A model generated the notes under the pieces. That model was not told the origin of the DNA and did no database searches. It saw nothing but the letters and a program-made list of their open reading frames with translations. The position numbers and the translations under genes are program-made. Positions 1-64,000 of a stretch of DNA of 64,000 bases are shown here, one piece after another (the first letter of the stretch is position 1; each line of letters opens with the position of its first letter). The stretch comes from Pseudovirgaria hyperparasitica. Taxonomy: Eukaryota. The stretch lies in NCBI GenBank assembly GCA_010093815.1, contig ML996580.1; one strand, written 5' to 3'.

Positions 1-3000
1 GAGGAGTTAATCTTTGCCTTACTATACCCTATTACGGCTCCTACTTCCTAGAAGAGGTTAACTATACTACTTAAGAGCTATTCTACGAGGCTAGTGATAT
101 AAAGGAGATTATTAAACGTGTCTAGAATATAGTCCCATCGCTCTTGCGGGTCCTAGATGGCGATGATTCGGTTAATAGTGGACTCATTTATTTCCGTAGC
201 TTCTATAGCCTATCCGTGCGGAGTAGTAGATGGCCTCGATACCACGATAGCCGTCGATGGCCCTGCTTTAGCACTCACGACTCTTAACTAGGACCGCGTC
301 TATCTTATTAGTACTTAACGATCTTATAACTCTTTACGGGTAGGCGTTTTCTTCTTCGGCGGGGCTATTATTATTATTAGTTCTATCGGCGAGTTACGTT
401 CTAAGGAGAGGTGGTTTAAGCGAGGCGGAAGTAGAGAAGGAGGTTTTATCGATTAAGGAGGTATAGAGAGGTGTAAGAGGGAAGAGTTATGTACTATCTT
501 AAGTTCTCTTTTTTATGCCTCCTCGAATGCCGGGTATATGGTAATTTTTATAAATGATCCTTGCCAACGGCCGTAGGCCCGTATACGTGTCGAATCTGTG
601 AATGAATATATACTAGGTACATAGGAAATCTATGAATGAATGTGTCTACCGGGTATATGGCGGAATCTATGAATGAATAGATACCGGGTATATTCTCATC
701 CTCATGAGACTTCCTATAAGTATCTTTTTCTCTTATACCTCCTCCTTCTTTTCTTCCTTATTAGTTTCTAACAGGGCCCGTTCCATAGTAACGAAATAGG
801 CCTTCGATAGGTAGGCTTCGATTACACGACCGGTTTCAATGTGTGGTGGGTGGAATTTCGCGTAAACGCTATTATGTCTTCTTTCGAGCATTGCTTGCTT
901 TAATAATGGGTTTTATCATTTTATAGTGATGATGGGGTTCATTATCCTCTTTCGATGATGGAGTTCATCGTCATGAGACTGCTTTTACAAGCATCCCTTC
1001 CCTCCTTAAAAAAACTTCTATCCTCTAGAAGGAGATGTCGATTCTAGGGAAACGCAAATATTCCTCTCTATTAAAGCCTTGCGGAGTAGGAATCACCACT
1101 TCCACCCGGGTTCGTGTGGCGTCGTTAAGGTGTTCCGTGAGTTATTTATGATAGTTTTCCTCATCGCTACTCTCCTTATTTTCCTCGGTAATTCTTCTGA
1201 TTGGTAGTCGTGAGGGCTCGTCGTGACTCTCGTTACTCGCATTTCTTATAAAATATTTCTTTAACCTATAGCTAGGAAACGTCCCTCTGAGCATGGCTCT
1301 ATTAAGCTCCGCGAGCTTGTAAGTATAATTAAACACGGACTGGATTCTATATGGCCCCCTCTAATGCCACCTTAGCTTCCGCCCTATATCCTTCTATCGC
1401 TGCGAGTCGTATAGGAGGATAATCGTATCGACTGGTAACGACTCTTAACGAAGGTGATGGTCGTCATTCTATGCCTCTCTCGATTCCTTACGCGTTCGTG
1501 TCGCGTGGGCATGGGCCTCCTTAAGATCCTCGGATCTTCTCTTAAGTTATCTAGCTCGAAGAGCGAGTAAGTTAGACGTCGATCGCACCTTATCCTAAGG
1601 GAGCATTCGGAGCGACTCGAATTCGACTTCGATAGGCATGATTGGTTTATGGCCGAGCACGAGGTATACGGTACTATACCCTATACTAGCACGTGTCGTT
1701 ATTCTGTCTACCTAGATGACCGCATGGAGGTGGTCGGGCTAGTTCTTGAATCCGCCATTAGTTATCTTCGCGAGAGCATTAGCGAGTAGTATAAAACTTC
1801 TCTCGATAATCCCATTTGCTCGGGGATTATACGTAGACGTAACCTTCTAATAAATTCTATAGAGTCGGAGGAGCTTCTCTATGGCACCTATATTTTCTCT
1901 ACTACCGTTATAGGTGATTTTAGGAATGATTCTATATCTATAGATTACGTTCTTAAAGAGGAACTTTACGACGACTATGGACGTGGCCGCCGTACATGCC
2001 TCCGCCTTAGTCTATCCGCTTAGCTATTCTCGTATAGATACCACTTTACTATACCCCATGGAAGGTGGTAGTGCCGTTACGTCTAAGTGTATTCTTTACT
2101 AAAGAATAGGCGTTGTAACGTGGTAGAGCCCTTTATTAAGACCTCCGAGGAGCTTACTTCGTCGTTAACATTCGTTATAGGTTTTCACGTGCTATCGCAC
2201 GTCTCTACGTATACCTACCTACTAATACTTATCCTTAATCCTTCCGAGGGTCCCTTCGCTGCCTCTATGATCTATCTCGTCGTGAGTGGTAGTAATTATA
2301 CGCGCCCTAGTATTCGGATCCTTAATTACTCGTGTGTGTTAGTAATACCTATCTCCTCTCCGCCAGAGTATTCGGTCACGCACAAGGAACTTTAGGTAGT
2401 CGGTTATAAAGGCCTTATACGCTCGGTTGGTTAGGTCGGTTAGCCTCTCGAGTGTAGTAAGATACTTCGTAATCCTCTACCATTTATCGCTATATTCATC
2501 TATTAAGGGAGACTTAATGGCGGTATAGTCGAGTGTCCCTATCGTGTAATCTCTCCCGCTAACGGGCTTGATTAACGACGTCTCTAGCACGTCTATATAT
2601 AGAGCCATGTCCACGAACTCGTCTAGGTTAAAGGTAGGGACGTCTGGTGGTTCTTCTCCTTCGTATATCCGTGAGATGCCGTCGGCGACTACGTTACGCT
2701 TCCTAGGTACGTGCCTAACTATGAAGTTCTACATCTAAATCCACGCGAGCCACCTAGTAACGAGCGCCCCTAGTAAGTTAGTTACGGTGCGGTTGATTTA
2801 AGCGACTAGAGTATTCGCGTCTATTTCTATAATAAAGTGCGTGCCATAGAGGTATTACTAGAACTTCTATAACGCGTGGAGGAGGGCTCGGTACTCTAGC
2901 TTCACGGTGTCGTAGTTTCTCTTAGCTTTTGACTATATTCCTCTATTATACCGCGATAGCTAACGTTTACGATCCTCGTTCTCCTACATTAACGTAGCTC

Positions 3001-4657
3001 CCCACCTAACGTTACTAGAGTCTACTACTAGGATTATGTCTCCTGCACCTGTCCCGTACCGTAACGTTATTAGTGCGGGAGTAGTGGTTAGAGCCATCTT
3101 TAGCGCGTCCATCGAGGTCTACTCCTTAGCTATCTACTACTAGGCCGATTTATTCTTTAATAGTGTAAATAGCGGCGATGCGATAACAGCGTACCCGGGG
3201 ATCCATATCCGGAAATATATATAAACGCCAAGGAAGGCTCGCACATTCGTCGTGTTTTTATAGGGTTTCCAGTCCCTAATAGTAGTAACCTTTTTATTAC
3301 TCGGTCGCCTCCCTTTAATATCGTAGACGTATCCTATAACGTTAGCGGCTTCAATACACCACTAAGTCTTCTTACTACTTAGGGCGTATCCGGCGCGCTC
3401 TATATCCGCGAGAACCTTATCCACGTTAATTAAATGTTCTAGGATATACCTACGAATTCTAGGCAGGGCCTCCTTAGAGTTATATTTCGTCGTAGGTCCT
3501 TTAATACCTAAGTCATCTAGAAATGGCAGAGCCCTCTCCGGGATGTGTTCTTATATGATAGTTAACATGATTCTAACGAACTAAGCTACTGAATTAGTAG
3601 CCCCTTAAGGCAATGTTATCCCGCGTAGTAATCCTAGGGGCGTTATAAACCCCGTTAAGTCTCGGTAATGCTCTACTAATGGAATCTAATCGTATCCTAA
3701 GAAGAAGTCGGTAAACGTCAAGACGGCTATCCCCGTAAAGTACTCCGAGAACTCTTTATACGAGGGCGGCATGGCCGCATCACGAATAGTAACTCGGTTG
3801 ATTTCTATCGCCGAATTAATTAACCTGTAATCTTGTTCCTTATTGGCTTCCTTCTTCTTTTCCACGAGAAAATAGACGTTTCGATAAGGACCACTATAGG
3901 GCTCGAGCCTTCCGCTATTAAGACGCTCTTTTAGAATCGTGAGTACCTTCCTATAAAGGGCTCTAGGAATATTAAAGTTCTTAGCCTACCATGCCTTATG
4001 TTCTACCGTTCGGATCTCCTGCGGAGGTGCCACCTCCTCGTTAAATTTACCAAGGTGTGAGAATTCCCATGCTAGTGCTTCCTCGCGATGTAATAAGATC
4101 GTATATAGTAACTTGAGTTCCGCGGGACGTAGCTCTATTCTAATCTTTAGCTAACTTATGCGTAGAGGCGTTAGACGTGTTCCTAGCGGGATAGTTACCC
4201 TTCGAGGCTCTATTAGCCTATTAAACGCGTTAAGGCCTAGGTGGACGGCTAGAAGAAGTACCTACCGTGCGATTACTCGTTCACGCTAGTCTAGATACCC
4301 TAATAGATTCCTAGGAACCTTTCGGTGGGCTTCGGAGTCATCTACGGGGTGTACTTTAACTCCCTTTCTTTTATACATGGTGGCCATACTAAATCCCTTT
4401 GATACCCCGGATGAATACCGTCTTTAGAGGCCGGTGGAGCCTGCTATAAGCTATTCTATTATCGTGCCCTATTTATGTACGAAGGTAGCATACCTTGCCG
4501 CCGTAACTAGGGCGGCTAAGTCATCTTTTCTCGACAACCGAGTAACATTTTTAGGCCGGATTTTCTCGGAAAGCAACTCTATATAACTCATTTCTATATC
4601 CGTATAAAAATATAGCCTATCCCCTTCGTTGGTGGGTTTACCGGACCCCATTTAGTA

Positions 4658-4696
4658 CGGATTATTAGTTAAGGGTAGCCCTTAACTAATAATCCG
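4658..4696. repeat. Shared 31-bp palindrome, copy in element A pol (18-bp perfect arms)
   Basis: CGGATTATTAGTTAAGGG-TAG-CCCTTAACTAATAATCCG. Confidence 0.95.
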
Positions 4697-7376
4697 GCTC
4701 AACTCCGGCTTCCGGCGACATGCTCCGCCATATAGTTAGTCTCTAGCCACGGAGTTACCCTCCTTCTCTAAGACTAGAATATACTCGTCCGGGCTGGTTT
4801 CGAAGGTTACACGTTCTTATCTATATACGGAGTGGACTATTAAGAGTACTTACCCGGAGGCTAACCTCTGCACTATAAGTAAGGCCTATCTGGTATATGG
4901 CTCCCCTAGGATAAGGTTATGATTGAGTTCGCTATATACGAATATCGAAGTGGCCGTAATAATCCGACCTATGCGGATAGGGCATTACTATACTATTCCT
5001 ACGAATAGAGTGCTATGCTAAGTAGCGCTAACCAAACTCGAGTTCTTTATATATGGTGGAAGCGAAGATATTACTAGCCCGAGACGCCTCGTAGCATCTA
5101 GTCGAATACCATTTATCTATGCGCCACTATCGAATAGTGCTATACTAGTTGCCCTTTTAGGACTAACTTCCACGGGGTACCTCGGACACTCGGCCACCAG
5201 CCTTACTATCCCTTCCTTAAGCTAATTAATATCTTGTTACGTGATGGCCGTCCCCGTGGCATGGAGGGGTACTAATATATTAAGTTTATTTATCTCGGGA
5301 GCTATAGCATGGTCGTTTCTTTCTTTCTTCTCGGCTCTCTCTTCTCGAGCCTCGCGGACCTCTCTAGCTATAAAGTCGGGGGCGCCCTTCTCGAATACCG
5401 CGTGACGTAAGTCGCTATTAAGGCTTAATAGTTCGCTAATGGTAATATTCATGGTTGTCCCTAGAACGCGCACCAGCCATGCTTCGCTAGCTTCTATGCT
5501 TAGCCGCTGTCCTTCGCGTAGATAGTTATTAAGCTTAACGCCTCGGATGCGTGCCTTTTAACTAGGATTTAGGCCATCCCCTTTATCTATCTTATCCTCC
5601 GGCGCCGTTAGCTCTTATTTAGACGTTCCCTGGTCGCCACTCTTCTCGCCGTCCTCCTATTCCTCGATAATCCTTACGTACTACCCTTCACGCATTCCGC
5701 GGAGACGGGCGATCTTTCTTTCCTTAGTACGATTAGGTGTACTCTTCGTGATCCCCCTTCTAGATATTATAAGTATAGCGGGCTCTTCTAGGGCCATCTC
5801 CTCGCGGATATATCTATTACTAGCCACGTCGAAGCGTTCGTGGAATTCTATATGTCTATCTTTCTTACTCTCGGGCGACGTGACTTCTTCTTCCGAATCG
5901 CTATCCGCCGAGGCCTAGTAGGGACCCTTCGTAGGTTTTATACTAATACTATATACCGGCACTCCCTATAAAGCGTTAATGTTTACTACGGACGTAGAAA
6001 CCTTCACTCCTCCTCCGTACTAGCTTAGGCCGTTTTAAACCGTTACTACGTAGTTCTAGATAGCTTATAGAGTAGCTTATAGCCCTACCGAGAAGGGTAG
6101 TAATGGGATTTCTTCTCCGTTCGCCCCGAAACGCCCTCGGAACACTCGCACCCCGTTAACATTTAGTAATCCGTCTCTAATGTATCCTACCATCTCCGGA
6201 CATCTATATATTAGATAATCTCCTCCGTACGTAATGCATACGATCGGTCTTCGAGGCCTATCCTAGGCTATAACACCTCCTTGGGAGTCTCGGGTGGAGA
6301 CGTATTCTCTATTCTATGTATAATTCTATGGATAAACTTGCGTTAGTTCCATGGGCATGCCTCGTGCTTAGGGATATGCTGAAAGATTTAGCCTTCGCGC
6401 CTACTAGTTAATAATGGCCGAAAGCAGCTTAGGTTCGTACTTCTTAAGGGATGGGAATGAGGGATTAGAGGCAAAGCAGGACTTTATCTTAATTAACGTA
6501 AGGTCTAGTTTGCTAAATCTTTCTACTATCTCGTTAAACTTATCCGATTCTAGCGCGACGTGTACTACGACTAGAGAGGGGTGGTTAAATTCATTAGTTC
6601 TTCTTTCTTTATGTGACTACTCTTCTAAGCCGGTCTTCTTACTCCCTATCTTTAATTTATGGTACATGGCTATGGCTAGCTCTTGTGCGGCTAAGTGCTT
6701 ATTAATACGAGCTAGTTCCTTAAGTGCTCTGGCCTTTCGTGATACGAAGCCATAGATAATTACCTAGTTATAACTATGTGCTTCCATCGTGAGTTGACAT
6801 TTCTCTATAGCCCGAGCCTTAAGACTATTAGGCAGCCCTTCTAGGAAGAGCTCTATTCGCGAATACGAGCTTAGGCTTCCTTTAGCCGTAAGTTTCTCCG
6901 TGATAACACGATACCGGGAGTAGTACATAGGGAGAGAGTAGAATAGGTCTACTTTAACCATTTCCACGTATTTTCGGACAAAGTAGATGGTGCCTTCCTC
7001 GAGGGTAGAGTTAAATGGAGAGAATTCCTTTAATAATTCTTCACGTAGCGTGGCCTACTACTATTTCTAAAACCTACTTATTCCTTTAATAGTAGGACGG
7101 AGATAGTCCTCGTAGTATGATGGTAGGGAGGTTATCTTCTTATTAGGCGGAACTTCGTAGTTTATATACATGTCCTCGTACTTCCGAAGGAAGGCCGTAA
7201 TGTTTATTCCTTCAAAGCGCTCGGGGGCTAGGGTGGGTAGAGGTACTATCCTTCCTTATCGCGCAAATACTACGAAGAAGTCAAGCATCTCTCTACGAGT
7301 TACTAGGTCGTTGTTTTAAGCTCCTATCGCACCATTACTAGTAGTAGGTATACTAGTAGAGACGCTGGGGGTAAGG

Positions 7377-7404
7377 TTATTAGTCAAGGGATTACCTTAA
7401 CTAA
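7377..7404. repeat. Degenerate copy of the shared palindrome near the element A gag start
   Basis: TTATTAGTCAAGGG-ATT-ACCTTAACTAA; retains un-RIPed TCAAGGG. Confidence 0.7.
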
Positions 7405-7911
7405 AGGTTGGCCTAATGCGCCTACCCACAACACCTATCATCCCTTCTCCATGTTAACTAATCCCTTTATAAGGTGAACTATTACTATCGTCTTCATCGA
7501 TATAAGGTTCACGGTACCCTACTTATGTTATTATCTTCGTGTAAGGCGTTCCTAAAGTAGTATACTCGTGTGGCCGTGTTTGTAAATGACAGCTATGGCA
7601 GCACTAAACAGGTTGTATTTGTCATTTTTGAACTCTTCTTTACTACTTCATCTAGCCCTGTTTTATATCCCATTCCCCTAAGACATTTTCGAGTCGCGCT
7701 ATCACCCGTGTTAGCATACGCATGCTTTTTACGGCTTCTTTTAAGAGGCTAGCCCCTAGCGACTCCGGACTCCCTGTTTTCCGGACTCGTGGCTTCGATC
7801 TAGTAAGTCTAGACTGCCTTATTAGGCACGCCATATACTTCCCCTAAGCTAGTTTCGGAGTCCTAATCTCCCCCTGTAAGTTCGTAGTCCGGGTACGACC
7901 TCTAAAATTAT

Positions 7912-7926
7912 GGTAAGCCATCGCCA
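7912..7926 (-). promoter_or_regulatory. Primer-binding site of element A (TGGCGATGGCTTACC)
   Basis: TGG complementary to the tRNA CCA end, 2 nt inside the LTR; tRNA identity not determined. Confidence 0.75.
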
Positions 7927-7928
7927 CG

Positions 7929-8279
7929 TGTATCCCTTAAGTAAATGGCTGTGTTCCTAGTATAGTAGTCACGACGAACTCACAAGTATCTCTCCCAGGT
8001 ATTATGAGTTCTCTTTGAACGCACGACTTCTTATTAGTTCTCTTTTACGATAGGACGGGTCTATACAATACTCTCAATCAATTCTTCAATAGCTAAGCCT
8101 AATAATCAATACCCATAGAGGCCCATGAACGTAAGGAAAGGTCGAATAGTCGAATATTAGTGATGGGGGAAGCGTGCCGAGCAGAATGACCAAGGAAAAC
8201 GCCCTCCTTAAATATACAATGAGCCATGTAATCGAGCTAGGGACACATACATGTAAGGCTATAGGAGCGGCCTTCCACA
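7929..8279 (-). repeat. 5' LTR of element A (351 bp)
   Basis: Minus strand starts TGTGGAAGG (8279) and ends GGGATACA (7929). It is followed 2 nt later by a TGG-starting PBS, and homology to element C begins exactly at 8280. Confidence 0.85.
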
Positions 8280-8704
8280 ATAGATTAACGATAATTAGGT
8301 CTATATAGCGAGGTTCTATATCTTCTTACTAATAGTTATAACTTACTAGTATAATTTACTATAGTATTATCGGAACGTTAATATCTCCTTCTAAAAATTA
8401 AGGATAGGGTTTAGGCGTCTAAGCTAAGGTATCCCTAGAATTATATTCTATTAGCTAATATTAGCTATGATAAATTTATTAGATATCTACTATTTTATTA
8501 TCTTTAAGTTATGAACTTTATAATTTATTATAGCTTTATCTAAAGTTCTAACTTTATATCTATTAACTATAATAGTTTAGCTAACTTTACTAAGATTATA
8601 CGATAATCTATACTCCTTTATAAGAATCGATAAAATATAGTTATCTTCTATACTAGTATCTACGAGGGCCTATATAGTTTTATTACTATTTACTATAGAT
8701 AATA
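8280..8704 (-). mobile_element. Protease-region fragment of a second C-family Gypsy copy (target of insertions A and B)
   Basis: Colinear with ~20823-21246 of element C, differing by transitions. Homology stops exactly at the A LTR (8279) and the B LTR (8705). Confidence 0.9.
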
Positions 8705-8944
8705 TATAAGAATTATAGACGTAGGATAGTAGTCTAATAGGTTATAGGAGGATTTAGAAATATATTTAAAAGGGTAGTCTACTCTTCTAACGAGGTTAAT
8801 TCCTAAAGAGTAGGAATTAAGTATATATAACCTACTTATATAGTAGTCTTGCTTATTCTAGCTAACTTAACCTAGGTCTACCTATTACGGACCGTACTAG
8901 ACTATAGTAGTCTAGTTAAGTCTATTCTAGTATTAGCCCTAATA
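8705..8944 (-). repeat. 3' LTR of element B (~240 bp) with adjacent polypurine tract
   Basis: Plus-strand termini tataag...ccctaata (RIP of TGTAAG...CCCTAACA). The minus-strand PPT AAAAAGAAGAAGGA at ~8948-8961 abuts the LTR. Confidence 0.7.
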
Positions 8945-10987
8945 ATATCCTTCTTCTTTTTATACTTCGCTCTAAAGTACTTAGCTATATATAAATCTAT
9001 AATTCTATAAGCGTTATATTTATACGTATATCTAATTAAATCTATATAATATTATTAATAGTCTTTATATTAGTAAACTTAAGCTCTAGTTTACTTTTAT
9101 TTATATACGCGTTTATCTCTTACTTCCTAGCTACTACCTTAGAGATAGCTCCGCGGGTTATATAACCGCTATATTAACTAAGCTTATATTTAGTTCTCTT
9201 ATTCTAAATTTTCTTCTCTAGTATATCTATCTTACTCTTAAGGTAAGTTATTAATTCGTATACTATCTCCTTTAGTTTAGATCCGTTCGGGTCTAGAGTA
9301 GTCTATTTTTATTAGAGCTAGTTCTATATAATCTATTCGCGTTATTACGGTTACTAATTTAGCTTCTTTAATCGCCTTTAAGACTAAATAAGTATTCTAC
9401 TCTTAGATCTCTAGCTAATATATATATATAGATATCTAATACTAGTTCTATTTCTAAGCCTATCTTCTTCTCTTATAAGACTTACTCTAAAGGGATTATC
9501 TCTACCCTAGCTATACCGGCTAAAAAATCTACTTATTATAGTAGTATAAAGGCGTACTCTAAGTTAGAGAAGAAGGTAGCTAAGACTACTACTACTATTA
9601 CTACTAATATAACTACTAGTTACTCTAATCTAGATAATTCTAGTACTAGTATTACGGAAGAGATAGCTATAAAGCCTATCTATATCTACTCGCGCTGTCT
9701 ATCTACTCTATCTCCTTTAGAGGATAAAGAAGATCTTATTATAGATAATAATTGAGAGTTTACGCCTTTGCCGCCTTACTCTAAATACTATTTCTCTTTT
9801 TAGTCTAATATAGATTAACTTAGTTACTCTAGGTTCTTTTAGAACCTTAATATTTACTCTAAATCTAGCCCTAGTAATAATAAGATCTAGGTTACTAAAG
9901 ATACTAAATATAGTTATAGTTTACACTATAGAAAAACAGTAAACTATAGTTTAATATACTTTAAGTATATTAAGGCTCACGTAACCGGCTCTAAATATCT
10001 CTTCCGCTCTAACTCTAGTATTAGCTACTACTCTACTAACCGCGATAGGCCTATATACCTAATCTTTAAGCTCTCTACCCGCTACCACCGCTATACTATC
10101 CTTAGTAAAGTTTATCTTTAGGTAAGTCTATTAGACTATTTTAGTCTAGGGTAATCTAAAGTTATCTATACTAATATATTTTTAGATTTCTATTTATATA
10201 TAAGATATATATAACGATCTTCACGTCCGTGAGACTCTTAGCGGTTCTAATAATTATCTAGCTTCTATACGTAGGGAGTTTAGGGAGTACTATAAGCTCT
10301 TTTTAGAGATTATTAAAGTATAAGTTTAGAAACTATTAATTATTATTAACCTTAGCTTATAATTTTTAGTCGCCGTAAGATTTCTAGTACTTAGACTATC
10401 TATTCTAGAGAGTTAGTTTTAGCTACTAAGGCTATAGAAGAGATTCGTGCTATTTCTTCCCGTCTACCTCGTGCTACTAACGGGTCTTATAAGAGATCTA
10501 CTAGTTCTCCTTCTAAGTTACCTTATAAGAGGGTATATATTCTATTCTAGATTATTCTAGACTATATTAGCTAACTTTAGGTCTAGTTACTCCGCTCTAG
10601 CGCTTAGTTATTATCTTACTAGACTCTAACTAAGCGCGTGGTTACTCTAGAAAATAAGGTCTCTAACCTCTATTACTCTATTACTCGGTTAGTTCGTTTA
10701 CTACGCTCTAAGAGTAATAATAAGATAGAGGAGTAGCTCTATGGCTCTATTTACTAGGGTTTCTATATAGTATATATTAGCTCTATCTACCTAGTTTCTA
10801 TCCGTTTTAGTCCTTTTTAGACCGTTTAGATATCTATCTACTAGTTTTCTAGTAATTTAATTCTTAACTTAATAATATTATATACGTTCTTATTTATTCT
10901 ATAACTATTAAATTCTAGGTTCTAATTTCCTTTAAGTTACTTAAGTATAGGTATTATATATAAATTAGTTTATCTCTCTAAATTATA

Positions 10988-11037
10988 TTAGAGTACCCGA
11001 ACTAGTAGTCTAGTAGTTATTAGTTCGGGTACTCTAA
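10988..11037. repeat. Inverted repeat/hairpin in the element B 3' region
   Basis: TTAGAGTACCCGAACTA ... TAGTTCGGGTACTCTAA; 17-bp perfect arms, extendable with transition-type mismatches. Confidence 0.9.
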
Positions 11038-14000
11038 CCTTTTATATTATATATTACAAGTTTAATTCCGTAGTAGGGTACCTTTTTAGTTTCTTAGTCC
11101 TATATTCTTCTTATATATAATAGTCTATATTAGTCTATTCTAGACTTCTCTATATTATTCTATTATAATATATCGCGTCGCGTACCTATAATGGTTATTT
11201 ACGTTTTCTTCGTGTTTAGTAACCGTATATCGCTTAAATTATAGGGCTATCTTATAGAGTTTTCCTAGTATACGTTTAGGATTTATAATTTAATACTTCG
11301 TTCTCTATAGTATTCTTCTTCTTTTTATAATAGCCCCGATAGCGCTAGGTTTACGGTAGTAATATATTATTCTATAACCTCTATTTATATATAGCTATTA
11401 TAGTACTTAAGATATACACCGTAGGTTTCTAGGTATTCTTATCCTTAGTATAGTTCTTCTAATAGATTTAATACTTTTAGATACCGTTCTCGTCGAGCCT
11501 ATGTTCGATAATATAGTCTACTTTATATATATCTAGTCTATCTTAGGGTATAATAGAGTATAATTATACGTTCATGCGTTTATATACGTTAGGTCGAAAC
11601 CTTTTAAGTAATAAGATATAGAATATATTATAGACTTTTATATCGTTTCCTAGGTCGAGCTTATAGACTCTTATACTAATATAACATTTAATTTAGAAGA
11701 GACTAGCCATTTTATAATCGAGCTTTTTATTTACTCGTAACGTTTATATATTATAGATATTAAGAAGGACTTTATCTCCCTTCTTATATACTTAATCTTT
11801 AACTAATCTATTATAGTACTTTATATATAACTTATTTACTTACTAGATTATTACACGATAGTTACGTGCGGTTTTAAAGATTTTAATTACTAGTTTCTAT
11901 ATATAGATGTTAATATCTATCGTTTAGTCGAACTAGACCGTATAAGATTCGAAACCTATTCTTAGACTACGTTCTAGGTTCGCCTAGAAGGGCGTGATAT
12001 CTATTATACTATAATAACTATTATTATACACGAATTCTACTATACTTAGTAGAGAGGCCTAGTTATCTTATTTAAAATTATAGAATATATAAAGGTAGGC
12101 CTCGAGTGTTTAGTTCTATCGCTCTATCTAACTATCTATTTATAGATGGAATACTATTAATATATTTCTATTTATACTAGCTATTTCGTAGAATAATGTC
12201 TAGAATTTAGACGTGAATATACTCCCTTAGTCTATAATAATTCTTTTTAGTATACTATAGACCTTAATAATCTTATTCTAGAATACTTATACTAGTTCTT
12301 TTAATATAATCATCTTCTATATAGGGACGTACCTAGATATCTTTATAAGTCTATCTACGATAATAAGAATTAAATTATAACTTATTCTAAGTATCTTACT
12401 TAGAGATAAGTTAACTATAAAATCTATAGTAATATCTTTCTATATAAAGAGGGGGACTAGTAGAGGCTATAAGTTCCTATATAGCTTATATCTAGGTACC
12501 TTTATTCTTTAATAAATTAGATAAGTAGCTATCTATTCTTTAATATACTTAGGTATATCTTTCTAAAAATAGTACTAACGAATTAAGCTTAGGGTACATA
12601 TATACCCGAAATATTCTACTAGGTTAGCGTTATAGTATTAGCTAACTATAGTAAATCGTACGTTATCTATCGGTATATAGTACTTTCTATTATAGTAGAG
12701 TAAGCCGTCTATAAAGGTCTACTTATAGTCTACTTCGGTCTATAATAACCTATCTTACTATATTTTATATAACTTTAAAACTATTAGGTCTATCTTTTAT
12801 AGATCCACGATTAACTAGGCGAGGTCTACTTAATATATATACCGGGTACTATCGCCCTCTCTAATAGCGCTAATAAATAGCTCGCTAGGGACTTCGGTAC
12901 CACGTCTTTAGTTACTAGCTTCGGTCTTATAAATTTAATTACTAGTATTAGTATTAGTATCTCGCTAATTATTAGATAACTTATTATCTAACCTCGTCCT
13001 TAAGAGTTAGGCCTATAGCTACTCTAGAACCCTATAGCTACTATAATTCTAGGCGCCTTCTTTATAGTTAGGTCTTCTTAATATTCTATTAGCTAGATTT
13101 ATACTTCTAGGTTAATAGTAGATTATAAAGTAGAAATTTATAAGCTACTTAGTCTATTAAACCTATTAACGATTTAAAACTATTATACTTATAAACCCCT
13201 TTAAGTTATAGTAATTAGTTAGTAACTTAACATTATATATAGTACCTTTAAGATAATATCACCACTACTTAAACAACTCTACTATTACTAGTAGCTCTTA
13301 GTTATAAATAGTATATCTAGTCTTAATATTAGCTATCTTACGCGAGAAGAACGTAACTAGATACTATTAGACCTTTTTAGACTCTATTAGTCTAGGCTAG
13401 AAGAGTATACCCGAGATTATAAATTCTAATATATTAGTTTTAATATAAATAGATTTAGTTAGGTTAAAGTACACTAGTAATAGAGCGGTTATAAATGCTT
13501 CTTTAATCTTCTTAAAGGATATTCTTTTAACCTTAGTTAATTTAATAGGTTATAATTTAATATTATGCTATTTCTATCTACTACGGACTATAATAGACGA
13601 GTTAGTAGTAGTAGTATACGTATTAAGTAGTGCGGCTAAATAGAAGAAGTATTTAATAAATTTTTAGTAGTAGTTAGTAAAGTTAATAAAGATACATATA
13701 TCTTAAACGGATTTTAGTTTAGGCTAGTCTATAATAGTAGTAACTCTATCTCTCTCTATAGTTATACCTTAATTAGTAATAATAAAGCTAAGAAAGTTAA
13801 TATAGTTCTAATGGAACTTATATTTAGATAGCTTAATATATAGCTTATACTTTTCTAGTCTATCTAGGACTATATATATATACTAGATATACTCCTTCTT
13901 ATTATCTAAGAAGATAAGAATATTATCTAGGTACACGATATATATCGTGTTAAGTAGGCCTACTAGCGCGTTATTAATATATACTTAGAAGGTATCTAGC

Positions 14001-15541
14001 GCGTTAGTTAGTCTAAAAGGGACTATAGTATACTTAAAGTATCTATAATAGGTCCTAAAAGCCGTTTTCTATTTATCGCCCTCCTTAATATAAAGGCGAT
14101 AGTAGACGTTATATAGATTAAGCTTAGTAAAGATCTTTATACGTTCTAGTCTATTAATAGACTTAGAGATAAGAGGTAGTAGATAACGATTCTTTCGCGT
14201 AATATTATTTAGACTATAGTAGTTAATATATAGATAGAGGCTCCCATTCTTCTTCTTTATAAAGAGGATTAGAGCTCCGGCTAGGGATATACTAGGTCTA
14301 ATCTATTCTCGCGTAAGGTTCTTTTTAATATATTCTTAAAGGGCTTATAACTTAGGTTCTAAAAGAGGGTAGATAGGTCTATATAGAGGTTACTAGCCGT
14401 CTTTAAGATTAATAGTAAGGTTAGTAGATTAGTATTAAGGTAGTTTAGAGAAATTAATCGCTAATATAATATATTAGTATATTTTATACTAATATAGTAG
14501 GTTTTCATCTACTTTAATACTAAGCTCGCTATTTTACGTAAGTAAGAGTACGTAGATAGTAGAGATCGCCTTCTTATAATCTTTCTAGAATTATTTATTA
14601 TTAATAAGCTATACTAGTTCCTATTAAGGTAGGTTTATATACTAACTAGCTATCTTCTTAAGAAAGTCTAGTTTTAGATTATATTTCTTAAGCTATAGTA
14701 TACCTAGAATTATATTAAAGGGACTATCTACTATAATAAAGGTTAAGTAGTAGAGTTTCTATTTCCCTCCGCTATCCTAGATACTATATTTAATAGTATA
14801 GGTACCGTATAACTTAATAGGACTGTCGATACCATAGAATATAGTACCTATTAGAGCTTAGATATCGGCGTTAAGTTCTTATACTTATTAGGTCGATATA
14901 ACGTTAGTAGCCGACCTACTATTAAGTATTATAGTCTAATATTATCTATAAGGGATCTTAATAGGTCTAGCCTATAGTTTAATATACTATTTAGCGGATT
15001 ACCCCTCTATTATAGTTATATCTATAAGTCGCGAGGGTTTCTTATAGGCTATTAGTTTTTTATATTCTATGCTAGATAGTTAGGCGCGATATATTCTAGC
15101 TACTAGCACTTATAGTATATAACTAGTTAGTTAGTTATATTAGTACTTAATAGCTTCCCTAAATAGTAGTTAGGTACTATATAGTCTATTCTACTATAGA
15201 TATAGTAAGTAACTTTAGGTTATTTATATAAGTTAGTCCTTATATCTCGATATATTAATTAGTAGAGAGATCTATAATATGATCCTCGTGGTTTTAAATT
15301 TAAGGTATAGTAGTAGCCTTATAACGTTCTATAAGATCTATTACTAAATTAGTTTTAGTTAGATAATTTTATATTAGATTAGATTATTAGGGATAGTCGT
15401 GCACTAGCGCGGTATTAATTATTTATTATATACTAGTATCGCTCTATAAGGTTTATAAGAGCTTAGAGGTCTATAGAGATTATTATTATAAGGTCGAGAC
15501 GGTCCTTTATATTTAGGGCGAGGGACTATTTAAAGTCGTCG

Positions 15542-15769
15542 TATAAGAATAGGGTTATTAGATAGTAGTATAGTTAGATAGAATAATAGAGTATATTCTA
15601 TTATAGAACGAATTACTACTAAACCCTTTTAGTAGAAATCTAAGAGTATATATATAAAGGGACGCCGATCTATCTAGTACGTAACTATTTACCGCCCTTC
15701 ACGTTACCTCCTAACCCTATTAGCTAAGGTACGTATAGATCGGGTCCTACCTAAGGCTAAGTCCTAATA
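15542..15769 (-). repeat. 3' LTR of element C (228 bp)
   Basis: Matches 22702-22929 at offset 7160; purine-rich tract on the minus strand adjacent at ~15770-15787. Confidence 0.9.
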
Positions 15770-18700
15770 ATTATCTCTTTACTCTAGGAAGCTACTCTTA
15801 GCGACCTAGATCGTTACCTATCTCTATATCCCTATCCTAAGTCTTGTAAGACCTTAGTCGTTCTCTATGCTTCGTCTTAGATACTTACTAATATTTACTA
15901 ATCTAAGATTTATATAAGCGTTTTCCTAATAAACTAGATTTTATCTATCTTAACTTCTTATATAGGTAAGATAATCTAATTAGGCCTAGCGTATCACGTA
16001 ATATAATTAGATAAGCCCGGGTACTACCTATATTAAAATCTTTTCTTAGAAATATTCCTTTCTTTAAAAAACTTCTTAACTCTTTATAGAGTTTTTTAGA
16101 TTATTAGGTATATCACCCGATCCTTATAGATATAGATTTATATAGATTTACTATAATTTAGTACGATTTACATAATTTACTAATTTTTATACTATCCTTA
16201 GCTAGTAATAATATAATTCGTAATAATCCGTATAAATTAATAATAATTATAATATAGTTTCCCGAAATCTCGACGCTCTAAAGTAATTAGTACGGAAATA
16301 GGCGCTTTTAAATAATCCCTATCTTATATACATTACCGATATATCGAAAGCTATTAATCTACCCTGACCTAGGCCGGGCTCTAATAATCTAGCTATATAT
16401 TATTATAGTTATCGCTTTCTATCGTATATTACTTATAGCGGTACTAAATCTATAATATATAGTACTTATATAACTAAGAAGCGTTATTACTTATAGGTAT
16501 TTAAATAAGTTCGAAGAACTTTATATAGATTTACTTATATTAGTATAGATTACTACTAGGCCTCTAGTAACCCCTACTAATAAGGAGTATAGTACTACTA
16601 ATTATAATACCTTAGAGAAGGCTTTCTATAAGCTATATATCTAAGATAAGGGTTACGCCTAGGAGTACGATTCTAATAAGATCTATAAGGATTTATTAGA
16701 ATCTACTATAGCTATTATTACCGCGATTACTAGGTAATATTATTTTTCTTAAATTATTATAGATTCTTACTAATATATATTAATCTCTATAATAGTACTA
16801 AAATCTCTACTACTTTAGACTTCTTTCTATATACTAGTAATATTAAAATTCCTAGAAAAGGTTCTAGTAAAAAGGCTAAGGTTCCTTCCTCACGCGTGCT
16901 AAAGAGCTATAAATTTAGGGAAGATAGCTCTAATCTAGAAGTTTCTATACTAAAGGTATATAGTTCTATACCGATTATTAAATCTTTTCGCTAATTTATA
17001 TAATTCTTAGCGTGCCCGCGCTAGTCCGTCTCTCTCTATTCTAGATCCCGCTACTCCGTAGGTTTCTATAGAGGAGTTTATAGCTATAAGGCGCGCTATA
17101 TAGAATTTATAGTATTAGAACGAAAGGCTAGAGACTTATATTATAAAGCTCTATACTATACTAAATAAGAACTAGCGGAAGGAATTAGATATAACTATCG
17201 CGGTAATTAGTACTTCTACTCCTACTCCGACTTAATTAGTTTAGATCTATACTAATTAGTACTAATATATCTCTTTTATCTAGCGTTTTTAGTTTTTTAG
17301 TTTTAATTTTAAAGCAATCTTACTTCTTCTAGATAGATTAATACAAGTTTATATAAATCTATATAGATCTTTATATTTTCTTTTAGCTTTCTTAATTTTA
17401 TCTTTCTTTAATAATAACTTCTTTAATCTCTTTAGTAATCTATACCGATCTATACTAATCGGCACCGATTTTTAATATCCATTTCTCTTAGTAAATTATT
17501 TTTCTAAGTCTCTTTTTTAGTTAAATTTTTTAAAGTTCTAAGTTCGAACTTTCTAAGGAAGTTCCTTAATTCCTTAGAATGTTTTAAAGATCTATATCTC
17601 TTTTACCTTCTTCCTTTTAGACGGCCGTCCTTAGTACCGAACTATACTAAAAAATGTTAAATCACTGTACTTTAGTATAATTCTCTATAATTCCGTAGCT
17701 TCCTTTACTAATTACTACTTATATACTAATATTGCTACTTTACTAATATTTATTATAGGTTCCTAAGTATCTTCGTTAGGATTATATCCTTTCTAATAAA
17801 TTTTATATAGCTACGTGCTATCTTCGGCGCGTTACTAGCTAAGTATCTACTTAACTTTATAGATATCTATACCTTCTTACGTAACTACTTTATATAGTAT
17901 CTATTTAGAATAATCTAGTAATAATAAGGCATGAAATAGCTCGAGAAGTATAATATAGAATATATTATATATCTTTAACGTAGAAGGGAGTTATAACTTA
18001 TACATCTAGTTATTAATTATACGAATAATCTTATATAGATCTATTATTATATAGTTAAGCTTCTTCTTTAGCCTAATACTATAAATATTCTTACTATTTA
18101 GTAAAACTTTATCCCTAATATTAAAGATCATGGGTTTTCTACCCTTATTATAGTACGATTTACTATAATTCGTAGTATCTTATAGTAACTTTATAACGCT
18201 TCTTTACGTTTAGAATAGTTCTATAGTAATTTCTATTACTTTAACGTTAGGTCGTTCTACTTTAAACTAAGTCCCTAAGAACTATATATTATAGTTCTAA
18301 CCGAAGTTTACTTTGAACGGACTTACGTAGGTTAATATATATCGGCTATTATTATACGCGAATTCCGCGATATAGACTAACCTTACCTAGTTATCCTACT
18401 TATAGTTATAATATACGCGTAAATACGCCTCAACTATCTAATTCTACCGCTCCGTCTATCTATCTATTTATAGATAGAACGTAGTACTAAGTTTCCGCTT
18501 AATTCCTAGTGTATAGTAGAAATCCTTCTAAAATTTAGACGTTATCTACGGACCTCTATCCGAAACTATACTATTCGGTATACTATAGAGCCGGACTACG
18601 TCACGGAGTAGTATATCTATAAGATCCGGTACTTAGATTATCTTCCTTATAGAGATATAGTATAATATCTTCGTAAATCTATCTAGAACTATAAGTAAAC

Positions 18701-21700
18701 TATTATAAATATACCTAGAATACTTACTTAGGGGTAGATCTATAATAAAATCTATTAATAATTCCTTCTATACCTCCTTTAGTATAGGTAATAGCCTTAA
18801 TTCGCTATATAGTAAGTGTCTATATACTTTCGTATACTAGTAAACGTTATACGTTTTTACGTAGTCTTTTATATATTTATAAAGACCCGGCTAGTCGTAC
18901 GTCCCTCGGATTAAATCGACCGTCCTTATAATACTAAAGTACCCTACTAACGCGTAATCGTACTATTCCCTTAAAATATTAATTTATAAGCCGCCTTCTA
19001 GCACGTAGAGTCGGCCTTAGAAGTAGATCGCGTCTAATCGTCGTTTCTATCTTAATAACTACGGCGGATCTATAGCGCTTTCTTTTATACTTATAACTTT
19101 CTTTACTAATATATTAGAATTCTAGGTAGATTTAATTAAGTCTTTAAGGGTTTTCTTAGTTTCTTAGACATTTATTTAGATTACTTAATACCCGCTCTAA
19201 TTCCCGCGGAGAATTACCGAAAGTGTCCTAGCTTCTAGTATTCTATTAGATAACTAGTCTTATAGTATCTAAAGTATAGTATAGTCTAACTTATACCGAC
19301 TATCTATATTATTCTATAATGATTTCTTATAATCTTTACGCCGCGATAGAGGATTAGCTTTATTCTCTCTTCTAGCTTTATATAAGATTTTAAAGTTAAA
19401 TATTAATATCCACTTAGCCTAATATACTTATCGGCGATTAAGGACCTTAGTTAATATAAAGTAACGTAGATTTACGTGATCCGATAATAATTTAATCTAA
19501 TATATAGAGCCTTCTAAATAATATTACTATTACTTAAAACTCTTAACGATTACGAGTAGTTTCTAGTCGTGTATATTATAACGCGTCTCTATATCCGCCA
19601 TTTTATAGGAAAAGAAAGCGACCGGGTACTATTATACCTTATCTTTTATATCTTTATACGGTTAACTAATAATTCTAGTAATTACGAATCCTAACGCGTT
19701 AGTTTTAACCTAAATATACTTCTTAGAATCGTAATACCTAAGAATCGGCGTAGTTATAAAGTAATTCTTTAATGATCGGAACGCATCTCGCGCTTCCGGC
19801 GTTAACTATATCTTAACTAACTTAGCTTTATACTATGCTCGCCTACCTATAGGGATTTTACCGCCATTCTCTATAAGTTTATTAAGCGGCGCCGTAATTC
19901 ATAAGAAGCCTATAATGAATTTATGATAATAGTTTATAAAACCTATAAATATTCTAATTTAACGTATAGTAGTAGGTTCTAGCCATTCTATAATAGTCTT
20001 TACACGCTCCGGCTCCATTTTTAGGCCGCTATATATTATAATAAAGCCGAGAAACCTAACTTCTTATTAGTGAAACTCGCATTTAGATAATTTTACGTAG
20101 AGTTTATACTACCTTAGATAATTTAGTACTAATTTCACGTGTCCTTTATAATCCTATATACTATCGGAGTAAATTAGTATATTATTAAGATAAACTACGT
20201 AAATCACGTTAAGTAATCCTACGAGTATAGTATTAATATATCCTTAAAACGCTCCTAGTATATTTATTAGCCCGAATGGCATAATAGTATACTTAAAATA
20301 ACTATATCTAGTCCGAAATGCGGTTTTCTACTTATCTCCGCAATAAATTTAAAGCCGGTAATATATATCTCGTAAATCTAGCTTCGTAAAGTACTTTACC
20401 TTTATTAATTAGTCTAAAGATTTACTAACTAGCGGTAATAGATAACGATTCTTCTTAGTTACTATATTTAGTGCCTAATAGTCGACGTATAGACGTAAAC
20501 TTCCGTCTTTCTTCTTTATAAAGAGAATAGATACGCCGGCTAATAATATACTATAATATATCTAGTCTCTTCTAAGGTATTCTTTAATATATTTATAAAG
20601 AACTTCGAGTTCTAGTCTTAAAAGTAGATAAAGTAGACTATAAGGGACGTCTACTCCCTCTTTAAGCTCGATCTTTAGCTTATACGGCCCGTAATTAGGG
20701 AGAAGTAATATATCTCCTACCGAAAACATATCCGTATACTACGAATATACGTTAGATAGCGTGTCTTCGCCCCGATTATTACTATTATCCTTATCTTTAT
20801 TAATAATTAATAAGGATATAAGATAGATTAGTAACGATCGGGTCTACATGGCAAGGTTCTATGCCTCCTTACTAATAGTTACGACTTACTAGTATAATTT
20901 ACTATAGTATTATCGGAACGTTAATATCTCCTTCTAAAAATTAAGGATTAGGTTTAGGCGTCTAAGCTAAGGCATCCCTAGAATTATATTCTATTAGCTA
21001 ATATTAGCCACGATAAATTTATTAGATATCTACTATTTTATTATCTTTAAGTTATGAACTTCGTAATTCGTTATAGCTTTATCTAAAGTTCTAACTTTAT
21101 ATCTATTAACTATAATAGTTTAGCTAACTTTACTAAGATCGTATAATAATCTATACTCCTTTATAAGAATTAATAAAATATAGTTATCTTCTATACTAGT
21201 ATCCACGAGGGCCTATATAGTTTTATTACTATTTACTATAGGTAATAATACTTTTAGTAATATTAGGTCTTTACTCGCCGGAAGGCGCTACGGCTTCTTC
21301 TAAGTATATATAATTTAGCTAAGGACGCGGTTAGATCTCGTGTACTAGCCTATTCTTTTTTCAGATTCTTATAGTTAGGCGAAATATATTCTATTTCTCT
21401 ATACTTATAGTAATAAAGTACGCTATAATCCTACTATTTTACGATAGGCATTATATTTAAGTCTATGCCTTATCCTTTTCCGCGTTAAGAAGTACCACCT
21501 TAATTATTTTAGTATCCTCTTAACGCGTTTCTACCCTAATTTATACTCTTCTAGTACTAATCGTGGTAAGGTTACTCTTAATTAAACGTATTCGATTGAC
21601 CTCGTTTCTAACCTATATAGAGTTCGTCGGTTTTACCTAGAGAGCCACGTTCCTTAAGAATACGGTAGTATTTATTAGCTTTCTCCTCTAATTTATATAG

Positions 21701-22701
21701 ATAGTTAAAACTTAATAATACTATTTCTAGTCTTTCGTGGATTAACGGAAGTAGTACTTTACGAAACTAGAATATATAAATATTTTCCTATAGTATAGAG
21801 ATATTATTCTATAGGTTTTAGAGATATTATAGTAGTTAAGTAGGTGTCTAGTTCGGTCGTTATACTATACTTCTTAACTTAGATAGTATCTTTCTTTTAC
21901 GTTCTCTATCTGTTCTAAGGGTGTTTAGTATAAATATAGCTAAATATTTCTAGGTTATTATAGATAGTAGCTAGCTATACTTCCTTCTATCTATTCTATT
22001 AATCGCGGGATTATAAGTCTAGGTATCGTTCTCCGAATAAAATATATTATACTTTAGTAGAAAAGAGTAGAGGGTTATCGAGGAAGTACTTTTCGTAGTC
22101 TCTCTTCTAGTCTTTCTACTCCTTTTAGTTCTTCCCTATAAATATAGTCGGGTTTTTAGATTTTAGTATATCTAGAGAAGAAGTAGAGTAAATTAGTAAC
22201 GAAGCGGCCGGGTATATGGTAGATTATCGTAACTCTAATAGTAGATAAACTAATTCCGCCTAAATTAGTATAGGAAGTCGTCTACCTACTATTGTTCGGC
22301 GTAGTTCTTTAAGAGACTTCTTAAGTTCTTATCTCTTTATAAGGAGTTTCGCGCGTTCTATCTATTCTTTAAGAGTTTAAATCTCTCGAGTCTAATTCGC
22401 GATATATTTCTAAAGTTTAGTAATAGTTTATTATAATACCTTATATAGCTCCGCCACGACTCGTTATCCGACTTTATATTATTAGAAGTTACTTAGTATA
22501 TCTACTATTTCTTCGTCTAAAAGCTCCGTAATTTAGTCTAATATCTCTACTTCTTAGTTAGAAATAGCTAGAATTAATTCTAATTATAGAGGATCCCTAT
22601 TATTTAATATAGTATTACTTATCTCTATAGTAGATTATATCGACCTTCTCGGTTCTAGTTAGACTATCTTAACTATAGTACTATATAGAGAGTAATTTAA
22701 A

Positions 22702-22929
22702 TATAAGAATAGGGTTATTAGATAGTAGTATAGTTACATAGAATAATATAGTATATTCTATTATAGAATAAATTACTACTAAACCCTTTTAGTAGAAATC
22801 TAAGAGTATATATATAAAGGGACGCCGATCTATCTAGTACGTAACTATTTACTACCCTTCATACTATCTTCTAACCCTGTTAGCTAAGGTACGTACGAAT
22901 CGGGTTATATCTAAGGCTAAGTTCTAATA
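22702..22929 (-). repeat. 5' LTR of element C (228 bp)
   Basis: Matches 15542-15769; TATA-like run ~22806-22818. Confidence 0.9.
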
Positions 22930-25900
22930 GATATATAGAGTAGAGGTACTCTTAGAAGGCTACCTACGGATAGTACCGATAGGACTATAGTATCTAGAAA
23001 TATCTATATAAAACCTAAGGGGACTATATACGTAATAAAGACACTACTAAATACTCTAACTATAATAGAAATTACCTATTATAGTTAGCGATATATATAA
23101 AATATAAATAAGTTACTAAGTATATTAACGCTATAAAGGAGAGAGGAGTAAGATAGATATAATAGGCTACGAAGCCTCTACTATCTACTCTAACTATACC
23201 CGCGAATATACTAACTAACTTATAAGAAGGCGGGTCTAATATATAATAGTATACTATATAGAGGAAGATAGGGCGACTCTAGAGTATTCTTAAGGTAGCT
23301 ACCGCGTGGGGATAGTCACGCCTTAACGCTACTAGTATATAGACTTAAGCGTTCCCTAGCACCTAATAAGAAGCCGAGATATACTTATTATTATATAGGT
23401 AAATATATAATATAAACGAGAAAACCAGGCTACGCTTCTAGAAGAGATAGATACCGTAATAATAGCTATCTAGGAGCTATATAAATACTACCAAACTAAT
23501 AAACTAACGATATACCTAGAATACTATACTATCTACCCTCCGGACCTAGATAGGAGAGTCCTATTCTATATATATAAGTCTATCCCGCTCTTAGAATAGT
23601 CCTATATAGAATAGGATAACCTCTAGATAATACTATATCTCTAGATAGAAATAGGGCCTCTCTATATCTATAATATCTATAACTAGAGAGAATCGCTTAT
23701 ACCGGATACTATACTAGAGGGCATTATAGAACTAGAATAATATATCCTTCTAGGCGATTTTAACCTCTACTATAGATAGTAGAGAGGCCTAATAGTTACT
23801 AGGGAAGAGCTTAGGGTAAGGGAACTATATACGAGGTGCTATAACCTTCTATACCTTCTTACGCTAGTTAGATAAATTATATAGAGGAAATATAAGAAGA
23901 ACAAGGAGGGATCTATACTCGACCTTACCCTCGCTATAGAATATATAAGCTATAGAGTATAATATTACTATCCTAGTAAGACGTAGACGGACTTAGACTA
24001 TAAATATATAGAGACTATAATAGATATATCTATATCTAACGAATAATAGGGGAGATAGCTATAGAAAGATACTAACTAGAAGAAGTATAGGGAGGACCTA
24101 GAATTAATAATTCTAGACCCCTCTATAGTCGACGTATCTAATAGCCCGGCTATAGATAGAGCCGTATAAGTCCTTCTTTAAGCCTTCTAAAGCTTAAGAG
24201 ATAAACACGTGCTATACTAAATATATAAGCCCCTAGATATAAGGGATATACCTTAAATATATAAAAGTAGAAGGGAAGCCCGGAGACTATATATATATAT
24301 ATACTATATCTAGATAACTAAGGTATAGAAGGAATAGAAAGAGGTAATCTAATCTTGTGATAGGACCCTCTATAATAAATAATATAAATACTAGTATATA
24401 ATTACTAATAAATATACACGCTAGGCCGTAGAGCTATAGTATATAGTAAAGTAGGCTAAGGGCGCGGACGTACCGACGCTACTACTACTAATACCTCCTC
24501 TAATATACTAGGGAAGAATATATACCACGAGCCCCAAAAAGATAGAGATCCTCTAAGAAGTTATATTTCCCCCCCTAGAGCTAGTAGACCTATTAGATAT
24601 TAATAATAATATATATCTAGACGCGGTTAATATCCCTATAGAGATTATAGAAGAAGATATACTTAATACTATTAAAGTACTCCTAAACGATAAAGCGTCT
24701 AGACCGGATAGAATACTAAATAGATACCTTAAATATACTATATAAGTAACCCTACTACTTATTAGTCTTATCTTCTAGATATATACTAAGAACGGATACT
24801 ACCCCTAAAGCTTCTAGACTATCTATACTATTATACTCCTAAAGCTAGGGAAGAACCCTAACTCCCTAAAAGGATAGAGACTAATTACTCTCCTCTTCTA
24901 TCTTAGTAAGATACTTAAGACTATGATCGCGAAGAAGATAAGTACTATACTATAAGAATATAATCTTCTTCTAGTAAACTAGAAGGTAAAGACCGGGAGC
25001 TCCCTAATTACCGCTATCTAATATATTCTTAAAGTTATCTAGACTATATAGAAGTAGAGACGCGTAGTAATATTACTCTCCCTTAATATAGCCGGCGCAT
25101 TTAATAAGGTAAACCATATAAGACTTATCTATAATCTATAGAAGAGACGTATACCCGAATAGATTATAAAGTTTATATAGTCCTTCCTTGCTAAAAGAAT
25201 CATCTAGATATATATCTCTAGATATTAAAGTATATATAAGAAGATAATATATAGTATTCTATAAGGGAGTACTATCTCTCTAATCCTCTTTCTCTTCTTT
25301 ACTATAGACCTTCTATAGAGGATATAATATATAGAGGTAGTAGAATACGCCGACGATATATACCTCCTAGCTATTAATAATAATACTAGTTTAATATATA
25401 ACCGCCTTAAATAAGACCACGTAAGATATATCTAGTAGGTAAAGTACTACGGAGTAAAGTTTACCCCTAAGAAATACTAACTTATATACTTTATTAACTA
25501 CTATAGAAGATAGGCTACTAAGGAAGGAGAGTAATATCCTAGAATAGATGCTTTTACTAAACTACCGATATAGAGTATATATATACTTAGTATTATAATT
25601 AATAATAAACTTAAATAGAGTCTATAGGTTATATATATAGTATCTAGGGCCCTTAAGATAGAAGCTACTATATACTGGATTACGGCCTCTATATAGGGAA
25701 CCGCCTAGAATAAGGCGCGCTAACTATATATCTCTATAGTACGACCCGCCTTTACATACGGATATAAGTACTAGTATATAGCCCTTATATAGGCTAGGCA
25801 AATAAAGCTTAAGTCTATATAGAACTATATACTACGCCTTATATCTAGCGTATATAAAGCTACTAATATAGTACTTCTATAACGCGAGATAAACGTAATA

Positions 25901-26938
25901 AGTATATAGAACTTCTACTAGATATAGAGGGTAATATACTTTACTAAATAATAAGTATAGAAACGTAAGGGACATGCCGAATATACCTTTACCGCGCTAT
26001 ATATATAAGTTAGTATCTACTATTAAATACTACTATGTATAGACTAGACTCGACTATAATATAAGAGTCTAATAGAAATAGATTTAAACTAAATTATATA
26101 AGAGATCGGGGATAACCTAGACGCCTCTCTAGACCGGTAGAACCCTTAGAAGCTTATATGGGCTATACGGTCGTAGACCTAGAATAAATAGAAGGAAGTT
26201 CTCCGGACCTATTAGATATTCTAATAGAATAGGTACCTAGAATAGATTTAGGGACTATAGAAGAAACTAAGTAGATAGATATATAAGGGGCTTACGAAAG
26301 CCTAAGTATCTATCCTCCTCTAAGCCCGGATAGAAGCTATAGAATTTCTATACTATCTATACTAGAGGGGTATCCTAGATACGTCTCTATAGTATAAAGT
26401 ATATAGCCGGAGAGGTATAATATAGTACTACCTTATAATATACCTAGACTTCTATATATAGAGATAATTACTTATCTATATAATAAGGACCTCTAATATT
26501 ACGCGGTAGCTTAATAAGTACCCTAAGAAGATCGCCCGGTAGATACTTATATATCTCTCTCTCCTCTAATACTAATAGACCCGGATATATATACTAGAAG
26601 TAACTAGGTATATACTAGATAGACCCCGGTATACGCCGGAAGAACCCTAGGAGAACCCTAATTATTAGTTAAGAGTAACCCTTAACTAATAACCCCCGTA
26701 CTCTATACGTGCTACCTAAGGGTAAAATAACGGTACTATAGACTATAGGCCTATAGGTATTTCTAATAGCTATATACTTAAGATAATATAGAGGTTTTAT
26801 AAGATATAGTTATAGAGAGAAGGGAGTTTTTCCTTATATAAAGGTTTCTTCTTATATAATAGCTTAGACTAGAGAAGGTATACGCCTATAGAGTAAACTA
26901 CTCTATCTAGTTATATAATAATATTATTATTATTATTA
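22930..26938 (+). mobile_element. Tad1-like LINE L1, 5'-truncated within ORF1 (diverged relative of L2/L3)
   Basis: End of ORF1 cysteine knuckles; endonuclease LGDFNL ~23750; RT (G)I(P)(Q)GSTIS(P)ILF ~25250-25300 and intact YADD at 25345-25356; (ATT)n tail ~26922-26938. Confidence 0.92.
26662..26692. repeat. Shared palindrome, L1 3' copy
   Basis: TTATTAGTTAAGAG-TAA-CCCTTAACTAATAA. Confidence 0.9.
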
Positions 26939-28686
26939 TAGATAGGTATTAGAGATAGTAGAGAATAAGATTAAGAGCCTAGTACTATCCGTATAAAAGA
27001 GACTAAGGACTAAAATAATCTAGAATAAGAATCTCTTCTAGGATCTAATTTAAGACCTAGAAATCTAGTATCTTATCTAGAAGGTAGTATCTAAGAGAAG
27101 TTATATAAACGTTAAAACTAAAGAAGAGTCTTATACGCTAAAAATAAAAATTAAGAAAGAGCTTAAGTTAGAGACGCCTAAGGATATTAAGAATAAGCCT
27201 TCTTACCCCTCTCTAAAAGAGAAACTTTATATATTAGATCTTACTTATACGAGTAGTACTAAAGGCTCTCCTTCTATACTATCTAGTTCTTCTAATCTTT
27301 CTACCTAGCTAATATCTATAGTAGAAGCTAAAACCTCTATATAATAATTATCTATTAAGAAGGAAGGTAGAGAGAGTAATAAAGAGGATAATATTACCTA
27401 GAATTAATCTATAGGTATAATAATAAGGTTAAAAGGGAAAGAAAAAGAGTCTTAGTAGAGAAAGCTAACTACTTATATAGATTTAGGAGCTATTACTTCT
27501 TATATAGAAGAGAATATTAAAGTAGATATCCTAGTATACTCTAAATATTTAGAGTTTTTCTTTCGTATAAGGCGCTTAAAGTTATATAATATAATATATA
27601 CTAGTACTAGACTAGGCCTAGTATAGGGCTAGGCTCCTATATTTAATTCTATCTAAGCTCTACTTTAGTCTTACCTTTAATATCTTTAACCTTACCTCTA
27701 AAACTTTAAAATTCTCTCTTAATACCTTATATAAAGCTATTATAGCTTTAAATTCTTTCTCTAGCTCTCTAGGTATTATCTCTTATATCTAGTATTACTA
27801 GATCTTTACTAAATAGACGGATAAGCTTCTTAAAATACTATCTAGCGCTACTAATTCTAATCCTAGTCTTTATATAGGCTAAGCTCCTATCTTTAGCCTT
27901 ATTAGATTATCTATACCTACTATATAAGTAGATATTCTTCTATAATTCTATTATAGCTAATAAGCTATTAGAGATCTTTACCTTTAGTATTTATACTAGC
28001 TATTCTAACTATAGATCTTTAATACTAACTTTAGTATAGAACCTAATTATTATATAAGCTACTAATTAGCCTATTTAAATATAGGAGAATCGCGCTATAT
28101 ATAATAGTACCCTTACTTTAGTTATTATATACCGCGGTATCCTTAAGACTAAGGCTCTCTTATTATAGCGGGCTTTATATATAAAGGCCTTTATTATCTA
28201 CTCTCGCGGTTAGTAATATCTTCTTTAGAATTAGTTATTATATATATACTAATATTAAACCTAGGATTTAAGAATACTATACTATATAATAGATATATTT
28301 ATATTTATAATAGTATAAATAAATTTAAGATATACGTAGGCTATATTAGTCTATATAGCTACTTTAATAATATCTACTCTAACTATATATATACTAAAAT
28401 AACTACCCGCTATAGTAAGAATTATAAGATTAAGGATATAAAGAATCTCTTATATAATAAGTTTACGCGCTATTTCTCTAATAGTCTACTATAGCTCTAT
28501 CTATCTTTAGCTAGTAAGTATATAATAGATAGCCTTAGTAGCCCTTCTAATATAAAATATATTATATAATCTTAGAAAAGAACTAGTTAGTATAGATTTC
28601 TAGAGAGATAGGTATTATATAATATATAAAGGTTATATTATAAATATATAGTAGTAGAAATTAAAGAAATCTATACTTAAATTCTA
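26939..28686 (+). pseudogene. RIP-degraded ORF of unknown identity; C-terminus continues at 39244-39330 beyond LINE L2
   Basis: Coding-like composition. Joining across the L2 TSD keeps frame (de-RIP ...EIYAQILQKSQADDFVQLMLLDPEGTSVENGYGDF-stop). No TE domain recognised. Confidence 0.55.
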
Positions 28687-28925
28687 AAAAACTCCGAACT
28701 AGAGGCCTAACGGACTAAACTGGTTAATTCGGGGTAAAATAGCAATTTACATACATTAAACGATAGAGTACACCGAGTATAACAACCTCCGATACACGTG
28801 TATACGTATAGTATATAATACGCGACGATACTAACGTATAGAGATACTATATATATACGCTTAAAGACTCTTCGATAACACGAGTATAGACTATATCTAA
28901 TAAACGCCGATACGCCGACCCCCTT

Positions 28926-28956
28926 TTATTAGTTAAGGGCTACCCTTAACTAATAA
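28926..28956. repeat. Shared palindrome, L2 5' copy
   Basis: TTATTAGTTAAGGG-CTA-CCCTTAACTAATAA. Confidence 0.95.
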
Positions 28957-31633
28957 CTATAGCGGCCTTAGACATTATAATACCCCGGTATACGCTAGAT
29001 ATACCTCTACTAGTACGGTAGAAACGGCTATATAGCGATATTAATATAGATAGCTAGATACCTATCTAAAATATAGGAACTAACTAAGAGTACGAAGTAC
29101 TATAGATAACCTAGACTAAGGGGACCCTAAGAGGGGAGACCCTCCTAGATAAAATTAAATACTAGGTAATACGTATAGAGAGGGATACTAAGAAGGGAAA
29201 GAAGACCCTTCTTTATATATTCCGGGACCTTATCCGGAATCTAAGAGAAATTATAGAGAAAGAAAGGAAGTCGCTACAAGAGGAATCTAGTAGTAGACTT
29301 AACTAAATAGAAGCTAGCCTACGGAGAATCTAGAAAGAGCTATTCTAAGGTAAGCGCCCTAACACATAGGCTTAGATTATAGTAATACCCGGAGCTACCG
29401 TACTAAGGACTACTAGAACCATAGATAGAGTATATAGTATATATATTATAATCTAGGATAAGGACACGCTAGCGTAGGTCTAATAGGTATCCCTAAAGGA
29501 AATTATAAATAAGATTAACGAATAGAAAGGAATATAGTCGAGTATCGTGGCTACTAAAGTTACGCTAGGTAGGGTAGTACTTACTACTATAATAAATACT
29601 ACGTAGTAAAATATCTCACGAGATCCGAACGTAATAGGTAGTATCTTCCCTAGCGCGTCTATTAGGGTAGCTATATACCCGATTATAGTATATATAGTAC
29701 CCATACGGGGATAGGCTATCGGAGTAGAGAATATCACGCGTATAGAATAATCTAACACGCAAAAATACCCAGGGATTAAGATTATAAAAGCGTGGTAGAA
29801 GAACCTATAGGCGATTAAGACAACGGCGAAAAAACACTCTACTATAATTATAGAGCTCCGAGACCCCGCCCTTATATAATATATTATATAGAAGGGATTC
29901 CTAGTAGAAGGAGAGCTTCTTATAGCCGAGCCATAGAATAGAGTATAGGTAATAATATAGTGCTTTAACTATTAAGGGTATAGATATACTATATAAAGGT
30001 ACTTATAGAAGACTAAGTACGGATAGTACCGTAGGGACCACGCTATCTAGGAGTACCCTTATAAACCGCGAGGAGACGGACTAAGAAATAAGGATATAGT
30101 ATAGTATTTAAACTACAATAGGAAACACCCGTTATAGTCGTTAACGTATATAAAACGTAAATAGATTATAGAATATATTTATATAATAAAAGCGAGAGAC
30201 GCGAGATAGTTATAGAATATAACACCTACTACGGGCCCTTTCTTTATAATACCCCTAACCTCCTCTCCGGAAGGTAGTTAGGTAGGATAGTAGACTATCC
30301 CGAAGACGATAGGACAACTAAAAGGCATAGTTAAAGCCGCTACCGCGCGAGGATAGTCGCGCCTCTAAGGAATAAGTATATAGATATATATACTCCCTAG
30401 TACCTAATAAGGGACTAGAATATACTCTAAATTATATAGGTAAATATATAATATAAAAGAGAGAACTAGGCGACGCTCCTTAAAGAGACTAGGGCTATAA
30501 TACTCGCTATCTAGGAACCCTATAAATACTACTAGACGAGTAAACTAACCATATACCCTGGATACTATACTATATACCCTCTAGGACTAGAAAGACGAGT
30601 CCTCTTCTATATTTATAGGTTAATACTACTCTTATTATAGTTATATACCAAGCGCGATAACCTTAGAATAATACTATACCTATAAATAGATATAGGCCCC
30701 CTATATATATATAATATATATAACTAATAACATGTACTTATACTAGACAAGATACTTAAGGGTACTATAGAACTAGGGTAATATATCCTTCTAGGAGACT
30801 TTAACCTCTACTACTAATAGTAGAGAGGCCTAGCTATAGTTAGGGAAGAACTTAGAGTAAGGGAACTACGTACCCGCTACTACGACTTCCTATACCTACT
30901 TATACTTATAGAATAAGTTATATAGAAAAAATATAAATAGGACGAAGACGGGTCTACGCTTAACCTTACCTTCGCCACGGAGTATATTAGTTACCGGATC
31001 TAATATTACCGCCTAGGCTAGGTATAGACGGATTCCGACTATAAATATATAGAAACCGTAATAAACGTATATACCCCGAATAAATAATAGGGACAATAGA
31101 TATAGAAGGACACCAACTAGGAAAAGTACCTAAAGGACCTAGAATCGGCGATTCTAGATCCCTCTATAGTCGATATATCTAATAACCTAGCTATAGACTA
31201 GGCCGTATAGATACTCCTATAAATATACTAGAATATAAGAAATAAATACATACTATACTAAATATACTAGCCCCCGGAAGTAAAGGGGATTCCTTAAGTA
31301 TAGGAAAGTAGATAAGACGCCCGAAGGCTATATATACGCGTATACTATATAAGAATACCCGAGTCGTAGGAAGAATAGAAGGAAGTAATATAATAATAAT
31401 AATAATAATAATATTATATAACTAGGTAGAGTAGTACTCTATAGACCTATGCCTCCTCTAGTCTAAGCCACTATATAAGAAGAAACCCTATAGGGAAAAA
31501 CTTCCTTATATCTATAACTACATCTCGTTAAACCTCTATTTCGTCTTAAGTATATAGCTATAGGGTACGCCTATTAGCCTATAGCCTATATTACCGTTAT
31601 TTTACCCTTAGGTAGCACGTGTAGATGCGGAGG

Positions 31634-31664
31634 TTATTAGTTAAGGGCTACCCTTAACTAATAA
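31634..31664. repeat. Shared palindrome, L3 3' copy
   Basis: TTATTAGTTAAGGG-CTA-CCCTTAACTAATAA. Confidence 0.95.
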
Positions 31665-32857
31665 TCGGGGTTCTTCCGGGGTTCTTCCGGTATATATCGG
31701 GTTACTACCGGCGTATACCGGGTCTCTTCTAGTATATATTTCTAGGTCTACTAGTACTAGAGGAGTAGTAGATATATAAGTATCTATTAGGAGACGTCCT
31801 TAGGGTACTTATTAAGCTATTATACGATATCTAAAGTCTTCGTAATATAGATAAGCTATTACCGTTATATATAGAGGTTAGGGTATATAGCTAGATAGTG
31901 GCGTATTATACCTCTCCGGCCGCACGCCTTATACTATAGAGAGATATCGGGAACGCCTCTCTTATAGATATAGTATAGAAGTCCTATAGCGCCCGTTCGG
32001 GCTTAGATAAGTATAGATACTTAGGCTTTTATCAGCCCTTTATATATCTATTTACTTAGTTCCTTCTATAGCCCTCGAATCTACTCTAGATACCTATTCT
32101 ACTAGGAGGTCTAGTAGGTATAGAGTGCCTCTTTCTACTTATCTTAAGTCTATAACCGTATATTTTTTATAAGTTCTTAAAGGCTCTACTAGTCTAGAAG
32201 AGCGTCTAGATTATCTTAGACTTCTTATACTACTTAGCTAGAGTTAGCTTCTATTAAGTATCTATACCGTATTTAATTCCGGCCTATATATAGAAGTGCG
32301 CGGTAATATATACTAATTTATATATATAGCGCGGTAAAAGTATATTCTATATTTCCTATACGTTTCTATACTTATTATTTAGTAAAGTATACTACCCTCT
32401 ATATCTAGTAGAAGTTATATATACTTATAACGTCTATCTTACGTCGTAGTAGTACTATATTAGTAGCTTTATATACGCCTAATATAAGACGGAGTATACG
32501 GTTCTATATAGATTTAAGCTTTATTTACCTAGTCTATATAAGGGCCGTATACTAGTACTTATATCCGTATATAAAGGTAGGTCGTGCCATAGATATATAT
32601 AGCTAGCATGCCTTATCCTGGGCGGTTCCCTACGTAGAGGCTATAATCTATTATATAGCGGCTTCTATCTAGAGGGCCCTAGAGACGGCGTATACTACTT
32701 ATAGTCCCTATTTAAGCTTACTATCTAGTATAACTCCGAGCGTGTATATACTTTATACTAGTAGTTCGTTAAATACGTTGATTTAGGGGCGTTATTCGCC
32801 TTCCCTAGTTACCTATTTCCCTTAACGATTAATAAAGTGCATGAGCTAGTATTTCTC

Positions 32858-33647
32858 NNNNNNNNNNNNNNNNNNNNNNNNNNNNNNNNNNNNNNNNNNN
32901 NNNNNNNNNNNNNNNNNNNNNNNNNNNNNNNNNNNNNNNNNNNNNNNNNNNNNNNNNNNNNNNNNNNNNNNNNNNNNNNNNNNNNNNNNNNNNNNNNNNN
33001 NNNNNNNNNNNNNNNNNNNNNNNNNNNNNNNNNNNNNNNNNNNNNNNNNNNNNNNNNNNNNNNNNNNNNNNNNNNNNNNNNNNNNNNNNNNNNNNNNNNN
33101 NNNNNNNNNNNNNNNNNNNNNNNNNNNNNNNNNNNNNNNNNNNNNNNNNNNNNNNNNNNNNNNNNNNNNNNNNNNNNNNNNNNNNNNNNNNNNNNNNNNN
33201 NNNNNNNNNNNNNNNNNNNNNNNNNNNNNNNNNNNNNNNNNNNNNNNNNNNNNNNNNNNNNNNNNNNNNNNNNNNNNNNNNNNNNNNNNNNNNNNNNNNN
33301 NNNNNNNNNNNNNNNNNNNNNNNNNNNNNNNNNNNNNNNNNNNNNNNNNNNNNNNNNNNNNNNNNNNNNNNNNNNNNNNNNNNNNNNNNNNNNNNNNNNN
33401 NNNNNNNNNNNNNNNNNNNNNNNNNNNNNNNNNNNNNNNNNNNNNNNNNNNNNNNNNNNNNNNNNNNNNNNNNNNNNNNNNNNNNNNNNNNNNNNNNNNN
33501 NNNNNNNNNNNNNNNNNNNNNNNNNNNNNNNNNNNNNNNNNNNNNNNNNNNNNNNNNNNNNNNNNNNNNNNNNNNNNNNNNNNNNNNNNNNNNNNNNNNN
33601 NNNNNNNNNNNNNNNNNNNNNNNNNNNNNNNNNNNNNNNNNNNNNNN
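32858..33647. other. Assembly gap (790 N) inside the L3 RT region
   Basis: Run of N; the flanks map to L2 36935 and 37770, so ~834 bp is expected. Confidence 0.99.
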
Positions 33648-36366
33648 GATATCTACCGCGTATAGATATTCGGCGCCGTGAACGTCTAATAGGTCTACTA
33701 GTTCCGGGAGAGGGAATATAGCCTCCCGTAGGGCCTTAGTTTTCTTAAGGCCCGTAGAGTATATTCTCCCCTAATATATTAGGGGAGGCATAAGTAGTAG
33801 GGGTGTCGGAGTGTCTACGCCCTTAGCCTATTTCGCTATACGCTATAGCCCTATTACGTATCGTGTCTATTAACTAGTAATTATATACTACTATTTACGC
33901 CTTTCGTTACGGAGGACTTTATCGCGTTATTATATTGCTTTCTTCTATTCTTTCTACGACTTAGGTATTCTTATATAGTATACGCGTCTATATAGTCTTC
34001 GGGCGTCTTATCTACTTTCCCGTACTTAAGGAATCCCCTTTACTTCCGGGGGCCGGTATATTCGGTATAGTACGTGTTTATTTCTCGTATTCTAGTATGT
34101 TTATAGGAGTATCTATACGGCCTGGTCTATAGCTAGGTCGTTAGATATATCGACTATAGAGGGATCTAGGATCGCTGATTCCAGGTCCTTTAGGTACTTT
34201 TCCTAGTCGGTATCCTTCTATATCTATTATCCCTATTATTTATTCGGGGTATACACGTTTATTACGGTTTCTATATATTTATAGTCGGAATCCGTCTATA
34301 CCTAGCCTAGGCGGTAGTATTAGATCCGGTAACTAATATGCTCCGTAGCGAAGGTAAGGTTAAGCGTAGACCCGTCTTCGTCCTATTTATGTTTTTTCTA
34401 TATAACTTATTCTATAGGTGTAAGTAGGTATAGGAAGTCGTAGTAGCGGGTACGTAGTTCCCTTACTCTAAGTTCTTCCCTAACTATAGCTAGGCCTCTC
34501 TACTATTAGTGGTAGAGGTTAAAGTCTCCTAGGAGGATGTGTTACCCTAGTTCCGTAGTACCCTCGAGTATCTCGTCTAGTATAAGTATATATTATTAGT
34601 TATATATGTTATATATATATAGGGGGCCTATATCTATTTATAGGTATAGTATTATTCTAAGGTTATCGCGCTCGGTATACGACTATAATAAGAGTAGTAT
34701 TAACCTATAAATATAGAAGAGGACTCGTCTTTCTAGTCCTAGAGGGTATATAGTATAGTATCCGGGGTGTGTGGTTGGTTTACTCGTCTAGTAGTATTTA
34801 TAGGGTTCCTAGATAGCGAGTATTATAGCCCCGGTCTCTTTAAGGAGCGTTACCTGGTTCTCTCTTTTATATTATATATTTATCTATATAATTCGGAGTA
34901 TATTCTAGTCCCTTATTAGGTACTAGGGAGTATATATATCTATATACTTATTCCTTAGAGGCGCGACTGTCCTCGCGCGGTAGCGGCTTTAACTATGCCT
35001 TTTAGTCGTCCTATCGTCTTCGAGATAGTCTACTATCCTATCTAACTATCTTCCGGAGGGGAGGTTAGGGGTATTATAAAGGAAGGGCTCGTGGTAGGTG
35101 TTATATTCTATAACTATCTCGCGCCTCTTGCTTTTATTATACGAATATATTCTATAATCTATTTACGTTTTATACACGTTAACGACTATAACGGGTATTT
35201 CCCGTCATAGTTTAAATACTATACTATGTCCCTATTTCTTAGTCTGTCTCCTCGCGGTTTATAAGGGCACTCCTAGGTAGCGTGGTCCCCACGGTACTAT
35301 CCGTACTTAGTCTTCTATAAGTACCTTTATATAGTATATCTATACCCTTAATAGTTAAAGTACTATATTATTACCTATACTCTATTCTATAGCTCGGCTA
35401 TAAGAAGCTCTCCTTCTATTAGGAATCCCTTCTATATAATATATTATATAAGGGCGGGGTCTTAGAGCTCTATAATTATAGTAGAGTGTTTTTTCGCCGT
35501 CGTCTTAATCGCCTATAGATTCTTCTACCACGCTTTTATAATCTTAATCCCTGGGTATTTTCGCGTGTTAGATTATTCTATACGCGTAATATCCTCTACT
35601 CCGATAGCCTATCCCCGTATAGGTACTATATATACTATAATCGGGTATATAGCTACCCTAATAGACGCGCCGGGGAAGATACTACCTATCGCGTTTGGAT
35701 CTCGCGAGATGTTTTACTACGTAGTATTCGTTATAGTAGTAAGTACTACCCTATCTAGCGTAACTTTAGTAGCCACGACACTCGACTATATTTCTTTCTA
35801 TTTATTAATCTTATTTATAATTTCCTTTAGGGATGCCCGTTAGACCTACGCTAGTATATTCTTATCCTAGATTACGACACGTATACTATATACTCTATCT
35901 ATGGTTCTAGTAGTCCTTAGTGCGGTAGCTCCGGGTATTACTATAATCTAAGCCCACGTGTTAGGGCGCTTACCTTAGAATAGCTCTTTCTAGATTCTCC
36001 GTAGGCTAGCTTCTATTCGGTTGAGTCTACTACTAGGTTCCTCTCGTAGCGACTTCCTTTCTTCCTCTATAATTTCTCTTAGATTCCGGATAAGGTCCCG
36101 GAATATATAAAGAAGGGTCTTCTTTCCCTTCTTAGTATCCCTCTCTATACGTATTACCTAGTATTTAATTTTATCTAGGAGGGTCTCCCCTCTCGGGGTC
36201 CCCTTAGTCTAGGTTATCTATAGCGCTTCGCACCCTTAGTTAGTTCCTATATTTTAGATAGGTGTCTAGCTATCTATATTAATATCGCTATATGGCCGTT
36301 TCTACCGTACTAGTAGAGGTATATCTAGCGTATACCGGGGTATTATAATGCCTAAGGCCGCTATAG

Positions 36367-36397
36367 TTATTAGTTAAGGGTAGCCCTTAACTAATAA
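36367..36397. repeat. Shared palindrome, L3 5' copy
   Basis: TTATTAGTTAAGGG-TAG-CCCTTAACTAATAA. Confidence 0.95.
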
Positions 36398-38962
36398 AAG
36401 GGGGTCGGCGTATCGGCGTTTATTAGATATAGTCTATACTCATGTTATCGAAGAGTCTTTAAGTATATATATATAGTATCTCTATACGTTAGTATCGTCG
36501 CGTATTATATACTATACGTACACACGTGTGTCGGAGGTTATTATACTCGGTGTACTCTATCGTTTAATGTATGTAAATCGCTGTTTTGCCCCGAATTAAC
36601 CAGTTTAGTCTGTTAGGGTGTGAGAAGTTTTTTTTTCGAAGGAAGTAATATAATAACGCGATAAAGTTCTCCGTAACGAAAGGCGTAAATAGTAGTATAT
36701 AATTACTAGTTAATAGATATAATACGTAACGGGGCTATGGCGTATAGCGAAATAGGCTAAGGGCGTAGATACTCCGACACCCCTACTACTTATACCTCCC
36801 CTAATATATTAGGGGAGAATATACTCTACGAGCCTAGAGAAAACTAAGGCCCTACGGGAGGCCATATTCCCTCTTCTAGAACTAGTAGATCTATTAGACG
36901 TTCACGGCGCCGAATATCTATATATAGTAGATATCCCTAAAGAAGTTACGGAGGAGGATATACTTAATATTATTAAGATACTCCTAAATAATAAAGTACC
37001 CGGACCAGATGGAATTCTAAATTAATGTCTAAAAAGTACTATAAAAGCGACTCTACCACTTATTACTCATATATTCTAAGTATACGTCACGTAGGGATAC
37101 TACCCCTAGAGCTTCCGAGTCGCCTATACTATTATACTCCCGAAACTAGAAAAGAGCCCTAACTCTCTAAAGGAATAGAGACTAATCGCCCTTCTCTTCT
37201 ACCTAGGTAAGATACTAGAGACTACGGTAGCGAAGAAGATAAGTACCATAGTATAGAAATATAATCTTCTCCCTCCAAACTAGAAGGTAAAGATAGATAG
37301 CTCTCTAATAATAGCTATCTAATATATTATTAAAGTTATCTAGGCCGCATAGAAATAGAGACGGGTAGTATTACTCCTCTCCCTTAATATAGCCGGAGCG
37401 TTTAATAAGGTAAACTATATAAGACTTATTTATAACCTCCGGATAAGATAAATACTAGAATGGATTATACGCTTTATATAGTTATTCCTTATAGGAAGAA
37501 TAACTTAGATATATATCTCTAGATACTAGAGCGAATATAAAGAGATGGTATACGGCATTCTATAAGGGAGTACTATCTCTCTAATTCTATTTCTCTTCTT
37601 TACGGTAGACCTTCTTTAAGAAATAAAGTATATAGAGGTAGTCGGATATACTAATAATATATACCTTCTAGCTATTAATAATAATACTAACCGAACGTAT
37701 AGATAACTAGAATAGAACTATAAGAGGTGCCTCTAGTAGGTAAAACGCTACGGAGTAAAGTTCGCCCTAGAGAAATACTAGCTCATGCACTTTATTAATC
37801 GTTAAGGGAAATAGGTAACTAGGGAAGGCGAATAACGCCCCTAAATCAACGTATTTAACGAACTACTAGTATAAAGTATATACACGCTCGGAGTTATACT
37901 AGATAGTAAGCTTAAATAGGGACTATAAGTAGTATACGCCGTCTCTAGGGCCCTCTAGATAGAAGCCGCTATATAATAGATTATAGCCTCTACGTAGGGA
38001 ACCGCCCAGGATAAGGCATGCTAGCTATATATATCTATGGCACGACCTACCTTTATATACGGATATAAGTACTAGTATACGGCCCTTATATAGACTAGGT
38101 AAATAAAGCTTAAATCTATATAGAACCGTATACTCCGTCTTATATTAGGCGTATATAAAGCTACTAATATAGTACTACTACGACGTAAGATAGACGTTAT
38201 AAGTATATATAACTTCTACTAGATATAGAGGGTAGTATACTTTACTAAATAATAAGTATAGAAACGTATAGGAAATATAGAATATACTTTTACCGCGCTA
38301 TATATATAAATTAGTATATATTACCGCGCACTTCTATATATAGGCCGGAATTAAATATAGTATAGATACTTAATAGAAGCTAACTCTAGCTAAGTAGTAT
38401 AAGAAGTCTAAGATAACCCGGACGCTCTCCTAGACTAGTAGAGCCTTTAAGAACTTATAAAAAATATACGGTTATAGACTTAAGATAAGTAGAAAGAGAC
38501 ACTCTATACCTACTAGACCTCCTAGTAGAATAGGTACCTAGAGTAGATTTAAGGGCTATAGAAGGAACTAAGTAAATAGATATATAAAGGGCTAACGAAA
38601 GCCTAAGTATCTATACTTATCTAAGCCCGAACGGGCGCTATAGAACTCCTATACTATATCTATAAGAGAGGCGTTCCTAATACCTCTCTATAGTATAAGG
38701 CGTACGGCCGGAGAGGTATAATACACTACTATCTAGCTATATACCCTAACCTCTATATATAATAGTAATAGCTTATCTACGTTACGAAGACTTTAGATAT
38801 TATATAATAGCTTAATAAGTACCCTAAGGATATCTCCTAATAGATACTTATATATCTACTACTCCTCTAGTACTAGTAGACCTAGAAATATATACCGGAA
38901 GAGACCCGGTATACGCTAGTAGTAACCTAATATATACCGGAAGAACCCCGGGAGAACCCTAA

Positions 38963-38993
38963 TTATTAGTTAAGGGCAGCCCTTAACTAATAA
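38963..38993. repeat. Shared palindrome, L2 3' copy (at the ORF2 stop)
   Basis: TTATTAGTTAAGGG-CAG-CCCTTAACTAATAA; loop retains un-RIPed CAG. Confidence 0.95.
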
Positions 38994-40029
38994 CCTCTAT
39001 ATCTACACGTGCTACCTAAGGGTAAAATAATAGTAATATAGGCTATAGACTAATAGGCGTACCCTATAGCTATATACTTAAGACGAAATAGAGGTTTAAT
39101 AAGATATAGTTATAGATATAAGGAAGTTTTTCTCTATAGGGTTTCTTCTTATATAGTAGCTTAGACTAGAGAAGGCATAGGCCTATAGAGTACTACTCTA
39201 CCTAGTTATATAATATTATTATTATTATTATACTTAAATTCTATAGAAATCTTAAGCTAATAACTTTATCTAATTAATACTATTAGATCTAGAAGGGACT
39301 TCTATAGAAAATAGCTATAGAGACTTCTAACTTCTAACTTTAACTTCTGACTTTTAAGTTTTAGAAGTATAGCCCGCTAACACATACCGTCCACGGTACT
39401 AGGGGGCTATGATATAGCGAGCCAGTCAAACACCACTAGAATATTCAGTATTAGACTGATTGCCACGCCACCAGTAGAGTGAGCGAATAAACCGCCTTTC
39501 CGCCCAAGTCATATGTTGTACTGCCTCGCTGTTGGGTCGGTAAGATTGAGTGTGGCGTCTGTTGGCCTTGATACCTTCGCAGTTTTTGTTCACTTCTGTC
39601 CCGTGCGCGAGGTTCGCAACATCCTGGACCTAATACTGTGGGCGTCCAACATTCTGCAAGCATTTTGAACAGCCTCTTCTTGTGCTTGTGGGCCTGGCTC
39701 GTGTTAGTAGACGCTGATCTCTCGCAACTGGTTGACTGGCTCTGGTCTGGTCGAGCGGATACCAGCACGCTCCCGTCTCATACAAAACCCACGTCTCGCG
39801 CCCCAACAACCATCTGCCTCTCCCAAGGGCCCCGTTTGCGTATCCTCCTCACAAGACTGCACCAAATTTCCTGTCGTGTTTGTGCCGTTTCGCCAACCCA
39901 AAAGCGACTATATCGACCCAATGCGACACTGTACAAGCCGCTGATTCTCCTAAAGCCCTGATTCCGCTTGAGCGACGTCTCCCAAGAGTAGCATAAGTGT
40001 CACAGTAGCACCACGAAACTCACGCGACC

Positions 40030-41840
40030 ATGAATGAAGAACCCAAAGGGCATCTGGTCGAGTCCAAGAAGGGTGCCGCTTACAGTCCGGAGCGTAGCAG
40101 CGACGAGATCCAGTATGTCCATGCAAATGACCTGCAGCGCCATCTCGGGAACAGACAGATCCAACTGATCGCCATTGGTGGCTCGATTGGAACTGCGCTG
40201 TTCGTGAGCATCGGAGGGGCTCTCAACAAAGGCGGTCCTGCTGGAATGCTGATCGCATACACTCTGTACGCTTGCATGCTTGCTTTGGTGAACAACGCCA
40301 TGGCCGAAATGGCAATCTATATGCCCGTGTCCGGAGGCTTCGTGCGTATGGCTGGTCATTGGGTAGATCAGGCTCTGGGCTTTGCTGCTGGATGGAACTT
40401 CTTCCTCTACGAGGCTCTGCTCATTCCCTTCGAAATCACTGCCTTGAACACTATTCTTAAGTTTTGGAGAGATGACATTCCCGTGGCAGCCGTGTGTGCC
40501 GTGGTCATTGTCCTTTATACGTATGGCCCTCTGTCTTCATCTCCCAAGCGCTTGACACCCGCCATGATATTTCGGAACTAAACGTCCCTTTTAGGCTCTG
40601 CAACTTCCTCGCCGTGAAGGCGTATGGAGAAGCTGAATTTTGGTTGTCCGGCGGCAAGGTCATCTTGATCTTTATGCTATTCTTCTTCACATTCTTTACC
40701 ATGGTTGGCGCCAACCCGCAGAAAGATATATACGGGTTCCGACACTGGCATACACCGTCTGCATTTGCCACATATCTGTCGTCAGGAGATCTCGGTCGCT
40801 TCGAGGGCTTCCTCGGTGCGTTGTGGGCCGCAAGCTTCTGCATTGTCGGCCCTGAGTACATCTCAATGGTATCTGGTGAAGCCAGGCGTCCGCGCATCTA
40901 CATCAAGAACGCCTTCAAGACTGTCTACATTCGATTCGGTCTATTCTTCATCCTGGGTGCTTTCTGTGTTGGCACGGTCGTCTCATGGAATGACCCCAAG
41001 TTGGTCTCCATTCTTTCAGGCGATACTGGGGGCGCCGGTACTGGTGCTGCTTCCCCATACGTCATTGCCATGACGAATCTGGGCATCAAGGGCTTGCCTG
41101 ATCTCACCAACGCTCTGCTGCTTACGAGTATCTTTTCCGCCGGGTAAGTCTTTGTCTCACTGAATCTCGGCATCTATGTATGGCTGCTGATTGAAACCAG
41201 AAATACCTACACTTATTGTGCGATCCGCAGTCTACATGCGTTGTCTCTTGACGGTCGAGCCCCAAAGTTTCTCCGAAAGACGACGAAAAACGGCGTTCCC
41301 ATCTACTGCGCCGCCATAGTCGTCTGCTTTCCGCTGCTATCATTCCTCCAGGTCTCAGATGGGTCTGCAAAGGTTCTGACATGGCTCGTGAGCTTGGTTA
41401 CCGCCGGTGGTCTGCTCAACTTCATCACTATGTGCATCACATATCTTGCCTTCCACCGGGCGTGCAAAGCTCAGGGCATCAACCGCAAAACCCTCCCGTA
41501 CTATGGATACTTCCAGCCTTACGGCACCTGGGTTGCTCTGATCTTCTTGACTGCCGTTGTGTTCTGCTACGGCTACGCCGTCTTCCTGCCCGGGCACTGG
41601 AGAGTGGAAGATTTCTTCTTCAGCTACACCATGCTTGGACTATACCCCATCTTCTATGTTTCGTGGAAGCTGATCAAGCGCACCAAGATCATTCCCGCGC
41701 ATGAGGTCGACATTGTTTGGGACAATGAGGCTATCGAAGCTCACATGAATTCTTTCATCTCGCCGCCTGTCGGCTTCTGGACTGAGATGGTCCAGCTCAT
41801 CGGGTTCAAGCGCCACGTCGTGGTCGACCAGAAGGCCTGA
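40030..41840 (+). CDS. Amino-acid permease (APC/YAT family, Agp2-like); exons 40030-40520, 40595-41143, 41201-41840
   Basis: L.RHLGNRQIQLIAIGGSIGTALF, YGEAEFW, GPEYISMVSGEA and ASPYVIA motifs. GT-AG introns 40521-40594 and 41144-41200 join three ORF-track pieces in frame. Confidence 0.93.
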
Positions 41841-42489
41841 GCCGCAGAGCTTCTGTTGACGTCAAGAGATTTATCTATACCAGCAATACGTATCCAATAC
41901 AGTTTTTTGTACTATTTTGATAGCAGTGTTTGGGCTCATTTCCAGTCAACTGCAACTGAAGGTCATATGTAAACAAAGCCGTACCTCACAACCGGCCCAT
42001 GGCGGGCCACGCACACGTATTCGGCCGGTCTAGATAAAGTATATCACACATCCACTGACTCGTGTACATGCATGCCCGACAATACACTCCAAAGGCAACA
42101 AAGGACGGCTTGTTGACAACCAAATAAAGGCGACCACGACGAGCTCGAGCATGATGATCAGCAGTTGGGGTTAGGCTGCACTCCGGTGCCAGACGCCCTC
42201 GAGGCTTATCAGCAACGTAAAGATCGTTTCGTCCACTCATCCTAGACAACATGTTTATTTCAATCGTACTTACCCATTTGGTGCATAGGATCCCGTCCGC
42301 CACAGAGATATCTACACGTGAGCGGGGTCAGGACTCAGTAGTGGCCTTGGTGTCCCGTGCCAGACCTTCGCCACAGAGGAATACGCCCTCCTCAGCTCTT
42401 CTGTTCACGATTCAACAGAGTCGCCCCCGCTGAAGAGAGTTTGCATCAGGCAGTCTCCGAATATCTTTTCACGTCGACATGAAACAGAG

Positions 42490-44976
42490 ATGCCAGACTC
42501 AATTGCGATGCCACTCCGCCCACCGCGCATCCTCGCGCCCAAAGATGGCGGACTTGCAAAGAAAGCTGGACAAACCGAGAGCAAGCGCAGACAACCAAAG
42601 AGTCGTAATGGCAGGTTCCCGTACCCAAATGTATTCTCATACATGACGCACAGGATGCGTGCACACAGGACCCGATCTATACTGACGGCGAGAACCAGGC
42701 TGCCTCACTTGCAGAGCGAAGCGTGTAAAGTGTGATGAGGTCAAGCCTGAATGTCGACAGTGCACCGGCCGCGGAATAGTGTGTGGTGGATATCAGAAGG
42801 ATCTGCAGTGGAAAGCGTATGGACAGCCAAAGAGGTTTGTCACCGACCGAAGTTCTGGCTTAGGCATGTATGGGGTTTCTATTGTTATGGACACGCCATT
42901 AACTCGCATAGCGACTCGGTCAAGAGATCACAAAGGTAGTGGTGCTGCTAACCTGCTTGAAAACGCAAGGTCTCAAGGGCTGGGGGATGGTGTCCAGCAG
43001 GACGAGCCGAATTGTTTTGTAGTCTCGGCATTCACGTCGACCAGAGCATCGCCAGAGTCTCGACCGAATGTTGGTGACGCGGAACAGAGAGGCAGGATCG
43101 ATACGTCTGTGAGTAATCGACCGAGAATGAGTTGGCATTGTTCAGGTGATGAGATCGCTGGCAATGGGCAATTTCCCATGTCGGATCACAATGGTGACCT
43201 GAGGCACGATAGTCTCGCCGACAGCACCTTTCCGAGCTTCTCGTTTCCAAATCTAGAGGATTGGACAGCCGACAACGACGATTATGACTGGGACGCGTGC
43301 GAGTGGACCGCACTTGAAGGCATGCTGACGCGACCCGCGCTCGATTATCCGTTGCTCGAGGATGAGACGATGCAGGTGCCAGAACTCGACATGTCGCTAC
43401 ATTCGTGGCTGCACTCGCCCATGTCGCCAGTAACAGACCTGGACCTGGACCTCCCAGGCCTATTCCAGCAGCCGCAGTTCAAATCGGGCAGCGCTGAAAT
43501 GATCTGCCTTGTCTTCAACCAATACACTTGCCATCTTCTCTCAATCGATGATCAGCCCCATCTAAACCCCTGGCGGACCGACATCTGGCCACTTTCGAAA
43601 GAGCACCCGGCGCTTTATCATGGCCTTGCAGCGATGACTTGCTTTCATCTATCGAAAGCTCGGCCGGATCTGCGGACTCATGGCTTCTATCACGTGGACC
43701 GAAGCATGTCGCAGATGTCTGCGACTTATAGTGAAGATGCGAATGTCATGCCGCTCGAAGTTGTAGTGGCCACGTTGTTGGCTCTAGGCTGGGCAGAGAC
43801 GTGGGATAGCCAGCTGTCATCGACAGGAAAGATGCATATTGCGAATGCGGGCGGGCTGATCCGGGGAATGCGTGACTACTCGAACCAGTCCGCACTCCTT
43901 CGCTTCCTGACCAACAACTTTCTCTACATGGACACGATAGCAAGACTGACGTCGACCTTTGACGACATGACGATCAAAGAGACGCCGATTCTGGAGATAC
44001 CGAGTGCGTCGTCCATGGCGGAGCTGCAGTTTGACAACCTCATGGGCTACGCGTCCACGCTGTTTCCAGTCCTGCGAGGCATTGCAGACCTCGTGGGCTG
44101 CATCCGGTACCGTGACCAGAAGCGCAACTCGGCAGCCATGGTGTCGCGCGCCACAGAGCTCAAGACCGCAGTCGAGCGATGGAAGCCGTCTGTAGACCCA
44201 GACACAGTCGACGAGCTGACGGCGACAATGTCAGACGCGGTACAGACAGCCGAAGCGTACCGCTGGGCCAGCCTGCTGCTCCTCCAACAAGCAGTCCCGG
44301 AACTGCCCAACACGACCTCGTACGGGCGCATCGCCCAGACCATCCTCGTCTTCCTCGCCACCGTGCCCCTGACCTCGACAACGCTCAAGGTGCACCATTT
44401 CCCGCTCATGATGGCGGGCACGGAGACGGTCGAGCGCGAGGACAGAGACTGGGTGCGCGAGCGCTGGCACGCCATGGGCCAGCGCATGATCACGGGCATC
44501 GTGGACAAGTGCCTGGACGTCACGACAGAGGTATGGCGGCGACGAGACGAGTATGCAGAGCGGTGGCGCACATGTCCCATCTCCGGCGCCAAACAGCCGC
44601 CTCGAGCTCCGGCGACATGTGCCGGCGCGCCACAGCAGCAGCAGCGGCAGCAGCAACAGGACGGGCGCAAGGCATTCTTCGACACGAGTTCCTTTGAGGC
44701 GGTGGCTGGAGTGGCGAAGGAGGGCTACGAGCGAGGTGCGATGCGCAATGGGCGCCGCTCGACGTCGCCTACGTTTCCGTTGTCGGCGGCGTTTAGCAAG
44801 GGTGTGGACCAGTTGACGCGGTCGGGGTGTCTGGACTTTACGGTGCGGGGGACGTTGCACTGGCTCGGGGTGATGAAGGACTTTGGATGGGAAGGTACGG
44901 CCTGCGAGGGAGTTGTGTTATGTTGTGTTGTGTGTGTGTATGCATGCTGACGTGTGGTGTAGTGATGCTCGGGTGA
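42490..44976 (+). CDS. Zn(II)2Cys6 transcription factor with fungal-specific TF domain; exons 42490-42610, 42699-44894, 44963-44976
   Basis: Spliced KSRNG-CLTCRAKRVKCDEVKPECRQCTGRGIVCGGY binuclear cluster; NPWR..IWPL....PALYH and TAEAYRWA.LL.L motifs; C-terminus WEVMLG-stop after intron 44895-44962. Start could be 42490 or 42508. Confidence 0.9.
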
Positions 44977-45744
44977 ATGAGGGGAAGTGTGCGGTCTTGA
45001 CGGACGGACGGGCGAGAGAGAGGAGACGAGACGAGACGAGACGGGATGGAAGCTGTGATGATGGGATTATTCTAATGGGAATGATGGGATGGGTGGTGTG
45101 TGTGTGTGTATGGATAGGTAGATTGGCGGGAAAGGAGATGTAGCGGACAGTCTGATGAACGAATGAAACAATTAGCATATCCAAGACCAATCCTCAAATT
45201 GAGACGCTGTTTCCATGTAGTTCTCGGGATGATGAATGACCATTATTATGTGACTGTTATTTAACAAAAATGCTAATAGTACTTGTTGTAATCACGGGAT
45301 ATTGGGTGTGTGTGTCGTTGGTGCTGGTAATAATTAGAACTGGTAGAACAGCTGGGGAAGGTTTGAAGAACTAGGGCAAAGGTAAGGTAGAGCCTGAGGC
45401 AGGTATGCTGGACGAGCAGGCGACTAGGCAGCCAGGCAGGTATTCAGGCACGCAGGCACGCAGGTAGGCACTGGGTCGTCAGGCATGAAGGCACCCAGAC
45501 ATCAAGGCATCAAGGCAGTCATCCAGCCAAGGGTAAGGCAGTCAAGTCAAGTCAAGTCAAGACAAGACAAGCAAGCACGCCCTACCTACCCGTCCCCAAG
45601 AACGCAGCCCAAGAAAACAGGCCAGGCTAGTTAGATTACCTAGGCAAGGCAGCTGGACGAGACAGGACAAGACGACACAAGAAAAGACAAGAAAAAGCCA
45701 AGCGCAAACAAGCACAGCGGCGACGCGACAGGGCCGGACAACTT

Positions 45745-45886
45745 ACAAGGCTTGATAGACACGACAGGGCTGGATAGACACGACAAGGCTTGATAGACAC
45801 GACAGGGCTGGATAGACACGACAAGGCTTGATAGACACGACAGGGCTGGATAGACACGACAAGGCTAGATAGACACGACAAGGCTT
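45745..45886. repeat. 19-bp minisatellite, ~7.5 units with alternating variants
   Basis: ACAAGGCTTGATAGACACG alternating with ACAGGGCTGGATAGACACG. Confidence 0.95.
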
Positions 45887-45912
45887 TGTGAGAGTCTGGC
45901 TGTATGAATGGA

Positions 45913-46029
45913 TGGGATCTATGTATGGGATCTATGTATGGGATCTATGTATGGGATCTATGTATGGGATCTATGTATGGGATCTATGGATGGGATCTAT
46001 GGATGGGATCTATGGATGGGATCTATGGA
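45913..46029. repeat. 13-bp minisatellite, 9 units
   Basis: TGGGATCTATGTA x5 then TGGGATCTATGGA x4. Confidence 0.95.
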
Positions 46030-48264
46030 TGGATAGTTGTTACTGGCAATACACGAGCAGTGCATCGTCACATGCCATGCCATGCACTGCCATACCATAC
46101 CATGCCCTGATACACACATACATACACACATGCTCCGGACCGTGTCCCAGCCCTACGCCCCACACCTCTGCAGTTTCACCAACGCCAGACACAACACCCA
46201 GCAGAGATATGGCGGCATTGTGATGGGTGTGGGAGTGGTCGGACGTGTAGTTTATTACTGGATTACTGGATTACTGGACGACTGGATTACTAGACTACTG
46301 ATGGCTGGGTGGTAGATGGTAGATAGCTACTAACGGGCCATGTCACGGGATCTGGTAGAAAAGGAGGGAGGGAGGTAGGGAGGTAGGCAAGGCCGTGATG
46401 ATAGCTATTAGCTAGGAAAGAACGACCAATCGGCAGTGGCGACGACTTGCAAGGCCGAGGGAAGGTGGGGAGAGGAGGGTGAAACAGACAGTCGGGAAGA
46501 GATTAGCAAGAAAAAAGCACGAGCGAGGACAGAAGTTGAGCACGGGAAGGAAGGAAGGAAGGAAGGAAAGAAGTAAGGAGGGAGGCAAGGAAGGAGAGAA
46601 GGAGAGAGTGCCTGAAGGGGAAGGCATGGCCGGGCGTCGGTAGGATATCAGTGGTGATTGATTGAATTGATGGGTGATGTGATTGCGTGCGGCGGCAATG
46701 AACGGGTGGGTGGTGGATGGAGAGACAGAAAGAAAGGAAGGAAGGAAGGAAGGACTTTGCCTCTTTCCAGAAGAGTCAGCGAACGCACGCCAGGCGGGTC
46801 TGGGCGGCGGCGGCGGCGACGACGGCGGCGGTGGGCCAAACGGGGCAGTTAGTTGCAGCAAGTGGGCGTTGTGTGGCGTAGGTTGTTTGCTCCTTCCTGC
46901 TGTTCCTGCTGCTGCTACTGCTACCGGATGACGGCGAGGCGAGATACTTGGATGCGGAAAGAGCGATGCAGAGGTCAGATTGTCAGCAAGAAGAGGGTGG
47001 CGTTTGCTTGGTCGTTCTTGCCAGTCGCTTGTCTGTGCTTGACGCGACTTGGCTGACATGGCTGACATGGCTGGCTGCTCCCGGTTCTACGACATGGGTA
47101 TGAATAGAAAGAGTGACAGTGACAGCGACGGTGACAGCACTCTTGTCTCACATTTTCAGTCATTCTGTCGTTCTGTCATTCTGTGACGGCGGCGGCGGCG
47201 ATGCGTAGTAGTAGTAAATGGCTAATACACCCTCTACCATAATATCATCATCCATCCATCGTCTCATTTCCATCAGACCGTCTATCGTCGTCAATTGTCC
47301 AAGTTAGCGGGTGTGAGCACGCCGAACGCCGACGACCACCGCCCGCCCGGACGACAAGAGAGGTTGCATAACATGTACCACCTTCCCAATCAGGCAGGAT
47401 GTTAGCACACTCGACCGTCCCGTCGTCGGGTCTTGTCACTTTTTTGTATGTGTCTGCTCGCGTTCCTTCCTCTGCTAATTGATTACATTGCTGTTGTTGT
47501 CGTCGCCATTGAAGGTAATAATCATTCACTTTGGTGCTGTCGTCTGTCGCGAATCAAGCATCGTTGTCTATTCTTGACTGCATCAGTCAATCCAGTATCG
47601 CCATCTACTACTGTTAGGTAGTCCTAGTAATCACTATCAAAAGGCACAGGATAGGCCAATGCTACTGTGTCGCGTGCTATCTGACTGTGGATCTCGGTGC
47701 GGATCTCTCTGCTGCTCGACTATTAGCTCCTGCGCCCTTCCTTCTCCACCCGCCCATCCACACATCCACACATCCATCCATCCATCCATCCATCCATCCA
47801 TCGCATCGCGTCCCATGCCGCGTGCAGAGTGCAGAGTGTAGTAATGAGTAGTTGTAGTGTATGTAGTGTCCTCATGCTGCCCTCGTGCTACTGACTGACC
47901 CTCATGCTTCTTTTGGCTGGCTCGCTACCTGTTTAGAGCCACTGTTATACCCCATCCTACTGCCCATCCATCCTATCAATCACCCATCCGGACCCTTCTT
48001 CTATCTGGATCTGGCTGCTGCTGTTATCTGCTCTGCGCGCGCCAATTTAAAGCCGAGCCTGCCCTCCACTCTTCTCCTCTCTCTCTCTTTCATCCGCCTG
48101 CTTGCTCTCTCTTTCTTTCTTCCTCTCTCTCCCTCCTTCGAGCTTCACGTAAACTTTCCGTCGGCTTTCGTTGCGCGGACTGCCATATTCCTACGCCGAG
48201 GCACTGCTGTTTGGAAGAAGCTACAGCGCGGCAAGGCACCCAGGCAGCCCCCAACCTACACACC

Positions 48265-50257
48265 ATGCCTGGCGACATCACCGACATGGTACGTCCGCCT
48301 CGGCTGTCCACTACCCATACTCTCTGCTAACTGTTCCTTCAAGCAGCAGGGCGTGCAGGTCGTCGACCCGGCCATCATCGACGGCTCCGGCGACCGCAAG
48401 AGATCTCTCGGTGACGCCGCCCACGCCGTTGAGCTGCCTCCCGTCTACGCCGGCGAGACCGTCGCCCAGGACGGCTACCTCGACCACGAGAACCTCCCGA
48501 CCGACGAGGAACTACACACGCTGCGTCGCGTGCCCGCAAAGATCCCCTGGAAGGTCTACACTATTGCTTTTGTCGAGCTGACCGAGCGTCTGTCCTACTA
48601 CGGCACCACCCAGGTCTTTGTCAACTTCATCCAGCAGGACAACCCCGGAACCGCGACCGGCAAGGCTGTCGACCCAGATGCTCCAGATGCGCAGCCCGGT
48701 GCGTTGGGCAAAGGTCAACAGGCCGCGACTGGCCTCACCACCTTCAACCAGTTCTGGCAGTACATGTGCCCGCTCGGCGGTGCTTTCATTGCCGACACCT
48801 ATCTCGGTCGCTTCACCACCATCTGGATCGGTGTGCTCATCTCCATCACTGGCCACATCGTCCTGACTGCTTCGGCGGCCCCCTCGGTCATTGCAAACCC
48901 CAACTCTGCCATTGGCGCATTTGCCGTCGGTCTCGTCATCATGGGTCTGGGCACGGGATGCTTCAAGCCGAACATCTCGCCCCTCGTCGCTGAGCAGATC
49001 CCCTACGAGCGAATGCACGTGAGCACCCTCAAGTCCGGCGAGCGCGTCATCATCGACCCGGCCGTGACCACCACCCGTATCTACAACTGGTTCTATCTGT
49101 TTATCAACATTGGCGCCCTGATTGGCCAGGTCAGCATGGTCTACGCCGAGCGTTATGTCGGCTTCTACCTCGCCTTCCTGCTGCCGACCGTGGTCTTCAT
49201 GTTTGCGCTGCCGGTCCTCTTCTTCTGCCGAAACATGTACAACCGCAGGAAGCCGGAGGGCAGTGTCATTGGTCCCGCCGTCAGACTGCTGTTCCGCGGC
49301 GTCAAGGGCAGATTCCACCTCAACCCCATCGCTACCTGGAAGCACATGCACGACGGCACTTTCTGGTCCGACCTGCGACCGTCTCGCATCGCGCCGGAGA
49401 ACATGCCGTCGTGGTACAACTTTGACGACGCCTGGGTCGACGAGGTGCACCGTGGCTGGAGTGCCTGTGCCGTCTTCCTCTGGTACCCGCTCTACTGGCT
49501 CACCTACAACCAGATCAACAACAACTTGACTTCGCAGGCTGCCACCATGGAGCTGCACGGCGTGCCCAACGACATTCTCGCCAACATCGATCCCTTTGCC
49601 CTCATGATCCTCATCCCGCTCTGGGATCTCTTCCTCTACCCGACCATGCGCAAGTTCAAGATCAAGTTCACCCCGATCAAGAAGATTGCCGCCGGTTTCT
49701 TCACCGGCTCCGCCGCCATGGTCTGGACCGCCGTGCTCCAACACTACATCTACAAGCTGAACCCGGCCTGCGGCTCCTACGTCGGCGGCGACATTCCCGG
49801 CACCGACACCGCCTGCCCCAAGGCGCCCATCAACGTCTGGGCGCAGACGGGCGCCTACATCCTGATTGCCCAGTCCGAAATCTTCGCCAGCATCACCTCG
49901 CTCGAGTACGGCTTCTCCAAGGCGCCCAAGAACATGCGTTCGCTCGTCGCGGCCTTTGCCCTCTTCATGAGCGCCATCTCCGCCGCCATCGGCGAGGCCT
50001 TTCTGCCCCTGTCCACCGACCCGCTGCTGGTGTGGAACTACGGCTCCATGGCCGTCATCGCCTTTATTGCCGGCATCATCTTCTACGTCCAGTTCCGCAC
50101 CCTCGACAAGCAGGAGGACGAGCTCAACCTGCTGCCCACCGGTCATATCGGCACCGCCGCCCAGGCCCAGGATGTGGAGAAGCGCCTGTCTGTCGTGTCG
50201 GCGTCGGCCAATGCCCCGTCGGCAGCGGCGGGCGAGAAGACCATCATCGAGGGATGA
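48265..50257 (+). CDS. PTR2: Proton-dependent oligopeptide (POT/PTR) di/tripeptide transporter; exons 48265-48288, ~48347-50257
   Basis: ELTERLSYYG (ExxERFxYYG-type), GAFIADTYLGRFTTI, GTGCFKPNIS, FYLFINIGAL and SKAPKNMRS motifs. Intron from GTACGT (48289) with GCTAAC branch to an AG at 48343/48346/48349. Confidence 0.93.
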
Positions 50258-51224
50258 GTTGGGGGGACGTATAGTGCGCAGAGTGGCCTTGATACCTCCT
50301 TGTTCATGATATTGATGCTTGATGCTTGATGCTTGAACATGATATATTATATATATATACCAAAAAATTAATTTTACTTGCAAACCACTCCTTTGTCCTG
50401 CCTGTCATCTTTCTTAAAGCAGAGGCCATGCCTATCCTATCTATCCTGTCCATGATCCAGAATAGTCCGAACGAAGAATGTGGAAACCAAAAAAGGGAAA
50501 ATACTCCTACTGAAATAATTATTTGTTATTTTTATATTTGACGCTCTCGCGACTTTAGATATAAGATAGATAAATGGGTGGTGGATGGGTACTGGATGTG
50601 GGTAGGAGGCAAGATAGATGGATAGATAGATGGGTAGTACGTACTGTACTGTGTACTGTACTGGACTGTACTGTACTGTACTGGACTGGACTGTACTGTA
50701 CTGTACATACGGCGGCAGATGCACAGGCGGGAGGGCGGAGGTGGATATGCACGGCGAGCGAGCGACAGCAACCCAGCGAGCGTTGCGGGGCACTAATTAC
50801 TGTAAGACTGCTGTGTGTGTGTGTATGGCTGGTGCTTGCTTCTCCATTCCTCCATCCTTCATTCCTTCATTCCTCCATTCCTTCATTCCTCCATTCCTTC
50901 ATTCCTTCGTCTGTACCCACTCTATCCATTCCATCCAATCACATCCATTCCATCCATTCCATCCATTCCACCCATTCCATCCAATCACATCCATTCCATT
51001 CATTCTGCTCGTGTCCAATCACATCCCCCCGTTTTCACACAGACGCAACCAATCATACTGCTTCGTTTCCATACTAAGCGATCCAATCACAGCCCGTCTA
51101 ATGCTACCTGTTGTGTTGCATGGCGTCGGCGGGATTGTATTGCGCTTTATCTAGAGTGCTGTACGGATGGTGAGATTGATATTGATGGCTATTTGATGCT
51201 ATGTGGCCTATCCGATGCTATACA

Positions 51225-51322
51225 GCCTATGCTATGTAGCCTATGCTATGTAGCCTATGCTATGTAGCCTATGCTATGTAGCCTATGCTATGTAGCCTAT
51301 GCTATACAGCCTATGATATGTG
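51225..51322. repeat. 14-bp minisatellite, ~7 units
   Basis: GCCTATGCTATGTA tandem copies. Confidence 0.92.
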
Positions 51323-52790
51323 CCCTATACTGTGCTGTGCTTGGTCATACACACGGTTTAGTCTTCGGGGGTCTGAGTGATGTGTGCCTTTTGCGTTTAT
51401 TGCTGTTTTTATCTGTGTTTGTATGTGCATGTGCATGTGTAGCTGTATATCCATCTACATGTGCATGTGCATGTGTAGCTGTATATCCATCTACATGTGC
51501 ATCTTCATCTGTATATCCATCTGTATATGCACATGCACATGCGCCGTACAGTTCGAGTATACTGTATCATAACGAGACATAACGAGACACATGACAACAC
51601 ACATGACCATGACAACAACACATGAATGAATGAATACATCCGACAAGACAAGCCAGCGCACCCCTGACAAGGCTGAAGCAGACGAGACTGCACTCGCGAC
51701 ACTACACTACACTACACCACAGCATAGTATGGTACGATACAACGACCGCGGTCCTGAATCTTATGATTTGGTGGTTCTAGGGTGGTTCTGGGGTGGTTCT
51801 GGGGAGGGGGGGATGGCGTTCATGCACCGCACCGCAACCACACCGCACGTATACTGTACTAGATACACGGATACATACACGGACAGACGTAGACATGGAT
51901 AGGCGTATACACGGACAGACACATGGATAGGCGTATAAGCGTATACACGGACGTAGACTGGCAGGCATACACACACACAGACCCATACAGACAAACAAGC
52001 CCACAGCCCACCCTCCACTGCCGACACAGCACTGACACTCTGACACTCTGACGCACAGCATCAGCAGGCTTGAAGGGAGAGAAGGGGGCCGTGTTGAGGG
52101 GACGTGTTGAGGGGAGGTGGGTGCGTGCGTGCGTGCGTGCGTGTGTGGTCCCAGCGTGTGTGGGAATCCTGGGGGTGGGTAGTGACATTCTCGCGAAGGA
52201 TGCTTGGTTTTTTCGTTTTTTTCGTTTTTGAGAGGACCGGGGGTTTGATTTTTGTGAGTGTGTGGGTTTGATTGTGTGTGGCTTGTGGGTTGGTGATGGA
52301 GATGGGTGAGGATGGTGAGGATGGGTGATGGTGGTGATGGTGCTACAAACAGCCGGACATACGGACGGACGGATATCGCGAGTCCGTTACTTTATATACA
52401 CTCAATCACTCCCGACGACGAAGAATCCCAGCGGGCAATCCATCCTGCCATCCATCCATCCATCCATCCATCTCCCGACCGAGGTCGCATCAGACAGGCT
52501 GCCGTCGCATCGCACGCACGCACGACACATGCACACATGCATGCAACCAGCCTCTATCGCTCGCTCGACACTTGTGTTTCGAGTGCCTGTCCCATCTCCC
52601 CTCTACTCCACTCCCCCTCTCTGCTCCACTCTGCGCCCTCCGCCCAGAGGCCCTGCCCCCAAAGCCCACGTGGTCTATCATGCGGGCTCGGCGTGACTGG
52701 AAGCTTGCTCGCCTGTCAGAGAGGGGAGAAGGGAGAGGGGGGAAAGAGGATGATGCTGTACGTGTTCTGCTATTCTTAGCTGGGGCTGGG

Positions 52791-52826
<36 letters not shown>

Positions 52827-53175
52827 TCGGGATTGAGGTGCGGTGTGTGTGGTGCGGTGCTTGTGTTTGGTGTTATATCTGCTTTGTGCCCGTCTGCTTC
52901 TTTTGCCCCCTTTTTCCCCCCTTCCCCGCTTGATGTGTGAAGGGGTTCTGGTACTGCTTGTTTACTACATACGTACGTACATACATACGTCGCATATCGT
53001 TCTTGATCGTTTCTACCATTTCATCAATCTATTCTATCTGCCGCAGAGAATGCTGCTCACGACGCAAGACTCGTGCGCGTGAGGTCCATCCATCCATCCA
53101 TCCATCCATCCATCCATCTACTACGCCTCCGTCGCACACACTCACTCACTCACTCACTCACCCACCACCAAAACA

Positions 53176-54366
53176 ATGCCGCCCGTCCCCCTCGCCGTCT
53201 CCCTCCCCACCTTCATCGGCAGCCTCTGCTCCACCCTCGCCTCCCTCTTCATAATAACCTGCTACACCATCCTCCCGCCCCCCTCCAAACACTTCCGCCA
53301 CGCCCTCATCCTCAACCTCCTCATCGCCGACCTCTCCAACGCCCTCTCCAACGTCCTCTCCGGCGCCGCCGTCCTCGCCCGCCACGGCAAAGTCATCCCC
53401 GCCGGCCGCCTCTGCACCGCCTCCGGCTTCCTCAACCAACTCACCATCCAAACCATCGACTTCAGCATCATCGCAATCTCCCTCGCCGTCCTCTGGACCA
53501 TCAAGCGCGGCGGGGTGGCCGCAAACGGCGGGCTTTTGCGCGCGCCCAGCACAGCGGCGACAATCTGCGTGTGCGTGTGCGTGTGGGTGCCTGGGCTGAC
53601 GACGGCGTCGGTGGCGCTGGGGATCGGGGCGTTTGGTCCTGTGAGTGGGAATTGGTGCTGGATTAGGCAGGAACTGTTGTTGGAGAGGTATGCGCTGACG
53701 CATGGGTGGCGGATTGCGATTCTGCTGGGGACGGTCGGGATTTATACGTTTATTTATGTGCATTTGAATCGGGTTTATGGGGGGTTGAGTTTGTCGAGTG
53801 GGGTTTCGGTGGAGGTGGTGGATGGGGTGGAGGAGGTGGTTGGGTTGACGAGGGTGGAGACGGAGGGGGAGGGGGAGGATGTGGGTGTGAGGATGGGCGG
53901 TGTGGGTGCGAAGGGCGTGGGTGATGGGATTGGGATTGGGATTGGGATTGCGAGTCCTGCTGCTGTCGCTACACCTGAACTACGCGCTTCAACCACAACG
54001 ACAACGACAACGACATCGACAGCAACACGCTGCTTCAACGCCTCCGTCGCCCACTCCGCCGCCGTGTCGCGCCAGCGCGAGCTGAAGCGCATGCTGCTCC
54101 TGAACGGCTACCCGGCCATGTACATCATCCTGTGGATCCCGGGCATCCTGAACCGCGTGGTCGAGAGCACGGCGGGCAAGTCGCCGCTGTGGCTGACGGC
54201 GCTGCAGGCCACGACGCAGTTTGTGGGTGTGGCGAACGCGGTTACGTATGGGTATAATGAGGGCTTGAAGAGGCAGCTTGGGGATCAGTGGCGGGTGTGG
54301 AGGGGGAGGAGGGGGAGGGCGAGGGAGAGGGAGAGGGGGGTTGGGTGGAGGGATGTTGAGGGGTGA
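53176..54366 (+). CDS. Fungal 7-TM G-protein-coupled receptor, Git3/cAMP-receptor-like, single exon, 396 aa
   Basis: Seven hydrophobic segments; RHALILNLLIADL, CTASGF..Q, WCWI, YP.MYIILWIPG..NR and G.ANAVTYG motifs; long third intracellular loop. Confidence 0.85.
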   Translation: MPPVPLAVSLPTFIGSLCSTLASLFIITCYTILPPPSKHFRHALILNLLIADLSNALSNVLSGAAVLARHGKVIPAGRLCTASGFLNQLTIQTIDFSIIAISLAVLWTIKRGGVAANGGLLRAPSTAATICVCVCVWVPGLTTASVALGIGAFGPVSGNWCWIRQELLLERYALTHGWRIAILLGTVGIYTFIYVHLNRVYGGLSLSSGVSVEVVDGVEEVVGLTRVETEGEGEDVGVRMGGVGAKGVGDGIGIGIGIASPAAVATPELRASTTTTTTTTSTATRCFNASVAHSAAVSRQRELKRMLLLNGYPAMYIILWIPGILNRVVESTAGKSPLWLTALQATTQFVGVANAVTYGYNEGLKRQLGDQWRVWRGRRGRARERERGVGWRDVEG

Positions 54367-55750
54367 AGGTGGGGGGAGTGGATGGGATGAGGGATGAATG
54401 ATTGAATGAATGCTTGAATGAATGAAGAATGAAGAATGAAGAATGACGAGTGCAGAATGAGAGGAAATGTGACTGTGACGTTGGGAGTGTTGAGAGGTGC
54501 TGTGTCGTATGACAAGATGCTTCGGGTGAGCGAGCGAGTGAGAAGAGGTCGGAAAGGGGTTACAGACCGAGCTGGACGGGATTTCAGGTACACATACCTC
54601 TCTCTCTCTCCTCGTCAACAACCTCACGGACGAGCACGAGCTACCAACAACCGACAGCTCCAGCCGTCCACATCGACGACATCCTACCCATCATATCTTC
54701 CACCATCCGACGACCTCCTTCTATTCCACCACCCCTGGCTCTAGCACCACATCCTCATCCAAACACGCCCACACTACACTACATCCAAAACACCATCTTC
54801 CTTTCCCACACGCTTCCGTCCAACCACATATCCACACACACCGACCACCCCTAAACACACCGACGCAGAGAGTATCGTCCAGTTGCACCGAAAAGTGGCG
54901 TAGAAAGAGTCCACCTGCCGTGCTCGGCCACACGCTTCGAATCATCCATATCCAGTCTGAATTCTATCTGAATCCAGTCGAGGTCATCAGGGGCGGCGAC
55001 TCAGGGGGTCAAGGGCGGCGAGCGAGTCCCTGCTCTGAATGTAACGAACCAGCTTTGCGCTACACGGGAGTATATCGAAGGTGACATCTGATTGTGTATA
55101 TTTGACGCTTGTATTGGTTTTACTGTTGCTGTTGCTCTTGCTGTTGCGGCTGCTAATGCCCGGATCGTAATATACCAACGGCGCAGCGGATATGGCTGGC
55201 CATTGGGACTTCGCTCGTGATAGTAGAGCGGATCTGTGTATTAGTAAAGGTTCTGTTTGCATTTTGAACGGTTTTTGGTGAGATTTTGCTCGCGCGTGGT
55301 TCGGGGTTTGTAGTTATTGGGTGTTATAATTTAATGAATGTGTTGCGGTTCTGTGCATATATTATATGGGCATACTATGCGTCTATGATACGGTGATACC
55401 TCCGGCGCGTCGGATGAGGACGACGTTACTCGCGGCCATACTTTCACGAATTTTTCTGCCTCGTCGGAATGCTCTGGATATGTGTGCTTGTAGGATGTCC
55501 GGACTCTGCTAGATCCCGATCGCGCGCGGATGTAGATGGAGGATCTGGGACGTTGATGTTGACGATCCCGGATCACCAGATACTATACAGGGGCAGCGCC
55601 AAGTGATTAGATCTGCGCCTGATTTCTGATTGGTCTGGAGCTCCGCATATCCAACCCCGCCAGAATTTCACAGAAAAAGTTCAGCAGCAGCAGCAGCTAC
55701 ATACACAACACCAAACCACCTCCCACATACCACCCAACAGACCAACAACC

Positions 55751-56855
55751 ATGCCGGACCACTTCCAACCCGACGACGACACCGACCCAACCATCTCCTC
55801 CCTCCGCCACACCCTAACCACCGAATCCACCCCGCTCGCCCACCGCTTCCGCGCCCTCTTCTCCCTCAAACACCTCGCCAGCACGCACCCACCGACCGCC
55901 CAAACCGCGCCCGCCATCCGCGCCATCGCCGCCGCATTCGCCTCGCCCTCTGCGCTGCTAAAGCACGAACTGGCGTATTGCCTGGGCCAGAGCAAGAACG
56001 TGGCCGCGGTGCCGTATCTCGAGGCCGTGCTGCGGGATGTGGACGAGGATGCGATGTGTCGGCATGAGGCGGCGGAGGCGCTGGGTGCGATTGGGGATGT
56101 GGGGTGTGTGGGCTTGTTGAGGGCGTTTCGCGATCGGGTGGGCGAGGAGGTTGTTGTGCGGGAGACGTGTGAGATTGCGGTCGAGCGGATTGAGTGGGAG
56201 GTTGGGAGGGGGGGGAAGGAGGAGGAGGAGGAGATTAAGACGAGGTATGTGATGGAGTATATTGGATCTCTTCATGTTTTGGGATGGTGTGCTTTGCTAT
56301 ATGGCTGGCTAGTGCTAATCTGCGTGCTGCGATAGTGACTTTGTGTCCATTGACCCGGCGCCCCCCCTTGCGCAGACGGCGAGCGTGGATGTGCCTGCGC
56401 TCGAACGCACGCTGCTTGATACGAAGCTGCCGTTGTTCCAGCGCTACCGTGCCATGTTTGCGCTGCGCGATCTGTCCAGTCCGCCCGACTTGCCTACTGC
56501 TGTTCCTGCCGTGCATGCCCTGGCGCGCGGCCTGTCGGACCCGTCTGCGCTGTTCCGCCACGAGATCGCCTTTGTGTTTGGTCAGCTGTCGCATCCGGCG
56601 TCTATTCCGAGCCTGATCGAGACGCTCAGTGATCTGAAAGAGGAGAGCATGGTCCGCCATGAGGCTGCCGAGGCGCTGGGCAGTCTGGGCGAGGAAGACG
56701 GGGTGGAGGAGGTGCTGAGGAGGTTCTTGGATGATCCCGAGCAGGTCGTTAGGGAGAGTGTGGTCGTGGCCCTGGACATGGCCGAGTTTGAGAAGAGCGG
56801 GGCCTTGGAGTATTCTACGATACCGTCGGTTGCGAGTGTACAGCAGGCGGCATAG
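55751..56855 (+). CDS. LIA1: Deoxyhypusine hydroxylase (eIF5A hypusination); exons 55751-56244, 56336-56855
   Basis: Four HE HEAT-repeat motifs (LLKHELAYCLGQ, CRHEAAEALGA, LFRHEIAFVFGQ, VRHEAAEALGS); the splice restores SDFVSIDPAPP. Confidence 0.96.
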
Positions 56856-56925
56856 AACACATTGTGGCGATCTCGCCGGGTATCGAGAAAAAAAGGAAGC
56901 ATTATTGACGGCGTGGCCATCTGGT

Positions 56926-57404
56926 TCAGTTGTTGGTGTTCCATCTGCAATCACACAAAAGTTAGATCATAGGCTGTAAAACATACAATAGACATCGTAC
57001 CTGTGCCCACAGTCGCAGATGTAGAAGATTGTGCTGCCTTCGTCGGCGCTGCGCAGTTGCTGCTCGTAGTAGCGCACCTTTTCGCGGCCGCATTTCTCGC
57101 ACGTTTGATTGACGACGACTTCCGTCTGCATGTCTTCTGCCGCCAGTGTCTGGACTTCGGACCGTTTCGCCCGGAGTGCAGACGGGAATGCCGACGGTTT
57201 GGAATGCGTGGTGACTACTTTCGAAGACGTATCTACGCGGTGTCAGCACGTTGTTTTCTCTGTCGTAGCGAAATTTTTCTGTTACAGACCCTTATTGGAT
57301 GCGCCGCAGATTGTACATGTCAGCACAGCCTTCTGATGGCCGGTATTGCTATCCAGAAGGTTTCCGCAGTCGGTGCAGAACACGAGCGATCCGATTGCGG
57401 CCAT
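56926..57404 (-). CDS. RPA12: RNA polymerase I subunit A12.2; exons 57404-57290, 57232-57001, 56944-56926
   Basis: Spliced MAAIGSLVFCTDCGNLL...CTICG...CEKCG....YYEQQLRSADEGSTIFYICDCGHRWNTNN; two zinc ribbons and the QLRSADEG motif; GT-AG introns with CTGAC/CTAAC branch sites. Confidence 0.95.
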
Positions 57405-57801
57405 GTTGTCTTGCTGTGGTTATGAGAATCTTGTTTCGGAGGAGAAGACTTGGAGATGCGGAGTTCTTGGACCTTGGCCGCCAAGAGTTTGTGGGTCAGG
57501 CGTGCGGCGAGGGAAACCCAAGGTACCCATTCAACTGGAATGTCTGAGCATCACATCAGTATATGATTGTCGCATGCACATCTACCCTCGCCTTCATATC
57601 GCTCTCGCTCTATCGAATCGTGCGTCGCATTGTTGTACTGCGCGCCGTCAGGCTTCCACCTTTGTCGTCCTTTTCGGCCCGGCTACCATGGCATCTTGAC
57701 AGACCTCAGATCCTTCGAATCCCTACCTGAGCTGCTCGCGGCTGTAGACGAATCTATACAAGTTTGCGCCGCTCCCAGATGTCTGTGTGATTCTGGCAAA
57801 A
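57405..57801. promoter_or_regulatory. Probable bidirectional promoter between RPA12 and SCC2
   Basis: Divergent ATGs at 57404 (-) and 57802 (+), 397 bp apart. Confidence 0.6.
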
Positions 57802-60800
57802 ATGGAGTCGAACGGGCAGCCTCATCAGCAGTATGGGGCTCAGTTACCCTTTAGACCACCTACCGTGGAGGAAGCTTTACCGTACACTCCCCTCAGCTCC
57901 ATAACACCGTTCAGTCCTGGTGAGTGCTTTCCGGGCGGATATTCACTTGACTCAACTTCACCCTACTTGTTGTGCTCGTGCCGACTGACACTTTACAGAT
58001 GTTATAGCATATCCCTCTGCCGTCCCTTCAAGCAGGACGTCAATCTTCACCAGCCAATCCGAACGTCAAGCGGCCAATCGTAGTCTTGAAGCTTGGGACA
58101 ATGAGATAGATGCTCATGGAAATACTTCTGAGAAGCTGCAGAAGACCCTGAGTGATCTCAAACGGCTACTACAGTCCGGCGACACTCCTCAGTAGTAAGG
58201 CTTGCATACATCAGACAAACCTACGCAGGACTAACCCTCACAGCGTCTTCAAAGAACCTCACCAGCACGCTTCGATGATGGCTACAACTGCGACTACAAA
58301 TGGGAAGCCTCCTGCACCAACAAACCCCAGATTGGGAAAATTCGCGCGGACCGTCCTGAACGCTACGAACATTCGACATAAATGTGAAAGAGTCACTCTT
58401 GGAGGTCACGCAAAAAAGCTAACAGATACCAGACCAGCCCTCTGCTCAAGCGAATGGAAACACAAAGAGCCGTCAAAGCTCGACCCCAGTCTCACAGGTT
58501 CCTACTCAAGCCGTCCGAACACAGCGAGTTGAACAGAATGGGGCAATTACAACGCACACCAACAGGGTACCCTCACAGCAGAATATAGGAGCTTCTGAAC
58601 CTGCTAGACCGCAGGTGGCTCCGCAGAAGACCCCCACTGTACAGCATCACCCTTCGTCAAGCACGCCCACGGTTCTACCTAAGATCAAGTCAGAGGGCTC
58701 GCCGTCTACTCCCAGCCCTGCGAAGAGGCCAATTGGCATGGTTGTCATTCCCGTCAAACGAGCTTCAGCGTCCGCAACGCCTACTAAACAACAGCGATCC
58801 TCCACTCCTCAATCTGTGCAGCCGGTTCAGCCGAATCACCATGTACAGCCGGTTCAGCCTGTGCAGCCTGTGGTTCAGGCACCCGTGCCGCGACCGGCAC
58901 CAAGTATCAGACCCGGGCAAGCACAGGTGATTCTGACGCCTGGTCCCAAATGGAACCCCTCTCAACGCTCGGAATGGAAGAAGTTTCCCGAGCTCGACGC
59001 GATGGTCCAATCCAGGGACGAACCTCTTTCGCAAGAACGTCGTGACGAGTACGACACTAGTCAAGCCCAGGATCGGACCAAAACGCGAGACGTGACTGTG
59101 CAGGCACTCGAGGACTTTCTCGAGGAGGTCTTTGAGTTGGAAGATGCCGGGGATGATGCTCATTCTGCGGCGAACGCTACCAGACTCTTGACAACCATCA
59201 GTGTCGATGGTTTAGACACCCAGACACTGACCACAGAAGGGCTCAAATATCTAGACTCGCATTTGCAGAAGGTGGTAAAGGAAAAGCAGTTTGGAAACTT
59301 GTCAGAAGACTTTCTACGGCGAGCACAAAAGCTTTGCGAGGGCTACGCTAGATCAGTGCCTGAGATCGACCTGCGAGTTTCTGATGACTGGTCGATGGAC
59401 AAGATTGCAGAATTCGACACACGTGTGGTGGATCTGAATGACGGCTTAGAAGCCGTAAAAGTCCTCCTCAGAATCATGGTCGCCGCAGGAAACAACATAA
59501 CCCTCTGCCCCGAGGAAATGCTCAAGGCAGTCATCGCCGCGGTCAAGCACACCTTGGACACTTTGATCATACCGGTAGTGGAATCGCACACACGCGCTGG
59601 CAACAACATCATGAGGACTATCCAGGACTCAAAATCGAACCTCCCAAACGTCCTCATGCGAGTGGGAAATGCGCTAAAGATGCTCGAGCAATTGTTCGCT
59701 AACATGACAATCAATGAAGAAGTCAGGAGCTCGGTTGAGGATTTGGCAATTCGGCTCCTGTTTGTGGAAAACGCAAGCAGCGAACAAAATGCACCTCTGG
59801 GTCTTCAGAAGTTTGAATTGCTCCGAAAACGTGCAATGGACCTTGTTGCCGGCCTTTTTCAATGCTATCCATCACAGAGGGACACAATCGTCCGATACGT
59901 TCTCTCGTCCCTGTCGTCACTCCCGGTCACGCCTCAGCAGGCCAGACATTTCAAGACACCCGGAGGCTGTACAATCCAGGTGGTGACCGCGCTATTCATC
60001 CGATTCGTGCAGTCAAGTGCCTCAAGACCCCATCGGGCGTCTGAAACTCTCTCGTTGGGCGAAGGTGATTATAATAGTGACGTCGGACAAAACATGAATA
60101 CAGCAGCCACAAATGTCTCGGACTCTGATGCCGATGGCGAATCCGATGATGATATGCCCCAGACGACCAAGCCCAAGGCGGTGCAGCAAAGTTCAAGAAA
60201 ACCTTCTCTCGAAGCTATGGTAAACCCGCTCGTCTCTGCTGCCACCAGTATGGCCAAGTCAATAGTGGGACATATGTTTACGAGGTCTTTGGAAGCAAGC
60301 AAAAGCGGAGACTCGCCTTATCAAAAGCTGCTCGAACTGTTCGTAGAGGATTTAGTCGCGATCTTTGTTCTTGATTCTTGCGACTGGCCCGGAGCTACGA
60401 CACTTCTACGCGTTGTGTGTGGGTACTCTCTGAACGTGTACTCCAACGACAACTACCCAGTCGCAAACCGCACCCTTTCACTCGATATCATGGGTCAGCT
60501 GGCCGGCGCGATATATGACCTGCAAAAGGCTGTGCGCCGAGACACACGCATATTGGACCCAAGTGAGTCTCCAATGTCAGCGAAGCTATCGCAGCTCGGA
60601 GAGAACGTTATCAACAATGATGTCGGTCCCGGTGAACTTTACGCGTTCGAAGGGCCGTATCGACTCTGCATTGAGTATATACACGGCAGCACTACTAAAG
60701 ATCTACGCCTGCATAGTGGCCGTGGTTTCTTCCTATCGACTTGGGCCGCTGGTATTCTTGAAGAGACCAAGAAGGAAGATGCCAGCAAAGAATTCGCAGC

Positions 60801-63759
60801 TTTAGCACAGCATTTGAGGAATGCCTTGGCTGATCCACAATGGCTGACATACAAATTCGAGTTCCCCATGGTGCCGAAATCGTATGCAAATCTCGCAGCT
60901 GCCGTGGTTGCTATGCAAAGCGAATTTGGTAGTGCCTTGCCAACGATTCTCACCCATGTTCTGGCCTCCTGCGCGAGCACTTCAACATCAACCAAGAATC
61001 GGGGTCTGAAGGCCTTGGAGCGTCTTGCTATCAAGGATCCTCTGCTTTTGACGCAAAATCCGAAGGTCATTCCTTATATCAGGAGGATGGCATATGAAGA
61101 CCCATCAGCACAAATTCGCGACACTGCTCTGCAACTATTGCAGACTTGTTTTTCGCAGGACCGTACCATGGACAAAGATCTGTACAGCAAGCTCATCGAG
61201 CAGGCTCGTGTTGATCCCAGCGCCAACCCGAAGAAACGCTGCATGCGGTTCCTGAAAGATATTTATCAGAGGAACGACGATGTGGACATGCGCTCTAGCA
61301 TTGCCGGGCTGTTTATGAACAGAATCCTGGATCTTGAAGAGCTTATTGTCAAACTTGCAAAGGAATCTCTCGAAGAACTCTGGATCTCGCCGTTCCGTGG
61401 TGCACGAGATGCTCGCCTGAATGTGACTTTCAAATCAAATGTCACGTTGATCGTCTCTGCTTTACAACAGGACGATTGGCTAGTCAAACCGTTCGGTATC
61501 TGGATCAACAGTTTACTGGACGAGAAATCAAAATCTAGAGCTGAGAATGCCCATGTCTTGAAAGATCTTGTGGCCAATCTGTTCGAGAGCTTCGGCGGAA
61601 ACACCAGTATTCAGCGCCAAATATCAATTCTGAAGGCCATTGCCGTGTTTGCCAAGGCAAATCCGCAGTTGCTAAACCGGCCTCAATTGAACTCACTTAC
61701 TCCATTCCTGAAGAATATACAGACTCTAGATGATGCAGATCTTTTCTTCCCGACGGTCGAGATATTCAATGCCACTCTTAAGACGCTCATCTCGTCGTCC
61801 AAGGACTCGCTACTCGAACACCTCGACAAGAGTTTGGGTGACTCTCTCGCAAGGCTTTCCAAGGTTGCCGTGCGCCAGGTTGCTATCTGTATGGATATCC
61901 TGTCCGGATACCTGACAAGTACCCAACAGAAATGCTTAAACATTACAAGCTCCGTAATAAGCAATCTGAAGAAAAACGAGCCGTCGAATCCTTCCAGCAA
62001 GGTCAGGAAATGGTTGACACTGCTCGGTGTGTTCGGAAATGCTCACGATTATGCGCCTCACCTGGAGAGGTTTCGCACAAGATTCCCTCACTGGAAGGGC
62101 GCTTCAGTGTTGAGCCTTTTCGTGGACGAAATTTGCCCCAGAACCTCCCCCAAGTTCGACAAGGAGGTCAGAGTTGCGGCATTTGAGGCAATCGGCCTGA
62201 TAAGCCTGAGAAAACCGAAAGAGCTGAATCGTGATGACGTTCTCTCCGCCATGAGAAAAGCGCTTGAGGATTCAAGTAGCGGACTCGACATTACCGTTCT
62301 TGAAGTTCTAAGAGATTTCTTCCAGTCTGAAGAGAAACGATCCGAGACTGGGGCGGTGATAGCTGTTGGTAAGGGTGCTGTGCAAGGTGCCGAGCGTATG
62401 GGGACCTCCCTCAATGCCAGCGACAACGATGGTGTCATTACAACGTTGGCGCGCAACTTCTTGCAGCCAGTGAAACACATAGCGCTCTCCACTACGGACG
62501 ACCGAGCCCCGGTAGCTGTCAGTATCCTTGTCAGCATCAGTCGCCAAGGTCTCGTTATACCTAATGAATGCATTCCGGCGTTCATCGCTCTGGAAACATC
62601 CGATAAGGATTCCATCGCCGTTCCAGTCTTCAAGGAACACGAGTCAGTACACCAGAAGCACGAGAGTATCGTTGCGAAAGAGTATTACAAAGGTGTGCTC
62701 CAATCGTATCAATACCAGATGGACAATTTCAGCAACTCGCGAGGTGCCAAGTTTGAGAAAGACAAGGCTGCCATTCCGAAGCTGAAATATCTCTTCTCCA
62801 TCATCAAGGGAGCAAGTAGTAAAGTGCGCAAAGACTTCTTCAAGGTCGCCGCCACGAAACTCCAATTTGCCTTTGATGACTTTCAGTCGACTGGCGACGA
62901 GCCACAGGATCTCTACTTCCCTCAGTATGTCCTGGAGAATCTATTAGCCGCCGAATACGTACAAAACATCGAACTGATCACCCTGACCGACAACTTGCTC
63001 AAGATCTTTTCTTCGACTGGTACGATAGTTGCAGAGGTTATCGAGAGAGAGGTTCTCTCTTCTAAAACAATGGTAGCGCCAGCCCCAACAGACTTGGCCA
63101 ATGTCACGGCCACGACGGAGTCTACTGCGACAGATTTTGATGGAACTCAGCCGGGGCCTAATGGCGAACTTGTTGCCACTGCAGAGCCTCCACATCTTCC
63201 AGCGGTACCTGACCTAGATTTGGACCGATTGCGTCACCTGACAGCAGCCTCTATGGTCCTGAGTCTCATCCTCGAGACGTGCAATTGGCTTAAACGCGCG
63301 TACAGCCTTGAGAAGGCAAAGGCAAAGAAGGACCAGCACCTGAAAGCACCATTCCGAACCAATTTCATATCTGCAGACAAATACGGCCAGCAGAGCGAGC
63401 AGATCATGTCATCGCTCGACAGCAGAGAAAGCATGATATCGCAATGTCGTTCTTTCTGCCAAGCCGTCGCCCTCGACAGCGAGCACAAAGTCGGCAGTGA
63501 TGACGAGGAGATGGCCGATGCTACGAATCACGCCGGTGGCTATATGACTCCGGAGGAAGGGGATGAGTCCGGTAGCGACAAGTCACGTACCCCTGGATCG
63601 GCTCGAGGCAGGAAGAGGAAAGGCAGTCTTTCCGGCGGCAGCGCTCCTACGCCCAAGAAGCGACGTGGCCGGCCATCCGGCGCACCGGGAAAGAAGACGC
63701 AGTCAAAGAAGGCTGGGCAGAGGAGCACAAGCTCGGGCTTTGATGGTCCGGATGGATGA
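57802..63759 (+). CDS. SCC2: Cohesin loader Scc2/Mis4/NIPBL; exons 57802-57919, 57999-58194, 58244-58383, 58433-63759
   Basis: N-terminal TVEEALPYTP.SSITPFSPD. HEAT-rich body with KSGDSPY..LL..FVEDL, DWPGA..LL, DPSAQIRD, RQGLV.P.ECIP.FIALETS. Basic C-terminus. Three introns join in frame with the 1714-aa ORF. Confidence 0.93.
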
Positions 63760-64000
63760 TGATGAGTAGTAGCATCATGAGCTGTTTGTTCCCATTCCAT
63801 CCATCATTTCGCGCTTTTTCAGGGGTTTGATTTGTCGTTCGAGCGCTTTCACAGTATCAGATATATTCGGCGTCATACAATTTTTTTTGCAGCATATCAG
63901 GCGGCGCTTCAGGACGGGGAGCTTTTCAAGAAGCTTGGCGGAAGATCATTCTTCAAGCATACCCATAGTTTTTCTCTCACACTCCGGAGGAAAATGGCGC

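Follow-up and report, generated by a model that had tools for sequence, protein, structure and literature searches.

Why does the same short palindrome recur in retrotransposons that are otherwise unrelated? Our window (the whole 64-kb stretch of DNA analysed, from one Dothideomycete fungus) contains an exact 31-bp palindrome (PAL) inside two unrelated, RIP-mutated retrotransposon families, a LINE and a Gypsy element; all evidence on PAL presented here comes from this window and from contigs of one sample.

A 31-bp palindrome at seven sites

Searching both strands of the window with an IUPAC pattern and up to three mismatches gave six matches, starting at 4662, 26662 (one mismatch), 28926, 31634, 36367 and 38963, against a mean of 0.00 matches in 100 dinucleotide shuffles. 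With up to nine substitutions, exactly seven sites were found, the added one being a copy at 7377 with eight mismatches, while each of 20 block shuffles contained none. These are the six sites and the degenerate seventh named in the original prediction, which also reported the palindrome missing from the other two Gypsy elements (8280-22926) and the gene part (40401-64000); we likewise found none there. The arms alone, at two mismatches or fewer, occur in the window only at PAL sites, save for three weak two-mismatch matches at 19659, 32819 and 37795.

The least mutated copy, at 38963, is a perfect 15+1+15 palindrome, and this arrangement fits better than the 14-3-14 originally described, the central base being the sole asymmetry. 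At 4662, the symmetry extends further, to 18-bp arms and 39 bp in all (4658-4696). Read in the LINE sense, both 5' copies have T at the centre and the three 3' copies have A or what RIP has made of it. The LINE 5' copy is the exact reverse complement of the 3' copy, central base included.

Host elements and reading frames

Gypsy A (1..8279, minus strand) is moderately RIPed and present at very high copy in the organism's sequencing contigs. RVT_1, RT_RNaseH and Integrase_H2C2 lie in one frame, and the domain order PR, RT, RNase H, IN identifies it as Ty3/Gypsy; no LTR pair was found within the window. Its better PAL (4662..4692, minus strand, from the pattern search) sits in the protease-RT linker, between the protease motif LFDSGA and RVT_1, and reads RIISxGLPLTNNP in the gag-pol frame. 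PR, PAL and RT thus share a single frame, and the palindrome is tolerated in coding sequence. Inserting 31 bp alone would cause a frameshift, whereas the 39-bp extended palindrome amounts to 13 whole codons. The degenerate copy (7377..7407, minus strand; 23/31 matches) lies upstream of or at the gag start, also in the gag-pol frame, and has kept an un-RIPed TCAAGGG.

The LINE is a Tad/I-like non-LTR element, with RVT_1 matches at E 3.7e-11 and 1.8e-07 and an APE-type GDFN motif in the same frame. The family has a (TTA)n tail and 5'-truncated copies, and its homologues carry Exo_endo_phos and RVT_1. RVT_1 and GDFN on one side, and PR, RT, RNase H and integrase on the other, bear out the claim that two unrelated retrotransposon classes share PAL. 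Copy L1 (22927..26939, plus strand) is 5'-truncated and terminates in a (TTA)n tail; it has an APE and an RT domain, and its 3' PAL (26662..26692, plus strand) has one mismatch and the centre TAA. L2 (28706..31394, plus strand) starts at a true 5' end, and the L3 tail interrupts it at 31394; the 5' PAL of L2 (28926..28956, plus strand) lies 220 bp from its 5' end, with the centre CTA in the LINE sense. L3 (31393..32857, minus strand) is a 3' part with a 3' PAL (31634..31664, minus strand; centre TAG in the LINE sense) and runs into a gap of 790 N (32858-33647) that separates it from L4. L4 (33648..36617, minus strand) runs into the same gap and has a true 5' end at 36617 and a 5' PAL (36367..36397, minus strand; centre CTA in the LINE sense). 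L5 (36686..39240, plus strand) is 5'-truncated, and its RT frame runs into the perfect, CAG-centred 3' PAL (38963..38993, plus strand), 247 bp before the (TTA)n tail.

The 5' PAL is therefore present in 2/2 copies (220 bp in from the 5' end) and the 3' PAL in 3/3 (247 bp before the tail). The original prediction had assigned one 5' and one 3' copy to each full-length LINE. The window holds no full-length LINE, the 5' copies coming from L2 and L4 and the 3' copies from L1, L3 and L5, so a LINE with both is a composite. In the RT frame, the 3' PAL reads NYxLRAALNxx; the frames quoted previously for both the Gypsy and the LINE sites were correct. Since the DNA sequence is common to all sites while the frames differ between them, the sharing is at the level of nucleic acid and not protein, as had been proposed. 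In this fungus, two retrotransposon families that are unrelated to each other carry PAL as a component of the family as a whole.

RIP, conservation and predicted structure

RIP indices set the host elements apart from the genes (TpA/ApT of 1.5-1.8 vs 0.61). The palindrome itself was hit: its centres are CAG, TAG and TAA, with a G-to-A change at 26674, and the un-RIPed remnants described before are where they were said to be (TCAAGGG at 7384, CAG at 38977). PAL is genuine sequence and was there before RIP acted.

Within the LINE family, 28/31 PAL columns are invariant, compared with 14-28 in adjoining 31-bp windows, which is no better than the flanks. Compared across the three contexts, the 30 arm positions are free of transversions, while 31-bp windows of LINE flank have 0-6 transversion columns among three copies. 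We count the transversion-free arms in favour of the explanation preferred below; they suggest either a recent common origin or constraint. Apart from RIP the arms are invariant, and the single-arm changes at 26674 and 7385 are uncompensated. Arm symmetry after RIP cannot count as covariation, because RIP hits both strands and keeps palindromes symmetric without selection. Predicted hairpins are strong: 75-nt folds at PAL sites reach -16 to -36 kcal/mol (z -2.8 to -5.7), the RNA fold at 4662 being the extreme (-35.9 kcal/mol, z -5.7).

Flanks, contigs and relatives

PAL occupies three unrelated contexts with sharp edges, and the flank similarity between contexts is marginal at best. Local alignments between the Gypsy (4662) and LINE flanks were not significant, as 42 to 482 of 500 shuffles scored as high. 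The left flank of the LINE 3' site and the right flank of the 5' site have a 15-mer in common. Among 80 anchored tests, the 7377 right flank (1/1000) and the 4662 left flank (15/1000) gave low values against the 26662 site, both lost on correction. The original description of the flanks as unrelated needs qualifying, in view of the shared LINE 15-mer and of the few anchored tests at 1 to 15 in 1000 uncorrected. In these flank comparisons, nothing clearly placed the Gypsy copies inside longer LINE-derived sequence, as they would be if PAL properly belonged to the LINE alone. No direct repeat adjoins PAL at any of the seven sites.

We compared Gypsy A with 20895 contig pieces from run X1 and 7071 from run X2, both runs being from one sample. 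At a 5% threshold, no 31-bp omission that would mark a PAL-less Gypsy A was listed, contigs being informative on presence and not on absence. The contigs break at PAL into LINE-type flanks, with loose ends at 4661, 4662 and 4692. In the protein, metagenome, viral and prokaryote collections no relative carried PAL, and none was found that is close enough for a clean indel. Consistent with its having been called undescribed, the palindrome appears neither in Rfam nor in papers as far as these are searchable. At gathering score, Rfam had no matches in the whole window; a weak mir-1277 match near the 3' site (E 0.084; 23 bits vs a gathering score of 81) does not cover PAL.

The earlier idea of a mobile module fared poorly: there are no target-site duplications and no presence/absence polymorphism, and all seven sites are family-level. 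That every site is family-wide argues against random hopping at the DNA level and for acquisition by active retroelement lineages.

Possible origins of the palindrome

Our preferred explanation, which we hold tentatively and would not yet call probable, is that PAL is a small hairpin-forming cis module which reverse transcriptase, by switching templates, has carried from one retroelement to another. PAL would have been acquired by replicating master lineages and not by dead genomic copies, most likely through template switching, or else through recombination over a short patch, among RNAs or cDNAs of retroelements expressed together. A nascent PAL cDNA would be complementary to itself and to any PAL RNA in either orientation, so the palindrome itself could set the ends of the exchanged patch. 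It may then have been kept as harmless or useful, as a strong hairpin, and may function as a cis module. Its only open frame is the one used in the Gypsy pol linker, which leaves the polyprotein unbroken. In the LINE, the exact reverse complementarity of the 5' and 3' copies would allow 5'-3' RNA pairing, or a jump of cDNA from the 3' to the 5' copy. The short flank hints would fit a patch transfer out of the LINE 3' region. Several observations sit uneasily with this explanation. The sense-sense orientation of the flank hints puts the 4662 central base opposite to that of the LINE 3' copy. Template switching normally moves patches of variable length, and three that end at the palindrome need a structural reason or selection. 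Arms that mirror each other right up to one central base are more usual in symmetric double-stranded DNA sites than in RNA hairpins, and conservation in the LINE family does not exceed that of the flanks.

This last observation suits a neutral one-off capture, in which PAL arose once (e.g. in the LINE 3' region), reached the LINE 5' region and the Gypsy master by chance recombination, and was amplified by its hosts without any role. We regard such a capture as possible, if rather unlikely. The 7377 copy has decayed, five of its eight mismatches being transversions; the weak similarity of the Gypsy-site and LINE 3'-site flanks, the 15-mer common to the LINE 5' and 3' neighbourhoods and the family-level nature of every site all agree with it. 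It would nevertheless require patches whose ends coincide with those of the palindrome in three contexts, and arms free of transversions between contexts whose flanks are unalignable; moreover, four extra flank pairs extend the 4662 palindrome, with a chance of 1 in 256. At the other extreme, a library adapter, linker or assembly artefact placed into repeats could account for a sharp-edged palindrome, about as long as an adapter, that is confined to repeats in a scaffold with an N gap. We consider this highly improbable, because PAL has passed through RIP and is therefore neither adapter nor assembly artefact: its copies differ by RIP-type transitions, one of them being degenerate. The Gypsy pol reading frame also passes through it, it takes the same family position in 3/3 and 2/2 diverged LINE copies, and it is found in contigs built independently from two runs of one sample.

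The symmetry of the 38963 copy up to a single central base pair would be natural in an operator for a dimeric DNA-binding protein, encoded by the host or by a transposable element and gained as a promoter, silencing or targeting element. One copy does lie in the LINE 5' leader, the place of internal promoters. A paired GATA-factor site requires a GATA factor to bind two HGATAR sites that lie no more than about 30 bp apart, and the original prediction had noted a WGATAR-like hexamer at the end of each arm; we take this to be a motif resemblance, confined to the inferred un-RIPed form, in which alone the hexamers exist. An operator is nonetheless unlikely. Selection on a binding site explains 6-10 bp per half site and not 15 identical ones, the remaining copies lie in the pol linker and the 3' region, the window encodes no candidate protein beside PAL, and the promoters of the 23.6-kb gene part contain no copy. 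We give about as little credence, or slightly less, to a self-propagating mini-palindrome of 31 to 39 bp that colonises retrotransposon RNAs, cDNAs or DNA precisely, makes no target-site duplication and survives in coding sequence only in one open frame. Such an element would explain why PAL has four different insertion contexts, cut off sharply at 31 bp and with no convincing homology between the flanks. It would also explain the open frame relative to downstream domains at 4662, at 7377 and at the LINE 5' site (the last two being only putatively coding), the whole codons of the 39-bp form and the branching of the organism's contigs at PAL into several flanks. Yet 0/7 sites have a target-site duplication, solitary or polymorphic insertions were not seen, 14.6 kb of two other Gypsy elements and 23.6 kb of genes have no copy, the listing at the 5% threshold contained no Gypsy A variant without PAL, and a transposase substrate of only 31 bp would be very small. 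If it were real, such a palindrome would ride on the amplification of its hosts as a parasite of parasites, and would be a eukaryotic nuclear counterpart of bacterial REP/RPE elements.

Comparison with known systems

The cis module that we favour has partial parallels. In 'stringent' LINEs (eel UnaL2, R2), a stem-loop in the 3' UTR is recognised by the reverse transcriptase. PAL is similar in forming a stable predicted hairpin in the LINE 3' region, before the simple-repeat tail, in 3/3 copies; it differs in lying 247 bp from the tail and not at the end, in being a perfect palindrome, in having a complementary second copy in the 5' region and in recurring in an LTR element. The palindromes for dimerisation and packaging in LTR-retroelement leaders (Ty1 PAL sequences, HIV-1 DIS) are 6-14 nt long and belong to single families. 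Like them, the 7377 palindrome is near a gag start, and palindromes can pair two RNA molecules, but our PAL is 31 nt long, has its best copy in the pol linker and recurs in a LINE. The MINE elements of Magnaporthe are chimeric fungal retroelements that arose by template switching and join long segments. The exchange we propose would likewise take place between unrelated elements during reverse transcription, although here the palindrome bounds the shared piece, which measures only 31 to 39 bp.

Small mobile palindromes that insert in frame into ORFs are known from bacteria (Rickettsia palindromic elements, REP/Correia). PAL shares with these its shortness, its open frame in coding sequence and its unrelated contexts, but it is eukaryotic and nuclear, much shorter, and seen only in retrotransposons at family-level positions; we know of no transposase partner. 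Its small size and inverted repeats also recall MITEs, from which it differs in having neither target-site duplication nor internal sequence, and no single arms elsewhere in the window beyond the weak two-mismatch matches. We rejected a MITE/TIR DNA transposon, as the seven sites have no target-site duplication and the arm search across the window revealed no larger autonomous element with PAL ends.

Helitrons have a 5' TC and a 3' CTRR terminus, insert between A and T, form a hairpin about 10 nt before the 3' end and are hundreds of bp long or have a Rep/helicase partner. Similarly, the inner 25 bp of the inferred un-RIPed PAL run from TC to CTGA between A and T in the three good contexts, with a hairpin and no target-site duplication. 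In contrast, the 7377 copy is not preceded by A, and the outer 3 bp are constant in three contexts. A Helitron was rejected on hairpin position and length, since the PAL hairpin comes as close as 3 nt to the putative end and the whole unit measures 25-31 bp, while 25 bp falls well short of any known Helitron; Pfam scans of the window's transposable-element part found no Rep/helicase. The Helitron-like ends largely follow from palindromy, as a TCAG start forces a CTGA end.

Copies and symmetry of the palindrome

We searched both strands of the window for the 31-bp palindrome (PAL; 15+1+15), allowing up to 3 mismatches. This found copies at 4662, 26662, 28926, 31634, 36367 and 38963, compared with a mean of 0.00 matches over 100 shuffles. 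With up to 9 substitutions, the only site added was 7377 (23/31 matches), and no match at this tolerance appeared in any of 20 block shuffles that preserve composition. All sites named in the original prediction were thereby recovered, with 7377 as a degenerate copy. The window holds 36 perfect palindromes with arms of at least 9 bp, and PAL copies have the longest arms among them: 18 bp at 4658-4696, 15 bp at 38963, and 14 bp at each of 28926, 31634 and 36367. The 26662 copy contains one mismatch and has an arm length of 12, while the longest palindrome unrelated to PAL has arms of 13. The 38963 copy retains a centre spared by RIP (the source of C-to-T and G-to-A mutations) and matches the 15+1+15 form perfectly; the one asymmetric position of PAL is therefore its central base. 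The palindrome is genuine and was in place before RIP acted, and RNA folding predicts strong hairpins for it.

Position within the two retrotransposon families

Elements were delimited by self-comparison of the window together with domain scans. The Ty3/Gypsy element Gypsy A (1-8279, minus strand) encodes PR, RT, RNase H and IN in one frame. As anticipated from the sequence, its 4662 copy lies in the part of pol that separates the protease motif from RT, in frame with both, and is read in PAL's only open frame. An insertion of 31 bp alone would shift the Gypsy A frame; at 4662 the palindrome gains 4 more pairs, giving 39 bp, or exactly 13 codons. The degenerate 7377 copy is in the same frame, either just upstream of the gag start or within it. 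PAL is tolerated in the polyprotein frame. A 30-bp match near 2200 to the region beside 7377 was dismissed as chance. The two other Ty3/Gypsy elements (8280-22926, minus strand; RVT_1, RNase H, integrase and SH3_Tf2-1) are heavily RIPed and lack PAL, as do the genes, just as originally reported.

The remaining copies are in five fragments of one Tad/I-like LINE family: L1 (22927-26939), L2 (28706-31394) and L5 (36686-39240) on the plus strand, and L3 (32857-31393) and L4 (36617-33648) on the minus strand. The family encodes RVT_1 and an APE-type GDFN motif, and its 3' end is (TTA)n; the 5' end was set by two copies with differing upstream DNA. An assembly gap (a 790-N run, 32858-33647) separates L3 from L4, so it is not certain how the LINE pieces on either side are ordered and oriented. 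PAL lies 247 bp ahead of the tail in all three copies reaching there (26662, 31634 and 38963), and 220 bp inside the 5' end in both copies with that end (28926 and 36367). The original picture of one 5' and one 3' PAL per LINE is a composite drawn from several copies: no single LINE copy in the window has both. Read in LINE sense, the 5' site is centred on CTA (derived from CTG) and the 3' site on CAG, TAG or TAA, and one copy is the exact reverse complement of the other.

In both copies with the LINE 5' site, the open frame of PAL coincides with the APE/RT frame that follows downstream. RIP took out nearly all TGA codons in every frame, making ORF calling by stop-codon type ineffective. At the 3' site, PAL lies within the RT frame and contributes two stops, in line with the proposal that it ends ORF2, but the stop may instead precede it: LINE relatives end 12-25 residues past the last conserved motif, while this element would end about 34 past. 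From this comparison, PAL may contain the ORF2 stop or sit just beyond it. Among three LINE copies, 28/31 PAL columns are invariant, compared with 14-28 in neighbouring 31-bp windows, and thus PAL is not specially conserved within the LINE family.

Contigs from two public sequencing runs of the organism (X1 and X2) were aligned to 1-8279 at 80% likeness. Both runs come from one sample, which may be the source of the assembly, and their contigs can demonstrate that a sequence is present but not that it is absent. Gypsy A is highly abundant, with 20895 pieces in X1 and 7071 in X2, and the differences among its pieces are overwhelmingly C-to-T and G-to-A. At a 5% threshold there were four one-base indels in all and none at PAL, so no common Gypsy A variant lacking PAL is visible. 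Contig depth doubles in the PAL-holding bin of Gypsy A, a value that is not a copy number. Contigs break at PAL, with loose ends that carry LINE 3'-type and 5'-type flanks. At the 4658 loose end, three X2 contigs keep CGGA together with PAL but differ upstream, where their sequence is similar to a Gypsy A flank that has lost a short segment; these may represent a second PAL-bearing Gypsy A subfamily, or a fifth context. Across the two unrelated retroelement families, four positions carry PAL as a fixed component.

Flanking sequences and searches beyond the window

The flanks were originally described as unrelated, and this stands only in part. Local alignments of the 60-nt flanks of 4662 with those of the LINE sites were not significant, as 42 to 482 of 500 shuffles scored at least as high. 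Anchored comparisons of 32-nt flanks, tested against random Gypsy segments, gave a few low values, for the sense right flank of 7377 (1/1000 against the LINE 3' site at 26662 and 9/1000 against that at 31634) and the sense left flank of 4662 (15/1000 against 26662), all marginal among 80 tests. In the orientation of these low values, the 4662 copy has its central base reversed relative to the LINE 3' site. Within the LINE, an exact 15-mer, CCCGGTATACGCTAG, is common to the 5' and 3' neighbourhoods (28984-28998 and 38905-38919), 27 nt right of the 5' PAL copy and 43 nt left of the 3' copy. Related motifs, CCGGTATACG and CCGGAAGAACCC, recur in the LINE 3' region.

No PAL site has a target-site duplication, and the arms show no transversion between the three contexts. 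Judging by these comparisons, the unit in common is essentially the palindrome itself. A piggyBac-like reading of TTAA was rejected because this sequence is produced by RIP only, and an LTR-LTR circle junction because there is no CA/TG at the PAL centre.

The PAL peptide was found in 0/93 Gypsy homologues (at most 51% identical) and 0/57 LINE homologues (the best 29-33% identical, with powdery mildews among the sources). In the seven best-covered Gypsy homologues, alignment starts only at a conserved block that lies downstream of PAL by about 100 residues. An exhaustive HMMER search of 1.84 billion representatives with the 240-residue Gypsy linker gave 8 matches, all to query residues 2-112, the protease part; beyond this part, the linker had no detectable homologue among these representatives. 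The 31-mer pattern occurs 0 times in viral genomes and 0 times in prokaryote genomes. A metagenome scan with the inner 25-mer found 5 loci in 3 contexts on bacterial contigs: one inside LepA, one inside RecG and the third intergenic. In the LepA and RecG contigs (L002:4-28 and L003:382-406), the 25-bp core has the centre TTA. As the outer bases differ from PAL at all 5 loci and two contexts are in bacterial genes, we judged these matches to be chance. PAL has no match in Rfam, and at search-result level we found no description of it in the literature, where the single string match is to an unrelated human cancer paper; both agree with its earlier designation as undescribed.

Possible origin and role

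All PAL sites are family-level, with none in individual dead copies, the two other Gypsy elements or genes, and we therefore infer that PAL was acquired in replicating lineages. This points to reverse transcription, not DNA-level hopping, as the route. PAL could pass between RNAs or cDNAs by template switching or by patch recombination. A cDNA of the palindrome can pair with every other PAL RNA, whichever its orientation, and this would account for exchanges that stop at the palindrome. Short modules common to unrelated transposon classes are rare, and known cases usually trace back to a host factor used by all of them or to elements exchanging sequence directly. The known phenomena behind PAL are modules and hairpins common to retroelements. 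Its place, with sharp edges, is at both ends of a LINE and inside the polyprotein of the genome's most abundant Gypsy element. PAL would offer a handle on template switching between different retroelements in fungi, on a hairpin or protein site exploited by both classes, or on a novel type of tiny mobile sequence.

The original observation is confirmed and its interpretation partly supported: the palindrome recurs in unrelated retroelement families, and the suggested cis-acting system is putative. A hairpin role is plausible; it could serve RT recognition, 5'-3' pairing of LINE RNA or, in the Gypsy element, pairing between RNAs. A neutral capture, compatible with the ordinary conservation within the LINE, is somewhat unlikely; if true, PAL is a curiosity of one genome. 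That PAL is the operator of a dimeric protein seems improbable. Its sharp edges would also suit a mobile mini-palindrome; no target-site duplication was seen at any site, and we consider this quite improbable. An artefact is very unlikely because PAL copies differ by RIP-type variation and the pol frame is intact through PAL.

Other features of the window

Positions 1-39240 are RIPed repeat DNA, with TpA/ApT of 1.5-1.78 and (CpA+TpG)/(ApC+GpT) of 0.00-0.54, compared with 0.61 and 1.26 in genes. Two interleaved repeat pairs (8280-8704/20823-21247 and 15542-15769/22702-22929) are not accounted for by simple nesting. Another perfect palindrome, with 11-bp arms and no loop, occurs at an identical LINE position in L4 (33766-33787) and L5 (36796-36817), and is not common to other families. 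The (TTA)n tail of L3 meets L2 at a GAAGGAAGTAATAT/AATAA site (31380-31400; 36640-36685), and the intact LINE sequence, seen in L5, likewise has AATAA at the junction position; the junction has the look of a nested insertion in which tail-target microhomology served for priming. RIP signatures disappear sharply over no more than about 1 kb past the L5 tail (39241-40400), beyond which GC is 0.50 and RIP indices are normal. At 42686-44950, the product of a Zn2Cys6 transcription factor gene matches a protein of Pseudovirgaria hyperparasitica at 99% identity, and its second-best match is from Lophiostoma (45% identical).
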